Source: Tubulanus polymorphus
Taxonomy: Eukaryota > Animalia > Nemertea
Direction: 5' to 3'
Assembly (NCBI RefSeq): GCF_964204645.1
Contig: NC_134033.1
Coordinates: 7,634,655 to 7,698,654, forward strand
Length of the DNA stretch: 64,000 bases
Shown: positions 1 through 64,000 of the stretch, piece after piece
Layout: each line of letters opens with the position of its first letter
Position numbering within the stretch: the stretch's first letter is position 1
Notes under the pieces: model-generated
Seen by the model: only the letters and a program-made list of their open reading frames with translations
What the model was told of the DNA's origin: nothing
Databases searched by the model: none
Translations under genes and position numbers: made by a program

Positions 1-3000
1 TCATAATGACGATCACCTAATCGGATTTTACAATCTTAAAATTTCGTCTTGTACGTTTTCTGTAGCGCAGGTGATCAAGTCTTAGGATCAACTTCATTGT
101 AACAAATGATTTCAAATATCAGAAGCCCAATGCGTTTAATGATTCAATTAAATGGTATCGTGCTGATTGGATGAAAGTTGGGGTAAATCATTGTATTGTG
201 ATCTTATTCTTTTTGAATTGGTCATTGGTGGTCAATGGTCAATTTATGAATCTTCAATGGCGAATCTTTTCTAGTTTCACACCAAACACGGTATATCGTT
301 CTCATGTTCGTGAAATTGTAATTCGTCAGTAGTGGTCAGTGTTGGTCAGCTTATGAATTTGCAATGATGAATACTTGGTAGTTTGTAAACAAACATGGCT
401 TGAGAAATTTCCGGTATTCGAAGTCTGAATCGTTCAGACTCGGGGATCATATCTCAATTGGTCAGTTTCTGACCATCACGGTGTCAGCATTGTGGTCGAT
501 AGCTTATATGAAACATTTGTAGATAACCAACGAAGGGGCCCAAAAGCACAAGCCAATTTCCAGTGATGTGATCCAAAAAATGCCCTACTGAAAAAAGTAG
601 TCTCTCAATTGTACGAAACCAAATCGCACAGGAAAATTAATTTAGAAATTGTCGACTAGTAGCCACAGGCACTGGTTTTTTCTACGTAGTCTCTCATTTC
701 ATATCATAAGATTTCCCCCGTTTCAAACTGTTGAGTTTATGAGATAATATTAAACAGACATATTGGGGCCCTCAGTAATAACTAATATATTTCTTTTGAT
801 ATTTGTACCTATCTGTTGGGTCCATCAAACAGTTGGTTTTCTGTAGTAACTAATATATATCACATGATACATGATTGTACCGATCTTTTGGGTCAAATAT
901 GGTCTTATATCAAACTTATACATTCCGATACCCATATGGAAGACTTTAATAGACCATTTTAAGTGGTTTCCTGTGAAATAATTGTTTTATTTTCTGTTTT
1001 CACGGTACTGCATTGGCATAATCCAAGAGAATGGAAGGGATGTATGGATTCATGTAATATGGCATATTCAAGTGCCGCTGCATATCCACATGGAAACGTT
1101 TGGCAATGTGAGGAAGTTCCTGCACTGTTCCTTCCTTTGAATTCACCAAATTACTAAATCAACTCAGCATAGTCATCAATATACATGTAGTTTATCCTTC
1201 AAAATCGAAGAGTGCTTGCGCATACACGTAGGCCTTAATCCTAATTCCACTATGTCTTGTATTATCGAAACCTATATCAACCCCATCTGACAAAGTTTAA
1301 ATCAAACTTTGTCAGAAGGGGTTGAGAATTGAATAGGTTTCAATTGTTATCATTGGCTAATCGGGATCAGTTCAATTTTGATCTCATGTTTGTCTATACA
1401 TCAATAATTAGGAATTATCCAAGTTTAGCGCAGTCTAATGTGTATACGGTTCCTAGAAAAATCAAATCGATATTTGGGTAAAGCCTGTGAATTTAACACA
1501 AACACTTGGATTATACATCATTATAAGTTTATTTGGAATCTTTCTCTTTTTTATAATTTTCTTTGTCAGCATTTTAGTGGCTTCGTCCAAAAGTTCACGA
1601 TTAGGCATTCTGTTGGAACGAATGCAAGATCGTATGAAATATTTTATCTTCATCCGATGACCAGCGCCTTCGTGTTTTCATTCTGCCTATTAAAAGAAAG
1701 AAAATTCATTTATTTCTATATTTGGTTTAGGTTAAAAAATGATACTTTGTTTCTCTGCAGCTGCCGGGAAATAGTGTAAATTCCAATAAAATTTGTAATC
1801 AGTTCATTTCTATAGCTGCAGGGTCTATAATTGTATGCCTGATAGTGATTAGAAAAATAATGTACTGGGTAGATAGGCTGCAGGGTAAATTAACTTTAAG
1901 CTAGGTAGAACGGAGAAACAAGGTATCATTTTGTCCCTTAATTGACCAATTTGAATACATGACCCGTCAAATTATATAAAACATACGTGCACAGTCAAAG
2001 TGGGAGGCACTACTTGTTCAGGTACTTGAGCTATTTAAATTAACCTTTTTGAAAGTAAGCTACCTGGGTAGGGATATCAAAATTGTGACATTGAAACTCG
2101 GGAAGTGCACTATTATATTGTATGTATATTAAACATCGCCTCAGCCTGGCAGCATATCGAAAAAGGTATGACCTTTAAACTTTATATATTCTTTATGATA
2201 TACTAGTAAAACTAAACTGCTTTCAAATGTTATTACGGTTAATTTCAACCATTGATATTTAGCACTGCTTGGTGGCCATGATGAATAATGCATCCCTGTA
2301 AAACTTGATGTACATGTTCATAGGGACATAATCTGCAACTTTGCACTACATCATGATATTGAATTTCGACCCGAGAATAATCTGAAGAATATGTATTGGT
2401 TATGTTTTAAATTACAATTGCTCATGTGACCTTGAAACTCAGGACGGCCATGTTGCATCCGATTGACCCAAAATCTCTCTCATGCTGACGCACCCTTCAG
2501 GAATGCAATCTGATAGATCAAGCAGAGTGTCCTCAATATTTCCCTTGAAAACTTCAAAAATAAGTAAAAAATGCTGATTTCAGCAACCAAAAAATGGCCG
2601 CCAGTCAACCATGTTGATTCTGACTAAGCTAGAATTTTGTAAAAAAGTGTATCTAGGGTAGATACATGTATATAAATAAATTATATCAATTGCATTAATA
2701 TATTTTTATAAATGATATAGGGCCTATTACATTTTATAGATTATAGATTATAGATTGTACCTATCTATTGGGTCAATCAAACAGTTGGTTTCCTCTGTAA
2801 TAACTAATACATTCCACATGATAGTTTGTACCGACCTGTTGGGCCCTAATAATACAAAATAATCCATATGATAGATTTGACCAGACCAATCTAACTTTGG
2901 GTTTACTGTGTTATAAATACATTCTATCATAGATTTCCCTCAAACGGGGCATGTGAAAAATAATATGTATTCAGTATGAATATAGACTTTAACAAACATA

Positions 3001-4570
3001 TTGGGTCCCTCAAGGTGATTAGTAAGTACTTGGTGAAATACCTGACAATCTGCAAATGTCAAGAATTACCATTACGATAGAGCATTTCATGCACTGGCAC
3101 AACTTGCAATTTCTTGTGGTAATAACGTCACATTTTTTGGTACAAAAAGGTCACAGGACGGCCATCTTGTATCCGATTTTCCCAAAATCTCTCTCATGCT
3201 GACGCACCCTTCAGGAATACAATCTGATAGATCAAGTAGAGTGTCCTCAAAATTTCCCATGAAAACTTCAAAAATAAGTAAACTAGCAGTCCAGTGACAC
3301 CATGCCAGGTAATTGATTGTGATAACAAAATATGCCTCGTTACCGATTTAATATGGAAATACTAAGTTATTCTACTATTCAATGCCCCCTGGTGACCATA
3401 TGCAAAACCCAATGACCTCGAGACTCACCACAATCAAAGAACATGTCATGAACTACAACTTTGCAATTGATCATGGTAACAAAATATGCCTAGATACCAA
3501 TCTATAAGGAAATACTAAGTTATTCTACTATTCAACGCCCCCTGGTGACCATATATAATAACTCATGTCCTTAAAACTCACCACATACATAGACGATGTC
3601 ATGAGCTATAACTTTGCAATTAATTGTGGTAACAAAATATGCATAGGTACAGACATAATATAGAAATACTAAGTTATTGTATTATCTAACGCCCCCTGGT
3701 GACCATATACAAAAACCGATGACCTTGAAGCTAACCAAAATCATAGAACACCTTATGAGCTACAACTTTCAATAGATTGTGGTAATACAATATGTTTAGG
3801 TATCAATATAATGTAGAAAATGGAAAATTTTGATAATTAAGGGATAGGAGCACCCTTAATACGACCAGTCAAACTGCGCAGTTTTAATAAACCATCGTTT
3901 TTATATCCACTTTACACTGTATTGAAGGATTGCCAAAAAGTTTTCATTTTCGCATGTTGAAATGAGAAAAAATAAGCCATTTTTGAAATTCTAACAATAT
4001 GCGTCCTGAGTTTCCATACCTACGAACCATTGATTTTTGATGATTTGATTATAATTTCAAATGGTAGGCGCGGAAACATATTGTTAAAATTGATTTACGG
4101 TCAACCCCCAATATAACAGTTTCACTGGTAGTATGAAGATCAAATTCAGGTATGTGTTCAAAAGTTTTAGAGAAATATCCCAAAAAAATTGACTTTCGTT
4201 CCCTAGTAAAAAGGTATGAAATAACTAAACTGATTTACCATCGGTTGCGGAAAGTTGACTCATATCTACCATAAGACTCTCTCTATGTGATTCAACTGCG
4301 GATTGATTGGAATCTTTCACACCAATTGTATCGAACTCGGTGGTCCATTTTCCTGTGAAAATTAAAAATATGAACATGCATAAGCAATTGAGTAGTGGTT
4401 GAAATTGAGAGCAAAATTGATATTTTTTGGGTACGAAAAAAGGTCACAGGACGGCCATCTTGCGTCCGATTGACCAAAAATTTCTCTCATGCCGATGCAC
4501 CCTTCGGGTATACAATCTGATAGATCAAGGTAATTGATCAGAATCTTCAAAATTCCCTTGAAAACTTCAA

Positions 4571-5833
4571 CTAGGGGTCCAGGGACACCATGCCCACTTG
4601 GGAAGTGGTTCCAAATGCTCAACAATCTAACAATTTCAATATTCAACGCCCCCTGGCAACCATATACAAAAACCAATGACCTTGAAACTCACCACAATCA
4701 TAGAACATGTCAGCAGCTACGATTTTGTAATTGATTGTGATAACAAAATATGCCTCGTTACCAATTTGATATGGAAATACTAAGTTATTCTACTATTCAA
4801 CGCCCCCTGGAGACCATATTCAAAACCCAATGACCTCAAAACTTACCACAATCATAGAACATGTCATGAACTACAACTTTGCAATTGATCATGGTAACAA
4901 AATATGCCTAGGTACCAATATAATAAGGAAATACTTAGTTATTCTACTATTCAACGTGCCCTGGTGACCATATAGAAAAACTAATGTCCTTAAAACTCAC
5001 AACAATCATAGATGATGTCATGAGCTACAACTTTCCAATTGATTGTGGTTACAAAATATACATAGGTACAAATATAATAAAGAAATGCTAAGATATTGTA
5101 TTATTCAACGCCCCCTGGTGGCCATATACAAAATCTAATTAACTTGCAACACACCATAATCATAGAACATGTTATGAGCTACAACTTTCTAATTGAATGT
5201 GGTACCAAAATACGCTTAGGTATCAATATAATGTGGAAAAACTTTTTCCCATTTACGAATGAGTACTGGTGAGACCGAGATGGCCGCCAATTGCGTCATA
5301 ATTGGCTGATGAAAAATACCTGTCTCAGGTATAAAACATCCCTTTCCAAAGAATACCCATCACAAATTGCAATGAGAAATGGCAAACCAGTAGGAAGCTA
5401 CAGGACTCAGAATTCGGGCAAAAATTAACATTTTTGGGCACTAAAAAGGTCATAGGACGGCCATCTCGAGTCCCACCGACCCAATTTTTGTTATGTTGAT
5501 GGGCCCTGGGGGGATTCACATATATCCGAAAGATCAAGGTAATTGATCGAAGCGTCTTCAAAATTTCTCTCAAAAAGATCAAAAATGTGTAAAAAGTGCT
5601 GATTTTGGCGAACCACAATGGCTGCCAGTCGGCCATCTTGATTCTGACAGGGCCAGTTTTTGGGCTGAAGATGTGTCTAGGGTAGATACATGTGTATCCC
5701 AAATATCAAGACGTTACCTTGAAGCGTCTTCAAAACTTCCCAAAATAACTGGATTCCATCTACAGACGGACGGACAGACGACGGACGAAAAGTGAACGCA
5801 ATAGCCCGCTGGGACTAAAGTCCCAAGTGGGCT
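4571..5833 (-). mobile_element. HINE/DINE-1-like non-autonomous Helentron, copy 1
   Basis: On the minus strand it begins TTTTT-AGCCCACTTGGGAC-ttta-GTCCCAGCGGGCT (subTIR + hairpin), then a (CCGT)n microsatellite and internal ~150-bp tandem units. It ends with subTIR CCAAGTGGGC, a stem-loop and CTAG-TT. It is inserted without TSD in an A-run (empty site aaaacttcaaaaatgagtaag at ~7015). Confidence 0.75.
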
Positions 5834-8169
5834 AAAAATGAGTAAGAAAGTGCTGATTTCAGCAAACAGAAATGGCCACCAGTCAACCATGTTAATTCTG
5901 ACCAAGCTCAGTTTTTGGGCAGAAGATGTATCTAGGGTAGATACATGTATATAAATACATTAAATCAATTACATTAATATATTTCTATAAATGATAATGG
6001 GCCTATTACATTTTATAGATTGTACCTATCTATTGGGTCCATCAAACAGCTGGTTTCCTGTGTAATAACTAATACATTCCACATGATAGATTGTACCGAC
6101 CTATTGGGTCCTTTGTCTTATAGTACATAATAATCCACATGATAGATTTTACCAGACCAATCTAACTGTGGGTTTTCTGTGTTAAAACAATACATTCTAT
6201 AATAGATTTCCCTCAATTCGGGGATTCCTATGTGATGAATAATATACATTAATATACATTAATGTTTTGAACACATACGTCTAATTGGTTTTAATACGAC
6301 CAGTGAAACCGTGCAGTTTTAATAAACCATTGTTTTTATATCCATTTTACGCTGTATTGAAGGATTGCCAAAAAGTTTTCATTTTCGCATGTTGAAATGA
6401 GAAAAAATAAGCCATTTTTGAAATTCTAACAATATGCGTCCTGAGTTTCCATGCCTACGAACCATTGATTTTTGATGATTTGATTATAATTTCAAATGGT
6501 AAGCACGGAAACATATTGTTAAAATTGATTTACAGTCAACCCCCAATATAACAGTTTCACTGGTAGTATGAAGCTAAATTCAGGTAGGCCTACAATGTGT
6601 TCAAAAGTTTTAGAGAAATATCCCACATAATCGACTTTCGGTCTAAAGTCCCTAGTGGGCTAAAAAGGTATGAAATAACTAAACTGATTTACCATCAGTT
6701 GCGGAAAGTTGACTCGAATCTGTCATAAGACTCTCTCTATATGATTCAACTGCGGATTGATTGGAATCTTTCACACCAATTGTATCGAACTCTGTGGTCC
6801 ATCTTCCTGTGAAAATTAAAAATATGAACATGCATAAGCAATTGAGTAGTGGTTGAAATTGAGACAAAAATTGACATTTTTTGGGTACGAAAAAAGGTCA
6901 CAGGACGGCCATCTTGCGTCCGATTGACCCAAAATTTCTCATATGCCGATGCACCCTTCGGGTATAGAATCTGATAGATCAAGGTAATTAATCAGAATCT
7001 TCAAAATTCCCTTGAAAACTTCAAAAATGAGTAAGAAAGTGCTGATTTCAGCGAACAAAAATGGCCACTAGTCAACCATGTTGATTCTGACCAAGTTCAG
7101 TTTTTGGGCAGAAGATGTATCTAGGGTAGATACATGTATAATAATACATTTAATCAATTACATTAATATATTTCTATAAATGATAATGGGCCTATTACAT
7201 TTTATAGATTGTACCTATCTATTGGGTCCATCAAACAGCTGGTTTCCTGTGTAATAACTAATACATTCCACATGATAGATTGTACCGACCTATTGGGCCC
7301 TTTGTCTTATAGTACATAATAATCCATATGACAGATTTTACCAGACCAATCTAACTGTGGGTTTCCTGTGTTATAACAATACATTCTGTCATAGATTTCC
7401 CTCAAACTGGGCTGATTTCAGCGAACAAAAATGGCCACCAGTCAACCATGTTGATTCTGACCAAGCTCAGTTTTTGGGTACAAGATGTATCTAGGGTAGA
7501 TACATGTATATAAATACATTAAATCAATTACATTAATATATTTCTATAAATGATCATGGGCCTATTACATTTTATAGATTGTACCTATCTATTGGGTCCA
7601 TCAAACAGCTGGTTTCCTGTGTAATAACTAATACATTCCACATGATAGATTGTACCGACCTATTGGGTCCTTTGTCTTATAGTACATAATAATCCATATG
7701 ATAGATTTTACCAGACCAATCTAACTGTGGGTTTCCTGTGTTATAATAATACATTCTGTCATAGATTTCCCTCAAACTGGGGGATTCCTATGTGATAAGT
7801 ATTTTATATTCAGCATGATAGACTTTAACAAACATAATGGGTCCTTCAAGGTGATTAGTTAGTACTTGGTGAAATACTGAACAATCTGGAAATGTCAAGA
7901 ATCACCATTACCATAGGGCATTTCATGCACTGGCACAACATGCAATTGTTTGTGGTAACAACGTCATATGTCTAGGTACTAATATTCTGTAGTACCATAT
8001 TCTTCGGCTAATTTACGCCACCGGTGAACATAAACAATGCCTAGAAACTCACCACAATCTTAGGGCAATTCATGTTAGAGCAAGTCATGAGGCCAAGTTA
8101 TTTACTGCGAATGAGAGAAATTGAGATAAATGATCGAAGCGTTTTCAATATTTCCCATGAAAACTTGAA

Positions 8170-9336
8170 CTAGGGGTCAAGGGACACCATGCCCACTTGA
8201 GAAATGTTTCCGTATGCTCAACAATCTAACAATTTCAATATTCAACGCCCCCTGGTGACCATATACAAAAACCAATGGCCTTGAAACTCACCACAATCAT
8301 GGTACATGTCAGGAGGTATGATTTCATGGATTGTGATGACAAAATATGCCTTGTTACCAATTTAATATGGAAATACTAGATCATAGAACATGTCATGAAC
8401 TAAAACTTTCTAATTGATCATGGTAACAAAATAAGCCTAGGTACCAATATAAGGAAATACTAAGTTATTCTACTATTCAATGCCTCTTGGTGACCATATA
8501 GAATAACTAATGTCCTTAAAACTTGCTACAATCATAGATGATGTCATGAGCTACAACTTTGCAATTGATTGTGGTTACAAAATATGCATTGATACGAATA
8601 TAATATGGAAAGATATTGTATTATTCAATGCACACTGGGCCATATACAAAACCAATGACCTTGAAACTCACCACAATCATAGATCATGTTATGAGCTACA
8701 ACTTTCTTATTGATTGTGGTAACAAAATACACCTAGGTATCAATATAATGTGGAAAATTTTTTTCCCGCCTAGGAATGAGTACTGATGACACCAAGATGG
8801 CCGCCAATTGCGTCATAATTGGCTGATCAAAAATACCTGTCTCAGGTATAAAACATCCCTTTCTTAAGAATACCCATCACAAATTGCAATGAGAAATGGC
8901 AAACAAGTAGGAAGCTACAGGACTCGGAATTCAGGCCAAAATTGACATTTTTTGGCATTAAAAAAGGTCATAGGATGGCCATCTTGAGTTCGATCGACCC
9001 AATTTTTGTTATGCTGATGGGCCCTGGGGGGATGCACATACATCCGAAAGATCAAAAAGTTCCCTCAAAAAGTTAAAAAATGTGTAAAAAGTGTTGATTT
9101 TGGCGAACATCAATGGCTGCCAGTCGGCCATCTTGATTCTGACAGGGCCGGTTTTGGGGCTGAAGATGTGTCTAGGGTAGATACATGTGTAACCCAAATA
9201 TCAAGACATTACATTGAAGCGTCTTCAAAACATCCCAAAATAACTGGATTCCGTCTACGGACGGACGTACGCTACGACGGACAATGGACGAAAAGTGAAC
9301 GCAATAGCCCACTGGGACTAAAGTCCCAAGTGGGCT
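8170..9336 (-). mobile_element. HINE/DINE-1-like element, copy 2
   Basis: Same ends as copy 1: ctaggggtcaagggacaccatgcccactt ... gcaatagcccactgggactaaagtcccaagtgggct, with a (GACG)n tract. Confidence 0.7.
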
Positions 9337-10404
9337 AAAAAGGTTCAAACAATGTCTAAAAGTGCTGATTTCAAAATGTATCAGAATAACTGGATTCTGT
9401 CAAGCTCGGGACAATGACACAAAGCGGATGCGATAACCCGCTTAAGTCCATTTCATGTGGCTAAAAAGGTATGAAATAACTAAACTGATTTACCATCGGT
9501 TGTGGAAAGTCGACTCATATCTGTCATAAGACTCTCTCTATGTGATTCAACTGCAGATTGATTGGCATCTTTCACACCAATTTGTATCGAACTCGGTGGT
9601 CCATCTTCCTGTAAAAATTAAAAATATGAACATGCATAAGCAATTGAGTAGTGGTTGAAATTGAGACCAAAATTGACATTTTTTGGGTACGATGAAAGGT
9701 CACAGGACGGCCATCTTGCATCCGATTGACCCAAAATTTCTCTCATGCCGATGCACCCTTCGGGTATACAATCTGATAGATCAAGGTAATTGATCAGAAT
9801 CTTCAAAATTCCCTTGAAAACTTCAAAAATGAGTAAGAAAGTGCTGATTTCAGCGAACAAAAATGGCCACCAGTCAACCATGTTGATTCTGACCAAGCTC
9901 AGTTTTTGGGCAGAAGATGTATCTAGGGTAGATGCATGTATATAAATACATTAAATCAATTAAATTAATATATTTCTATGAATGATATAGGGCCCATTAC
10001 ATTTTATAGATTGAACCTATCTATTGGGTCCATGAAACAGCTGGTTTCCTGTGTAATAACTAATACATTCCACATGATAGATTGTACCGACCTATTGGGT
10101 CATTTGTCTTATAGTACATAATAATCCATATGATAGATTTTACCATCAGACCAATCTAACTCTGGGTTTCCTGTGTTATAACAATACATTCTATCATAGA
10201 TTTCCCTCAATTCGGGGATTCCTATGTGATGAATAATATACATTTATAGGCCTATACATTAATGTTTTGAACACATACGCCTAATTGGTTTTAATACGAC
10301 CAGTGAAACTGTGCAGTTTTAATAAACCATTGTTTTTATATCCATTTTACGCTGTATTGAAAGATTGCCAAAAAGTTTTCATTTTCGCATGTTGAAATGA
10401 GAAA

Positions 10405-11993
10405 CTAGGGGTCCAGGGACACCATGCCCACTTGGGAAATGGTTTCAAATGCTCAACAATCTAACAATTTCAATATTCAACGCCCCCTGGTGACCATTTA
10501 CAAAAACCAACGACCTTGAAACTCACCAAAATCATAGAACATGTCAGCAGCTACGATTTTGTAATTGATTGTGATAACAAAATATGCCTCGTTACCAATT
10601 TAATATGGAAATACTAAGTCATTCTACTATTCAACGCCCCCTGGTGACCATATTCAAAACCCAATGACCTCGAAACTCACCACAATCATAGAACATGTCA
10701 TGAACTACAACTTTGCAATTGATCATGGTAACAAAATATGCCTAGGTACCAATATAATAAGGAAATACTTAGTTATTCTACTATTCAACGTGCCCTGGTG
10801 ACCATATTCAAAACCCAATGACCTCGAAACTCACCACAATCATAGAACATGTCATGAACTACAACTTTGCAATTGATCATGGTAACAAAATATGCCTAGG
10901 AGCGAACTCTTTTATCAGATCGGAGAATCCGTTTGCCTCCAATCGTACTCTTTTATTGGTCACATGACTTTTTGGAGTCTCTGAAACCTCCTTTCTGTCG
11001 AGGTGGTGTGATTCGGATTTTGTGTGGAGCCAACCAGAGATTTCGGACGGAGACTTCGGAGGTCATAAAAGAGTACGCCCTTGGTACCAATATAATAAGG
11101 AAATACTAAGTTATTCTACTATTCAACGCCCCCTGGTGACCATATAGAAAAACTAATGTCCTTAAAACTCACAACAATCATAGATGATATCATGAGCTAC
11201 AACTTTCCAATTGATTGTGGTTACAAAATATGCATAGGTACGAATATAATAAAGAAATGCTAAGATATTGTATTATTCAACGCCCCCTGGTGGCCATATA
11301 CGAAATCCAATTACCTTGAAACTCACCACAATCATAGAACACGTTATGAGCTACAACTTTCTAATTGATTGTGGTAGCAAAATACGCTTAGGTATCAATA
11401 TAATGTGGAAAAACTTTTTCCCACTTACGAATGAGTACTGGTGACACCAAGATGGCCGCCAATTGTGTCATAATTGGCTGATGAAAAATACCTGTCTGAG
11501 GTATAAAACATCCCTTTCCAAAGAATACCCATCACAAATTGCATTGAGAAATGGTAAACCAGTAGGAAGCTACAGGACTCAGAATTCGGGCAAAAATTAA
11601 CATTTTTGGGCACTAAAAAGGTCATAGGACGGCCATCTTGAGTCCGATTGACCCAATTTTTGTTATGTTGATGGGCCCTGGGGGGATTCATATATATCCG
11701 AAAGATCAAGGTAATTGATCGAAGCGTCTTCAAAATTTCCCTCAAAAAGTTCAAAAATGTGTAAAAAGTGCTGATTTTGGCGAACAACAATGGCTGCCAG
11801 TCAGCCATCTTGATTCTGACAGGGTAAGTTTTTGGGCTGAAGATGTGTCTAGGGTAGATACACGTGCAACCCAAATATCAAGACGTTACCTTGAAGCGTC
11901 TTCAAAACTTCCCAAAATAACTGGATTCCGTCTACGGACGGACGGACGGACGAAAAGTGAACGCAATAGCCTGCTGGGACTCCCAAGTAGGCT
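10405..11993 (-). mobile_element. HINE/DINE-1-like element, copy 3
   Basis: Same ends as copy 1. Inserted in the A-run of gaaatgagaaaaaataagcc (empty site at ~6395). Confidence 0.75.
10900..11080. mobile_element. 181-bp MITE nested in HINE copy 3 (possibly PIF/Harbinger type)
   Basis: Imperfect TIRs gagcgaactcttttat / ataaaagagtacgccc. It interrupts the repeat motif atgcctag|gtaccaat with an apparent 3-bp duplication (tag/ttg). Confidence 0.6.
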
Positions 11994-12907
11994 AAAAATA
12001 AGCCATTTTTGAAATTCTAACAATATGCGTCCTGAGTTTCCATGCCTACGAACCATTGATTTTTGATGATTTGATTATAATTTCAAATGGTAGGCACGGA
12101 AACATATTGTTAAAATTGATTTACAGTCAACCCACAATATACCAGTTTCACTGGTAGTATGATGATCAAATTCAGGTAGGCCTACAGTATGTGTTCAAAA
12201 GTTTTAGAGAAATATCCCAAATAATCGACTTTCGGTCTAAAGTCCCTAGTGGGCTAAAAAGGTATGAAATAACTAAACTGATTTACCATCGGTCTCGGAA
12301 AGTTGACTCGTATCTACCATAAGACTCTCTCTATGTGATTCAACTGCGGATTGATTGGAATCTTCCACACCAATTGTATCGAACTCGGTGGTCCATTTTC
12401 CTGCGAAAATTAAAAATATGAACATGCATAAGCAATTGAGTAGTGGTTGAAATTGAGACAAAAATTGATATTTTTTGGGTACGAAAAAAGGTCACAGGAT
12501 GGCCATCTTGCATCCGATTGACCCAAAATTTCTCTCATGCTGATGGAACCTTCGAGTACACGATCTGATAGATCAAGGTAATTCGATCAGTGTCTTCAAA
12601 ATTCCCTTGAAAACTTCAAAAATGAGTAGGAAAGTGCTGATTTCAGCGAACAAAAATGGCCACCAGTCAACCATGTTGATTCTGACCAAGCTCAGTTTTT
12701 GGGTACAAGATGTATCTAGGGTAGATACATGTATATAAATACATTAAATCAATTACATTAATATATTTTTATAAATGATATAGGGCCTATTACATTTTAT
12801 AGATTGTACCTATCTATTGGGTCCATCAAACAGCTGGTTTCCTGTGTAATAACTAATACATTCCACATGATAGATTGTACCGACCTATTGGGTCCTTTGT
12901 CTTATAG

Positions 12908-15124
12908 TCGACGTCGGTCCTCGCGTTGAGAACGGACAACAGTGCTTAATTCAGTGAACTCCCTACACAAACGTTATCGGTCGTTGTCGGCCCTCGTGTT
13001 GAGGACACTAGACTCGTCTTTCCCAGGCGAACAATGTCGAGAGACGTCGGTTCCCGCGTTGAGAACCGAACGGCGGCATTCTCTTAAGCGAACGTGAACG
13101 GTAGACACGTCTCTCTCGCACAAACGATGTCAAGCGATGTCGGTTCTCTCGTTGAGGATCGAACAGCGGCGCCTCCTTAGCGAGCTTCTCGCACGATCGA
13201 TCTCGGTCCTCCCGTTGAGGAACGAACAGCGGCGTCTCCCTAGCAAGCCTTTTGCACGATCATAGTCGATCCTCTCGTAGAGGATCGAACAGCGGCGACT
13301 CCTTAGCAAGCTTCTCGTACGATCAATTTGGAGACATCGGTCAACATCGGTCCTCTCGTTGAGGGTCGAACAGCAGCGCGCCATTAGCGAGCATCTCGCA
13401 CGATCCATGTCGGTCCTCCCGTTGAGGATCGAACGGCGGCGTCTCCTTAACGAGCTTCTCGCACGATCGATGTCGGTCCTCCCGTTGAGGATCGAACAGC
13501 GGCGTCTCTTTAGCGAGCCTTTCGCACGATCGATGTCGGTCCTCCCGTTGAGGATCGAACAGCGGCGACTCCTTAGCGAGCTTCTCGCACGATCAATTTG
13601 GAGCAACGTCGGTCCTCCTGTTGAGGAACGAACAGCAGCGCGCCCTAAGCGAGCTTCTCGCACGACCGATGTCGAGCGATGTCGGTCCTCTCGTTGAGGA
13701 ACGAACAGCGGCGTCTCCTTAACAAGCTCCTCGTACGATCGATCTCGGTCCTCCCGTTGAGGAACGAACAGCGGCGTCTCCTTAACAAGCTTTTCGCACG
13801 ATCGATCTCGGTCCTCCCGTTGAGGAACGAACAGCGGCGTCTCCCTAGCAAGCCTTTTGCACGATCAAAGTCGAGCGAAGTCAGTCCTCTCATTGAGGAT
13901 CGAACAGCGGCGACTCCTCAGCGAGCTTCTCGCACGATCAATTTGGAGCAACATTGGTCCTCTCATTGAGGGTCGAACAGCTGCGTCTCCTTAACAAGCT
14001 TCTCGTACGATCGATGTCGGTCCTCCCGTTGAGGAACGAACAGCGGCGTCTCCCTAGCAAGCCTTTTGCACGATCAAAGTCGAGCGAAGTCAGTCCTCTC
14101 ATTGAGGATCGGACAGCGGCGACTCCTTAGCGAGCTTCTCGCACGATCAATTTGGAGCAACATCGGTCCTCTCATTGAGGGTCGAACAGCAGCGCGCCAT
14201 TGGCGAGCATCTCGCACGATCGCTGTCGGTCCTCTCGTTGAGGATCGAACAGCTGCGTCTCCTTAACGAGCTTCTCGCACGATCGATGTCGGTCCTCCCG
14301 TTGAGAATCGAACAGCGGTGTCTCTTTAGCGAGCCTTTCGCACGATCGATGTCGGTCCTCCCGTTGAGGATCGAACAGCGGCGTCTCCTTAGCGAGCTTC
14401 TCGCACGATCAATTTGGAGCAACGTCGATCCTCCCGTTGAGGAACGAACAGCAGCGCGCCCTTAGCGAGCTTAGCGCACGACCGATGTCGAGCGATGTCG
14501 GTCCTCTCGTTGAGGGTCGAACAGCAACGCCCCTTAGCGAGCTTCTCGCACGATCGATGTCGATCCTCTCGTTGAGGGTCGAACAGCAGCGCCCCCTTAG
14601 CGAGCTTCTCGCACGATTGATGTCGAGCAATGTCGGTCCTCTCGTTGAGGAACGAACAGTAGCGCGCCCTTAGCGAGCTTCTCGCACGACCGATGTCGGT
14701 CCTCTCGTTGAGGGTCGAACAGCAGCGCGCCCTTAGCGAGCTTCTCGCACGACCGATGCGAGTGATGTCGATCCTCTCGTTGAGGGTCGAACAGCAGCGC
14801 CCCTTAGCGAGCCTCTCGCACGATCGATGTCGATCCTCTCGTTGAGGGTCGAACAGCAGCGCCCCTTAGCGAGCTTCTCGCACGATCGATGTCGATCCTC
14901 TCGTTGAGGGACAAACAGCAGCGCCCCCTTAGCGAGCTTCTCGCACGATCGATGTCGAGGGATGTCGATCCTCTCGTTGAGGGTCGAACAGCAGCGCCCC
15001 TTAGCGAGCTTCTCGCACGATCGATGTCGATCCTCTCGTTGAGGGTCGAACAGCAGCGCCCCTTAGCGAGCTTCTCGCACGATCGATGTCGAGGGATGTC
15101 GGTCCTCTCGTTGAGGAACGAACA
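12908..15124. repeat. GC-rich minisatellite/satellite, ~59-70 bp unit, roughly 30+ copies
   Basis: Head-to-tail unit gatgtcggtcctc(c/t)cgttgagg(a/g)tcgaacagc(a/g)gcg...ttagcgagcttctcgcacgatc, with an optional ~10-nt extension and no unique spacers. Confidence 0.9.
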
Positions 15125-15424
15125 GTAGCGACTATTTCAGCGGACGTGTACGGTGGACACGCCAGCACACTCCGCCTTGGAAGACTCCAACTCCTGCTCC
15201 TGAGAACTAGAGATTAAAATAAAAAGCATAGACTGATAGAATATGCCAGTAGTTTTATTACGACTGTCTCCCCGAACAACCAGTTTTCGACTGGCTAAAC
15301 AACTCTGGAAGACGACTCCCCTCTGCCTGCGGACTACCATCCGGACCCAAGATGGCAGCACCATCCAATACCCGACTGTACAAGTTAAACTACCTACCAC
15401 ATAAACACTCAGCCGTATACGACA
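15125..15424 (-). mobile_element. Possible solo-LTR-like segment
   Basis: On the minus strand it starts TGTCG, contains AATAAA and ends gtcgctac. There is no second copy or TSD to confirm it. Confidence 0.25.
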
Positions 15425-16592
15425 CGTTACTAGATCTTGGTCTTATATATCCCAATAAAATCAACTTAAGGTCTTAAGTTCCAAGTTAGTCTGAATACCA
15501 GTCGTTGTTACCGAATACCGGTTCCTTACAACCAACGGCTAGGTACTAGACCAGTTCCAAGTGGGCTAAAAAGATATGGAATAACTAAACTGATTTACCA
15601 TCGGTTGCGGCAAGCTGACTCATAGGCCTATCTGTCATAAGACTCTCCATGTGGTTCAACTGCGGATTGATTGGAATCTTCCACACGACTTGTAGGCTTA
15701 TCGAATTACTTTATAGGCCTAAAGCAATTGAGTAGTAGCTAAAATATATACATGATCAGGGATGAAAACGGCCCATACTGAAAAAGTTGGAAAATAGGCC
15801 TAATGGAAAAAAAATTTTTTGGGAAACAAAAATCAGTAACTTTTAGCCAAAAATCTTACTTTCTTTTGGTCAAAATGTCAATAGTTTGGGCTTGAATTAC
15901 AGCCGCTCTTTGAATGAGATGCCATATTGGTTTCTCCGACTCCACAGTTGTGCTAACTACTGCCAAAAGCCGGCTTAGGGAGCACTCCTAACTACGGAGC
16001 ACTCCGATGTGAATCCTTAGTTATGACATCCAATATAAGCCTAAAAGTTCCACCATAGACCTAGGCCTATCTCTTCACAATCACACCCCCAAGATAAATT
16101 GGCTGTGACTGTGTTGGACTACCGGTGCCGACCTGATTACACCTGCGGTAGGCCTAAAAGCCTGAATTAAAATATCATGCCAAACGAACGAAATCAAGAG
16201 TAAAAGTCGCCCCAAATATGTCCGGTTTGTTTAGGCCTACTACGGTCCATGGGTGTATTGTTTGGCAACTGTTCAGTGACATAGAATTGGCCTACTGAAT
16301 TGAATTATTCAAAAAACATTCAATGAATCTATTGTTAACGTTAGGCTAGTTAACGATAGCCTAACCTGTCAGTGGTTTAGTTTCACGATCGGATATTTTC
16401 ACAAACCACACGTTGATATAAGCCCATCCGATTATAAAAAGCTTACCACCGACGATTAGGTAACTAACTCAGTTGATACGAGCAAAAAGATTTCATTTAT
16501 CAATAGTACTTACCCAACAAGCCGTGCATAAACGCTAAACATAATTCCGAATCGAAACAACGATAATGGCCGCCGCGTTGATGTGATCCTTG

Positions 16593-16662
16593 AATCTGAT
16601 TGGTCGAGTCATACGAATCAATCTGATTGGTCGATAGATATATATCAAATCTGATTGGTCGA
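16593..16662 (-). promoter_or_regulatory. Three CCAAT boxes (aatctgATTGGtcga x3), possible NF-Y promoter
   Basis: ATTGG at 16599, 16626 and 16654 (27-28 bp spacing). A YY1-like aatggccgcc lies at ~16565, and a minus-strand GTAAGT donor-like site at 16513-16508. Confidence 0.35.
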
Positions 16663-16906
16663 ATCATACATAACGTTTCCGGAGTTCACCACCAGAGGGG
16701 TGTTGTGTCGCTACTCAACGACCCAATATGCGTTTCTGCCACATACGATATAATAATGTATGGGTGCTAACCACATCAGCTAAATAATTGGGGCCAAAAT
16801 TATTGGGTCCTAGTCCCAATAAATAGAAAATGACCCAATACGACAGAGAGGCCCCAATACTCCGAGTCTCAGAATCACGCATGTCCCGATAAGTTGGCGT
16901 TTATAA

Positions 16907-16909
<3 letters not shown>

Positions 16910-16994
<85 letters not shown>
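16910..16994. repeat. (TA)n microsatellite
   Basis: About 42 TA units. Confidence 0.98.
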
Positions 16995-16995
16995 T

Positions 16996-17280
16996 GTGTA
17001 GAATTATATTATGACGATAATGATCCAGAATTCGGTGTTACTGAATCTAATTTGACAAAACGCTATAATTACTTGTGTAAAATCAGAGACCAATTTTGGT
17101 CCAGTTGGAGCAAAGAATATTTAACTAGTTTAAGAGAAATTCAATTTGCCCATGGTCATAATTGCCAGCAAATCAAACCAGGTTTAGTTGTTTTAATATG
17201 TGACGAATCGCCAAGAAACAAATAGCGAATCGGAATTGTCTTAGAGGTAATTAGAGGTCAAGACAATTACATCAGATCAT
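16996..17280 (+). pseudogene. BEL/Pao LTR-retrotransposon integrase C-terminal (DUF5641-like) remnant, 5' half
   Basis: Translates LTKRYNYLCKIRDQFWSSWSKEYLTSLREIQ...IKPGLVVLICDESPRNK*RIGIVLEVIRGQDNYIRS and continues in frame after Polinton A. Confidence 0.85.
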
Positions 17281-17829
17281 AGTAATAGGGGTAATGGGCT
17301 TTCAGGCCGAAGGTCGAAGGGTCGAGCTCATTAAAAAACAAAACATTAAAAGTAATTTAAAACTATAATATATTTTCATAACCGTGTGTATTTTATATTA
17401 TAACTAAATATTTATTCTAAGATATTAATAATTTAAATTTTAAAAGCATATTGTATTAAATCAATTGGTCGCTCCACTTCGCTACCGCTCCGCTCCGCGA
17501 CCAATTGATTTATTTACAATACACAAATTCATATAATCAAATATATTCAAATAATAATAATTATTCTATTATTCAACTGAAATACACACGGTTATGAAAA
17601 TATATTATAGTTTTAAATTACTTTTAATATTTGTTTTTTAATGAACTCGACCATTCATCCTTTAACCTGAAAGCCCATTACCCCTATTACTCTTAAAATA
17701 TTCATGTAAATGAATAACATTTAAATTGACAGATTATTCAATATAAAAGTATATATTTACAACATTATTTCAATATTCATATTTGTGTGAATTAGATTTT
17801 TAAACATTAAAAGTGTTAGTAAAGTGTGA
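17281..17829 (+). repeat. Left TIR of Polinton A (contains the 411-bp internal palindrome 17281-17691)
   Basis: Reverse complement of 34523-35071, with about 5 mismatches seen by eye. Confidence 0.95.
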
Positions 17830-17893
17830 AATAATACATGATATAAATCATTGAACTTCTAAAATCAATTTAAAAAAAAAATTTAGTATTAAA

Positions 17894-20800
17894 ATGGAAG
17901 CAAATAAGTACTACTGCCCAGAGAAACAGAAGACAATTAAAAACATAAAAAATAAATTAAACAATAAAAGACCATACATGGAAGATTTAAGAAAATATTT
18001 TAATTCATTAGATAATAAAAAATATATAGAGATAACCGAAGCATTTAAAAGTGATATTGGTCCAGCAGCTATCGAGTTTAAATTTCATAAAGGAAACCCA
18101 TTAGAAGAAAATAAAAAACATTTAGAAAATATGAAAGAAATAATAAAAATAATAACTGATGTTGAATATCCTAAAATTAGTATATCTTCTAAAGTTAAAT
18201 TCATAAAATCTGAAGATAAACCAATATATAATATAAATTCTCATTCACAACATATTATTTCAAAACAACATATAGATGATAAATTAGATAAATGTTATAA
18301 TGAAGTAAAAACTAAAATAGAAGAGAAATATTTTGAAGGATCTGGTTTAATATTTGATGAAATAATATGTATGACTTTACATGTTTATAACACAAAATAT
18401 AATAAGTTAACTAAATCGAAACCAATTGATGAAAATAATGTATCATATTATAAAAGACCAGATATTGAAGCATCGAGTTATATTAAACTACCATTTAAAA
18501 CTAATGCTGTAATAAATGTACAAAATGAAGATGATAAATGTTTTCTATGGACAATTATAAGTTGTTTACACCCAGTTGAAGATTATAATAAACATACTTA
18601 TAGATTAACAAATTATAAACAATTTGAAAATAATTATAAGATAGATAAGTATCCTGTTATAATTAAAAACATCCCAAAAATAGAAAGAGATAATAATATA
18701 AAGATAAATGTATTTGATTTAATCAAATTACCAAATACAAAAGGTAACAATATAAAACATTATACATTAGAACCTTTATATCTATCAAAAGATTATGATT
18801 CAAACGATGTTATAGATATACTATATTATGAGAATCATTATATGTGGATTAAACAAATCGATTTATTTTTTAAATCAGAAAATGATCACCATAAAATATA
18901 TCTATGTAGAAAATGTTTACATAAATTCAGTAATGAAAGGTCATTATTAAATCATAAACAATTATGTGAAAATCATGATTATTGTAAATTAGTTTTACCA
19001 AATGAAAAGGATGAAATATTAGAATTCAAAAAATATGATTACAAAAATAAAGTACCATTTGTAATATATGGAGATTTTGAATCATTAAATAAAGAATTAA
19101 CTGATCAAGATAGAAAAGAAATATATTATAAAAGAAAGAAATTAAATTCTAATGAAAATGATTTTTCAGAAGAACCGCCAATAACAAATACAATTAAAAA
19201 GATTCATCAATCAGCCGCAACTTTCGGGTTATATATTAAATCTGATTATCCAGAACTAATTGAAAGTGAATATTATCATTATAGAAATGAAAATGTTATC
19301 AATCCTTTTTGTGACTTATTAATTGAATATGAAATAAGATTTAGTAAATTATTGAATACAAATATAGAAATTATAATGACAGAAGAAGATAAAGAAGCAT
19401 TTGCGTTTGCAGATAAATGTTATAATTGTGAAAAGATATTTAATTATAAAGATAAAAAAGTAAGAGACCATGATCATTTGAACGGAAAGTTTAGAGGCGC
19501 CGCACATGAGAATTGTAACTTACAAGCTAAGAAAATTAATTTTGTACCAGTAATATTTCATAATTTATCAGGATATGATGCTCATTTATTCATCAAACAG
19601 TTATGTCATAAAATAGAAGAAATCAATAATGAAATAGAAAGATTAAATTCAAATAGACCAAAAGATAAAATACCAACTTATAAATTAAGAATGTTAGCTA
19701 AAACATCTGAGAATTATATATCATTCCAATTTGGTTGCCTAAGATTTATAGATTCATATAGATTTTTAAATATTTCATTAGATAACTTATCAAAATCATA
19801 AGTTGATGATGAATTAAAAATATTAAAACAACACTATCCAAATAATGTTAATTAATAATAATTTTAAATTAATGAGATATAAAGGAGCAATTCCATATTC
19901 TTTCTATAAATCACATAATGATTTTAACATAACTGAATTATTAAAAGAACAATTTTATGATGAATTAAAAAATGAATATGTTAAAGATGAAGTATATAAT
20001 AGAACATTGAATATTTGGAATCACTTCAAAATAGAAAGTCATGGGCAATTGGTAGATTTATATTTAAAATCAGATGTATTATTATTAACCGATATATTCG
20101 AAAGGTTTAGAGATGTAAACCTAAAATATTTTAATATTGATCCTTGTCATTGTTATTCATCACCAGGATTAACATGGGATTGTGGATTAAAATTTACAGA
20201 TATAAAAATGGATTTGTTAACAAATATAGATCAATTACTATTATTTGAAAAATCTATAAGAGGAGGTGTTTCAGGTGTATTAGGTGATAGATATTTCAAT
20301 GTAAATGATAACCCTGGATATAAGTTATTATATATAGATGCAAATAATTTGTATGGTTTGGGCAATGATGGAACCACAACCTTATGGAGTATTTGAATTA
20401 ACTGAAGTTTTACAGAATGAAAATAATGATAAATTTGATTGGAAGAAAAGAATTCTAGATATTGCAGATGATTCAGATACTGGTTACTTCTTTGTTGTAG
20501 ATTTAGAAAATCCTGAAGATAAAAAATTTAAGTCTAGAAATCTAGCATACTGTCCCGAACATAAAACTGTAACTCATGAAGAATTATCAAATTACCAAAA
20601 AAGAATTAAACCCGAAAATCATATTCATACAGAAAAGTTAATGGTAACTCAAGAAGATAAACCTAATTATGTAGTACATTATAGAATGTTAAAGTTTTAT
20701 CTAAAACAAGGAATGATTCTAAAAAAAGTACATAGATATATTTCATTTAGTCAATCTAAGTGGTTAGAAAAATATATAGATTTTAACACCAAACAGAGAA

Positions 20801-21673
20801 CTGAAGCTAAAACTGATTTCGAGAAAGATTTCTTCAAGTTAATGAACAAGGCATTCTATGGTAAGACTTGTGAAAAAATATTAGAAATAGAAATGATATT
20901 GAGTTAGTCAGTAATGGTAAAAGAATTAGACATTTACAAACATATCCTTAGTTCATTGGTAACAGAATATTTGATGAAAATTTAGCTGCAGTTAAAATGA
21001 GAAGAACATCAATGAAATTTAATAAACTAATCTATGTTGGCGCTTCAATTTTAGAATTATCAAAATTACTAATGTATGAATTCTATTATAATGTATTACA
21101 ACCACTTTTTGGAGAAAAACATATAGAAATATTATATTTTGATACCGACAGTTACATATTAAAGAAAAAACTGATAACATAACAGATGATTTAAAAACAT
21201 TAAAACATCATTTTGATTTTAGTAACTATCCTAAAGATCATGAATTGTTTAGCAATGATAATAAAAAAGTCCCAGGGAAGTTTAAGGATGAATTAGGCGG
21301 TGAAGAAATGATAGAGTTCATAGGTATTAGATCTAAAATGTATTCATATAAAACTAAAGAACATGAAGCTAAAAAGTTAAAAGGAATAACTAAAAGTGTA
21401 GTAGAAAAGAATATTCATTTCAAAGATTACATCAATTGTATATTCAATGAAGAAGTTAGAAAACATAAGATGAGATGTTTAAGATCTGAAGATCATGAAA
21501 TGTTTATTGAAGAAATTGAAAAGATAAGTCTAAACCCATTTGATGATAAAAGATATATTTTAGATGACGGAATTCATACAGTTGCATATGGTTGCAATTT
21601 AGATGAATACTTCAAATTTAAAAGAGAAGAAACAAAAGAGAACGAGATAATGAAAAGAATTATAACGTGTTAA
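17894..21673 (+). pseudogene. polB: Protein-primed family B DNA polymerase (pPolB) of Polinton A, disrupted
   Basis: Joins ORFs 17894, 19845, 20338, 20997 and 21245. Motifs: DDKCFLW (OTU-like Cys), VIYGDFES, VRDHDHLNGKFRGAAHENCNL (endonuclease VII-like), FHNLSGYDAH, YIDANNLYG, KLMNKAFYGK, YFDTDS, PGKFKDE, IRSKMY. Stop at 19799-19801 and several frameshifts. Confidence 0.95.
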
Positions 21674-21702
21674 TCAAATTTTAATAAAAATATGTTATTA
21701 AA

Positions 21703-22056
21703 ATGGAGAGTAAACAAGCGCACAGTGAGAACAACAAATTATTTCTAGATAGAATTAAAGATATCACAAATGTAAAATCTGTAGATTATAAATTCAAAAA
21801 GTTAACAGAATTAACAATCCATAAGAAATATCTAATTACATATATTGTTACAGTTACTAATAACTATGGAGATAAATTAGTTATACACTTAGAATATGAA
21901 GGATTAAAAGGAAATACGTATAAATTCAGAACATATTTACCGGATAGATTTCATAGATTATCAAGTGAAGACTTAGAAGAATTATGTTCTGGAGATTTCT
22001 ATTTCGTATACAAAGGTAAGAATGAAAAAGGGCACCATGAAATAGATTTCGAATAA
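21703..22056 (+). CDS. Small conserved Polinton protein (possibly OB-fold ssDNA-binding)
   Basis: Intact 117 aa: FKKLTEL...NYGDKLVIHL...YLPDRF...YKGKNEKGHHEIDFE. A homologous pseudogene lies at 51409. The function is inference only. Confidence 0.7.
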   Translation: MESKQAHSENNKLFLDRIKDITNVKSVDYKFKKLTELTIHKKYLITYIVTVTNNYGDKLVIHLEYEGLKGNTYKFRTYLPDRFHRLSSEDLEELCSGDFYFVYKGKNEKGHHEIDFE

Positions 22057-22070
22057 AATATGTAAAATAA

Positions 22071-22827
22071 ATGGTGGAATTAAAAGAATACAGAATATTT
22101 GTTGATTCAAGAAAACTTACTAATTATAAATCTCATAATTTACTAGTACAATTAGATATTATGAGAATTTAAGAATTGTGTAGATTTAAAATTAGTAAAT
22201 ATAAGTTTATGTAATTCTTTTTATAATATATCGGATAAAACTATTGAAGATAATACTGTTTTAATTCATATTAGAAATGTAGATAAATGGTTTCATCTAA
22301 TTTTAAAACCAGGAGTATATAATTTAGATACATTAGCTCAAGAAATTAATCGAAGAGCACGGTTGAAAATTAGAAGAGATGATAAATTTTTAATTAGATT
22401 TATAAAAAGTGATAGCACAAATAAAATTAAAATAAAGGTATATGATGAAAGTCAACATGCATTTATGGTAAAAAAAACCTATAGCTAAACTGTTAGGAAT
22501 TGTACCAGATACCGTTACAGGAAACGTAGATGGTAATTCAAATATAATACCTTTTACACACTTTTATATTTATTGCAATTTAATCGAGCCTACAAAAACT
22601 TTCGAAGCAACTAAAGAAACAATTTGTAGTTCTAGTATACTAAATATTTTACCGCTAAAAAATGTTAAACAATTTGGAACTCAAATAAATTATAATTTAA
22701 CAGAATGTGATTTCAAACCTTGTATTTCAATAATTTTAAATTAGAAATAAGAAATCATAATGGTTATTTAATTGATTTGAATAACTTATCTGTGATATAT
22801 GAATTAGTTATAAGATGTAAAGAGTAA
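22071..22827 (+). pseudogene. Minor capsid protein (penton), Polinton A, frameshifted
   Basis: Starts MVELKEYRIFVDSRK and is homologous to 41788-42556. The C-terminus FYIYCNLI...LEIRNHNGYLIDLNN is typical of polinton pentons. Confidence 0.75.
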
Positions 22828-22843
22828 TTATTTCACTATATAA

Positions 22844-23203
22844 ATGAATATAACTGTTGGGCCGAGTATATGTTTTGGGTTTGATTTTAAACATGAGAAA
22901 GAAATTAAATTTAACATTAATGATGTAATTACACATATCAAAAATATTGCATTTTCTAATGAAACACCATTTGAGTATGAAATAACAATAGATAAAGAAA
23001 CTTTAAATGTAGAAAAGATTACTAATTTAATTAGAGAATCTTTAAGATTTTATGAATTAGATGAAGATTTTATCATCGATGATATTAAAAAAATAATAAT
23101 TGAAATATATACAAATGAAACTAGTAATGAAATAAATGTTGAAATAATCATCACTAAGATAACTAAATATTTTGATGATAGTAAATTTTTGATAAATAGA
23201 TGA
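22844..23203 (+). CDS. Hypothetical Polinton protein
   Basis: 119-aa ORF with a TAAATG start and a near-identical paralog at 42573. Confidence 0.75.
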   Translation: MNITVGPSICFGFDFKHEKEIKFNINDVITHIKNIAFSNETPFEYEITIDKETLNVEKITNLIRESLRFYELDEDFIIDDIKKIIIEIYTNETSNEINVEIIITKITKYFDDSKFLINR

Positions 23204-23421
23204 GTGATAATAAGTGGATAATAACTGGATTATATAATGGCGCATTACTATCAGTTGGAACTGTTGGTTATTCAATGGTATTAAAAAAAGTATTTAAAAT
23301 TGGAAGTGTTAATGTTGATAGATTTGATATAAATGATATCTTAAGATTAACGTTAGCAGTTACTTTATCCAATTTAACTATTGATTATTTGGAAAAACAA
23401 AAATATATTCCTCCCATATAA
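23200..23421 (+). CDS. Small hydrophobic (putative membrane) protein
   Basis: 73 aa with hydrophobic segments. It differs from 42921-43142 by one residue. Confidence 0.8.
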   Translation: MSDNKWIITGLYNGALLSVGTVGYSMVLKKVFKIGSVNVDRFDINDILRLTLAVTLSNLTIDYLEKQKYIPPI

Positions 23422-23446
23422 ATGTATAATTTTTTTTGTTAAATAA

Positions 23447-23869
23447 ATGGCTTCTGCAATTATAACTATTATAGGATCGGCAATTGTTAACGCTTTAGCA
23501 TTTACTGTTGGTGGTTATTTATTCAAGCATATTGATAAAAATGGTTCATTAACAGAACAAAAAAGACATAACTTAGCATTAGAGAAATATAATAAAGCAG
23601 CAGAAGAATATAGAGAGAAACGACAAAACTATATGGATTATATTAACAAAGAATTATATGATCAGAAGATTTCACACAGAGATTTTCAATCAGTCGATGA
23701 TGCAATGAGTTTATATAACGCAGTAACCAATAAAGAAAAATTACATCTATACAAACCTAAATTATCAGATTATTATACCCCGAGTAAAGAACAACAGAAA
23801 TATGAAATAATATGGATTTTAGGTGGAACTGTTATTGTTATATTTGTAGCATATAAATTTACTTATTAG
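23447..23869 (+). CDS. Putative membrane protein (N- and C-terminal hydrophobic helices, central coiled coil)
   Basis: MASAIITIIGSAIVNALAF...EQKRHNLALEK...IIWILGGTVIVIFVAYKF; paralog at 43167. Confidence 0.8.
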   Translation: MASAIITIIGSAIVNALAFTVGGYLFKHIDKNGSLTEQKRHNLALEKYNKAAEEYREKRQNYMDYINKELYDQKISHRDFQSVDDAMSLYNAVTNKEKLHLYKPKLSDYYTPSKEQQKYEIIWILGGTVIVIFVAYKFTY

Positions 23870-23888
23870 TAATTTTTTTTCTAAATAA

Positions 23889-24323
23889 ATGGAAGATAAA
23901 GTTGATAGTATTGATATTATGTCTCATGATATAAATTAAACTAAATTAAAAATATATTTAGAAAAACAAATATTAGAATTTGAAAGTGACTTAAAGATAA
24001 AAAAGAAAAAATATTTAAAATCTAAAATTATATATTATTTGATTATAAGTGGTTCGGTTACAATTAGTTCTGTTATAACATTTCTAGCAATATTCAGTCC
24101 ATTAACACCTTTAGCTATATCAATTGGTGTATTAGGATTAAGTTCAAGTGTTTTAACTGGTATAAGTTCAAAATAAAATATAAAAAGTAATAAAGAAAAA
24201 CTTAAAACTAATATAAAAGAAATTAATAAATTAAAGAATACACTAGATTATATAATAAGTTTAAATGGCCATTTAACAGTTGAAGAACAAGATAAATTAT
24301 TAAAAGAATTAATAAATTATTAA
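23889..24323 (+). pseudogene. Putative two-TM membrane protein, disrupted
   Basis: TAAATG start; encodes IISGSVTISSVITFLAIFSPLTPLAISIGVLGLSSSVLTGI with internal stops; paralog at 43609. Confidence 0.65.
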
Positions 24324-24339
24324 TTTTTTAATTATATAA

Positions 24340-25639
24340 ATGGGGTTTCCAAAAGCTTTTCAATATAATAAATCAATTAAATATAATATTCCTGCAATAG
24401 ATTTTTAAAAAAATATTACATATAAAAATGTGGTTTTAAATTCATTAACTAATTTAGAAATTTATGTTACTGAATCACAGTTTTTTATTTCTAAAATGGA
24501 AAATATATTTAATACATACGAAGTTACTTTTACTCGAGATGAATACCATATATATAAAGTAAAATCTAATATGAAATATTGGCAGAATCAATTAAATTTT
24601 GCTGTTTATTGTGCAACAACAGGATGTTGAATAAGTTGGAATGATCATTTAAATAACTTAGATAAAAATTTGAAGTATTCTGATTCAAAAGTAATTCACA
24701 CAATATTTAGATTTCACACATATTTTCAAATCAGAATAATATTAAATGAATTAGAATGTCCTTTACCCGGGTCTAAATATTTTAAAGAATTGGATAATAA
24801 TATTAATCTACCTAAGTTTTATAAAATATGTAATGAATTTAATATAAATATTAATTCCAACTTTAGAGCGCATGGTATATTGCAAGGTGTTGGTGAAGAG
24901 TATGTAATAAAAAGAATTGATTATATGCATAGAATTGGAGCTTATCATAATTATAAAATTGATAATTATAATGGTTGGGTTAATTTCATTTTAGAAAATG
25001 GTGAAGGTTTTACAAAATCAGGTATACAAAGAATAAATCAATCTATAAGAACTTATTTTATATATATTCTAGGTGCGCAAGTTGAAACAAGATCACCAAT
25101 AATTGGAAATGATAACACTTCATTCGATGCGCAGAAACAATTTAAAGTATTATTTGAAGATTCAATTCATAATGATAAAAATAGATCGATTCCAGAAAAC
25201 ATTGTAAGATATCAAAATTATTTAGATAAATCACATATTAGATTAGATTATTGTATAGGCCCTAATCTATTTATTATTCCTAATGATTTAGTATTAAAGA
25301 TGGGAAATATAATTGGTTACAATAATCTAATTAAAACTGCAACTAAATAAAAAGATTATTTCTGCTCCAAAATTAATGGAAGGTGAAAAAAATAAAAAAC
25401 ATATTCAATCAACAGAAACTAAAACTAAGAATATTAAATTAAAAAATGATTCTAAAATAAAAGATTACAATACATCAGAAAATATAAAAACTGATAATAG
25501 TGCCGTATGGCACCCACACGGTGATATTCAACATGAAATAATTAAACTAAATGATGAAAATAAATCCCATGAAAATACTAAATTAGCTATAACTTGTAAA
25601 GGAATTGTAATCGGAGGAATATTATATTTTAAATTTTAA
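24340..25639 (+). pseudogene. Conserved Polinton protein (YWQNQLNFAVxCATxGC) with C-terminal TM anchor, disrupted
   Basis: Fragments 24430, 24670 and 25376 align with the longer ORF 44040-45251. Confidence 0.75.
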
Positions 25640-25654
25640 TTTTTTATTATGTAA

Positions 25655-27133
25655 ATGGCAGAAGGTGGAGAAGATTATAAAATGGAAGGCATGGGAAAAA
25701 ATAATGAAGGATATATTGATGATGATTATAATGATGCAGAAACTAATATTGATGATGGTAATGAATCAGCATATAATTCTAATTTAGCAGACAGTGGTTC
25801 TAAAGGCCAATCAACAGATGAATTTGATAGAAGAACTAGATCGAGAATAAATCCTGAAAATGAAAATCCAGATTTAGTAAAACAAAATTTAGAATATAAT
25901 GAATATATTTATAATTTCAAACCTACATTTGAAAAATCTGGATATAATATAAATGCCAGAGGCGCCAGACTTTTAGTACAAGAATTAAAATCTTTAGATG
26001 GTGAATATTATTATCATTTGAAAGATGATTATTATATTGATATCACTTATAAAAATCAAAACAAAATATTAGCAGGATCAGCTTTGGAAAAATTAGAACC
26101 AGATAGAATTAAAAGAATAAGTTATAATAGTAATGAAATAGAAGATGTAACACGAGAAGAAATAAATCAAAATAGAAGAGTATTTAAACAAAGAATTAAT
26201 GATTTATTTGAAACAATCGATAATAATTTAGAAACAGAAACAACTTCTGAACAGAATATAACTTCCAAAACTAGTAAACCTAATTCAAAAGGAATTCCAA
26301 TTGAAAAACTTTTACCGAATGGATTACTTGATGCAACAGATCAACAATTAGAAGATTTAAATAATATACTTTCTGATAAAGCAATAAGAGAAATTATTAG
26401 TATAAGAAATGAAGCTGATAAAATTGCGCATGATAAAAGTATAAGAGATTTAAAAATTAGAACTTTAGAAGATGAATTATTTAAATCAGGAAAAGAATCG
26501 GAACAACTGAAATTAGATAGAGATAAGAAAGTTATTGAAGAAATTGAATTTAAAAAAAGAAATGCATATTTAGAAAAAGAAATTGATGATTTAGAATATA
26601 ACATTGGGCCGAGTATATGTTTTGGGCAATTACAAAAAGAAGAAATTAAATTATTGGTAAAATCATATGATTACAATATAAATAGATTAAAAGTTATTTT
26701 TAAAGATTTGTTGATGAAACCAGATTCTAAAATATCATTGAAAGATAGAATAAAATTATTATTTAAGTTAGAAGGAATAACAATTCTTTCAATTCTAACA
26801 GCTGTAACTATGTTATTTACAACAATTGGTTTAGCAATATCAAATGCTTTAAAATCTACTCCTACTCCAAATAAACCAGATAAACCCCCGAATGACAATA
26901 ATTCTATACAAGATAAAGTTAAGGATGGTTTAAAGAAATTAGCAAAATATTTATGGGAACTATCAAAGAAATCTGCTGCAGCATTGCCAGGAGTTATTGC
27001 ATCAATTGTTGGTTTTATATTGAAATCTGCAGGGAATATTATTAACTTTGCTGCTGAACATATTATTTTATTTTTAATTACAGTTGTAAGTGCTATTATT
27101 TTTGGGTTAGTAAACATGATAAAAAATAAATAA
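25655..27133 (+). CDS. Large coiled-coil protein with C-terminal multi-TM region
   Basis: Intact 492 aa: acidic N-terminus, coiled coil, then GITILSILTAVTMLFTTIGLAI...ALPGVIASIVGFIL...IILFLITVVSAIIFGLV. Confidence 0.85.
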   Translation: MAEGGEDYKMEGMGKNNEGYIDDDYNDAETNIDDGNESAYNSNLADSGSKGQSTDEFDRRTRSRINPENENPDLVKQNLEYNEYIYNFKPTFEKSGYNINARGARLLVQELKSLDGEYYYHLKDDYYIDITYKNQNKILAGSALEKLEPDRIKRISYNSNEIEDVTREEINQNRRVFKQRINDLFETIDNNLETETTSEQNITSKTSKPNSKGIPIEKLLPNGLLDATDQQLEDLNNILSDKAIREIISIRNEADKIAHDKSIRDLKIRTLEDELFKSGKESEQLKLDRDKKVIEEIEFKKRNAYLEKEIDDLEYNIGPSICFGQLQKEEIKLLVKSYDYNINRLKVIFKDLLMKPDSKISLKDRIKLLFKLEGITILSILTAVTMLFTTIGLAISNALKSTPTPNKPDKPPNDNNSIQDKVKDGLKKLAKYLWELSKKSAAALPGVIASIVGFILKSAGNIINFAAEHIILFLITVVSAIIFGLVNMIKNK

Positions 27134-27153
27134 TTAATTTTGTTGTTAAATAA

Positions 27154-28376
27154 ATGAGTGTAAGTTATATCAATCCTTCTAAGAATCATAGAATATCTAA
27201 TGCTATTAAAGCAGAAAGATCACATCATATAATTACTCATAACCCTTCTAATATTAATCCCGATGAAACTTTATATGTTAGAATTCCTCGATTAACACAA
27301 AATACTTTTTACGTTCCAAATAGTATTTATTTATCTGCCGATATAAAAGTAATCGGTAATAATAATAATTATGTTGTTGATAATGTTGGAAGATGTTTGA
27401 TCAAAAAATTAACTATAAAGATTGGTCCAGAAACAGTTTTCTCATTAGATGATTATAATTTATTTATGCATTATAAAGATTTATGGTTAACTAAAGAAAT
27501 AATATGATATTTCAAGGAATCCAATCAGAAAACCAAAATAAATTAAGATCAGAAGCTAATAGCGCAATATTAACTAATGCTGTAGATAAATTGATAAAAA
27601 GTATATATGGAAGCAAATATAAAATTCCATTAGACTTTGAATTGATAAATAATAATGCACCTTTATATAAATACGCAATTCAAGAAGACGTTATATTCGA
27701 AATAACATTTGCTCCTGTAAATGAAATTGTAATATCTAGCGTTAATAAAGATATGAGTTATAAATTATCGAATATATGTTTAGAATATGACACAGTAACT
27801 GATGAAAATATTTCAAGTATAATTCAAACTAAATACAATCAAGGATTTTCATTATTATATGATTATATTGATAAATTTAAAACTGTAACTATTAATGCAA
27901 ATGATGAAATTATTAATGAGAATATTAACTTCCCAAGAAGATCTATTAAAGGTATATCAATATTTTTTACCATTGCAACATATACTGATAATTATTATAA
28001 TCCTGAAATAACAAAAGTAGAAATAACTATCGAAGGAATAGCAAATAAAATATTTTGTCAAGGAATGAGAATGATAGATCAATGGCCAGACATTAGAATA
28101 CATTTTATGAATGAAAAAGTAAAATCATCTGAAAATTGTAACATTAATCAAATTGATTATTATACCGGTAATAAATATGCATTATGGTTAGATTTTAGAA
28201 CAACAGAGGATAATTCATTACACGGTTCTGGAAAAAAATTACAAAATACAAAAGATGGAATACAATTATTCATGACAAAGAATAAAGGAATCAAAAATTT
28301 TAAAATGCACATTCATATTATATCTGACGCGCAATTAAATATTGTAAATTCTCAATTAAATAGTGTTATGCATTAA
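27154..28376 (+). pseudogene. Major capsid protein (double jelly-roll), Polinton A, one frameshift
   Basis: ORFs 27154 and 27504 are joined across a 7-nt deletion relative to B. About 410 aa, beta-rich, with NPSNINPDETLYVRIP and KYALWLDFRTTEDNSLHGSG. Position and size fit MCP. Confidence 0.75.
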
Positions 28377-28408
28377 AATTTTAACTTTAATAAAAATTTA
28401 TATAATAA

Positions 28409-29281
28409 ATGGAAGGAGGTAAAGTATATAAACATATTCCATACATCGATACACTTGAAAATAATGATGGTTTATATTATGTAATACCTTGTAATATAGC
28501 TTTGATATTTGATCCTATTTTCAAAATTTATAAAACTAAACTAATAGAAATCGATAATAATGAAAGTGAAGTTGTTGATAATTTAAGTAATGTAATTGAT
28601 AATAATGTAATACCTTCTACATCTAATAATGTAATACCTACTACATCTAATAATGTAATACCTACTACATCTAATAATGTAATACCTTCTACATCTAATA
28701 ATGAAATAATATCAAATGTTAGTGAAAATAGAAATTATTGTGGATATTGTAAAAGTGAATTTTCAAACGCTAGATCAAATTGGAATAAACATATGAATAC
28801 AAGGGTACATATTACTAATGTTATAGATCGTGTTGGTAAAAAAGAATTTATAGAACACCCATTTATATATGTTACAAAGTTTGTTTCAAATCAAAAAGTA
28901 AATGGTAAAGAATTATATGAAGATTTATTATTAGCGACACCTAATAAAGATGAATTAGATTTAACCGATGCTATTAAATTAGAATCAAACATTGTAAATG
29001 AAATATTAGGAGCAAACACTAATAAAGATAATAATGAAAATGGTGCCGTATGGCACCCACATGGTGATATAGTTACAGGAGAGCGCATTGATAATAAAGA
29101 TTCTATGAAACTTAAATCAGAAAATAAAGATATAGTTGAGATGACTAATAAGTATATCAATAAACCAATTATTTATGAAGATTCGGTAGAGCATTTGAAT
29201 AAATTGTTAGGGTCTGATGATGAATTGGAGAGTGATTCAGAAAGTGATTCAGAAAGTAATTATCTAACACTCAAAAAGTAA
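28409..29281 (+). CDS. Hypothetical protein with C2H2-like zinc finger, NNVIP(S/T)TS repeats and acidic tail
   Basis: 290 aa; CGYC...WNKHMNTRVH; 21-bp tandem repeat at ~28600-28700. Confidence 0.75.
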   Translation: MEGGKVYKHIPYIDTLENNDGLYYVIPCNIALIFDPIFKIYKTKLIEIDNNESEVVDNLSNVIDNNVIPSTSNNVIPTTSNNVIPTTSNNVIPSTSNNEIISNVSENRNYCGYCKSEFSNARSNWNKHMNTRVHITNVIDRVGKKEFIEHPFIYVTKFVSNQKVNGKELYEDLLLATPNKDELDLTDAIKLESNIVNEILGANTNKDNNENGAVWHPHGDIVTGERIDNKDSMKLKSENKDIVEMTNKYINKPIIYEDSVEHLNKLLGSDDELESDSESDSESNYLTLKK

Positions 29282-29286
29282 TAAAG

Positions 29287-29655
29287 GTTGAAAATTGTAT
29301 AAAATAATAGTAAATAAAAAAGGGGGTTTTAAGTATTAAGGTATCTAATACGTATTTAATACATATCTAAAACATATCTAATACGTATCTAATACGTATT
29401 TAATACTTATTATTTGAAAATACCTTAAATTATATTTCTTTTTTAAATTTATATTGAAACCTCAGTAATAATAAATAACCTTTACTATTTTCAAACTTAT
29501 TCATATATTAGTTGAAAAAAATAAAAATAAATTGGTTGAAAATTGTATAAATAATATTTATTTTAAAAAAGGGGGTTTTAAGTATTTAAGGTATCTAATA
29601 GGGTATCAGGTATTAGGGTATCTAATAGGGTATCAGGTATTAGGGTATCTAATAC
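29287..29655. repeat. Duplicated ~65-bp block plus short gtatctaata repeats between convergent gene blocks
   Basis: ggttgaaaattgtata...aaaaaagggggg?ttttaagtatt.aggtatctaata at ~29287 and ~29533. Confidence 0.7.
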
Positions 29656-29671
29656 ATAGGTATACAAATAG

Positions 29672-30278
29672 TTATTTTATAAATTTATATTCATAGGGAA
29701 ATTGTAATCTCAGTAATAATTTTGAACCTTTATTATTCTTTAATTTATTCATATATTCATCATGTAATTCAGTAGGTATAATTTGATTTTCTTCCAATGA
29801 TTGTTGCATAGATTTTCTATCTTTATTGTAGAATAAAACTAGAAATCTTATATTCTCCCTAAAGTCTTTAACAATTGAATTATATTTTTGATTTAAAACC
29901 CATGTTGTTATCCCGAAAAGTCTCCCAGAGAAAGCTAAATAACTCACTTTCTCTCACTTTTGAATCATGTAAATTAGCGCAATCATCTATAATGAATAAT
30001 GTATTTGATCCTTTATAAGTATCAATTGCTATTCTAATACAATTATCTAAATTTTCTTTTACTGTTTTAGGATCTAATATAATAAAATTTTTCATCTTAA
30101 CTATATCTCTATTATATGTTTTATTCATTTCATATGTAGGACAGAATAATATTATATTATCAAAATGATTCTTATAAATAGTTTCTAACAAATCTAATAT
30201 GAAATGTGTTTTACCACAATTGGTTACTCCAGTAACTAACATATTATGCGGTTCAAATATAAATAAATCTTTATTCAT
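29672..30278 (-). pseudogene. A32/FtsK-like packaging ATPase, Polinton A, one frameshift
   Basis: Walker A GVTNCGKT, Walker B LFIIDD, SGR(L/H)FGITTWVLNQ; ORFs 29880 and 29672. Confidence 0.9.
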
Positions 30279-31380
30279 TTATTCTTTAAATTTTACTAGA
30301 TAAAATCCATTCATTAAATTTATCATCATATCCTTTATATTTAACCAAAGAATACTTTTTTCCTTTAAGAGTTTTTGTTTTCAATACTTTTTCTATTTTG
30401 TATTCTATTTCATCTAGATTTGGTACAAGTGATAATTCTTGTTTATAGAAATAACCTAATATTTCTTCATCTTTTAAATCTTCTAATTTATTAAAAAAAT
30501 GGTTTAGTTAATATTATCTTTTTAATCTTGAAAATTTCTTCTGTAAAATTTGGAGTATAACCTTTATAAAATGTTTTTCTATATTTAGATATTCTAACGT
30601 GTTGTCCTATTTTAAATTTAGGTTCACCGAAATCATGTGTAACAAATGCTCCATATAAATTATTCCAAACTATTTCCGAATTATCTTCTTTTCTAGCTTG
30701 TATAGGTTTCATATTTATAGAACTATGTTTAGAATTATTATAACCTTTCACCAAATCATCTAACACATCGATATATTTATATGTTTCATTAGCAGTAAAA
30801 TATTTCCACATTCTAGATTTCAATGTTTTATTAAATATTTCTATAATAGATGCTTTTTTATCTGAGTGTGTTGAAAAATAATCTACATCATTATCAGATA
30901 ATAGTTTTTTAAAATGTTTGTTATAAAATTCCTTACCTTCATCAAATATTACCTATATCAAAATTGTATCTTATCTGGAATAGCTTCTTTACATATTGAT
31001 TTAAAAGCATTTGTTACTTCTATTCCAGTTTTATTTTTGATTGGAATTGACCATGCGTATCTACTGAATATGTCTATAACATTCAATATCCAGAAATATC
31101 CTTTGTTGTATTCTTCTAAGTTCTTCATGTCAATTAAATCTGCTTGCCATTGTTGATCGATATATGAAACCATAACTTTTCTTGTTAAATAAGTTTTATC
31201 CATTTTCTTGTGGATTTGATATGTTGGTTGATTTTGTAACCATGATTTTAATTCACTATATTTTATATCACCATTTTCATTATCAGATTTAATTTTATTC
31301 CATAATTCTGAAACGTTAGAATATGATACTTCACTTTCTGGGTTATAATATAAATCTCTTAAATATTGTTCTTTTTTCAT
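30279..31380 (-). pseudogene. int: Retroviral-type (rve) integrase with chromodomain, Polinton A, frameshifted
   Basis: WQADLIDM, VIDIFSRYAW, IQF(DEGKEF), RMWKYFTAN, HSSINMKP, FKIGQHVRISK; the tail encodes YSLVKYKGYDDKFNEWI. Confidence 0.92.
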
Positions 31381-31386
31381 CTTCTT

Positions 31387-31746
31387 TTAATCCATTAATA
31401 ATAATGTACATTTAGTTTGAATGACTTTATGATTTGACTTATTTTCTGGTATGATAGGTTTATTGTCATTGGAATCATCTTTATCATCAGATTTGAATTT
31501 TGATTTATATATTACACCAGAGAATATAATAACTGTTACTAATCCAATTGTAATATATAATTTATAATTACTTCCAGCATTAGAAGAATCAGATGGATTA
31601 TTATTTGAATCAATATCAGGTGATTCATTTATATCAGTTAATTTCTTTTTCTTAGCTTTTTTTAATTCTGAAGATCTTTTACCTAATTCTCTTGCCCATT
31701 TAATTTGTTTCTCGGATCTAGCCATTTTCTTAACTCCATCACTCAT
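31387..31746 (-). CDS. Basic N-terminus, single-TM hypothetical protein
   Basis: 119 aa; RSEKQIKWARELGK...LYITIGLVTVIIFSGVIY; TAAATG start. Confidence 0.75.
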   Translation of the reverse strand: MSDGVKKMARSEKQIKWARELGKRSSELKKAKKKKLTDINESPDIDSNNNPSDSSNAGSNYKLYITIGLVTVIIFSGVIYKSKFKSDDKDDSNDNKPIIPENKSNHKVIQTKCTLLLMD

Positions 31747-31756
31747 TTATCTTATT

Positions 31757-32341
31757 TTATTTTTGTTCTGATTCATTTTCTGTTTCGCTGTTTGGTTGTA
31801 GTACATCTGTTTCGTTCTTACCTGATTTATATTCCATAGGCTTGATGTTCGAAAAAGTTATGACGCCAGTAGAAATTAATGTCATAACCGATCCTAATTG
31901 AAATGAAGCATAACCAACCCATTTTTGTAATTCAGTCATAACTAAATAGTCATTTTTCAAATCACTATATAATTTATTTTCATCATCAATTGGTATTAAC
32001 TGGTTACATAACTTAGAATAACATTTGACAATACCATCTGAAATAGAATCATTTATTCTAGCTAATCTTGCCTCTTCATAAATCTTAAAATATTTTATTA
32101 CTTTATCTGGTTTCATAGAGTCTAGTTCTTGAAAAGTAATGATTCTATTTAAAAACTCCTTAGTTTTTCCACCGGCAATCAATAGTTCTAGATGATGCTT
32201 ACAATATAAATAGTATTCATAATCTATATTACAATTAACTTGAGCATAATTAGTTACAACTGTATCTTTATTATCACTTATACCCAAATCATCTAATGTT
32301 TTTTCAATATCAATACTATTCTTATTAGATTTCTTTGACAT
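31757..32341 (-). CDS. Hypothetical Polinton protein
   Basis: Intact 194-aa ORF with a TAAATG start and a hydrophobic segment near the C-terminus. Confidence 0.75.
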   Translation of the reverse strand: MSKKSNKNSIDIEKTLDDLGISDNKDTVVTNYAQVNCNIDYEYYLYCKHHLELLIAGGKTKEFLNRIITFQELDSMKPDKVIKYFKIYEEARLARINDSISDGIVKCYSKLCNQLIPIDDENKLYSDLKNDYLVMTELQKWVGYASFQLGSVMTLISTGVITFSNIKPMEYKSGKNETDVLQPNSETENESEQK

Positions 32342-32653
32342 TTATATTAGAGAAAAAAAGCAAAAAATATTATAAGTATTCTTACTATGATACTTCGTAT
32401 GATACTAGCTAGTTAAAGCTAAAGAATTCTAGTATTGACTACTGATACTAGCTATTTGAATTTAAAGAATTTCTATTTGAATCTATTCAAAATATAAAGT
32501 ATTCTTTGTTGAAAAAAAAATATTAAAAATATAATAGAATTCACTAGCTAGTTGAAGTTATTGTTTTTTTATTATATTTTATTTAAATTCTATTTGATAT
32601 CTCACTACTATTGTCTATCTATTAGGAGCAGTAATTATAACTGTCCAGATAAG

Positions 32654-33323
32654 TCATTTCGGATCCTTGATATCAAATTCCTCAACGTATTGTTCATTAT
32701 TTGGATCATTGTTCCATTGATCAATAAATTTCTTTGCCTTTGTTAACTGTTCTAAATATAACTGTAAATCTAGTTTATTAGATTTGATTTGATTTTCTTT
32801 CTTTTCTAAAGGCCTTAAATTTTTCCAACCCCAAATAAGTTTTTTTATTGTATTCATCATTCATGTTAAATTTAGATATTGGTAACACGTGATCAATATG
32901 GTAATAATCCCCATAATTATCTATATTCATTTTATCATCGAATTGATATATTATCCATGATTTGAAAAATTCATCTGAACAACCCAATAAATTAGATAGT
33001 GTTTCTGAATGCGTTTCTTTGTTGAATAATTGTGTTAATCTAGATTGTTTCAATCTAAAATTAAGATCTGTTTGATATCTTTCTCTCATATATTCTGTCA
33101 TATAATCATTATAAGCTTCTCTATTATCTTCTCGATATTGTTTGGTATATAGTTTAAAACAAGTTTTACAACAATATTGAAAACCATCTTTGCTAATCTT
33201 ACGCTTACTAAATTCTGTTAAAGCTAATTTATCTAATTCACATTTAGAACACTACTTGTAATATATATTTATAACACCAGTGTTATTTGTAATATTGATA
33301 GTTTGTGGTTGTTCTGGTTCCAT
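32654..33323 (-). pseudogene. HNH endonuclease with N-terminal CxxC..CxxC zinc ribbon, disrupted
   Basis: From ATG 33323: CSKC...KDGFQYCCKTC...LLGCSDEFFKSWI...NYGDYYHIDHVLPISKF...WKNLRPL...ENQIKSNK. One in-frame stop and one frameshift. Confidence 0.8.
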
Positions 33324-33454
33324 TTATTATACGTATTTTTTACTAAATTGGTTAATATTTTAGAATCCTCTTCCATTTCTTCGACCAACGTCATCCTTTT
33401 TCATTCCTCGCTGCTTTTGATAAATTGTTTCGATTCCTTGATATCTAAATAATA

Positions 33455-33770
33455 CCACTGGGCAAAAGCGCGCATTCATGCGCGGTTTTGCTCAATGCGC
33501 ATGCGTTAATCATAATTATATATTCATTATGTAAATTCTGTAAAATAGAAACAACCGACATGAAATATCTAAACGTGTTCGCATTAGGCAAAACCGCGCA
33601 TTCATGCGCGGTTTTGTTCAATGCGCATGCGTTAATCATAATTATATATTCATTATGTAAATAGAAACAACCGACATGAAATATCTAAATCATACCACTG
33701 AGCAAAACCGCGCATTCGTGCGCGGTTTTGCTCAATGCGCATGCGCTAATCCTAATTATATATTCATTCT
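33455..33770. repeat. Three tandem ~120-bp units, each with a GC-rich hairpin
   Basis: Example: tgagcaaaaccgcgca-ttcg-tgcgcggttttgctca (33699-33734, 16-bp stem) followed by the palindrome gcgcatgcgc. Confidence 0.85.
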
Positions 33771-34522
33771 GAATAGAAACGACCGAACATAAAAATTCGC
33801 CAATCAGATTTACACAATACATTATACAAGTTGTTCGGCCGTTTCTTCCAATACATCATTTGATTTCTATAAATACAATTTATAATTACAAACATTTTTT
33901 CAATTGCTGGTAAATATTTAAATACATCAACAAATGTTAAACTTAATCATTGGAGTCTTAATGTTTTTGAAATTCTTATATAGTTTCTTCGTCGATCTTT
34001 TGGCGATTCTTGTGTTTCTTGTGCTAATTTCTATTGGTTCGATATCCCCATTGCTGTTGATTCCTCAGTCAGAAAGAGTATCTTGAGTTTCTCTATCACT
34101 TCTTGATGCGTATGGCGTTTTATTAATCTAAAAGATATAAGCGGCAACTCTAGCCATCTAAAAGATATACTAAATACACTTAAATATATCTAAAGGTTTC
34201 ATATTTAATAGCCCTAATAACTACAAAAAACAGTACTTACATTTAGATTTAGAATTGTAAACTATAAACTCCTAATTTCGTTTCGAGAGATAGAATATCC
34301 TGAGCGTAATGTTACAGCGCCTGTTCATTTCTTGCCACGTCATCTGGTTCCGGTTCTAGAGTGTTCTACACGTTTGTAATATTATGACTCATATGTCTCG
34401 GCGTCATAGTAACAGCTGTAACAGCTGTGAATTTATAGATTTATTCAATAGTTCATTACATGAAATGTATATAGGCTCAAATAGAATCATGTTCTAGTAT
34501 AAACAGCTATGCATTATTTCAA

Positions 34523-35071
34523 TCACACTTTACTAACACTTTTAATGTTTAAAAATCTAACTCACACAAATATGAATATTGAAATAATGTTGTAAATATA
34601 TACTTTTATATTGAATAATCTGTCAATTTAAATGTTATTCATTTACATGAATATTTTAAGAGTAATAGGGGTAATGGGCTTTCAGGTTAAAGGTTGAATG
34701 GTCGAGTTCATTAAAAAACAAATATTAAAAGTAATTTAAAACTATAATATATTTTCATAACCGTGTGTATTTCAGTTGAATAATAGAATAATTATTATTA
34801 TTTGAATATATTTGATTATATGAATTTGTGTATTGTAAATAAATCAATTGGTCGCGGAGCGGAGCGGTAGCGAAGTGGAGCGACCAATTGATTTATTACA
34901 ATATGCTTTTAAAATTTAAATTATCAATATCTTAGAATAAATATTTAGTTATAATATAAAATACACACGGTTATGAAAATATATTATAGTTTTAAATTAC
35001 TTTTAATGTTTTGTTTTTTAATGAGCTCGACCCTTCGACCTTTGGCCTGAAAGCCCATTACCCCTATTACT
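34523..35071 (-). repeat. Right TIR of Polinton A (internal palindrome 34661-35071)
   Basis: Reverse complement of 17281-17829. Confidence 0.95.
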
Positions 35072-35077
35072 GATCAT

Positions 35078-35466
35078 GTATCATTAAGACGTCAAACGGT
35101 ACTACCAGTAGACCGATATCTCGCCTATGTCCACTTGAGATATATGTAGAGGAAACAATGAAGTCGGTAGATGTAGAAAGCATCAAGCGACCCGAGCGCT
35201 CTGCTGCGTCAGTCGCTAAATGTAAAATCAAGACTTTGTTTGATAATAAGAAATAATTGTTTTATATGATGATGTTGTCGTTGTGGCGGAGTGTCACGAC
35301 TCGCGTGATAATGTTTACAGAAATCTTTATGGCGGGAGAAATATATATGTAAATTGTCACATGATATGTCACATGCGTTTGAGTCTTTTGTGACCTAACA
35401 GTCTATACAGAAATAAATCAGTTTCCCTCCAGAATTTACAGAGTTAACTTAACTTCTTTCGTATGT
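35078..35466 (+). pseudogene. BEL/Pao integrase tail, 3' half, then purine tract and start of the 3' LTR
   Basis: Continues CIIKTSNGTTSRPISRLCPLEI...KRPERSAASVAKCKIK...* (stop at 35256). Then ggcggag and TGTCACG at 35292, with AATAAA at ~35412. The LTR end is uncertain. Confidence 0.75.
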
Positions 35467-35602
35467 CCTAGTACAGTGAGGATACTCGACCATGGGGGCA
35501 ATTAAGTTGCAAACCACAGTAATTGGAAAAGTGGGCTTTCAGATCAGAGGTCGTGCGGTCGAGACACCACTCATCACCACAAGTAATTTTTTTTCCTAAT
35601 AA

Positions 35603-38600
35603 ATGGGGGAGAATGAACACCAGCCAGAAAACAATAATGTTAATAAAAATCAATATTATTGTCAATATTGTAAAAAATACATCGATAAATCCCAAAAATC
35701 ACGACATGAAAAAACTGCAAATCATATAAAAAATGTAATAGATTTTGAAACTTCAGAAAAATTCCAATGAAAGAAAAGAACAATTAGAAAATATGAATGT
35801 GGTTGAAATAAAATGTGAAGTTTGTAATGAATTTATAACAAAAAGGAATTATAATAGACATCTCGAATCACAAAAACACCACCAAAATTTGAGTAATAAT
35901 GTTTTAGGAAAAGATTATTTTGACGATAAACCTCAAAAAGTAAAAAAACCAAATTCAAAAACTAAATCCATTTCAAATAAACCTTACATGGAAAATGTTA
36001 GAAATTATATTGATTCACTAGAAATAAAAGATACAATTGAAATTTTAGAAACATTACATAGTAAAGTTGGTCCTGCAGCTATTATATTTAGATTTTTTAA
36101 AGGTACAACAATAGAAGATTATAGTAAATTTAATGAAATAATAGAAAAAATACTAGATTTGATAACAGATGTTGAATATCCAAAAATTAGTATCTCTGGG
36201 AAAGTAAGTTTTATAAAGTCAGAAGAAAAAATGGATTATAATATTCAAACACTCTCTGAAGAAATAATTTCAAAAACGCAAATAAAAGAGAAGTTAGAAA
36301 AAATATTTAATGAATTTAAACGTCATATTGAAGAAAGATATTTTGAGGGTTCTGGCTTAACATTGAATGAAATTATATATTTAGATTTAAATGTTTACAA
36401 TACAAAAAGGAATAAAACATCAAAAAGTAATAAAATGTTTAAAAATGATTCAAACTTTACAACAGAAAAGGATATTAAAGCATCATCTTATATTAAATTA
36501 CCATTTACAACAAAAGCAGTAATAAATATTCAAAATGAAGATAATAAATGTTTTCTATGGTCAATTATTAGTTGCTTACATCCAATACAGGAAAATGTTT
36601 GTAGAATAACAGATTATCGGAAATACGAAACATTATATAAAATTGATCAATATCCAGTTACGTTAAAAATGATTCCTAAAATAGAAAAAGTTAATAATTT
36701 AAAAATAAATGTATTTGAATTATTGCAATTACCAAAGACAAAAGGTGAAAATATTAAAAATTATACATTGGAAGCTTTATATTTAACAGAATATTATGAT
36801 GATGAAAATGCTATAGATTTGTTATATTACAAAAAAGATGAAAATGAACATTATATGTGGTTAAAACAAATTGATTTATTCTTTAGAACAGAAAGTGATC
36901 ACCATCATAAAATTTATCTATGTAGAAAATGTTTATCTAAATTTATGACTGAGAATACATTATTAAAACATAAAGAATTACGTGATAATAAAGATTTTTG
37001 TAAATTAATAATGCCAACAGAAAAAGATTATAAATTAAAATTTACTAATCATAAATTTAAAAATATTGTTCCATTTGTAATTTATGGGGATTTTGAATCG
37101 TTGAATAAAGAATTAACTGATCAAGATAGAAAAGAAATATATAACAAAAAGCAATTATTAAAATCAATGGATAAAGGAAATGAATTAAATGAAGACGCAA
37201 CACAAGACCCACCAATCATAAATACAATTTAAAAAGTTCATCAAAGAGCTGCTGCTTATGGAATTTACATCAAATCAAATTATCCCGAATTATATGAAAG
37301 TCAATATATTTCTTTTAGAGGTGAAAATGTAGTTAATGATTTTTGTGACAAAATGATTGAATTAGAAAGTGATTTTGCAAAATTATTAAACAAAAATAAA
37401 AGAATAGTTATGACAAAACGAGATGAAATTGATTTTAATTATGCAACTCATTGTTGTTATTGTGAAAAACGTTTTTATTCATTTGATAAAAAAGTTAGAG
37501 ATCATGATCATTTAAATTCAAAATATCGTGGAGCTGCTCATGAAGATTGCAATTTACAAGCTAAGAAAGTTAATTTCGTACCAATATTATTTCATAATTT
37601 ATCAGGCTATGATACCCATCTATTTATAAAACAATTATCAGGACAATTGGGCGCAATTAATCAAGAAACAGAAGAATATAATGCTATGAATGGTGTAAAT
37701 GTAAGAAAATATGATTTTAAACTATTAGCTAAAACATCTGAAAATTATATTTCATTTCAATTTGGTTGCATTAGATTTTTAGATTCTTATAGATTTCTAG
37801 CAAGTTCATTAGATAATTTATCAAAAAGTTTAGTTGATAATGATTTTATAATAACTCGATATTATTATCCAAATGAACAAGATTTTAAATTATTGAGATA
37901 TAAAGGTGCAATTCCTTATTCATTTTATAAAACACACAATGATTTTAATGTAACAGAATTATTAAAAGATCAATTTTATGATCAATTAAAAGAGGAGTAT
38001 GTGAAAGACGAAGTGTTTAATAGAACATTAAATATTTGGAACCATTTTAAGATGAAAAATCATGGCGAATTAGTTGATTTTTATTTAAAATCAGATGTTA
38101 TGATATTGGCTGCCATATTTGAAAAATTTAGAGAAGTTAATTTGAATCATTTTAATGTTGATCCTTGTTATTGCTACTCTAGCTAGTCCTGGTTTAACCT
38201 GGCAATGTGGTTTAAAATATGCAAATGTAGAATTAGATTTATTAAAAGAACCAGACATGGTTTTATTATTTGAAAAATCAATTAGAGGTGGAATTAGTGG
38301 TGTTATGGGAGATAGATATTTTAAAGCAAATGATGAATATAAATTATTATATATTGACGCCAATAATTTATATGGTTGGGCAATGATGCAACCTCAACCA
38401 TATAAAAATTTTATATTAACAGAAGTTGAAAGTGATGATAAAACTAATTGGGAAAGCGCAATTATGAGTTTAGAAGATGAAGCACCAATTGGTTATTTCT
38501 TTGTAGTTGATTTAGAATATCCTGAAAATATAAAGTTTAAAACAAGAAACTTACCTTATTGCCCAAAACATTTAACTGTAGATGATAGTTATTTAAGTGA

Positions 38601-40415
38601 ATACCAGAAGAAAATAAAACCGAAAGATCATGTTTTTACAGAAAAATTTATACTTACTCAAAATAATAAATACAATTATATTGTTCATTATAGAATGTTA
38701 AAATTTTATCTAAAACAAGGAATGAAATTAAAGAAAGTACATAGATATATTGAATTTAATCAATCGAAGTGGTTAGAAAAATATATAGATTTCAATACTC
38801 AACAGAGAACAATATCAAAAACAGATTTTGAAAAAGATTTCTTCAAATTAATGAGTAATAGTTTTTATGGTAAAACATGTGAAAATATTAGAAATAGAAA
38901 TGATATTGAATTAGTAAATAATTCTGAAAGATTAAGACATTTACAATCAAGTCCTGGACATTTAGGAAATAAAAGATTTAAAGATTATTTAACAACAGTT
39001 AAATTAAAAAGAACGTCAATGAAATTTAATAAACCCATATTCATTGGTTCAACTGTTTTAGAAGTATCAAAATTATTAATGTATGATTTTTATTATAATG
39101 TTTTACAACCACTTTTTGGGGAAAAGCATATTGAAATATTATATTTTGATTCTGTTACAGCTGACACCCCAATATTATTAAAATGTAATGATAAAATATT
39201 GATAAGAAGAATTTCAGAAATAATTCCAAAACAAAATGAATGAATCATATGTCATTTGATGAAATAATTAATAATATTTATAACATAGAACCCGAAACAT
39301 TAGAAGAAAAAGAATATTTTATCAAAGGATTTTTCATGGGTGATGGATCAGCAGGTGTGTATAATTATGTTTGGGGTAATAAATATTGTTGGTATTTATG
39401 CAATCAAGACTTAAAATTATTAGAAAGAATTAAGAAATTCTGTGAAGAAGTTTATTCACATAAAACATTTAGAATCATGGATCATACGAAATCATCAGCA
39501 GTTTATAGAATAATTGTAAATAATCCTAAAGATTTTGCTATAAAATATAATGATGAATTCTATATTCATGCAATAGTGAAAAGTAAAACTTCAACTAAAG
39601 AAAAGATAGTTCCAGATTATGTATTAAATGCAAAAAAATATTTAAGGAAATGGTTCTTCATTGGATTCTACGCAGCAGATGGTTCAAAAAGTTTCAAAAA
39701 CCGCAAAACGATATCTTTAGCTCAAAAAGGAAAAGTTGCTATATCAGGATTGAATATATTATGCAATTCATTAGGTTTTAATATGAATATTGGATTGATT
39801 AAATCTAAACCAAATTGCTTTAATTTAAGCCATGTAGAAAATGAGTTAACAGAAGAAGTTAAAGATTTATTTGAAATATATAACCCAACTGACTGTGTTT
39901 ATGATTTATCAACTGAAGATGGTACATTTAACTGTGGATTTCCATCAATAGCGGTCAATACCGACAGTTACATACTAAAAATCAAGACAAATGACATAAC
40001 AAAAGACTTAAAAACATTAAAACATCATTTTGATTTTAGCAATTATCCCAAAGATCATGAACAATTTAGCAATGATAATAAAAAGATTCCTGGTAAATTT
40101 AAAGATGAATTAGGGGGCGATGAAATGATTGAATTTGTTGGGATAAGAAGTAAAATGTATAGTTATAGAACAAAAGATCATGAAGCTAAAAAGTTAAAAG
40201 GAATAACAAAACATGTGGTTGATAAACATATAGAATTTCAAGATTATATAAAGTGTTTATATAACTCAATTGTAATGAAACACAAAATGAATTGTTTAAG
40301 ATCAGAAGATCACGAGATGTACATTAATGAAGTTGAAAAAACTAGTTTAAATCCATTTGATGATAAAAGGCATATTTCAGATGATGGTATAAAAACATTA
40401 CCTTATGGTTATTAA
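35603..40415 (+). pseudogene. polB: pPolB of Polinton B with two N-terminal C2H2 fingers and an intein, disrupted
   Basis: ATG 35603 (MGENEHQ...YCQYCKK...RHEKTANH) frameshifts into ORF 35745, followed by 37353, 38155 and 39240. Same motifs as A. Confidence 0.95.
39151..39959 (+). mobile_element. Intein with LAGLIDADG homing endonuclease in pPolB motif C (pol-c site), degenerate
   Basis: YFD|SVTADTPILLK (block A) ... FIKGFFMGDGS ... FFIGFYAADGS (two LAGLIDADG helices) ... VYDLSTEDGTFNCG (block F) ... IAVN|TDSY. It is absent from A (YFD|TDS at 21143/21144). Confidence 0.92.
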
Positions 40416-41275
40416 AACATAAAATCAATATCATCATACTCGAAATCACTATTGGCTTCTTCATTTTCATTTAATTGTTCTTGTATAATTTGTTTAGGTT
40501 CTTCTTCCATTTCATTTTTCTTATTTAAATAAAGTTCTATCTTGTTCCACATTTCATCTCGCTCTCTTTGTTTCTTTTTTTTTGTTAATTCGTCAAATGG
40601 AATTATAATATCTATGTTTAAATAATTTACAATCTTATTCAAAAAGAATTCATAATTTATTGAATCTGTTATTCTATTTTCCAAATGATACATTAATATT
40701 TGTTTGAATATTTTTTTTATATTTTTCATATCTTCTTCTGTTAATTTAGATTTTTCATAATAATCGTTAAATAATAAATGTAAATACATTTTCTTTTGTT
40801 TTGTGTTAAATGTTGATGGAATAATTGTTTTTATAATATCTTTTTTAGTTATTTCACCATTTTTTTTTCCATTATTTTCATTTTTTCAAGCCATTGCATA
40901 TATTCTGGTGTATGATCTTCTATAGAAAATATTTTTAAAATTTCATCTAGATAATTTAATTTTGGATCTATGAGAAAATTTCTAGTTTTTTCTTCACCCA
41001 ATAAATTCTTTTGCCATCCACATTCATTACAAAATAACACAGTACCTTCTTGTTTTTTAAGGCATAACTACATTGTGGATATTTTCGTTTATAATTTATT
41101 GGTAATAGATCTTCATTAAGTTCCTGGTATTTTCTTACGTTTTCTTTATGTTTTATTGTTCTATTATGTAGATTTGAATTACTTGTTGTAATAATCAATT
41201 TACAATTTGTTAATTCATTATATTGTTTTTCTAACTTTTCAACCGTTTCTTTATTATCTGGTAACGTTTTCTCAT
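40412..41275 (-). pseudogene. One or two fragmented hypothetical genes specific to Polinton B
   Basis: Overlapping short ORFs 40412, 40849 and 40968 with coding-like composition (CxxC pieces, acidic tail). Confidence 0.45.
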
Positions 41276-41278
41276 ATT

Positions 41279-41719
41279 TTATTTTTCTAATAAACTATTT
41301 TTTCTTTCATTGAATTCTGTTTCAAATTTATTAGAAATTTTATCTATATGTGCTTTACGAAATTGATGATTCTCCCAATCTTCTATATTTTCAGGTCTAT
41401 ATTTTACTTGACAAGGCTCACAGAAATGATCTTTCATATTATCCTCATCATAGAATAAGAAAGGTCTTTTCCAAATACCTTCAGGTTCAACTTCAACAGA
41501 ATTACTATTACTTTCATTACTATCAACATTAGCCGTTGCGCCATTAATTTTACACTTCTCTGAATGTTTTTTAACGTAATTTCTTGAGAATAATTTATTA
41601 CATTTTGGGCAGTTTAGTTTAGGGGGTTTATATTTTTCATCACGTTTTTTCATATGTCGAGCCATATTACTTTTTCTTAGAAGTTCACCACAAATTTCGC
41701 ATGCTATCATCTCATCCAT
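41279..41719 (-). CDS. Multi-C2H2 zinc-finger protein
   Basis: CEICGELLRKSNMARHMKK, CPKCNKLFSRNYVKKHSEKC, CEPC...HQFRKAH; TAAATG start. Confidence 0.75.
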   Translation of the reverse strand: MDEMIACEICGELLRKSNMARHMKKRDEKYKPPKLNCPKCNKLFSRNYVKKHSEKCKINGATANVDSNESNSNSVEVEPEGIWKRPFLFYDEDNMKDHFCEPCQVKYRPENIEDWENHQFRKAHIDKISNKFETEFNERKNSLLEK

Positions 41720-41787
41720 TTATTAAGGAAAAATTTTATTAAAATTAATTTTTAGTGATGAGCGGAAATTTTTTTATGATATAAATA

Positions 41788-42556
41788 ATGGTAGAATTAA
41801 AAGAATACAGAATATTTGTTGATTCTAGAAAACTTACAAATTATAAATCACATAATTTACTAGTACAATTAGATAGAGAATTTATGAATTGTGTTGATTT
41901 AAAATTAGTTAATATAAGTTTATGTAATTCTTTTTATAATGTATCAGATAAAACTGATGAACATAGAACCTTTTTTATTCATGATACAATTAAACTTGAA
42001 TGGATTAATCTTATGCTTACACCAGGATTATATAATTTAGATACATTAGCGCAAGAAATTAATAGAAAAGCTCGAGCTAAATTAGGAAGTGATTCTAAAT
42101 TTAATATTAAATTCATAAAAAGTGAGAGCTCTAATAAAATTAAAATAAAGTTTAATAATGAAAAACCTTGTTTTACCTGCTTACTATGTAAAAAAACCTT
42201 TTGCTAAACTGTTAGGAATTCCTCCAGATAAAAGTATTGTTGAAAACATATACGGTATATCAAATTTAATACCTTTTACGCATTTTTATATTTATTGCAA
42301 TTTGATTGACCCAACAAAAACATTTGAAGCAACTAAAGATACAATTTGTAATTCTAGTATATTAAATATTTTACCATTAAAAAATGTTAAACAATTTGGA
42401 ACGCAAATAAATTATAATTTAGCTGAATGTGATTTTAAACCTTGTATTCCACATTTCAATAATTTTAAATTAGAAATAAGAAATCATAATGGATATTTAA
42501 TTGATTTGAATAACTTTCCTGTGATATATGAATTAGTTATAAGATGTAGAGAGTAA
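41788..42556 (+). pseudogene. Minor capsid protein (penton), Polinton B, one frameshift
   Basis: ORFs 41788 and 42158; PFTHFYIYCNLID...LEIRNHNGYLIDLNNFPVIYELVI. Confidence 0.78.
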
Positions 42557-42572
42557 TTTTTTCATTAAATAA

Positions 42573-42920
42573 ATGAATATAACTGTTGGGCCGAGTATGT
42601 GTTTTGGATTTGATTTTAAACGTGAGAAAGAAATGAAATTTAACATTAATGATGTTATTACACAAATCAAAAATATTGCATTTTCTAATGAAACAACATT
42701 TAAGTATGAAAAAACAATAGATAAAGAAACTTTTAATGTAAAAAAGATTACTAATTTTATTAGAGAATCTTTAAGATTTTATGAATTAGATGAAGATTCT
42801 ATCATCGATGATATTAAAAAAATAATAATTGAAATATATACAAATGAAACTAGTAATGAAATAAATGTTGAAATAATCATCACTAAATATTTTGAAGATA
42901 GTAATTTTTTTGATAAATAA
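42573..42920 (+). CDS. Hypothetical protein (paralog of 22844)
   Basis: Near-identical to the copy in A. Confidence 0.75.
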   Translation: MNITVGPSMCFGFDFKREKEMKFNINDVITQIKNIAFSNETTFKYEKTIDKETFNVKKITNFIRESLRFYELDEDSIIDDIKKIIIEIYTNETSNEINVEIIITKYFEDSNFFDK

Positions 42921-43142
42921 ATGAGTGATAATAAGTGGATAATAACTGGATTATATAATGGAGCATTACTATCAGTTGGAACTGTTGGTTATTCAATGGT
43001 ATTAAAAAAAGTATTTAAAATTGGAAGTGTTAATGTTGATAGATTTGATATCAATGATATTTTAAAATTAACATTAGCAGTTACTTTATCTAATTTAACT
43101 ATTGATTATTTGGAAAAACAAAAATATATTCCTCCCATATAA
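42921..43142 (+). CDS. Small hydrophobic protein (paralog of 23200)
   Basis: 72 of 73 residues identical to the copy in A. Confidence 0.8.
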   Translation: MSDNKWIITGLYNGALLSVGTVGYSMVLKKVFKIGSVNVDRFDINDILKLTLAVTLSNLTIDYLEKQKYIPPI

Positions 43143-43166
43143 ATACATTATTATTTTACTAAATAA

Positions 43167-43589
43167 ATGGCTTCTGCAGTTATAACTATTATAGGATCGG
43201 CAATTGTTAACGCTTTAGCATTTACTGGTGGCGGTTATTTATTTAAGCATATTGATAAAAATGGATCATTAACAGAACAAAAAAGACATAACTTAGCATT
43301 AGAGAAATATAATAAAACTGCGGAAGAATATAGAGAAAAACGACAAAACTATATGGATAACATCAATAAAGAATTATATGATCAGAAGATTTCACACAGA
43401 GATTTTCAATCAGTTGATGATGCAATGTGTTTATATAACGCGGTAACCAATAAAGAAAAATTACATCTATACAAACCTAAATTATCAGATTATTATACCC
43501 CGAGTAATGAACAGAAGAAATATGAAATAATTTGGATTTTAGGTGGAACAGTTATTGTTATATTTGTAGCATATAAATTTACTAATTAG
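43167..43589 (+). CDS. Putative membrane protein (paralog of 23447)
   Basis: Near-identical to the copy in A. Confidence 0.8.
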   Translation: MASAVITIIGSAIVNALAFTGGGYLFKHIDKNGSLTEQKRHNLALEKYNKTAEEYREKRQNYMDNINKELYDQKISHRDFQSVDDAMCLYNAVTNKEKLHLYKPKLSDYYTPSNEQKKYEIIWILGGTVIVIFVAYKFTN

Positions 43590-43608
43590 TAATTTTTTTT
43601 CTAAATAA

Positions 43609-44068
43609 ATGGAAGATAAAGTTGATAGTATTGATATTATTCCTCATGATATAAATAATAGAAAAACAAATATTAGAATTTGAAAGTGACTTAAAGATAA
43701 AAAAGAAAAAATATTTAAAAAGTAAAATTATACATTATTTGATTATAAGTGGTTCGGTTACAATTAGTTCTGTAATAACATTTCTAGCAATATTCAGTCC
43801 ATTAACACCTTTAGCTATATCAATTGGTGTATTAGGATTAAGTTCAAGTGTTTTAACTGGTATAAGTTCAAAATTGAATATAAAAAGTAATAAAGAAAAA
43901 ATTAAAACTAATATAAAAGAAATTAATAAATTAAAGAATACACTAGATTATATAATAAGTTTAAATGGTCATATAACAGTTGAAGAACAAGATAAATTAT
44001 TAAAAGAATTAGTTAATTATTATTTTTTTTATTATATAAATGGGGTTTCCAAAAGCTTTCCAATATAA
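43609..44068 (+). pseudogene. Two-TM membrane protein (paralog of 23889), frameshifted
   Basis: TAAATG start at 43609; hydrophobic core in ORF 43739. Confidence 0.65.
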
Positions 44069-45349
44069 TAAATCACATGAATATTATAAATATAATACTC
44101 CAGCAATAGATTTTAGTAACATGATAATATATAAAAATTTAGTTTTACCTTCATTGATTAATTTAGAAATTTATGTTACTGAAACAAACTATTTTATTTC
44201 TAAAATTGAAAATATATTTAATACACATGAAGTTACTTTTACTCGAGATGAATATAATATATATAAAGTAAAATCTAATATAAAATATTGGCAGAATCAA
44301 TTAAATTTTGCTGTTCATTGTGCAACAGCTGGTTGTGGTGTAAGTTGGCATGATCACTTGAATAACTTAGATAAAAATTTGAAATATTCTGATTTAAAAT
44401 TCATTCATAAAATATTTAGATTTCATGTATACTTTCAAATTAGAATTATATTAAATGAATTAGAATGCCCTTTACCTGGATCAAAATATTTTAAAGAATT
44501 GGATAATAATATTAATCTATCTAAGTTTTATAAAATATGTAATGAATTTAATATAAATATTAATTTCGATTTTAAAGCGCATGGTAAATTGCAAGGTGTT
44601 GGTGAAGAGTTTGAAATAAAAAGAATTGATTATATGCATAGAATTTCAGCTCATCATAATTATAAAATTGATAATAATAATGGTTGGGTTTATTTTATTG
44701 AATCTTATATTGAAGGATTTACAAAACCTGGTATACAAAAAATAAATCAATCTATTAGAACTTATTTGATATGTATTTTAGGTGCACAAGTTGAAACAAG
44801 ATCACCAATAGTTGGAAATAATAGTACTTCATTTGATGCGCAGAAACAATTCAAAGTATTATTTGAAGATTCCATTCATAATGATAAAAATAGATCGATT
44901 CCAGAAAACATTGTAAGATATCAAAATTATTTAGATAAATCACATATTAGATTAAATTATTGTATAGGACCTAATCTATTAATTATTTCTAATGATTTAG
45001 TATTAAAGATGGGAAATATAATTGGTTATAATAATCTAATTAAAACTGCAACAATAAACAATTCAATCGGATTAAATGATATAAATAAAAAGATTATTAC
45101 TGCTCCAAAATTAATGGAAGGTGAAAAAAATAAAAAACACATTCAATCAACAGAAACTAAAACTAATAATATTAAATTAAATAATGATTCCAAAATAAAA
45201 GATACAATACTACAGAAAATATTAAAACTGATAATATTCAACATGATATAATTAAAACTGATAATGATAATAAATTACATGAAAATACTAAATTAGCTTT
45301 AACTTGTATAGGAATTGTTATAGGAGGAATATTATATTTTAAATTTTAA
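44040..45349 (+). pseudogene. YWQNQLNFAV-family protein with C-terminal TM (paralog of 24340), frameshift near the 3' end
   Basis: 403-aa ORF plus an out-of-frame tail ...KLALTCIGIVIGGILYFKF*. Confidence 0.8.
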
Positions 45350-45365
45350 TTTTTTTATTATATAA

Positions 45366-46818
45366 ATGGATGTAGAAGGTGGAGAAGATATTGGAATGGA
45401 TCCTTTTGATGAACCTGGCATAACTGATGAACAACAACCTGATTTTAGTGAAACAAGTTTTAATGACGGTAATGAGCCAGGATATAATAATAATTTAAAT
45501 ATGCCTGATTATATTAAAAATGCAGAATCACAATTAAATCCTGAAAATTTAGACCCAGGTTTAGTAAAAGAAAATTTAGATAATTTAAACAAAATACCTA
45601 AATTAGAAGATTTAATTGAAAAATCTAAACTTAACATAAACGATGAAGACGTTGGACCTTTAGTAGATAAATTAAGATTTTTAGATAATGGTAAATGTTA
45701 TTATAATTTGAACGGTGATTATTATATTGATATCACTTATTAAAAAAAAATAATAACAAAATTAACTTTGAGAAAATTAGATCCAGATAGAATTAAAAGA
45801 ATTAGTAATAGGAATGTAATAACTGATGTTATAAAACAAGAATTAACTGATAATGATATAGACGTATTTAAACAAAGAATTAATGAATTATTTGAAATAA
45901 TCAAAAAGAAATCAGAAACAGAAACAACTTCTGAACAGAATATAACTTCCAAAACTAGTAAACTTAAATCAAATAAAGTTCTAATTGAAAAACTTTTACC
46001 GAATGGATTACTTGATGCAACAGATCAACAATTAGAAGATTTAAATATATTTTCTGATGAAGCAATTAGAGAAATTATTAGTATAAGAAATGAAGCTGAT
46101 AAAATTGCACATAATAAAAGTATAAGAGATCAAAAAATTATGTATTTGGAAAAAGAATTAACTAATGCAAATAAAGAAATAGAACAAATAAAGTCTGATT
46201 TAGATCATCAAGTAATTGATGAAATAGAATATAGGCAAAAAGAATTACGTTTAGAAAAAGAAATTAATAATTTAAAAGATAATTTAGAAGTATAGAAAGA
46301 AGAAATTAAATTATTATTAAAATCATATGATTATAATATTAATAGATTAAAAGTTATTTTTAAGATTTGTTGATTAAACCAAATTCTGAAATATGATTTT
46401 AAAAGATAGAATAAAGTTATTATTTAAATTAGAAGGAATAACAATTCTTTCAATTCTAACAGCTGTAACTATGTTATTTACAACAATTGGTTTAGCAATA
46501 TCAAATTCTTTGAAATCTACTCCTACTCCAAATAAACCGGATAAACCACCAGGTAATAATTCTATACAAGATAAAGTTAAAGATGGTTTAAAGAAATTAG
46601 CAAAATATTTATGGGAACTATCTAAAAAATCTGCTGCAGCATTACCAGGAATTATTGCATCAATTGTTGGTTTTATATTGAAATCTGCAGGAAACATTAT
46701 TAACTTTGCTGCTGAACATATTATTTTATTTTTAATTACAGTTGTAAGTGCTATTATTTTTGGGTTAGTGAATATGATATCGAAAAGATATCAAGAAAAA
46801 ATAATAAAAAATAAATAA
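45366..46818 (+). pseudogene. Coiled-coil / multi-TM protein (paralog of 25655), disrupted
   Basis: ORFs 45366, 45768 and 46393. Confidence 0.8.
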
Positions 46819-46838
46819 TTAATTTTTTTGTTAAATAA

Positions 46839-48116
46839 ATGAGTGGGAGTTATATAAGTCCTTATAAGATTTCTAGAATATCTAATGCTATTAAAGCAGA
46901 AAGATCACATCATATAATTGCACATAATCCTTCAAATATTAATCCCGATGAAACTTTATATGTTAGAATTCCTAGATTAACACAAAATACTTTTTATGTT
47001 CCAAATAGTATTTATTTATCAGCTGATATAAAAGTAACTGGTCATGATAATAATTATGTTGTCGATAATGTTGGAAGATATTTGATTAAAAAATTAACTA
47101 TAAAGATTGGTCCAGAAACAGTTTTCTCATTAGATGATTATAATTTATTTATGCATTATAAAGATTTATGGTTAACTAAAGAAAATAGAAGTAATATGAT
47201 ATTTCAAGGCATCCAATCAGAAAACCATAATAAATTAAGATCAGGAGCTAATGACGCAATAGTAACTCGTGCCACAGATAATTTGATAAAAAAGATTTAT
47301 GGAAGCAAATATAAAATTCCATTAGATTTTGAATTGATAAATAATAATGCACCTTTATATAAATATGTAATTAAAGAAGATATTATATTTGAGATAACAT
47401 TTGCTCCTGTAAATGAAATTGTATTATCTAGCGTTGTTAAAGATATGGGTTATAAATTATCGAATATATGTTTAGAATATAACACAGTAACTAATGAAAA
47501 TATTGCTAGCACAATTCAAACTCAATACAATTTCAATTCTCGATTTTCATTATTATATGATTATATTGATAAATTGATAACTATTATTATTTTTTATTGA
47601 TAAACTGTAACTATTAATGCAAATGATGAAATAATTAATGAGAATATTAACTTCCCAAGAAGATCTATTAAAGGTATATTCATATTTTTTACCATTGCAA
47701 CATATTCTAATGGCACAATAAAGGTTGATAATTATTATAATCCTGAAATAACAAAAGTAGAAATAACTATTGAAGGAATAGCAAATAAAATATTTTGTCA
47801 AGGAATGAGAATGATTGATCAATGGCCAGAAATTAGAAACCATTTTATGAATGAAAAAGTAAAATCATTTGAAAATTGTAATATTAATCAAATTGATTAT
47901 TATACCGGCAATAAATATGCATTATGGTTAGATTTTAGAACAACAGAGGATAATTCATTACATGGTTCTGGAAAAAAACTACAGAACACTAAAGATGGAA
48001 TACAATTATTCATGAAAAAGAAAAGAGGAGACAAAAATTTTAAAATGCACATTTATATCATATCTGACGCACAATTAAATATTGTAAATTCACAATTAGA
48101 TAGTATTCAATATTAG
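46839..48116 (+). pseudogene. Major capsid protein, Polinton B, disrupted at ~47580-47610
   Basis: ORFs 46839 and 47805 are highly similar to A's MCP. Confidence 0.75.
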
Positions 48117-48146
48117 AAATATAAAGTTAAAATTAACGATATATAA

Positions 48147-49274
48147 ATGGGAGGTAAAAAAACTCCTAATACTAAAGAACAATATTTAAGAAATTTATAT
48201 TACAACCCTGAGAGTTCGGTTGCTTATTCTTCTACCAAAAATATATGGCGTCAAGTAAAACAAGATAAATTAGATAAAATAATCCCACAAAATTTAGTTA
48301 AATATAAAGATATAAATGAATTTATGTTAGAACAACCAACATACACAACACATAAAAAAATTGTTAGAAAATATAAAACTCGTAAAACTATGGTAAGTTA
48401 TGTAGATCAACAGTGGCAAGGAGATTTAATTGATATGAAAAATGTTAAGAAAGATAATGATGATTATTGGTGGTTATTGAATATAATTGATATTTTTAGT
48501 CGTTATGTATGGAGTTTCCCACTTTATAGAAAAGATGCTGTACAAACATCAAATGTTTTAAGAAAATTTCTTTCGGATGATAAACTAAAACCAGAAAAAA
48601 TACAATTTGATGATGGAAAAGAGTTTGATAATTCACTTGTTCATGAACTCTTAGATAATCATAATATTAAATATTTTTCAACAAAATCGGATAAAAAAGC
48701 AGCAGTTGTTGAACGATTTAATAGAACATTAAGAACAAGAATGTGGAAATATTTTACAGCAAATAATACTTTTAAATGGATTGATGTTTTACCAAAATTG
48801 ATAGAAGGATATAATAATTCTTATCATTCTTCTATTGGAATGAAACCTATTGATGCTAGAAAACCTGAAAATGCTGAAATTGTTTGGAATAATTTATATG
48901 GAGCATTTCTTGTAGATGATTTTGGTCAACCTAAATTTAAAGTTGGTCAAAATGTTAGAATTTCTAAGTATAAAAAGATATTTGACAAAGGATACGATCG
49001 AAATTTTACTAGAGAAATATATAAAATAAAAAAAGTAATAACAACAAAACCATATGTCTATAAATTAGAAGATTTAAATGGTGAAGAAGTTGATGGGTAT
49101 TTTTACGAAGAAGAATTAAGTTTAACTACTGAAAATCTAGAACAAGAATATAAAATTGAAAAAGTATTAAAAACAAAAACTATTAAAAGAAAAAAATATT
49201 CTTTAGTAAAATGGGTTGGATGGCCAGATAAATTCAATGAATGGATATTATCAAGTAAAATTAAAAATATATAA
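48147..49274 (+). CDS. int: rve integrase with C-terminal chromodomain, intact
   Basis: 375 aa; DDE residues in WQGD, QFDDGKEF and VVERFNRTL; chromodomain YKIEKVLK...YSLVKWVGWPDKFNEWI. Confidence 0.95.
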   Translation: MGGKKTPNTKEQYLRNLYYNPESSVAYSSTKNIWRQVKQDKLDKIIPQNLVKYKDINEFMLEQPTYTTHKKIVRKYKTRKTMVSYVDQQWQGDLIDMKNVKKDNDDYWWLLNIIDIFSRYVWSFPLYRKDAVQTSNVLRKFLSDDKLKPEKIQFDDGKEFDNSLVHELLDNHNIKYFSTKSDKKAAVVERFNRTLRTRMWKYFTANNTFKWIDVLPKLIEGYNNSYHSSIGMKPIDARKPENAEIVWNNLYGAFLVDDFGQPKFKVGQNVRISKYKKIFDKGYDRNFTREIYKIKKVITTKPYVYKLEDLNGEEVDGYFYEEELSLTTENLEQEYKIEKVLKTKTIKRKKYSLVKWVGWPDKFNEWILSSKIKNI

Positions 49275-49737
49275 ATGAATAAAGAATTATTTATATTTGA
49301 GCCTCATAATATGTTAATATCTGGCGTAACAAATTGTGGAAAAACTTATTTTATATTAAATTTATTAGAAACTGTTTATGAAAACTATTTTGATAATATA
49401 GTATTATTTTGCCCAACATATGAATTTAATCAAACTTATGATAGAAATATTACTAGAAATAATAAATTTATTATATTAGATCCTAAAACAGTAAAAGAAA
49501 ATTTAGATAATTGTATAAAAATAGCAATTGATAGTTATAAAGGATCAAATACATTATTCACTGTAGATGATTGCGCAAATTTACATGATTCAAAAGTGAG
49601 AGAAAGTGAGTTATGTTATCTAGCTTTCTCTGGGAGACATTTTGGGATAACAACTTGGGTATTAAATCAAAAATATAATTCAATTGTTAAAGACTTTAGA
49701 GAAAACATTAGATTTCTAGTTTTATTCTATAATAAAT
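49275..49737 (+). pseudogene. Packaging ATPase, Polinton B, 3'-truncated
   Basis: GVTNCGKT, LFTVDD, SGRHFGIT. Homology to A stops after FYNK. Confidence 0.9.
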
Positions 49738-49872
49738 TACCTTAAAATGGTTCTCCCAAGAACCCTGTCAAGAACCATTTGATAATATTGAAGAACCTTT
49801 AGGGGTTCTCCCTGGGAGGCAAGCCCAAGAACCCCTAAAGGTTCTTAGGTAGAACCCTTTGTTCTTTGAGTG
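49738..49872 (-). mobile_element. Terminal fragment of a non-autonomous DNA transposon (CACT-ended, EnSpm-like)
   Basis: The minus strand starts (TA)CACTCAAAG, with repeated and inverted AGAACC/GGTTCT motifs (agaacctttaggggttct...agaacccctaaaggttct). Confidence 0.5.
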
Positions 49873-49874
49873 TA

Positions 49875-51346
49875 CGTATTTTTTACACAGTTTTGGCAAT
49901 TTTCCTTTCTTAACTTTCATGACTTTTAGCCAAACGCGATCAGTAATCTGAAACTGAGGTTTGATGCCTCTTTGTCGAACTGAGTTTTATACTTATTTTG
50001 AGCTCTTCTAATATTTTCGTTAGCGATATTTCGTGATATGACAAGCTGCCTTAAAAACATCTTGACCAAATAACATGTGGTAAGGCCTAAAACCTGAACC
50101 TTCAGTTGAGGGAACATGCCTATAACTCATCATAACACTTGGCATTAGTGTATACCAATAAGTCTGGTCCTGGTTACAGTACGACCTAAGCGACTGCCAA
50201 ATGTACTGGTTAGTTCTCTAGCAAACTGAGTTTGATTGAGGATGGTACGGAGCGGTAAAATGTTGTTTCACGTTAAACAATTCACAGAGAGCTCCAACAA
50301 ACTTAGACATGAATGTTTTACCACGATCAGAGACTAAAGAATGAAGCGTACCAAACCGCGAAAATATCTCTTTAAAGAGAACTTTTGCTACCTCTGTTGT
50401 TTCTTGAGTATTGAGAGGAAACGCCTCGGGCCATTTACTCCAGCTATCTACCACGAGTAAGATATGCTTATTACCATCAGGAGTCTCTGGAAGATTGCAA
50501 AGGAAGTCAATGTGCCATCTGGAGAATAAGCCTTCGATCAGTAATGGTTGTAAGGGTGTTGGATGACTATGATAATTCCGTTTGACCTGTTGGCAATTCT
50601 CACAAGTAGAAACATATTTCCTGCAATCTTCATACATGGAATCCCAATGATATTTATTACGTAAAACACCATAAAGACGATCTCGACCCTGGTCTCAACC
50701 TCCCACTAATGAATCGTGGTAAGATTTCAATATTTCCGACCGTAATGACCTAGGAACTTCAAGAACTGGGATGACCTTCTCGGCTTTAGGAATACCAGTA
50801 ACTCTAGGCGTATACAAATAACGTGCCATCGATCATACCATATTGGTCGGCCCTCCAACTGAGCTTTCGAAACAGTTTTTCAGCGTTGACAGCATATGAT
50901 GGATCTAACTTATGTTCCAACATGTGACAAACTTCGGGGCAATTCATCTGTAAGTGCGTTATATTAGCAGGTTTAATCAGTTCAAACTCCTTATAAGTAT
51001 CAGGAGTTAACTCGGCCACCACGGGGCTAGTATAATCAAACACGACTTCATAAGACTGAGATCCATTTGTCATTGCTGTGAAAACAGTTTCTTGTGAAGG
51101 ATCATCAGGTCTAGGAGGAGGAGGTTTATCATAATCACCTCTACTTAAACCGTCGCAATTGCCATTTTTCTTACCCGGTCGGTGTTCAACAGAAAAATTA
51201 TGTGCTTGAAGAGCCAATTCCCAACGTCTTATACGTTTATTTAGTCGATTTTCATGAATATACGTCAAACTCTTGCTATCAGTATACACAGTGAATTCAT
51301 TTCCAATCAGGTAGGGATGAAAATTCTGAATTCCTTCAATCAGTTC
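49875..51346 (-). pseudogene. Ty3/Gypsy pol remnant (RNase H end, H2C2 zinc finger, integrase core)
   Basis: FHPYLIGNEFTVYTDSKSL...RWELALQ...VEHRPGKKNGNCDGLSR; CENCQQVK; WHIDF...VVDSWSKWPEAFPL...VSDRG...PYHPQSN. Confidence 0.92.
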
Positions 51347-51408
51347 AGATCAGAGGACGAGAGGACGACACACCACTCATCACCACAAGTAATTTTTTCT
51401 TTTAATAA

Positions 51409-51735
51409 ATGGGAGATAGAAAAGCATTCTTAGCGACAATAAACAACAGAATAAAACCAGCAAAAAACAATTTGAAATAAAAAAGGTTAGTTGATGTTAC
51501 AAAAGATATTGAACATAAAATATTAAAATTAGAAAAGATAAAAACTAAATACGGAGAGAAAGTATCAGCAAATTTAAGTTACCGTTATGTTAGTACAACG
51601 CGAGAATTTAAAGTATTTTTACCTGATAAATGGGTTTCATTGAGTATAGAGGAATTATAAGATTTAGAAGGATTTAAAATAATTTACCATGGAAAAAATG
51701 AAGATGGTCATCATGATTTAGAAGTTGTTGATTAA
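51409..51735 (+). pseudogene. Homolog of the 21703 small protein
   Basis: ...KTKYGEKVSANL...KVFLPDKW...*...IIYHGKNEDGHHDLEVVD*; one frameshift and one stop. Confidence 0.7.
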
Positions 51736-51794
51736 AAAAATAAATTGATTATAAAATTAATTGAAGATTAAGAATCCGAAATGACTTATTTAGA

Positions 51795-52030
51795 CGATTC
51801 AATTGATCGAGGCACTGACGAGAACGGTCGATTGCGTTGTGCTATGTACAGTGAGTGCGCGTAACAACAGCTGCGCTTGGATAGATCGACGTGGCGAGGC
51901 ATTGACGAGAACGGTCGATAGCGTACTGCTATATATAGTAGTACAGTCATTGTGTACCAGCTGCGCTCGGATAGATCGATACAGTGAGGCACTAACGAGA
52001 ACGGTTGATAGCGTGTTTGCTATATACACA
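51795..52030. repeat. ~88-bp GC-richer tandem repeat (about 2.7 copies)
   Basis: gaggca(c/t)t(g/a)acgagaacggt(c/t)gat occurs three times. Confidence 0.8.
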
Positions 52031-55000
52031 GAGGAAGGTGACCGCGCACAGATGATCCAGGTTCATTTAATTGTTTAATGAATTAAATATATTTTTGCTT
52101 TTTTAAATCACTCATTACCACAAGTAATTTTTTCCTAATAAATGGGAGAGAGTGAGTACCAGACAGAAAAAAATGGTGTTAATGAAAATCAATATTATTG
52201 TACATATTGTAAAAAATACATTTATAAATCTAATAAATCTCGGCATGAAAAAACTGCAAATCATTAAAAAAATGTTATCGATTTTGAAACTCCAGAAAAT
52301 TGCAATGAAAGAAAAGAACAATTAGAAAATATGAATGTGGATGAAATAAAATGTGAAGTTTGTAATGAATTTATAGCAAAAAGGAATTATAAAAGACATC
52401 TCGAATCGCAACAACACAAAATTTACGAAACAAAATTTTTAACAAAATTTAAGTAATAATGTTTTAGGAACAGGTTATTTTGATGATAACCCTCAACAAG
52501 TAAAAAAACAAGTTTCAAAAACTAAATCTATTTCAAATAAACCTTATATGGAAAATGTTAGATATTATATCGATTCAATAGAAATAAAAGATACAATTGA
52601 AATTTTAGAAACATTACGTAGTAAACTTGGGCCTGCAGCTATTATATTTAGATTTTTTAAAGGAGCAACAAATTGAAATCATGGAAAAAATACTAGATTT
52701 TGTAACAGATGTTGAATATCCAAAAATTATTATTTCTCGAAAAGTAAGTTTCATCAAATCAGAAGTAAAAATGGATTATAATATTCAATCACACTCTGAA
52801 GAAATAAATTCAAAAACACAAATAAAAGAGAAATTAGAAAAAATATCTAATGAATTTAAAAGACATATTGAAGAAAGATATTTTGAGGGTTCTGGTTTAA
52901 CATTGAATGAAATTATATTTTTTGATTTAAATGTTTATAATACAAAAAGGAATAAAGCATCAAAAAGTAAAACAATGTTTAAAAATGATTCAAACTTTAC
53001 AACAGAAAAGGATATTAAAGCATCATCTTATATTAAATTAGCATTTACAACAAAAGCAATTATAAATGTTCAAAATGAAGACAACAAATGTTTTCTGTGG
53101 TCAATTATTAGTTGTTTACATCCAACTCAGGAAAATGTTTGTAGAATAACAGATTACCGGAAATACGAAACATTATTTGAGATTGATCAATATCCAGTAA
53201 CTATAAAAATGATACCTAAAATAGAAAAAGTTAATAATTTAAAAATTAATGTTTTCGAATTAATGCAATTACCAGAGACAAAAGGTGAAAACATTAAAGA
53301 TTATACATTAGAAGCTTTATATTTAACAGAATATTATGATGATGAAAATGTTATAGATTTGTTATATTACATAAAAGATAAAAATGAACATTATATGTGG
53401 TTTGATTTATTCTTTAGAACAGAAAGTGATCATCATAATAAAATGTATCTATGTAGAAAATGTTTATCTAAATTTATGACTGAGAATGCATTATTAAAAC
53501 ATAAAGAATAATGTGATAATGAAGATTTTTGCAAATTAATAATGCCAACAAAAAAAGATTGTAAGTTGAAATCTACTAATTATTTTTTTAAAAATATTGT
53601 TCCATTTGTAATTTATCGGTTCCTGAACTTTGCTGAAAAAGCTGAATCACTGAAACGCTGCAATAAAAACGCTGAAATTTCAGGGAATTTCCGAAAAATG
53701 CCGAAATTTCAGGGAATTCCCGAAAAACGCTGAAATCGTGCTAGGTACCGACAATACACGTTTTGAAATATTTTCCGGGCCGGTGTCCGCTGCCGAGTCC
53801 TGAACTGTGTTTTAGTCTCTACCTTCGGTTACAAAGACATGCATGGACAGTATGTGTGGAGTATACTTCTAGAGGTCCACTTTTTGGACAAATTGATTCG
53901 CTTGAAATCCGGATTTTTAATGCATACAGGCAGCATAATGGGGAAAACACATTCACAAACTGTGCAAGCCAACTTAAACACAATGCTCAATATTCCCTGC
54001 AAGACGCAAAATATCTTATTTGAACGTTCATTTATAAAACATGGAGCAACTTTTCTTTTGTCAACACGTTGATGGGCGACGGACTATGGTATTCTCTGAA
54101 GGAGGTAAATTAAATTTGACAGCTAGTTATATAAATGATGCAGCTTATGGACAAAAGGGATCTAACTAAATTTCTTTTTAATTCACTGTTGAATGGAATG
54201 GAATGGATTGACGCCAATGGCATGCAGTAGGCCCCTACGTATGAGTCATACTAATTAGCGTCAACCAATTAATCTAAATCGGGCAAACCATTCAACCCAA
54301 CAACTGTGAATAATTCATTTGCTGTGGTGTGATAATAATTAGTTTTTTTGAAGAAATGACATACCAACTGTTACAACAATGTACCGATTCTTATTATTAG
54401 ACTACTACTGAATCTATAAAAGGAGGAGTCATAGACAAAGTTGATTTGCTTAGCTGCTGGAGATACTTCTTGTCAAGTACATCATCTCAAGTACTGGGTG
54501 TTTTGTAAGTTTTATTTCAGTATTTATTTACTAAGTGCTGTTCCCTCGGACCTCAGGGCTTTCAAACTAGGCCAACCCCATAGGCTATATAGTCCAGGGT
54601 GTATTAGCCAATATTCTTTTATTTCCTACTTAAATGCACCTTTTTCTATTTTTAGACTCAGGCTTGGAATGTGCAAATTTTTTGAGATACTGAGAAATCA
54701 GCAGGCACCAGTAAACTTCGACTGCGAAATTTGCAGCAGGATAGCTGAACGACACAATTTTTAAAAATAAAATGGCTATTCGAATGCTATTTCAATAATA
54801 ACTTGATTCAACCAGAGAGAAATGAGCCAATTGCGGATGTACAGTACACCCACTTTTCTTCCCTGTTTCCTGGTACCAAATTTTTAGTCTTAAGCTAAGC
54901 GATATTCTAACGGTTCCTGAACTTCGCTGAAAAAGCTGAAACACTGAAACGCTGAAAATAAAACGCTGAAATTTCAGGGAGTTCCAGAAAAACGCTGAAA

Positions 55001-55607
55001 TTTCAGGGAATTCCCGAAAAACGCTGAAATCGTGCTAGGAACCGACGATACACGTTTTGAAAATCTTTCCGGGCCCGGTGTCTGCTGCCGGGTCCTAAAC
55101 CGTGCTTTAGTCTTTACCGATTTTTTTCGGGTTATAGAGATACGCCTACAAGGTCGTTGTCTTCGGCTCCCTTCAACATTTTCAACTGGCATCAGACCAC
55201 AATTGATAGGTTAGTAGCTTGAAAATGCGTATGGCCGGACCCAAAATTTATTCAATCTAGTGTCAATTATAATTGCAAAAGAAAATATTAAAAATTAAAA
55301 TAGAAATAATGGCTAGTTAAAGATATGTAATTTTTAATCGGTTCCTGAACTTCGCTGAAAAAGCTGAAACACTGAAACGCTGAAAATAAAACGCTGAAAC
55401 TTCAGGGAATTCCCGAAAAACGCTGAAATCGTGCTAGGAACCGACGATACACGTTTTGAAAATTTTTCCGGACCCGATGTCTCCTGCCGGGACCTAAACC
55501 GTGCTTTAGTCTTTACCGATTTTTTTCGGGTTATAGAGATACGCCTACAAGGTCGTTGTCTTCGGCTCCCTTCAACATTTTCAACTGGCATCAGACCACA
55601 ATTAATA

Positions 55608-56018
55608 GATGAGAGTAAAGTTTATCTTTTCATTTCCATACCGTTTGTGGGTTTCCCGTCTATTCTATATGCTCAAAAATTAAAGAAACTGTTTAAATCG
55701 AATTTCGAAATAGACCATCAATGCTCATTTGTAACCACTAAGATTAAGAATTTCTGCCTATATAGGTAAAACAAAAAGACACCTAGAAACAAGAGTTAAG
55801 GAGCACAAACTTAAGACTTCAGCAATTGGCCAACATCTATCAAACTGCCGTGACTGTCAGGTCTCGTTTAGCGAAAAGAATTTCAAAATTTTAGATAAAG
55901 GTTCCTCCGATTTAGATTGTAAAATTAGAGAAGCACTTTTTATCAAAACTCAACAGCCCTCCCTTAATCAACAACTATTCGAACACGGTTCAGGATTCAA
56001 TCTCAATGTTTTTAGATA
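55608..56018 (+). pseudogene. Penelope-like element GIY-YIG endonuclease remnant
   Basis: ISIPFVG...KLKKLF ... AYIGKTKRHLETRVKEH...SAIGQHL...NFKIL...IREALFIKTQQPSLNQQ. Confidence 0.85.
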
Positions 56019-56182
56019 ATTAACCACTAGTCAAATATCTTCACTCAGTAATTTAGATTGTGTGTAATTAGTTATCTTTATATTATTGATGTGATGCGTA
56101 TTTTGTTCCCCTCACCTCCGGTAAGACTAAATAAAATACAGATATTGACTATGACGAGGTGCATCTTTTATTTTCTTTACTA

Positions 56183-56216
56183 CAAGACGTTTCGGCCTTC
56201 AAGCCTTCATCAATTG
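56183..56216 (-). ncRNA. Minimal hammerhead-ribozyme-like motif of a Penelope pLTR
   Basis: Minus strand TTGATGA-AGGCT-TGAA-GGCC-GAAAC-GTC, between PLE fragments. The first core base is non-canonical. Confidence 0.4.
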
Positions 56217-56362
56217 AGAATTGAATTAAACGGTTGAAGCAACAATACATGGTTGATAAGGAAACATTAGACGCGCAAATAAAATACAAATATGGTATTT
56301 TCAACATGAGAATGAATGGATTAACAAGTACGAGCTTTCGCAGATATATTATACATAGTACT

Positions 56363-56375
56363 AATAATAATCAAC

Positions 56376-56433
<58 letters not shown>

Positions 56434-56446
56434 TAATAGTAATAAT
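56363..56446. repeat. (AAT)n microsatellite
   Basis: Direct observation. Confidence 0.95.
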
Positions 56447-56559
56447 CATATGAAATACTGACCCAACACTAATAACGATAACAATAATGTACCACAAGCG
56501 ACAACCGATAAAACTATCGAAAACAATGACTATATTGCTACTATTATAAAACAAGAAAT

Positions 56560-57110
56560 TAATTTAGGCAATCTACCTGAAACGGCTGCATCGCTTATCA
56601 ATAATGTACCCAGATGTAGTATATTTTATATACTTCCTAAAATTCACAAACTTAACAATCCTGGCCGACCGATTGTGTCAGCATGTTCTTGCCCGACTGA
56701 AAGAATCTCACACTTTTTAAGTGATCACCTCCAACATATTGTCACCACACTACCATCATATGTAAGGGATACTACCCATTTTCTCAATTTGATTAAGGGT
56801 GTACCTGTTTCCGAAAATACGCTATTATTTACCATGGATGTAAATTCCTTATATACTAACATTCCCCATGCTAATGGCCTCCGTGCCCTCAAATATTACT
56901 TAGATCTTAACCAAAACCCAGTTATACCTACTGTCACTATTTTGCGTCTTGCTGAACTGGTGCTCACAAGAAATTGTTTTGAATTTAATGGTCGTTTTTA
57001 CGACCAAGTATCGGGAGTTAGCGTGGGAACTCGATTTGGGCCTGTTAGCGCTAATACTTTCATGGGGCATCTTGAGAAATGCTTTTTCGATAGCTTCCAA
57101 GGCCCCATAC
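56560..57110 (+). pseudogene. Penelope-like element reverse transcriptase fragment
   Basis: FYILPKIHKLNNPGRPIVS...SYVRDTTHFL...TMDVNSLYTNIP...FEFNGRFYDQVSGVSVGT...ANTFM. Confidence 0.92.
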
Positions 57111-57879
57111 CATGTATTGTCGGTACCTAGCACGATGTCAGTGTTTTTCGGGAATTCCCTGAAATTTCGGCGTTTTTTGGAAATTCCCTGAAATTTCAGC
57201 GTTTTTATTTCAGCGTTTCAGCTTTTCAGTGTTTCAGCTTTTTCAGCGAAGTTCAGGAACCGAATCGTTGAATAAAGAATTCACTGATCAATATAGAAAA
57301 GAAATAAACAACTAAAAGCAATTATTACAATCAATGGACAAAGGCAATGAATTAAATGAAGACATAATTCAAGACCCACCAATTATAAATACAATTAAAA
57401 AAGTTCACCAAAGAGCTGCTGCTTATGGAATTTATATAAAATCAAATTATCCCGAATTATATCAAAGTCAATATATTTCTTTTAGAGGTGAAGATGTAGT
57501 AAATGAATTTTGTAATAAAATAATTGAAATAGAAAATGATTTTGCAAAATTATTAAACAAAAATTAAAGAATAGTTATGACAAAAGAAGATGAAATTGAT
57601 TTTTATTATGCAACTCATTGTTGTTACTGTGAAAAACGTTTTTATTAATTTGATAAAAAAGTTAGAGGTCATGATCATTTAAACTCAAAATATCGTGGAG
57701 CTGCTCTTGAAGATTGCAATTTACAAGCTAAGAAAGTTAATTTCATACCAATATTATTTCATAATTTATCAGGCTATGATACCCATCTATTTATAAAACA
57801 ATTATCAGGAAAATTGGGCGCAATTAATCAAGAAATTGAAGAATATAACTCGACATTATTATCCAAATGAACAAGATTT

Positions 57880-58855
57880 GGCTCAAGTCCATTATAGCAT
57901 TAAATAGTTCCAGCAGAGACTTATCACATTGGACTGGTATTCGGAATTAATCCGCCAATATTAGACCGATTGAATCTTACGACATTACGCCATTGGGACG
58001 TGCGAACATACCGACAAACCGACGAACCGAAAAAACCGACGAACCGACAAACCGACGAACCGACATACCGACGAACCGACAAACCGACGAAACGACAAAC
58101 CGACGAACCGACAAACCGACGAACCGACATACCGACGAACCGACAAACCGACAAATCCGTGCGTGGATTACCCTTATATAAAGTGGCTAGGATCGAGGGG
58201 CTGGGTATGTACCTGGATTACCCTTGTATAAATTGGCTGGGATCGAGGGGCTGGGTATATGCGTGGATTACCCGCCGATTACCCTCATATAAAGTGGCTA
58301 GGATCGAGGGGCTGGGTATATGCGTGGATTACCCGCCGATTTCCCTCATATAAAGTGGCTAGGATCGAGGGGCTGCGTGTATGCATGAATTACCCTTATA
58401 TAAAGTGGCTGGGATCGAGGGGCTGCGTGGTTGCGTGGATTACCCTTATATAAAGTGGCTGGGATCGAGGGGCTGCGTGGTTGCGTGGATTACCCTTATA
58501 TAAAGTGGCTGGGATCGAGGGGCTGTGTGGTGCGTGGATTACCCTTTTATAAAGTGGCCGGGATCGAGGGGCTGTGTGGTTGCGTGGATTACCCTTATAT
58601 AATGTGGCTAGGATCGACGGACAGGGTTTTTCCGTGGATTACCCGTGGCTGGATCGAGGGAATACGAGTTTGTCGGTTTAACGGTATGTCGGTTTGTCGG
58701 TTCGTCGGTTTGTCGGTTTGTCAGTTCGTCGGTTTGTCGGTATGTCGGTTTGTTGGTATGTCGGTTTGTCTTGAAAAGTACGCAGCCGAATTACTCCTTT
58801 TCTAAAAATGTATCCTTGAGCGGGGAACTATTCCACGCTATACTGGACTTGAACC
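57880..58855. mobile_element. Foldback-type non-autonomous DNA transposon (GG ends, 8-bp TSD; Merlin- or MuDR-like)
   Basis: TIRs ggctcaagtccattatagc / gctatactggacttgaacc; TSD caagattt / caagatgt. Inverted arrays of accgac(a/g)a 8-mers flank a 42-51-bp tandem repeat. Confidence 0.8.
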
Positions 58856-60604
58856 CAAGATGTTAAATTATTGAGATTTAAAGGTGCAATTCCTTGTTCA
58901 TTTTATAAAACACATGATGATTTTTATGTAACAGCATTATCAAAAGAACAATTTTATGATCAATTAAAAAAGGAGGCCGTGAAAGATGAAGTGTTTAATA
59001 GAACATTAAATATTTGGAATCATTTTAAGATAAAAAATCATTGTGAATTAGTAGATTTATATTTAAAATCAGATGTTATGGTATTGGCTGATATATTTGA
59101 GAAGTTAATTTGAATAATTTTAATGTTGATCCCTGTTATCTTATTCAAGTCCTGGTTTAACCTGGCAATGTGGTTTAAAACATACAAATGTAGAATTAGA
59201 TTTATTAAAAGAACCACACATGGTTTTATTATTCGAAAAATCAATTAGAGGTGGAATTAGTGGTGTTATGGGAGATGAATATAAATTATTATATATTGAC
59301 GCCAATAATTTATATGGTTGGGCAATGATGCAACCTCAACCATACAAAATTTTTATATTAACAGAAGTTGAAAATGATGATAAAACTGATTGGGAAAGTG
59401 CAATAATGGGTTTAAAAGATGAAGCACCAATTGGTTATTTCTTTGTAGTTGATTTAGAATATCCTGATAACATTAAGCACTTACGCATGAACTGTTAGGC
59501 CCCACTGAATAATGAAAACAAAAACAGAACGATTATAAGCATGTATGCGACAAATAAGGAAAATACAGTTAATTTCCCTGTTTTCGGCTTAAATTTGAAG
59601 TAGATGAAAACCTGTTTTCTTTGAATTGAAGCCACGGGAACCACTTAACCTCATTTTCAAGCCCGCTTAGAATTGGCGATGTTGGGTTATTATGTCATTG
59701 ATTTGCACAAAAAGCACACCAGTATAATCAAATTCCCATCCTCGATGGCAAGCGTTTCCAAAAACCCAGCAACAGTGAGTTCCGGGAACTCATTTTGACA
59801 TGGAATGTCGGAATCCAAAAGAAAAACTCCAAAAAAAACTATTCTATCTTATGTATTACTATTATTAGGTCCACTGCATATAAACCTAAATTGAAACCTC
59901 ATTAATCAGTGGGTTGTACACTATACATCTTTTTAAACATATTATAACAATCGAAATTTTAGGTTCCAAAACCTGGAACAAAGTTCCGTAATTATGAAAG
60001 TCACAATTATTATAGATAAGTTACTTTATCAAATTCTGATGCTTGATAGACTAGAGTATAAAACATATTTGCAGAGTGTAAGCGCATTTATTTTCCAACC
60101 TCCCAATAAAAACCACGAGAAATAGTATTATACACTACAATGACGTCACTACATGCGCAATGAATCAATAGGCAATACAGACTGTTGTTTATTTTGTTAG
60201 TAGCTGGGTGTGTGCAAAACAAAGCATTCAAGGTCCAAGTTCAAATTCTGTCAAAGAAATGATTTTATTTCTTTAGTTTTGTTTGCTTCTTTATTAACGA
60301 AATTAATTGAATATCCGTTTGGTTGAATGACAGGACTTCATTTCATCTGATCTCCATTCTTGTGTAGGCCTATAGGCAATAACGGGCGTCAGGAAATAAA
60401 CAGTCAATCTTTACTACAATGCTGCATCAGTGCTTTGACTTTTATTATAAATCTCCAGCAATAATTTATCATGTGTATATGGAGATGATGATGCCCGCAC
60501 AAATACCCTTGCCTAAATCCGTATTATCGGGGTACTAAAATGGTCTGATCGCTTTTGTTTTATATGGCGAATTAATCGAATTCAATCGAAAACATACCCC
60601 AAGC

Positions 60605-60640
60605 AATATTGTTTCTGAAGTATACTTCAGAAACAATATT
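60605..60640. repeat. Perfect 36-bp palindrome
   Basis: aatattgtttctgaagta|tacttcagaaacaatatt. Confidence 0.9.
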
Positions 60641-63600
60641 CTTTATTATTCTCAATTATCATTTGGTCACTGTCACCTAGAGTTGATAAACAAGGTTATG
60701 AAATTGTAATTCTGATCGTAGTATTTAATTCGAAGTAAGGATTGCATACTGCAGAGATTGTCAAATAGTGGAAAAATGCAATATTTTAGAAACCCGTGGA
60801 TAATTTTTTTCACAAAGGTGTTGAGGAATATATGTATGTAGAATCATTGAATTAATGTTAAATATAAATTATCCATTTTCACGTGACCTTAATTAGCCAA
60901 TGGTCTTTGCTCTATGGGCTGAGGTTCGAATCTAATCAACAACTCGTACTCCTCGAATCAAAATATCAAGTTATCAATCCTTAAAATGATTCGTGTGCTT
61001 CGCTGGCGTTCATAGTACACTTTGAAGGGATTACCGTCAATCATCTAGTGCTCCGTAGAAATAGTAACATCGATATATGTTTTTCTTAATCAAGATGAGA
61101 ATCATCGATTAACATGTTATGAAATTAAATTTGGAAGTGCTAGATGTTTATGTGGCGGATTATTACCCGTTACCCAGATAGACTCACGCTTATCAATCAA
61201 CAACCGTGTTAACGCGTCATCTTCCTTTATAAATACATATTCAAATAATATCAGATTGCGTAGACCTGCAATGGGCCCGATAACTAAATTATGTGTATTG
61301 ATGTATATCGTATGTTGTATTATTAATCTATAAATACAATGTTTGAATTTGAAGGTCAGTATTTGCCTAAAGGTGTTCATTGCACATTTAAGACATCATC
61401 GTTTTTTGATAGTGTGGTTTTCCTATTTTCTCGCAAGACATGAAACGAAATGTAGATATGTATTCGGATTTTCGTAGGTCCATTTTAAGTGCATAGCAGA
61501 GTACCGAATATTAGATCCCGTTGACTATTGACCTCCTCAGTTGTTTTTGTTATAGCGAGCCCATGGTGCAACTATGGCGATATCCTCTTGTTTTTGTATA
61601 AGGTAAAAGGCTTCAATAGAAATGGCCCAATTCATTTTGGGATGGATTAGAACTAAGTATTCTTGAGAGCTCTTGAGAGCGGCTGAACGATCGTCATCAA
61701 TAGGTGAACATTAGCAACCCTATAGGTTATACAGTGAGACCATCACCTAAACTGTTTCCTATGCGATCTATCTTTCTGTAGGTTCATTGGCATAGATTTA
61801 TCAAATACTGGTTGGACCACATGAAAAAATAATTTCTTTACTAGAATTTAGGGTGTAGGTGTCAGCACTCGGACCCTATTTTTCATAACTAGTCTTCATT
61901 ACTGATACCTTTAATCTGTGTCGCAGTAGACTGGTCGAATTCAATATTATGTTAACCATAGCGTGCCTAGTGTCATGTGTTAATATTAACTTTCTGACTA
62001 TTTATTCGTTGAAAACGAGAGCAGAAAATATGCAGTCAATATGGCTCAGTTATTTCAGAATGTCAATGTAGGCCTATATAATGCCGACACTAAAAGCCCC
62101 AGATCGTTGCTTGCTGGTGCAGGTTGAATGGAATTATTTACTGAACTGGAATTTCTTAACTGGATATTTTATATAAACTGAAATTTCAGTGAATCTGCGA
62201 TAATCCATACATAGAATATTCGTTACCCCGAATTTTGACTTCAAATTCTGAGCCCGTAATTCAGTCCCGGCAGTTGTGGTGGGTTTGTAGGGACACGCCA
62301 AATAAATAAGAGATGAACATAAGCTCTAAATAATGTTGACGGTATTAAAATGATAACAAGATGGCGACAGCGATTCCGATCTCAAAAGCCTATTTCAGGA
62401 CTTTGAAACCCGTGAGGTTTGCTCCTATACTATATGCGTTGCCCGATTATGAGACAGATATCAGAAGATATTGAATGAGGACTTATGAATCAGGCGTTAA
62501 AATCTTTTTTTTCAAATACTATAAGTTGATTCTTCAACTGGAGGTAATTCTATTTCGTCAGTAATAGAATTCCCGAGCAGACATCAAACCAATACGTCGC
62601 TACCAATATGAAACAAAAAATTATTCAAAACAAGAAAATAGAACGCTGTAAGCAGATACCTAAATGAAAATATCATTTAGTTAAGTTAGACTGTTCAAAG
62701 ACTAAAAACTGTTCTGCTGGTACTTAAGTACCTTTATTCATGTTCATGGTCAACGTCAATAGAACAAATAGCTCATTAATATCACTGCATCGTGTCAATG
62801 CGAACTGTTTCACATATTTGATATATTTTCATGATATAGAATATCCATTCTATTTGTTTTGTTGTATGAAACCGGAACGTCCGATCATAAGTCCAACCTA
62901 ATTTGCCTCATTCTCATAACAATGATAATCATATCTAATTTAACTCATTGTGATCGAAACTACACTAAATATATTAATATATTATTTAGATAAAACGAAA
63001 CTTGCTTAAACTAGTGGATTAACATAGTAGATTTTCCATCTGAGTTCTATAAGGGTTTCTATTTTCAAGAAAATGAACAACTGAATCAAACGACCAATTG
63101 TTATCACTACACGAAAATTAAAATATCATTTGGTTTAATCTTATCACACCATTCTCGCATCAGAATTACCACGAGCACCGGCTAAAACTATTAATCTAAA
63201 TGTGATATTTCTTAATGATGACACGACTATTTCGAATCAGTTGCAATGCCGCCTACTACCATGGCCTGATAATTCACATTATTTTGTAAATAACTTTCGC
63301 ATGGTTCACTCTTTCTTCGAGACCATGCATTTGACCGCTATAAAGACTTTCTTTGTAGGCCTATACTAGAGCATTTTATTTATAATTCCGTAACATTACA
63401 ACATAAAGCCACATAGACCGAAAGCGACCAGGCCATTCCGTCTACTCGATAATACCTATTGCACATGGACACGGACTTCAATAATACACACACTATACAT
63501 CACTGCTGGATATTAAGAACACTTAAAAGTCAGTGTATACATTGAACATCCTCAGATTCGTGATTATTTGCTGCATATGTCCTTTCTAGCTATTATATGG

Positions 63601-64000
63601 GCATATACACTAATACAGATTAAAGAGCTGACATTTTATCTTTAATCAGTATTCAATCACCATCACTATCCGCTCGCGTATTGTGAATCACTTAGAAAAT
63701 AACCCCAAAGTGGAAAAAGTATAATACACTGTGTCATAAAAGATCCAGTTGCGAGACGATACTGCGATTCAGCTAAACAACTTTTTCATCAATTCCGTTA
63801 ATAGAAATAAAAGCAAACAATACATTTAGAATATATCAAAAATTTAAATGTTTTTGAACATTTGAATGTTTTGCTTTGCATGCTAGTAACAAAATAGATA
63901 ACTGATTTGTGTTGAACCAGTTCCTTTAGGAATAAGATGAAAAGCTTATTTTTTGGTAGTAGTTCATGTCACCTAAATTCTATTATGGCTTGTTTAACTG

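Follow-up and report, generated by a model that had tools for sequence, protein, structure and literature searches.

How Polintons are expressed and whether they form particles at all is a long-standing open question, and the 64,000-nt stretch of DNA analysed here (the window) raises it in a particular form. Many genes in its three Polinton copies (elements A, B, and C) start at TAAATG, which the original prediction took for poxvirus-late-type promoters of a helper-dependent, virophage-like element. A large-virus late promoter shared across a clade would make Polinton expression directly testable.

Three Polinton copies in the window

Element A is complete (17.8 kb) and is flanked by a 6-bp target-site duplication, GATCAT (17275..17280 and 35072-35077). 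Its 549-nt terminal inverted repeats (TIRs) have AG...CT ends and are 99% identical, the left one starting with AGT (17281..17829, plus strand) and the right one lying at 34523..35071 (minus strand). The outer 411 nt of the left TIR form an imperfect hairpin with a folding energy of -123 kcal/mol, a value calculated without a shuffled-sequence control. The protein-primed PolB gene with an endonuclease VII-like insert lies in broken pieces at 17894..21673 (plus strand) and is followed by a 117-aa ORF at 21703..22056 (plus strand) with a weak lead to a phi29-type SSB (score 0.86). The virion module (22071..28376, plus strand), in which several genes are broken and seven of the eight starts are TAA-ATG, comprises a probable penton gene (22071; labelled from position and conservation only), ORFs starting at 22844, 23200, 23447, 23889, 24340, and 25655, and the major capsid protein gene (27154). 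A Zn-finger-like ORF (28409..29281, plus strand) starts at TAA-ATG with an A-run core, and the minus-strand block at 29675..33323, with TAA-ATG at four of five starts, holds the genes for the packaging ATPase (30278) and integrase (31380), ORFs 31746 and 32341, and an HNH-like gene (33323). In run X5 of organism A, 1219 reads were clipped at 17281, the terminus of A, into mixed flanks, and read depth was about 170-1270 on the element versus 0.35 in one flank bin; the element family has many copies in organism A, where it is highly abundant.

The inferred left end of element B (35518..35602, plus strand; AGTAAT...) resembles the terminus of A and contains T8 and TAAATG, the first ATG lying only 85 nt from this end. 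B has no terminal hairpin, which makes the hairpin ends a weak argument for the helper dependence they had been counted in favour of. The broken PolB region of B (35603..40415, plus strand) carries, within the YFD/TDSY motif, an intein-like insert with a LAGLIDADG domain (39151..39959, plus strand; PF14528, E 1.2e-7) that is missing from A. For a fragment matching Pox_VLTF3 (40412..40789, minus strand; E 3.2e-6), no homologue turned up among proteins of near length at a threshold of E 0.001, and none was found in A. The block at 41279..49745 (plus strand) contains the virion module with the capsid (46839), integrase (48147), and ATPase (49275) genes, and a Zn-finger ORF on the minus strand (start 41719) stands head-to-head with this module. 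In element C (51344..52150, plus strand), a first promoter of the B type occurs twice (ATG 51409 and 52142) ahead of a broken PolB.

The matches that place these elements among Polintons/Mavericks are those to PF03175 (E 5e-8 in B and 1.7e-4 in A, the genes being broken), the retroviral-type integrase (rve, E 2.4e-10 in B), the packaging ATPase (Pox_A32, E 2.7e-12), and, weakly, the double-jelly-roll capsid protein (Capsid_N, E 0.0016), a capsid known from sequence alone. No Pfam match to an adenovirus-type maturation protease, which is common but not universal in Polintons, was found in the scanned ORFs, including those of the complete element A. The original prediction that no RNA polymerase is encoded held for the Pfam scan of ORFs of complete element A, and neither an RNA polymerase nor TBP was matched among any of the ORFs scanned. 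Furthermore, the largest ORF family without assignment, a conserved 442-aa ORF with a confident model (pLDDT 88.5), matched neither a polymerase nor any other fold in a fold search (best Z 3.8), and a 119-126-aa ORF had no usable Atlas match.

A start signal that defines a clade

All 27 coordinates quoted in the original prediction mark the first base of an ATG in the context claimed, 41719 being on the minus strand. In element A, TAA-ATG occurs at 12 of 16 gene starts (P = 3.7e-11 against a TAA frequency of 0.074 in the same upstream regions) and TAAA-ATG at two more (17894 and 21703); at 23200, TAAAT lies just upstream of the ATG, and 31380 has none of the signal. In element B, TAA-ATG occurs at 10 of the 11 starts of 41279..49745, with TAAAT one base upstream at the remaining start, 41788. 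Among control ATGs outside long ORF frames, TAA preceded 39 of 595 in A and 30 of 475 in B. In-frame internal ATGs, the control proposed at first, are void for this purpose because TAA in frame there is a stop codon. The window counts are not independent, since the structural modules of A and B are 86% identical and the two sites of C are 88-89% copies of the first start of B.

The context of the signal also separates starts from chance occurrences. Of the 86 TAAATG sites that A and B contain, 23 are starts and 63 are not. TT stands at -13/-12 in 15 of the starts and 9 of the non-starts (P = 1e-5), and position -4 is A in 22 and 21 of them, respectively. Instead of the pure T-run that the original prediction placed before many starts, roughly half of them show an A-run or an A-run/T-run junction. 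The T peak at -13/-12 (74%/84%) lies 9-10 nt ahead of the T of TAAAT, which itself overlaps the start codon, and the available sections of a study of vaccinia describe a 'T at the 10th nucleotide upstream' of TAAAT (PMC11980589). A match to the architecture of vaccinia post-replicative promoters, as far as it is described there, is thus supported by these positions. As claimed at first, T at -3 runs against the animal Kozak preference, with a purine at this position in only 3 of 50 starts compared with 16 of 17 in distant loci; G at +4, in contrast, is found at 34 of 50 starts (background 0.25). A favoured G at +4 together with T at -3 fits transcripts that would start inside TAAAT. Six head-to-head gene pairs have only 19-30 nt between their ATGs, with TAAATG on both strands. 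However, compact starts are also seen in distant Polintons that lack TAAATG, which have their own start motif and, in locus L017, a divergent spacer of 33 nt, so compactness alone needs no helper.

Beyond the window, TAA-ATG was found at 51 of 57 homology-anchored starts in 16 near metagenome loci, several of which are near-duplicates of one another, and at 0 of 15 starts in five distant Polinton loci; loci were termed near when their capsid protein shared about 50% identity or more with the query, and L022 and L023 were excluded from the counts. A single branch of the capsid tree (SH-aLRT 99; a quick tree without bootstrap) splits near from distant loci. The signal persists at high GC content (3/3 starts in L006 at 44% GC, 3/4 in L007 at 40%) and is absent from the distant loci although these have 29-30% GC. 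The motif is a genuine feature that marks off a clade irrespective of GC content. The head-to-head pattern was also scanned for, giving 120 loci, most of which look like chance matches.

The label 'poxvirus', as first applied to the signal, proved too restrictive, as genes of giant-virus contigs, iridovirus/marseillevirus-like ones among them, open in this way too: TAA-ATG stands at the start of 7/16 ORFs in L028, 6/11 in L029, 4/5 in L040, and 6/6 in L044. The capsid protein of L044 is closest to PDB 6ojn and 7yjl, which we take to be those of an iridovirus and a marseillevirus.

Reading of the signal

We propose the following scenario for these integrase-bearing Polintons of one capsid clade. 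The compact A/T-run with TAAATG probably serves, on balance, as a late-type promoter for the transcription apparatus of some large DNA virus that co-infects the host, be it a poxvirus or an iridovirus/marseillevirus-like virus, and the promoter signature suggests helper dependence, or parasitism on such a virus. Transcription would begin within TAAAT with slippage, yielding 5' poly(A) leaders, and the T at -3 would be missing from the mRNA because of initiation within this motif. Integrated copies would stay silent until late factors of the helper arrive, in the manner put forward for mavirus. Replication by the element's own PolB would follow, then packaging in its own capsid and renewed integration via its own integrase. 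It counts against this scenario that PolB and the integrase also carry the signal, so that a nuclear copy would need helper factors to enter the nucleus. Satellites that share helper promoters have precedents in mavirus, PgVV, and the pacmanvirus transpoviron, as far as the available parts of the sources describe them.

An autonomous nuclear element, in which host Pol II and element-encoded factors (VLTF3-like or from another ORF) initiate at or near TAAAT, the signal perhaps having come from a large DNA virus and no longer needing a helper to be read, is a less probable but serious alternative. The high copy number counts against helper reading, being easier to explain by an autonomous transposon, as does the VLTF3-like gene present in B and in the motif-less L017; in the sections available, mriyaviruses, which have VLTF2/3 and no RNA polymerase, are proposed to be nuclear (PMC11253617). 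The compact start motif of the distant Polintons points the same way. However, complete element A gave no Pfam match to VLTF3 or to TBP/TFIIB, and any Pol II transcript begun further upstream would include the T at -3, contrary to the clear preference for G at +4. Furthermore, ordinary Pol II core promoters with 5' UTRs do not fit into spacers of 19-30 nt that hold two starts. The elements may alternatively be relics of a helper-dependent satellite clade, the present copies spreading otherwise and no longer needing the motif. Broken genes in all three window copies and the few deviating starts (17894, 21703, and the L014 capsid) agree with this, but it is improbable given the 99% identity of the TIRs of A and the presence of the motif at almost every start in elements that share about 50% capsid identity and range from 20-44% GC, a retention that implies selection until recently.

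Two further readings were weighed. If the motif were the poly(A) signal (AATAAA) of the preceding gene, or that gene's stop codon, running into the next start within a compact nuclear genome, AATAAA ending at the A of ATG, as seen in 41 of 96 curated starts, would be accounted for. This is very unlikely and is already largely contradicted by the divergent pairs, which have no upstream gene on their strand: TAA-ATG is as frequent at divergent (16/17) as at tandem starts (60/67) and AATAAA is no commoner at tandem (26/67) than at divergent ones (7/17). In the hand-curated set, TAA closes an open frame of at least 50 codons in only 5 of 86 TAA starts, in line with the original view that it is mostly not the upstream stop; these few cases fit the present reading. 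As a test for avoidance of poly(A) signals in coding strands, AATAAA was observed at 0.99 of expectation in the window, 0.94 in near loci, and 0.76 in far loci (12 versus 15.8), a weak trend in the fitting direction, and TTTTTNT was depleted in all three groups alike, giving no discrimination. An origin of the motif from the mere composition of very AT-rich intergenic DNA has hardly any probability left: AT makes up about 76% of A and B, but the enrichment was measured against local composition, and the signal holds at 40-44% GC yet is missing from distant loci of 29-30% GC. The extreme AT content once cited in support of helper dependence is therefore not required either. No Rfam match was found in 17000-53000.

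Relation to known systems

Polintons/Mavericks (Polintoviricetes; 'adintoviruses', PMC8502044) share with the present elements PolB, the rve integrase, an A32-like ATPase, a capsid protein, TIRs starting with AG, a 6-bp target duplication, and, for A, a length of 17.8 kb. They differ from them in the clade-wide TAAATG starts found here and in the lack of a recognised protease gene in complete A; the available sections of that paper contain no promoter analysis. Vaccinia intermediate and late promoters, as described in the accessible parts of PMC11980589 and PMC6211774, resemble ours in TAAAT over the start codon and a T peak about 10 nt upstream, and the intermediate class also in the A-rich upstream sequence of some starts. 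Unlike in vaccinia, nearly every gene here, including PolB and integrase, has the signal, and neither a polymerase nor a capping enzyme was recognised; our transcription starts are predicted from sequence. Yeast cytoplasmic virus-like elements pGKL (PMC6211774) are also linear and have a TAAAN initiator, which in them gives 5' poly(A) leaders, but they are extrachromosomal and have their own RNA polymerase and capping enzyme, unlike the elements here.

Poxvirus hyperparasites are already known: the entomopoxvirus-associated Polinton-like viruses (PMC11296320) are small capsid-encoding elements and proposed parasites of animal poxviruses. They were co-sequenced with the helper and encode a protease and a tyrosine recombinase or no detectable integrase, whereas the present elements combine an rve integrase with the promoter signature and come with no helper sequence; the word 'promoter' is absent from the main text of that paper. 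Mavirus, in the available part of its description with CroV (bioRxiv 10.1101/068312), likewise integrates, has PolB and an rve integrase, and uses promoters that copy the helper's late promoter, with a helper factor entering the nucleus in the model. It differs in its protist host, virophage lineage, other motif, and experimental demonstration. The likeness to virophages (Lavidaviridae) concerns the way of working and not membership, the capsid tree having no virophage reference. In the literature searched, mostly open-access main texts, no published description of a TAAATG promoter signature in integrase-bearing Polintons was found.

If true, a helper-read promoter would account for the absence of particles from healthy animals. 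Provirophage biology of the mavirus type would then reach beyond protists to integrase-bearing elements of a probable animal, and a large DNA virus yet to be described would be expected in that host. More tentatively, and doubtful at present, canonical animal Polintons might not all be autonomous transposons, and whole clades might be endogenous hyperparasites whose promoters name their helpers, this clade being tuned to a pox-/iridovirus-like TAAATG polymerase and distant relatives to an asfarvirus-like TATATA polymerase; promoter class would hence predict large viruses still to be discovered, as well as an antiviral system of animals that is both heritable and inducible.

Scanning IMG/VR with the capsid, ATPase, and intein as queries brought up no relatives, and the scan with the dNK query returned one distant giant-virus-like contig.

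TAAATG starts in the window and its relatives

All 27 TAAATG-type coordinates of the original prediction (27/27) were correct on re-check of the sequence, and the motif was enriched over local upstream composition, with TAA-ATG at 12/16 starts of the Polinton element A (P = 3.7e-11); TAA preceded about 6.5% of ATGs outside long frames. In A and its neighbour B, start TAAATGs carried TT at −13/−12 in 15/23 cases and A at −4 in 22/23, compared to 9/63 and 21/63, respectively, for other TAAATGs. As the shared parts of A, B and the third Polinton, C, are 75–89% alike, relatives provide the real test. We retrieved 22 metagenome loci with a capsid alignment, including the near-duplicates L002/L003, L009/L010 and L012/L013; the distant fragments L022 and L023 were left out of the start counts. 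A start was accepted automatically when the alignment of its ORF to a window protein began close to the N-terminus. In the 16 loci whose capsids were at least about 50% identical, 51/57 starts had TAA-ATG, and of the other six starts, three had TAAAT a few bases upstream; in the five loci with more distant capsids, TAA-ATG was present at 0/15 starts. GC content is not the explanation, because the motif occurred in L006 (44% GC) and L007 (40% GC) and was missing in L015, L019 and L021 (29–30% GC). In a quick capsid tree (44 rows; branch support from SH-aLRT, no bootstrap), one branch set the TAAATG group apart (SH-aLRT 99; 4/500 shuffles as low). The TAAATG observation is confirmed and extends to a clade.

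Helper-matched promoters are already known, having been described for mavirus (bioRxiv 10.1101/068312), PgVV and a transpoviron. The TAAATG signature in Polintons is apparently unreported, no report being found in a literature search of incomplete coverage. Polinton-like viruses associated with poxviruses have been described, with no promoter analysis in the main text of that paper, and their gene content is unlike that of the window Polintons (PMC11296320). A gene for deoxynucleoside kinase (PF01712, E about 1e-31) is present in two relatives within the TAAATG clade (L001:10340–10981, L007:2895–3377). A conserved 400–440-aa protein (window 44040–45251; L001:2996–4324) had 1372 relatives at 50% clustering, and its confident predicted structure gave no fold match.

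Promoter architecture

T peaked at −13/−12 from the A of ATG (74%/84%), with A at −18/−17 before it. In vaccinia late promoters, TAAAT(G) spans the start codon and the tenth upstream base is a conserved T, whereas the intermediate promoters have TAAA and an A-rich upstream part (PMC11980589). Among 96 hand-curated starts, some of them of unassigned ORFs, T-run cores lay mostly before virion-module genes, and A-run cores mostly before ATPase, Zn-finger and some replication genes, neither association being strict. In six divergent pairs (L003, L009, L010, L011, L012 and L013), TAAATG was present on both strands across an ATG–ATG gap of 19–30 nt, and a single A-run/T-run core was often common to both genes. 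Stop–start coupling or poly(A)-signal coupling was largely ruled out, as TAA-ATG occurred at 16/17 divergent as well as 60/67 tandem starts and the TAA ended a long upstream frame in 5/86. G at +4 was strongly preferred (34/50 vs 0.25), and a purine at −3 was found at 3/50 near starts compared to 16/17 in distant loci. G at +4 without a purine at −3 would be expected of an mRNA whose 5′ end lies at the A run of TAAAT, with slippage adding A. Initiation of this kind has been demonstrated in vaccinia and in yeast linear elements (PMC6211774), and we infer by analogy that it may operate here.

Possible helpers

The signal is not specific to poxviruses. Two motif scans of IMG/VR gave 7 loci and, in one 64th of the collection, 120 loci. 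Among these were giant-virus contigs in which TAA-ATG began 7/16 (L028), 6/11 (L029), 4/5 (L040) and 6/6 (L044) ORFs, counts inflated by motif selection. L044, like the other three, has T/A-run plus TAAATG starts (24-nt head-to-head spacer, 2504–2529), and its NCLDV capsid was closest to PDB 6ojn (E 6e-113) and 7yjl (5e-104), which we take to be of an iridovirus and a marseillevirus, respectively. Compact starts are seen in distant Polintons too, where TATA[CG] or TATATA lies 5–22 nt upstream of ATG at 13/17 starts (L017:1302–9012, L019:2050–2756, L018:133) and, within L017, at 9/10 starts (background 0.022), the pattern having been picked post hoc. This motif is too near the ATG for a Pol II TATA box; TATATA is a late motif of asfarvirus type (PMC11788076). 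A VLTF3-like gene was present in B and in the motif-less L017, with no match found in A. Such genes are already known from some Polintons (PMC11131425) and are carried by polymerase-less viruses believed to be nuclear (PMC11253617).

The original prediction of a pox-type, helper-dependent element is partly supported. We consider it moderately likely that late functions of a large DNA virus switch on integrated copies: the copies would be silent until the virus provides late transcription functions, whereupon PolB, integrase and virion genes would all be expressed together and the element would replicate and be packaged. This scheme follows the mavirus model, in which entry of a helper late factor into the nucleus was proposed (bioRxiv 10.1101/068312). 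The main rival, host Pol II using an element-specific initiator, is less likely. In an independent DNA run under the same species label, covering 16300–25560 only, depth was about 170–1270 on the element but 0.35 for a single flank bin, and clipping at 17281 affected 1219 reads, which ran into mixed flanks. The family is therefore multi-copy, though depth does not count the copies. Such abundance speaks for autonomy or for repeated entry into the germ line. Iridoviruses have a nuclear phase, and a helper with such a phase would have easier access to integrated copies than a poxvirus; poxvirus and iridovirus-like helpers cannot be ranked one above the other.

Anatomy of the elements

Element A (17281–35071) is a complete Polinton with TIRs of 549 nt, 99% complementary to each other, ends AGT...ACT and the target duplication GATCAT. 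B (about 35518–49745) is truncated on the right, and C consists of fragments only. PolB with an endonuclease VII-like insert, rve integrase and A32-like ATPase gave Pfam matches, that of the capsid being weak; many genes are broken, no poxvirus polymerase subunit was recognised in the ORFs scanned, and the gasderminX-like, cupiennin-like and penton labels are putative, by analogy or position. The hairpin ends cited for a virus-like element were found in A but not at B's inferred end. In A, the outer 411 nt of each TIR (17281–17691 and 34661–35071) form an AT-rich imperfect palindrome, the same isomer at both ends, whose inner end repeats the terminal AGT sequence inverted. The claimed intein is real as an intein-like insert with a LAGLIDADG domain in PolB motif C of B (39151–39959), but a search for its donor found none. 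Inteins occupy the same PolB site in some giant-virus polymerases.

The host is probably an animal, as one capsid relative was named as from a bivalve and the closest Atlas clusters were commonest in arthropods. The P0011 cluster holds capsid relatives (54% identity) that are recorded in Bartonella assemblies, on contigs shorter than 2 kb that are probably carried-over host DNA. A, B and C lie nearly in tandem. A retroviral-type integrase fragment cuts B (49750–51300), and C's PolB is interrupted by repeats and by a fragment that is presumably reverse-transcriptase-like (53600–57260, 57900–58800). A short repeat that contains a palindrome (TGCGCATT..AAACCGCGCA) occurs three times at 33445–33740, in the interval separating the HNH-like gene from the right TIR of A, and satellite-like host repeats with 154-bp and 63/73-bp periods occupy 2400–15100.

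Follow-up and report, generated by a model that had tools for sequence, protein, structure and literature searches.

The window, i.e., the whole 64-kb stretch of Tubulanus polymorphus DNA that we analyzed, holds two Polintons on the same contig, Polinton A and, beginning 446 nt beyond it, Polinton B (Table 1). Polinton A contains a broken gene for a protein-primed PolB (pPolB) together with remnants of an integrase and an ATPase, and it was inserted into a retrotransposon. In Polinton B, the polymerase (DNA_pol_B_2), integrase (rve), and ATPase (Pox_A32) matches were all over cut-off. A right terminal repeat was not found for this element, which is followed by LTR-retrotransposon remnants. No protease was matched among the window ORFs of at least 120 aa, Rfam gave 0 matches within the window, and the 64 kb contain no host gene. 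These elements share with the Polintons/Mavericks (adintoviruses) described in the accessible sections of PMC8502044 the terminal inverted repeats, AG...CT ends, 6-bp duplication, pPolB, rve integrase, A32 ATPase, and capsid remnant.

Table 1. Features of the window that are discussed in the text (pol-c, the intein site in polymerase motif C).
Feature	Position	Strand	Remarks
DUF5641-bearing retrotransposon integrase tail, insertion target of Polinton A	16998-17280	+	E 1.5e-7; resumes from 35074
Polinton A	17281-35071	+	549-bp terminal inverted repeats, 99% alike; AG...CT ends; 6-bp target duplication GATCAT
Empty pol-c site of Polinton A, candidate homing target	21126-21158	+	insertion point between 21143 and 21144
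Polinton B	35518-49745	+	left end like the terminal repeat of A; pPolB; capsid, integrase, and ATPase matches
pPolB gene of Polinton B, HNH/Endonuclease VII-type	35811-40415	+	broken: stop near 37230, frame change near 38180, and the intein break
LAGLIDADG intein remnant in pPolB motif C (pol-c site)	39151-39959	+	809 bp, ~90 codons shorter than full-length relatives
Intein N-terminal piece, block A (Ser1, SVTADTP)	39151-39240	+	in polymerase frame; stop at 39241-39243
Deletion junction, frame change	39238-39242	+	block B (TxxH) and the remaining N-terminal Hint half gone
Intein C-terminal piece, 240 open codons	39240-39959	+	two LAGLIDADG motifs, block F, terminal Asn
Weak major capsid match (Capsid_N) in Polinton B	46839-47600		E 0.0016, under cut-off
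rve integrase and weak chromodomain match in Polinton B	48147-49274
A32 ATPase (Pox_A32) in Polinton B	49275-49745

The terminal repeats of Polinton A (17281-17691 and 34661-35071) are themselves imperfect palindromes of ~410 bp, 79% self-complementary, and could form long hairpins at the ends of the element. Its middle genes (22059-28364) are 86-89% alike to those of Polinton B (41775-48104), against 75% for the polymerase, and the integrase-ATPase blocks of the two elements lie in opposite orientation and are 81% alike; by these comparisons, A and B look like mosaic elements. A third, fragmented Polinton left end with a pPolB, 88-93% like B, occupies 51344-59500, where it is interrupted by a Penelope-like RT/GIY-YIG element and tandem repeats, and its sequence ends ahead of motif C. 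Satellite-like repeats of complex structure were observed at 1-16000 and 13000-15200; they include a tandem array that is rich in GC (57-59%).

The polymerase of Polinton B is split in motif C as YFD/S...N/TDS (slashes mark the insertion point). The first piece of the insert runs for 30 codons before the stop, after which the reading continues in a different frame, leaving the intein out of frame with its polymerase. The second piece carries the LAGLIDADG motifs KGFFMGDG (39324-39347) and IGFYAADG (39660-39683) as well as block F (VYDL, 39897-39908), and it ends in ...AVN, with the terminal Asn at 39957-39959 followed by a +1 Thr. The sequence-only reading of this locus had described an 809-bp insert splitting motif C, with block A (SVTADTP), two LAGLIDADG motifs, block F, a terminal Asn and +1 Thr, a penultimate Val, a stop or frameshift at ~39240, and no visible block B, and all of this was borne out. 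The profile search for LAGLIDADG that it had proposed was likewise positive: among the 46 window ORFs scanned, Pfam LAGLIDADG_3 matched the intein with an E value of 3.2e-8, over the curated cut-off. A single-sequence search of the PDB returned PI-PkoII alone (E 0.054).

Aligned with the closest full-length intein, P0001 (57% identical), the N piece corresponds to residues 1-28 and the C piece to residues 119-354, and therefore ~90 codons, including block B, are missing. Pfam Intein_splicing found no match on this copy among the window ORFs because the N-terminal Hint half is deleted, whereas full-length relatives do match. This copy of the intein is thus dead, having lost its N-terminal splicing half, and its host element is dead too. 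Read alignments entering the deletion from the left and from the right overlap by ~5 nt (39238-39242), which suggests microhomology. The penultimate Val had also been counted among the signs of death, a cause that we rejected as unnecessary: the deletion is enough, and the residue at that position is variable in nature. More specifically, it is His in 8, Lys in 2, and Ser in 1 of 11 full-length relatives, and Lys in 125, His in 79, Phe in 13, Ser in 10, Val in 1, and another residue in 4 of 232 inteins of RNA-primed PolBs.

Other copies in this species were assessed in reads sampled from a raw Illumina run with the same species label (1,934 Mb, ~12% of the run); four runs of one study contain 43-47% of the sampled window words. 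From this sample, 4,928 reads were placed on positions 38600-40500 at ≥85%, with a summed depth of ~110-260 inside the intein and ~290-520 in its flanks. At the deletion, 165 reads are loose-ended before 39238 and 94 behind 39242, as compared to a local depth of ~235, and therefore most copies are longer at this break. The internal deletion could be private to the window copy, or it could be an assembly error. Among the rows listed, intein-internal indels in the reads occur as compensating pairs. In addition, 60 reads join the two flanks, skipping exactly 809 bp, and 23 further reads do so with a variant site, from which it follows that the B family has true empty alleles. A copy number of roughly 50-250 would result if the genome measures 0.5-2 Gb, a figure that is arithmetic and not a measurement.

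An assembly chimera, which the sequence-only reading had named as grounds for abandoning its proposal, was not found, since contigs from three other runs read across the left junction (X2, 38962-39192; X3, 38880-39242) and the right one (X1, 39858-40039; X3, 39860-39987). The same insert also occurs at the same site in 11 database proteins, and its base composition is like that of its flanks (26% versus 24-26% GC). With no supporting point found for an assembly error, we regard it as a practically negligible explanation of the insert or of its junctions.

Polinton A has the site unoccupied, with a 33-nt exact run common to its empty site and the joined intein flanks of B. This much of the earlier description stands; its term "allele" does not, given that A and B share 75% DNA identity over the polymerase. 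A is therefore a different subfamily and its site a paralogous target, and the true empty alleles of B are those seen in the reads. At A's site, 108 reads break into sequence like the start of the insert, and the depth just past the site is ~410; these reads cannot tell whether A-type copies are filled because the left flanks of B-type copies are ~90% alike there. The co-conversion peak between A and B that had been suggested was rejected by both comparisons made: 11% of 60-nt windows reach the similarity of the window on the site, and same-residue codons are identical at 39 of 53 positions near the site versus 174 of 273 elsewhere (p=0.21), with no peak. As a separate observation, about one-third of the reads across A's empty site have synonymous changes in the first three codons past the insertion point (21146-21151), and these variants are candidate cleavage-resistant alleles.

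Relatives of the insert were collected by word-index searches, a full HMMER search, and cluster look-ups, which gave 560 and 2,294 matches at E 0.001 (the best 150 and 120 were listed). We sorted 344 proteins, to which P0245, P0253, and P0231 were added by hand afterwards. Among the 344, 232 RNA-primed PolBs and 16 pPolBs, several of the latter near-copies, have a complete intein at the same motif. Distinct full-length pPolB-type inteins number 11 among the matches listed and the three additions; they are in-frame inserts of 337-354 aa, and none of the 11 lacks Ser1, either LAGLIDADG motif, block F, or the terminal Asn. A +1 Ser, Thr, or Cys (Thr in the full-length members) follows in each of them and in the window copy, and block B is present as TxDH in 10, with P0240 being the one without the motif. 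Five of these inteins (P0001, P0002, P0248, P0251, and P0253) lie in frame within uninterrupted pPolBs of 1,504-1,693 aa, and P0231 has short flanks only. Intein_splicing and DNA_pol_B_2 were over cut-off for P0002 and P0003 and under it for the others. The pPolB inteins are just 42-50% identical between families, and the motifs are nonetheless kept. The intein family looks functional; the window copy is a relic.

The fold was examined on the relative P0231. Its AlphaFold model (47-row alignment, pLDDT 92) resembles the TliVMA, PhoVMA, PI-PkoII, PI-PfuI, and PI-SceI inteins, with E values from 1.7e-17 (TliVMA) to 1e-12, and PI-PkoII was also found by profile (E 1.3e-11); the predicted structure matches a Hint fold with a two-motif LAGLIDADG endonuclease, and acidic residues are present in the two motifs. 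These archaeal and yeast inteins of solved structure differ from it in being only 11-20% identical and in residing in other host proteins or sites, with single-copy microbial targets. ESM Atlas look-alikes (best score 0.88), which we treat as a lead only, were mostly Nucleocytoviricota PolB-intein clusters.

The P0231 cluster has 55 members, and the 15 listed come from ENA contigs of 19-825 kb, with decayed copies 85-92% alike. Five of these 15, and P0235, start at a Met ~11 residues ahead of intein residue 1; nine of the 15 end 4-7 residues past the Asn, and beyond ~5 residues the flanks are unlike pPolB. One possible reading is an intein-endonuclease ORF that stands free and was amplified within a single genome; another is that the copies of an amplified dead Polinton share frameshifts.

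The nearest non-Polinton relatives are inteins of giant-virus-type RNA-primed PolBs at the same motif, and the best matches are 38-46% identical. The sequence-only identification of a pol-c LAGLIDADG intein in a Polinton pPolB, including this affinity, holds. Giant-virus pol-c inteins (e.g., that of Mimiviridae sp. ChoanoV1, P0299) resemble the pPolB inteins in the insertion point (xxD/S...N/TDS), a length of ~340-350 aa, Ser1, TxDH, and two LAGLIDADG motifs. They differ in the host, which is here the protein-primed PolB of a 15-20-kb integrating element with many chromosomal copies, and in the C-terminal signature, which is GFPL(I/L)xxN in the pPolB clade instead of G(I/V)GxxxxxN.

Our intein tree comprised 63 rows: 13 pPolB inteins (including the C piece from the window), 46 of 237 RNA-primed PolB inteins, and 4 others. 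The RNA-primed rows were every second of 72 dereplicated inteins plus 10 close matches, with no archaeal pol-c intein among them; the fragments P0081, P0215, P0230, and P0239 were excluded. Related inteins P0105, P0175, P0242, and P0199 lie in type II topoisomerases and an XRN exonuclease and served as outgroups only. All pPolB inteins form one clade (SH-aLRT 100), and their single origin is well supported by this tree. The clade is nested in a group with a support of 99 that contains 18 RNA-primed PolB inteins, including that of Mimiviridae ChoanoV1, and a simpler model also nests it (SH-aLRT 95). A giant-virus PolB donor, as proposed by the sequence-only reading, is likely but unproven: the tree, which has no archaeal pol-c rows, favors this direction, and the AU test does not reject the monophyly of the RNA-primed PolB inteins (p=0.29).

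It is somewhat unlikely that the pPolB inteins are instead sister to those of giant-virus PolBs or come from an unsampled source such as a phage, an archaeal virus, or a mirusvirus. The AU result leaves room for such an origin, as do the long stem leading to the pPolB clade (0.41), the composition of the tree, and the labels of its rows: around five of the RNA-primed PolBs in it are labelled viral, few have named taxa, and the majority of RNA-primed PolB matches are without a taxon name. Against it speak the nesting in the best trees under two models, the identity of the best non-Polinton matches and their position at the same site of RNA-primed PolBs, and the phage records, of which just 2 of 50,697 matched, at 27% and 24% identity. 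Searches for P0001 or P0231 in metagenome contigs, and for the window piece in viral contigs, found nothing with exact short patterns, which is a weak negative.

In comparisons between families of HNH-type pPolBs, identity is ~45-50% for the inteins and likewise for the exteins, and the two trees are largely congruent. The invasion is therefore old and not private to this genome, which modifies the proposal of an entry into the animal germline here. P0253, whose polymerase carries a VSR-like motif, departs from this pattern: its exteins are 23-32% identical to the rest over the alignable parts, and its intein is 42-49% identical. This is best read as a jump of the intein between distant pPolB types, although the AU test does not reject a position of P0253 outside the other pPolB inteins (p=0.09).

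Two Polinton families besides B have filled and empty alleles at ~99% identity. The clusters headed by P0002 and P0004 comprise 136 and 121 proteins, with listed members on contigs of up to 1 Mb and 55 kb, as expected of multi-copy elements in eukaryote genomes. For the P0002 family, 7 filled and 6 empty alleles were compared (13 of 136 members), and for the P0004 family, a few of 121. Counted per 30 residues, divergence between filled and empty P0002-family alleles stays at 0-5% as far as the site and reaches 30% and 16% in the two windows located there; all nine fixed differences lie within -7 to +43 of the site. The filled flank, HYMD/TDSFVLSV, also occurs in P0003, P0240, and P0241, which have exteins of 68-75% identity. 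Such a pattern would be left by homing that co-converts sequence from a sister family, or by the survival of resistant empty alleles. The filled alleles of this family, being nearly identical, may stem from one gain followed by transposition. In the P0004 family, the exteins of P0031 (filled) and P0034 (empty) are identical except at 2 of 742 residues. All six empty P0002-family alleles differ from the filled flank, and among the empty alleles of this family, some (P0020 and P0022) have DCD for DTD in polymerase motif C and others have DTDA. Natural empty site types include QYFDTDAM and HYTDCDSM.

We weighed these data against the possibility that the intein splices and no longer homes, i.e., that it is an old resident inherited with its element, and that empty alleles arise by precise loss or by ordinary recombination between families. 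The agreement of intein and extein trees and their equal divergence in the HNH-type pPolBs fit prolonged vertical inheritance no less than homing inside families, A and B show no co-conversion signal, and empty sites are still common in the species, as judged by the depth of ~410 against 108 breaking reads at A's site. However, none of the 11 full-length relatives has lost either endonuclease motif despite ~50% divergence, the fixed differences of the P0002 family cluster at the site, filled and empty alleles of the P0004 family have 2 differences in 742 residues, and the extein and intein of P0253 are mismatched. We therefore consider the loss of homing unlikely. Mobility between Polinton copies, which the sequence-only reading had anticipated, is likely in view of the filled and empty alleles and the clustered fixed differences.

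The host is very probably an animal, a view that rests on the BEL/Pao-type sequence flanking Polinton A and not on a host gene. Polinton A was inserted, with a target duplication, into a retrotransposon bearing DUF5641, a domain that we take to be the tail of BEL/Pao integrases, and B follows on the same contig. BEL/Pao elements are treated as a metazoan subclass in the accessible part of PMC3118150. Elsewhere, P0245 sits on a contig of 2.5 kb from an assembly labelled as that of a lucinid clam symbiont, and this contig is most simply clam DNA. Were the host a protist, an oomycete, or a co-sequenced organism, the intein would not be in an animal genome; the lack of a host gene in the window and the occurrence of HNH-type pPolBs in oomycetes, reported in the available portion of 10.1101/2023.08.22.554363, would agree with that, but the retrotransposon target of A and the presumed clam contig make it very improbable.

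Homing-type nucleases inside Polinton polymerases are known from the HNH and VSR insertions in pPolB2 (10.1101/2023.08.22.554363), and the polymerases in the window carry an Endonuclease VII (HNH) insertion as well. In the accessible text of that source, these insertions are fused domains, no splicing domain is described, and the word "intein" occurs 0 times. In contrast, the window insert is a separate, canonical Hint-LAGLIDADG intein; it occupies the active-site motif, and alleles with and without it exist. The accessible text of PMC11161782 (preprint PMC11071308) proposes intein invasions as the source of the nuclease insertions in polinton pPolBs, and the adintovirus survey (PMC8502044) has 0 mentions of intein in its accessible sections. 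A 2018 survey (PMC5784728) counted 67 inteins in viral DNA polymerases and 0 in Metazoa, and it speaks of their absence from metazoan genomes; the portions of its text and supplement files at hand name neither Polintons nor Mavericks. The sections consulted of PMC12220804, PMC3671162, and PMC5718144 treat inteins in general terms only, and those of PMC5871332 deal with giant-virus PolB inteins and competition by homing. In the full-text literature, a scope outside which subscription papers, InBase, and Repbase fall, we found no earlier account of Hint-LAGLIDADG inteins for Polintons or for pPolBs in general. The insert belongs to a known type of selfish element, found here in a host protein class that is new for it and, probably, in a new kingdom; the case is more general than the sequence-only reading could show.

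Collectively, we read the insert as a broken copy of a motif-C Polinton intein whose full-length members are predicted to splice and likely to cut empty sites and be copied into them, and we assign this reading a probability of about 0.8. By analogy with class 1 inteins, splicing would proceed through an acyl shift at Ser1, transesterification by the +1 Thr, and Asn cyclization, and it would rejoin the D-T-D of the active site, so that the polymerase would work only if the intein splices. By analogy with LAGLIDADG homing, the freed endonuclease would cleave empty pol-c sites, and repair from a filled copy would convert them, carrying a few flanking codons along. Such conversion could take place during the replication of free elements or between chromosomal copies, and the very many Polinton copies in the genome would be the supply of targets. 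The lineage would have entered pPolB once, long ago, probably from a giant-virus PolB with the same motif, and then spread with HNH-type Polintons, making at least one jump to a distant pPolB type.

A more far-reaching version would have an active homing intein in animal germlines that reached the catalytic motif of Polinton polymerases from giant viruses long ago. It would now be present in tens to hundreds of chromosomal copies in some invertebrates, spread through Polinton families by cleaving their empty sites, select for recoded sites that resist it, and have passed from one pPolB type to a distant one. We give this version slightly less than an even chance.

If the host is an animal, the absence of inteins from Metazoa fails, by way of an endogenous virus-like element and not of a cellular gene. 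A single homing lineage can exploit one catalytic motif in polymerase classes as distant as the RNA-primed and the protein-primed, and the intein would be a physical trace of contact between Polintons and giant viruses in one cell. Since filled, empty, and recoded-empty sites are abundant in single genomes, the cycle of invasion, resistance, and decay is testable within one assembly. Moreover, conserved splicing motifs in an active site would mean that these Polinton polymerases were expressed and under selection.
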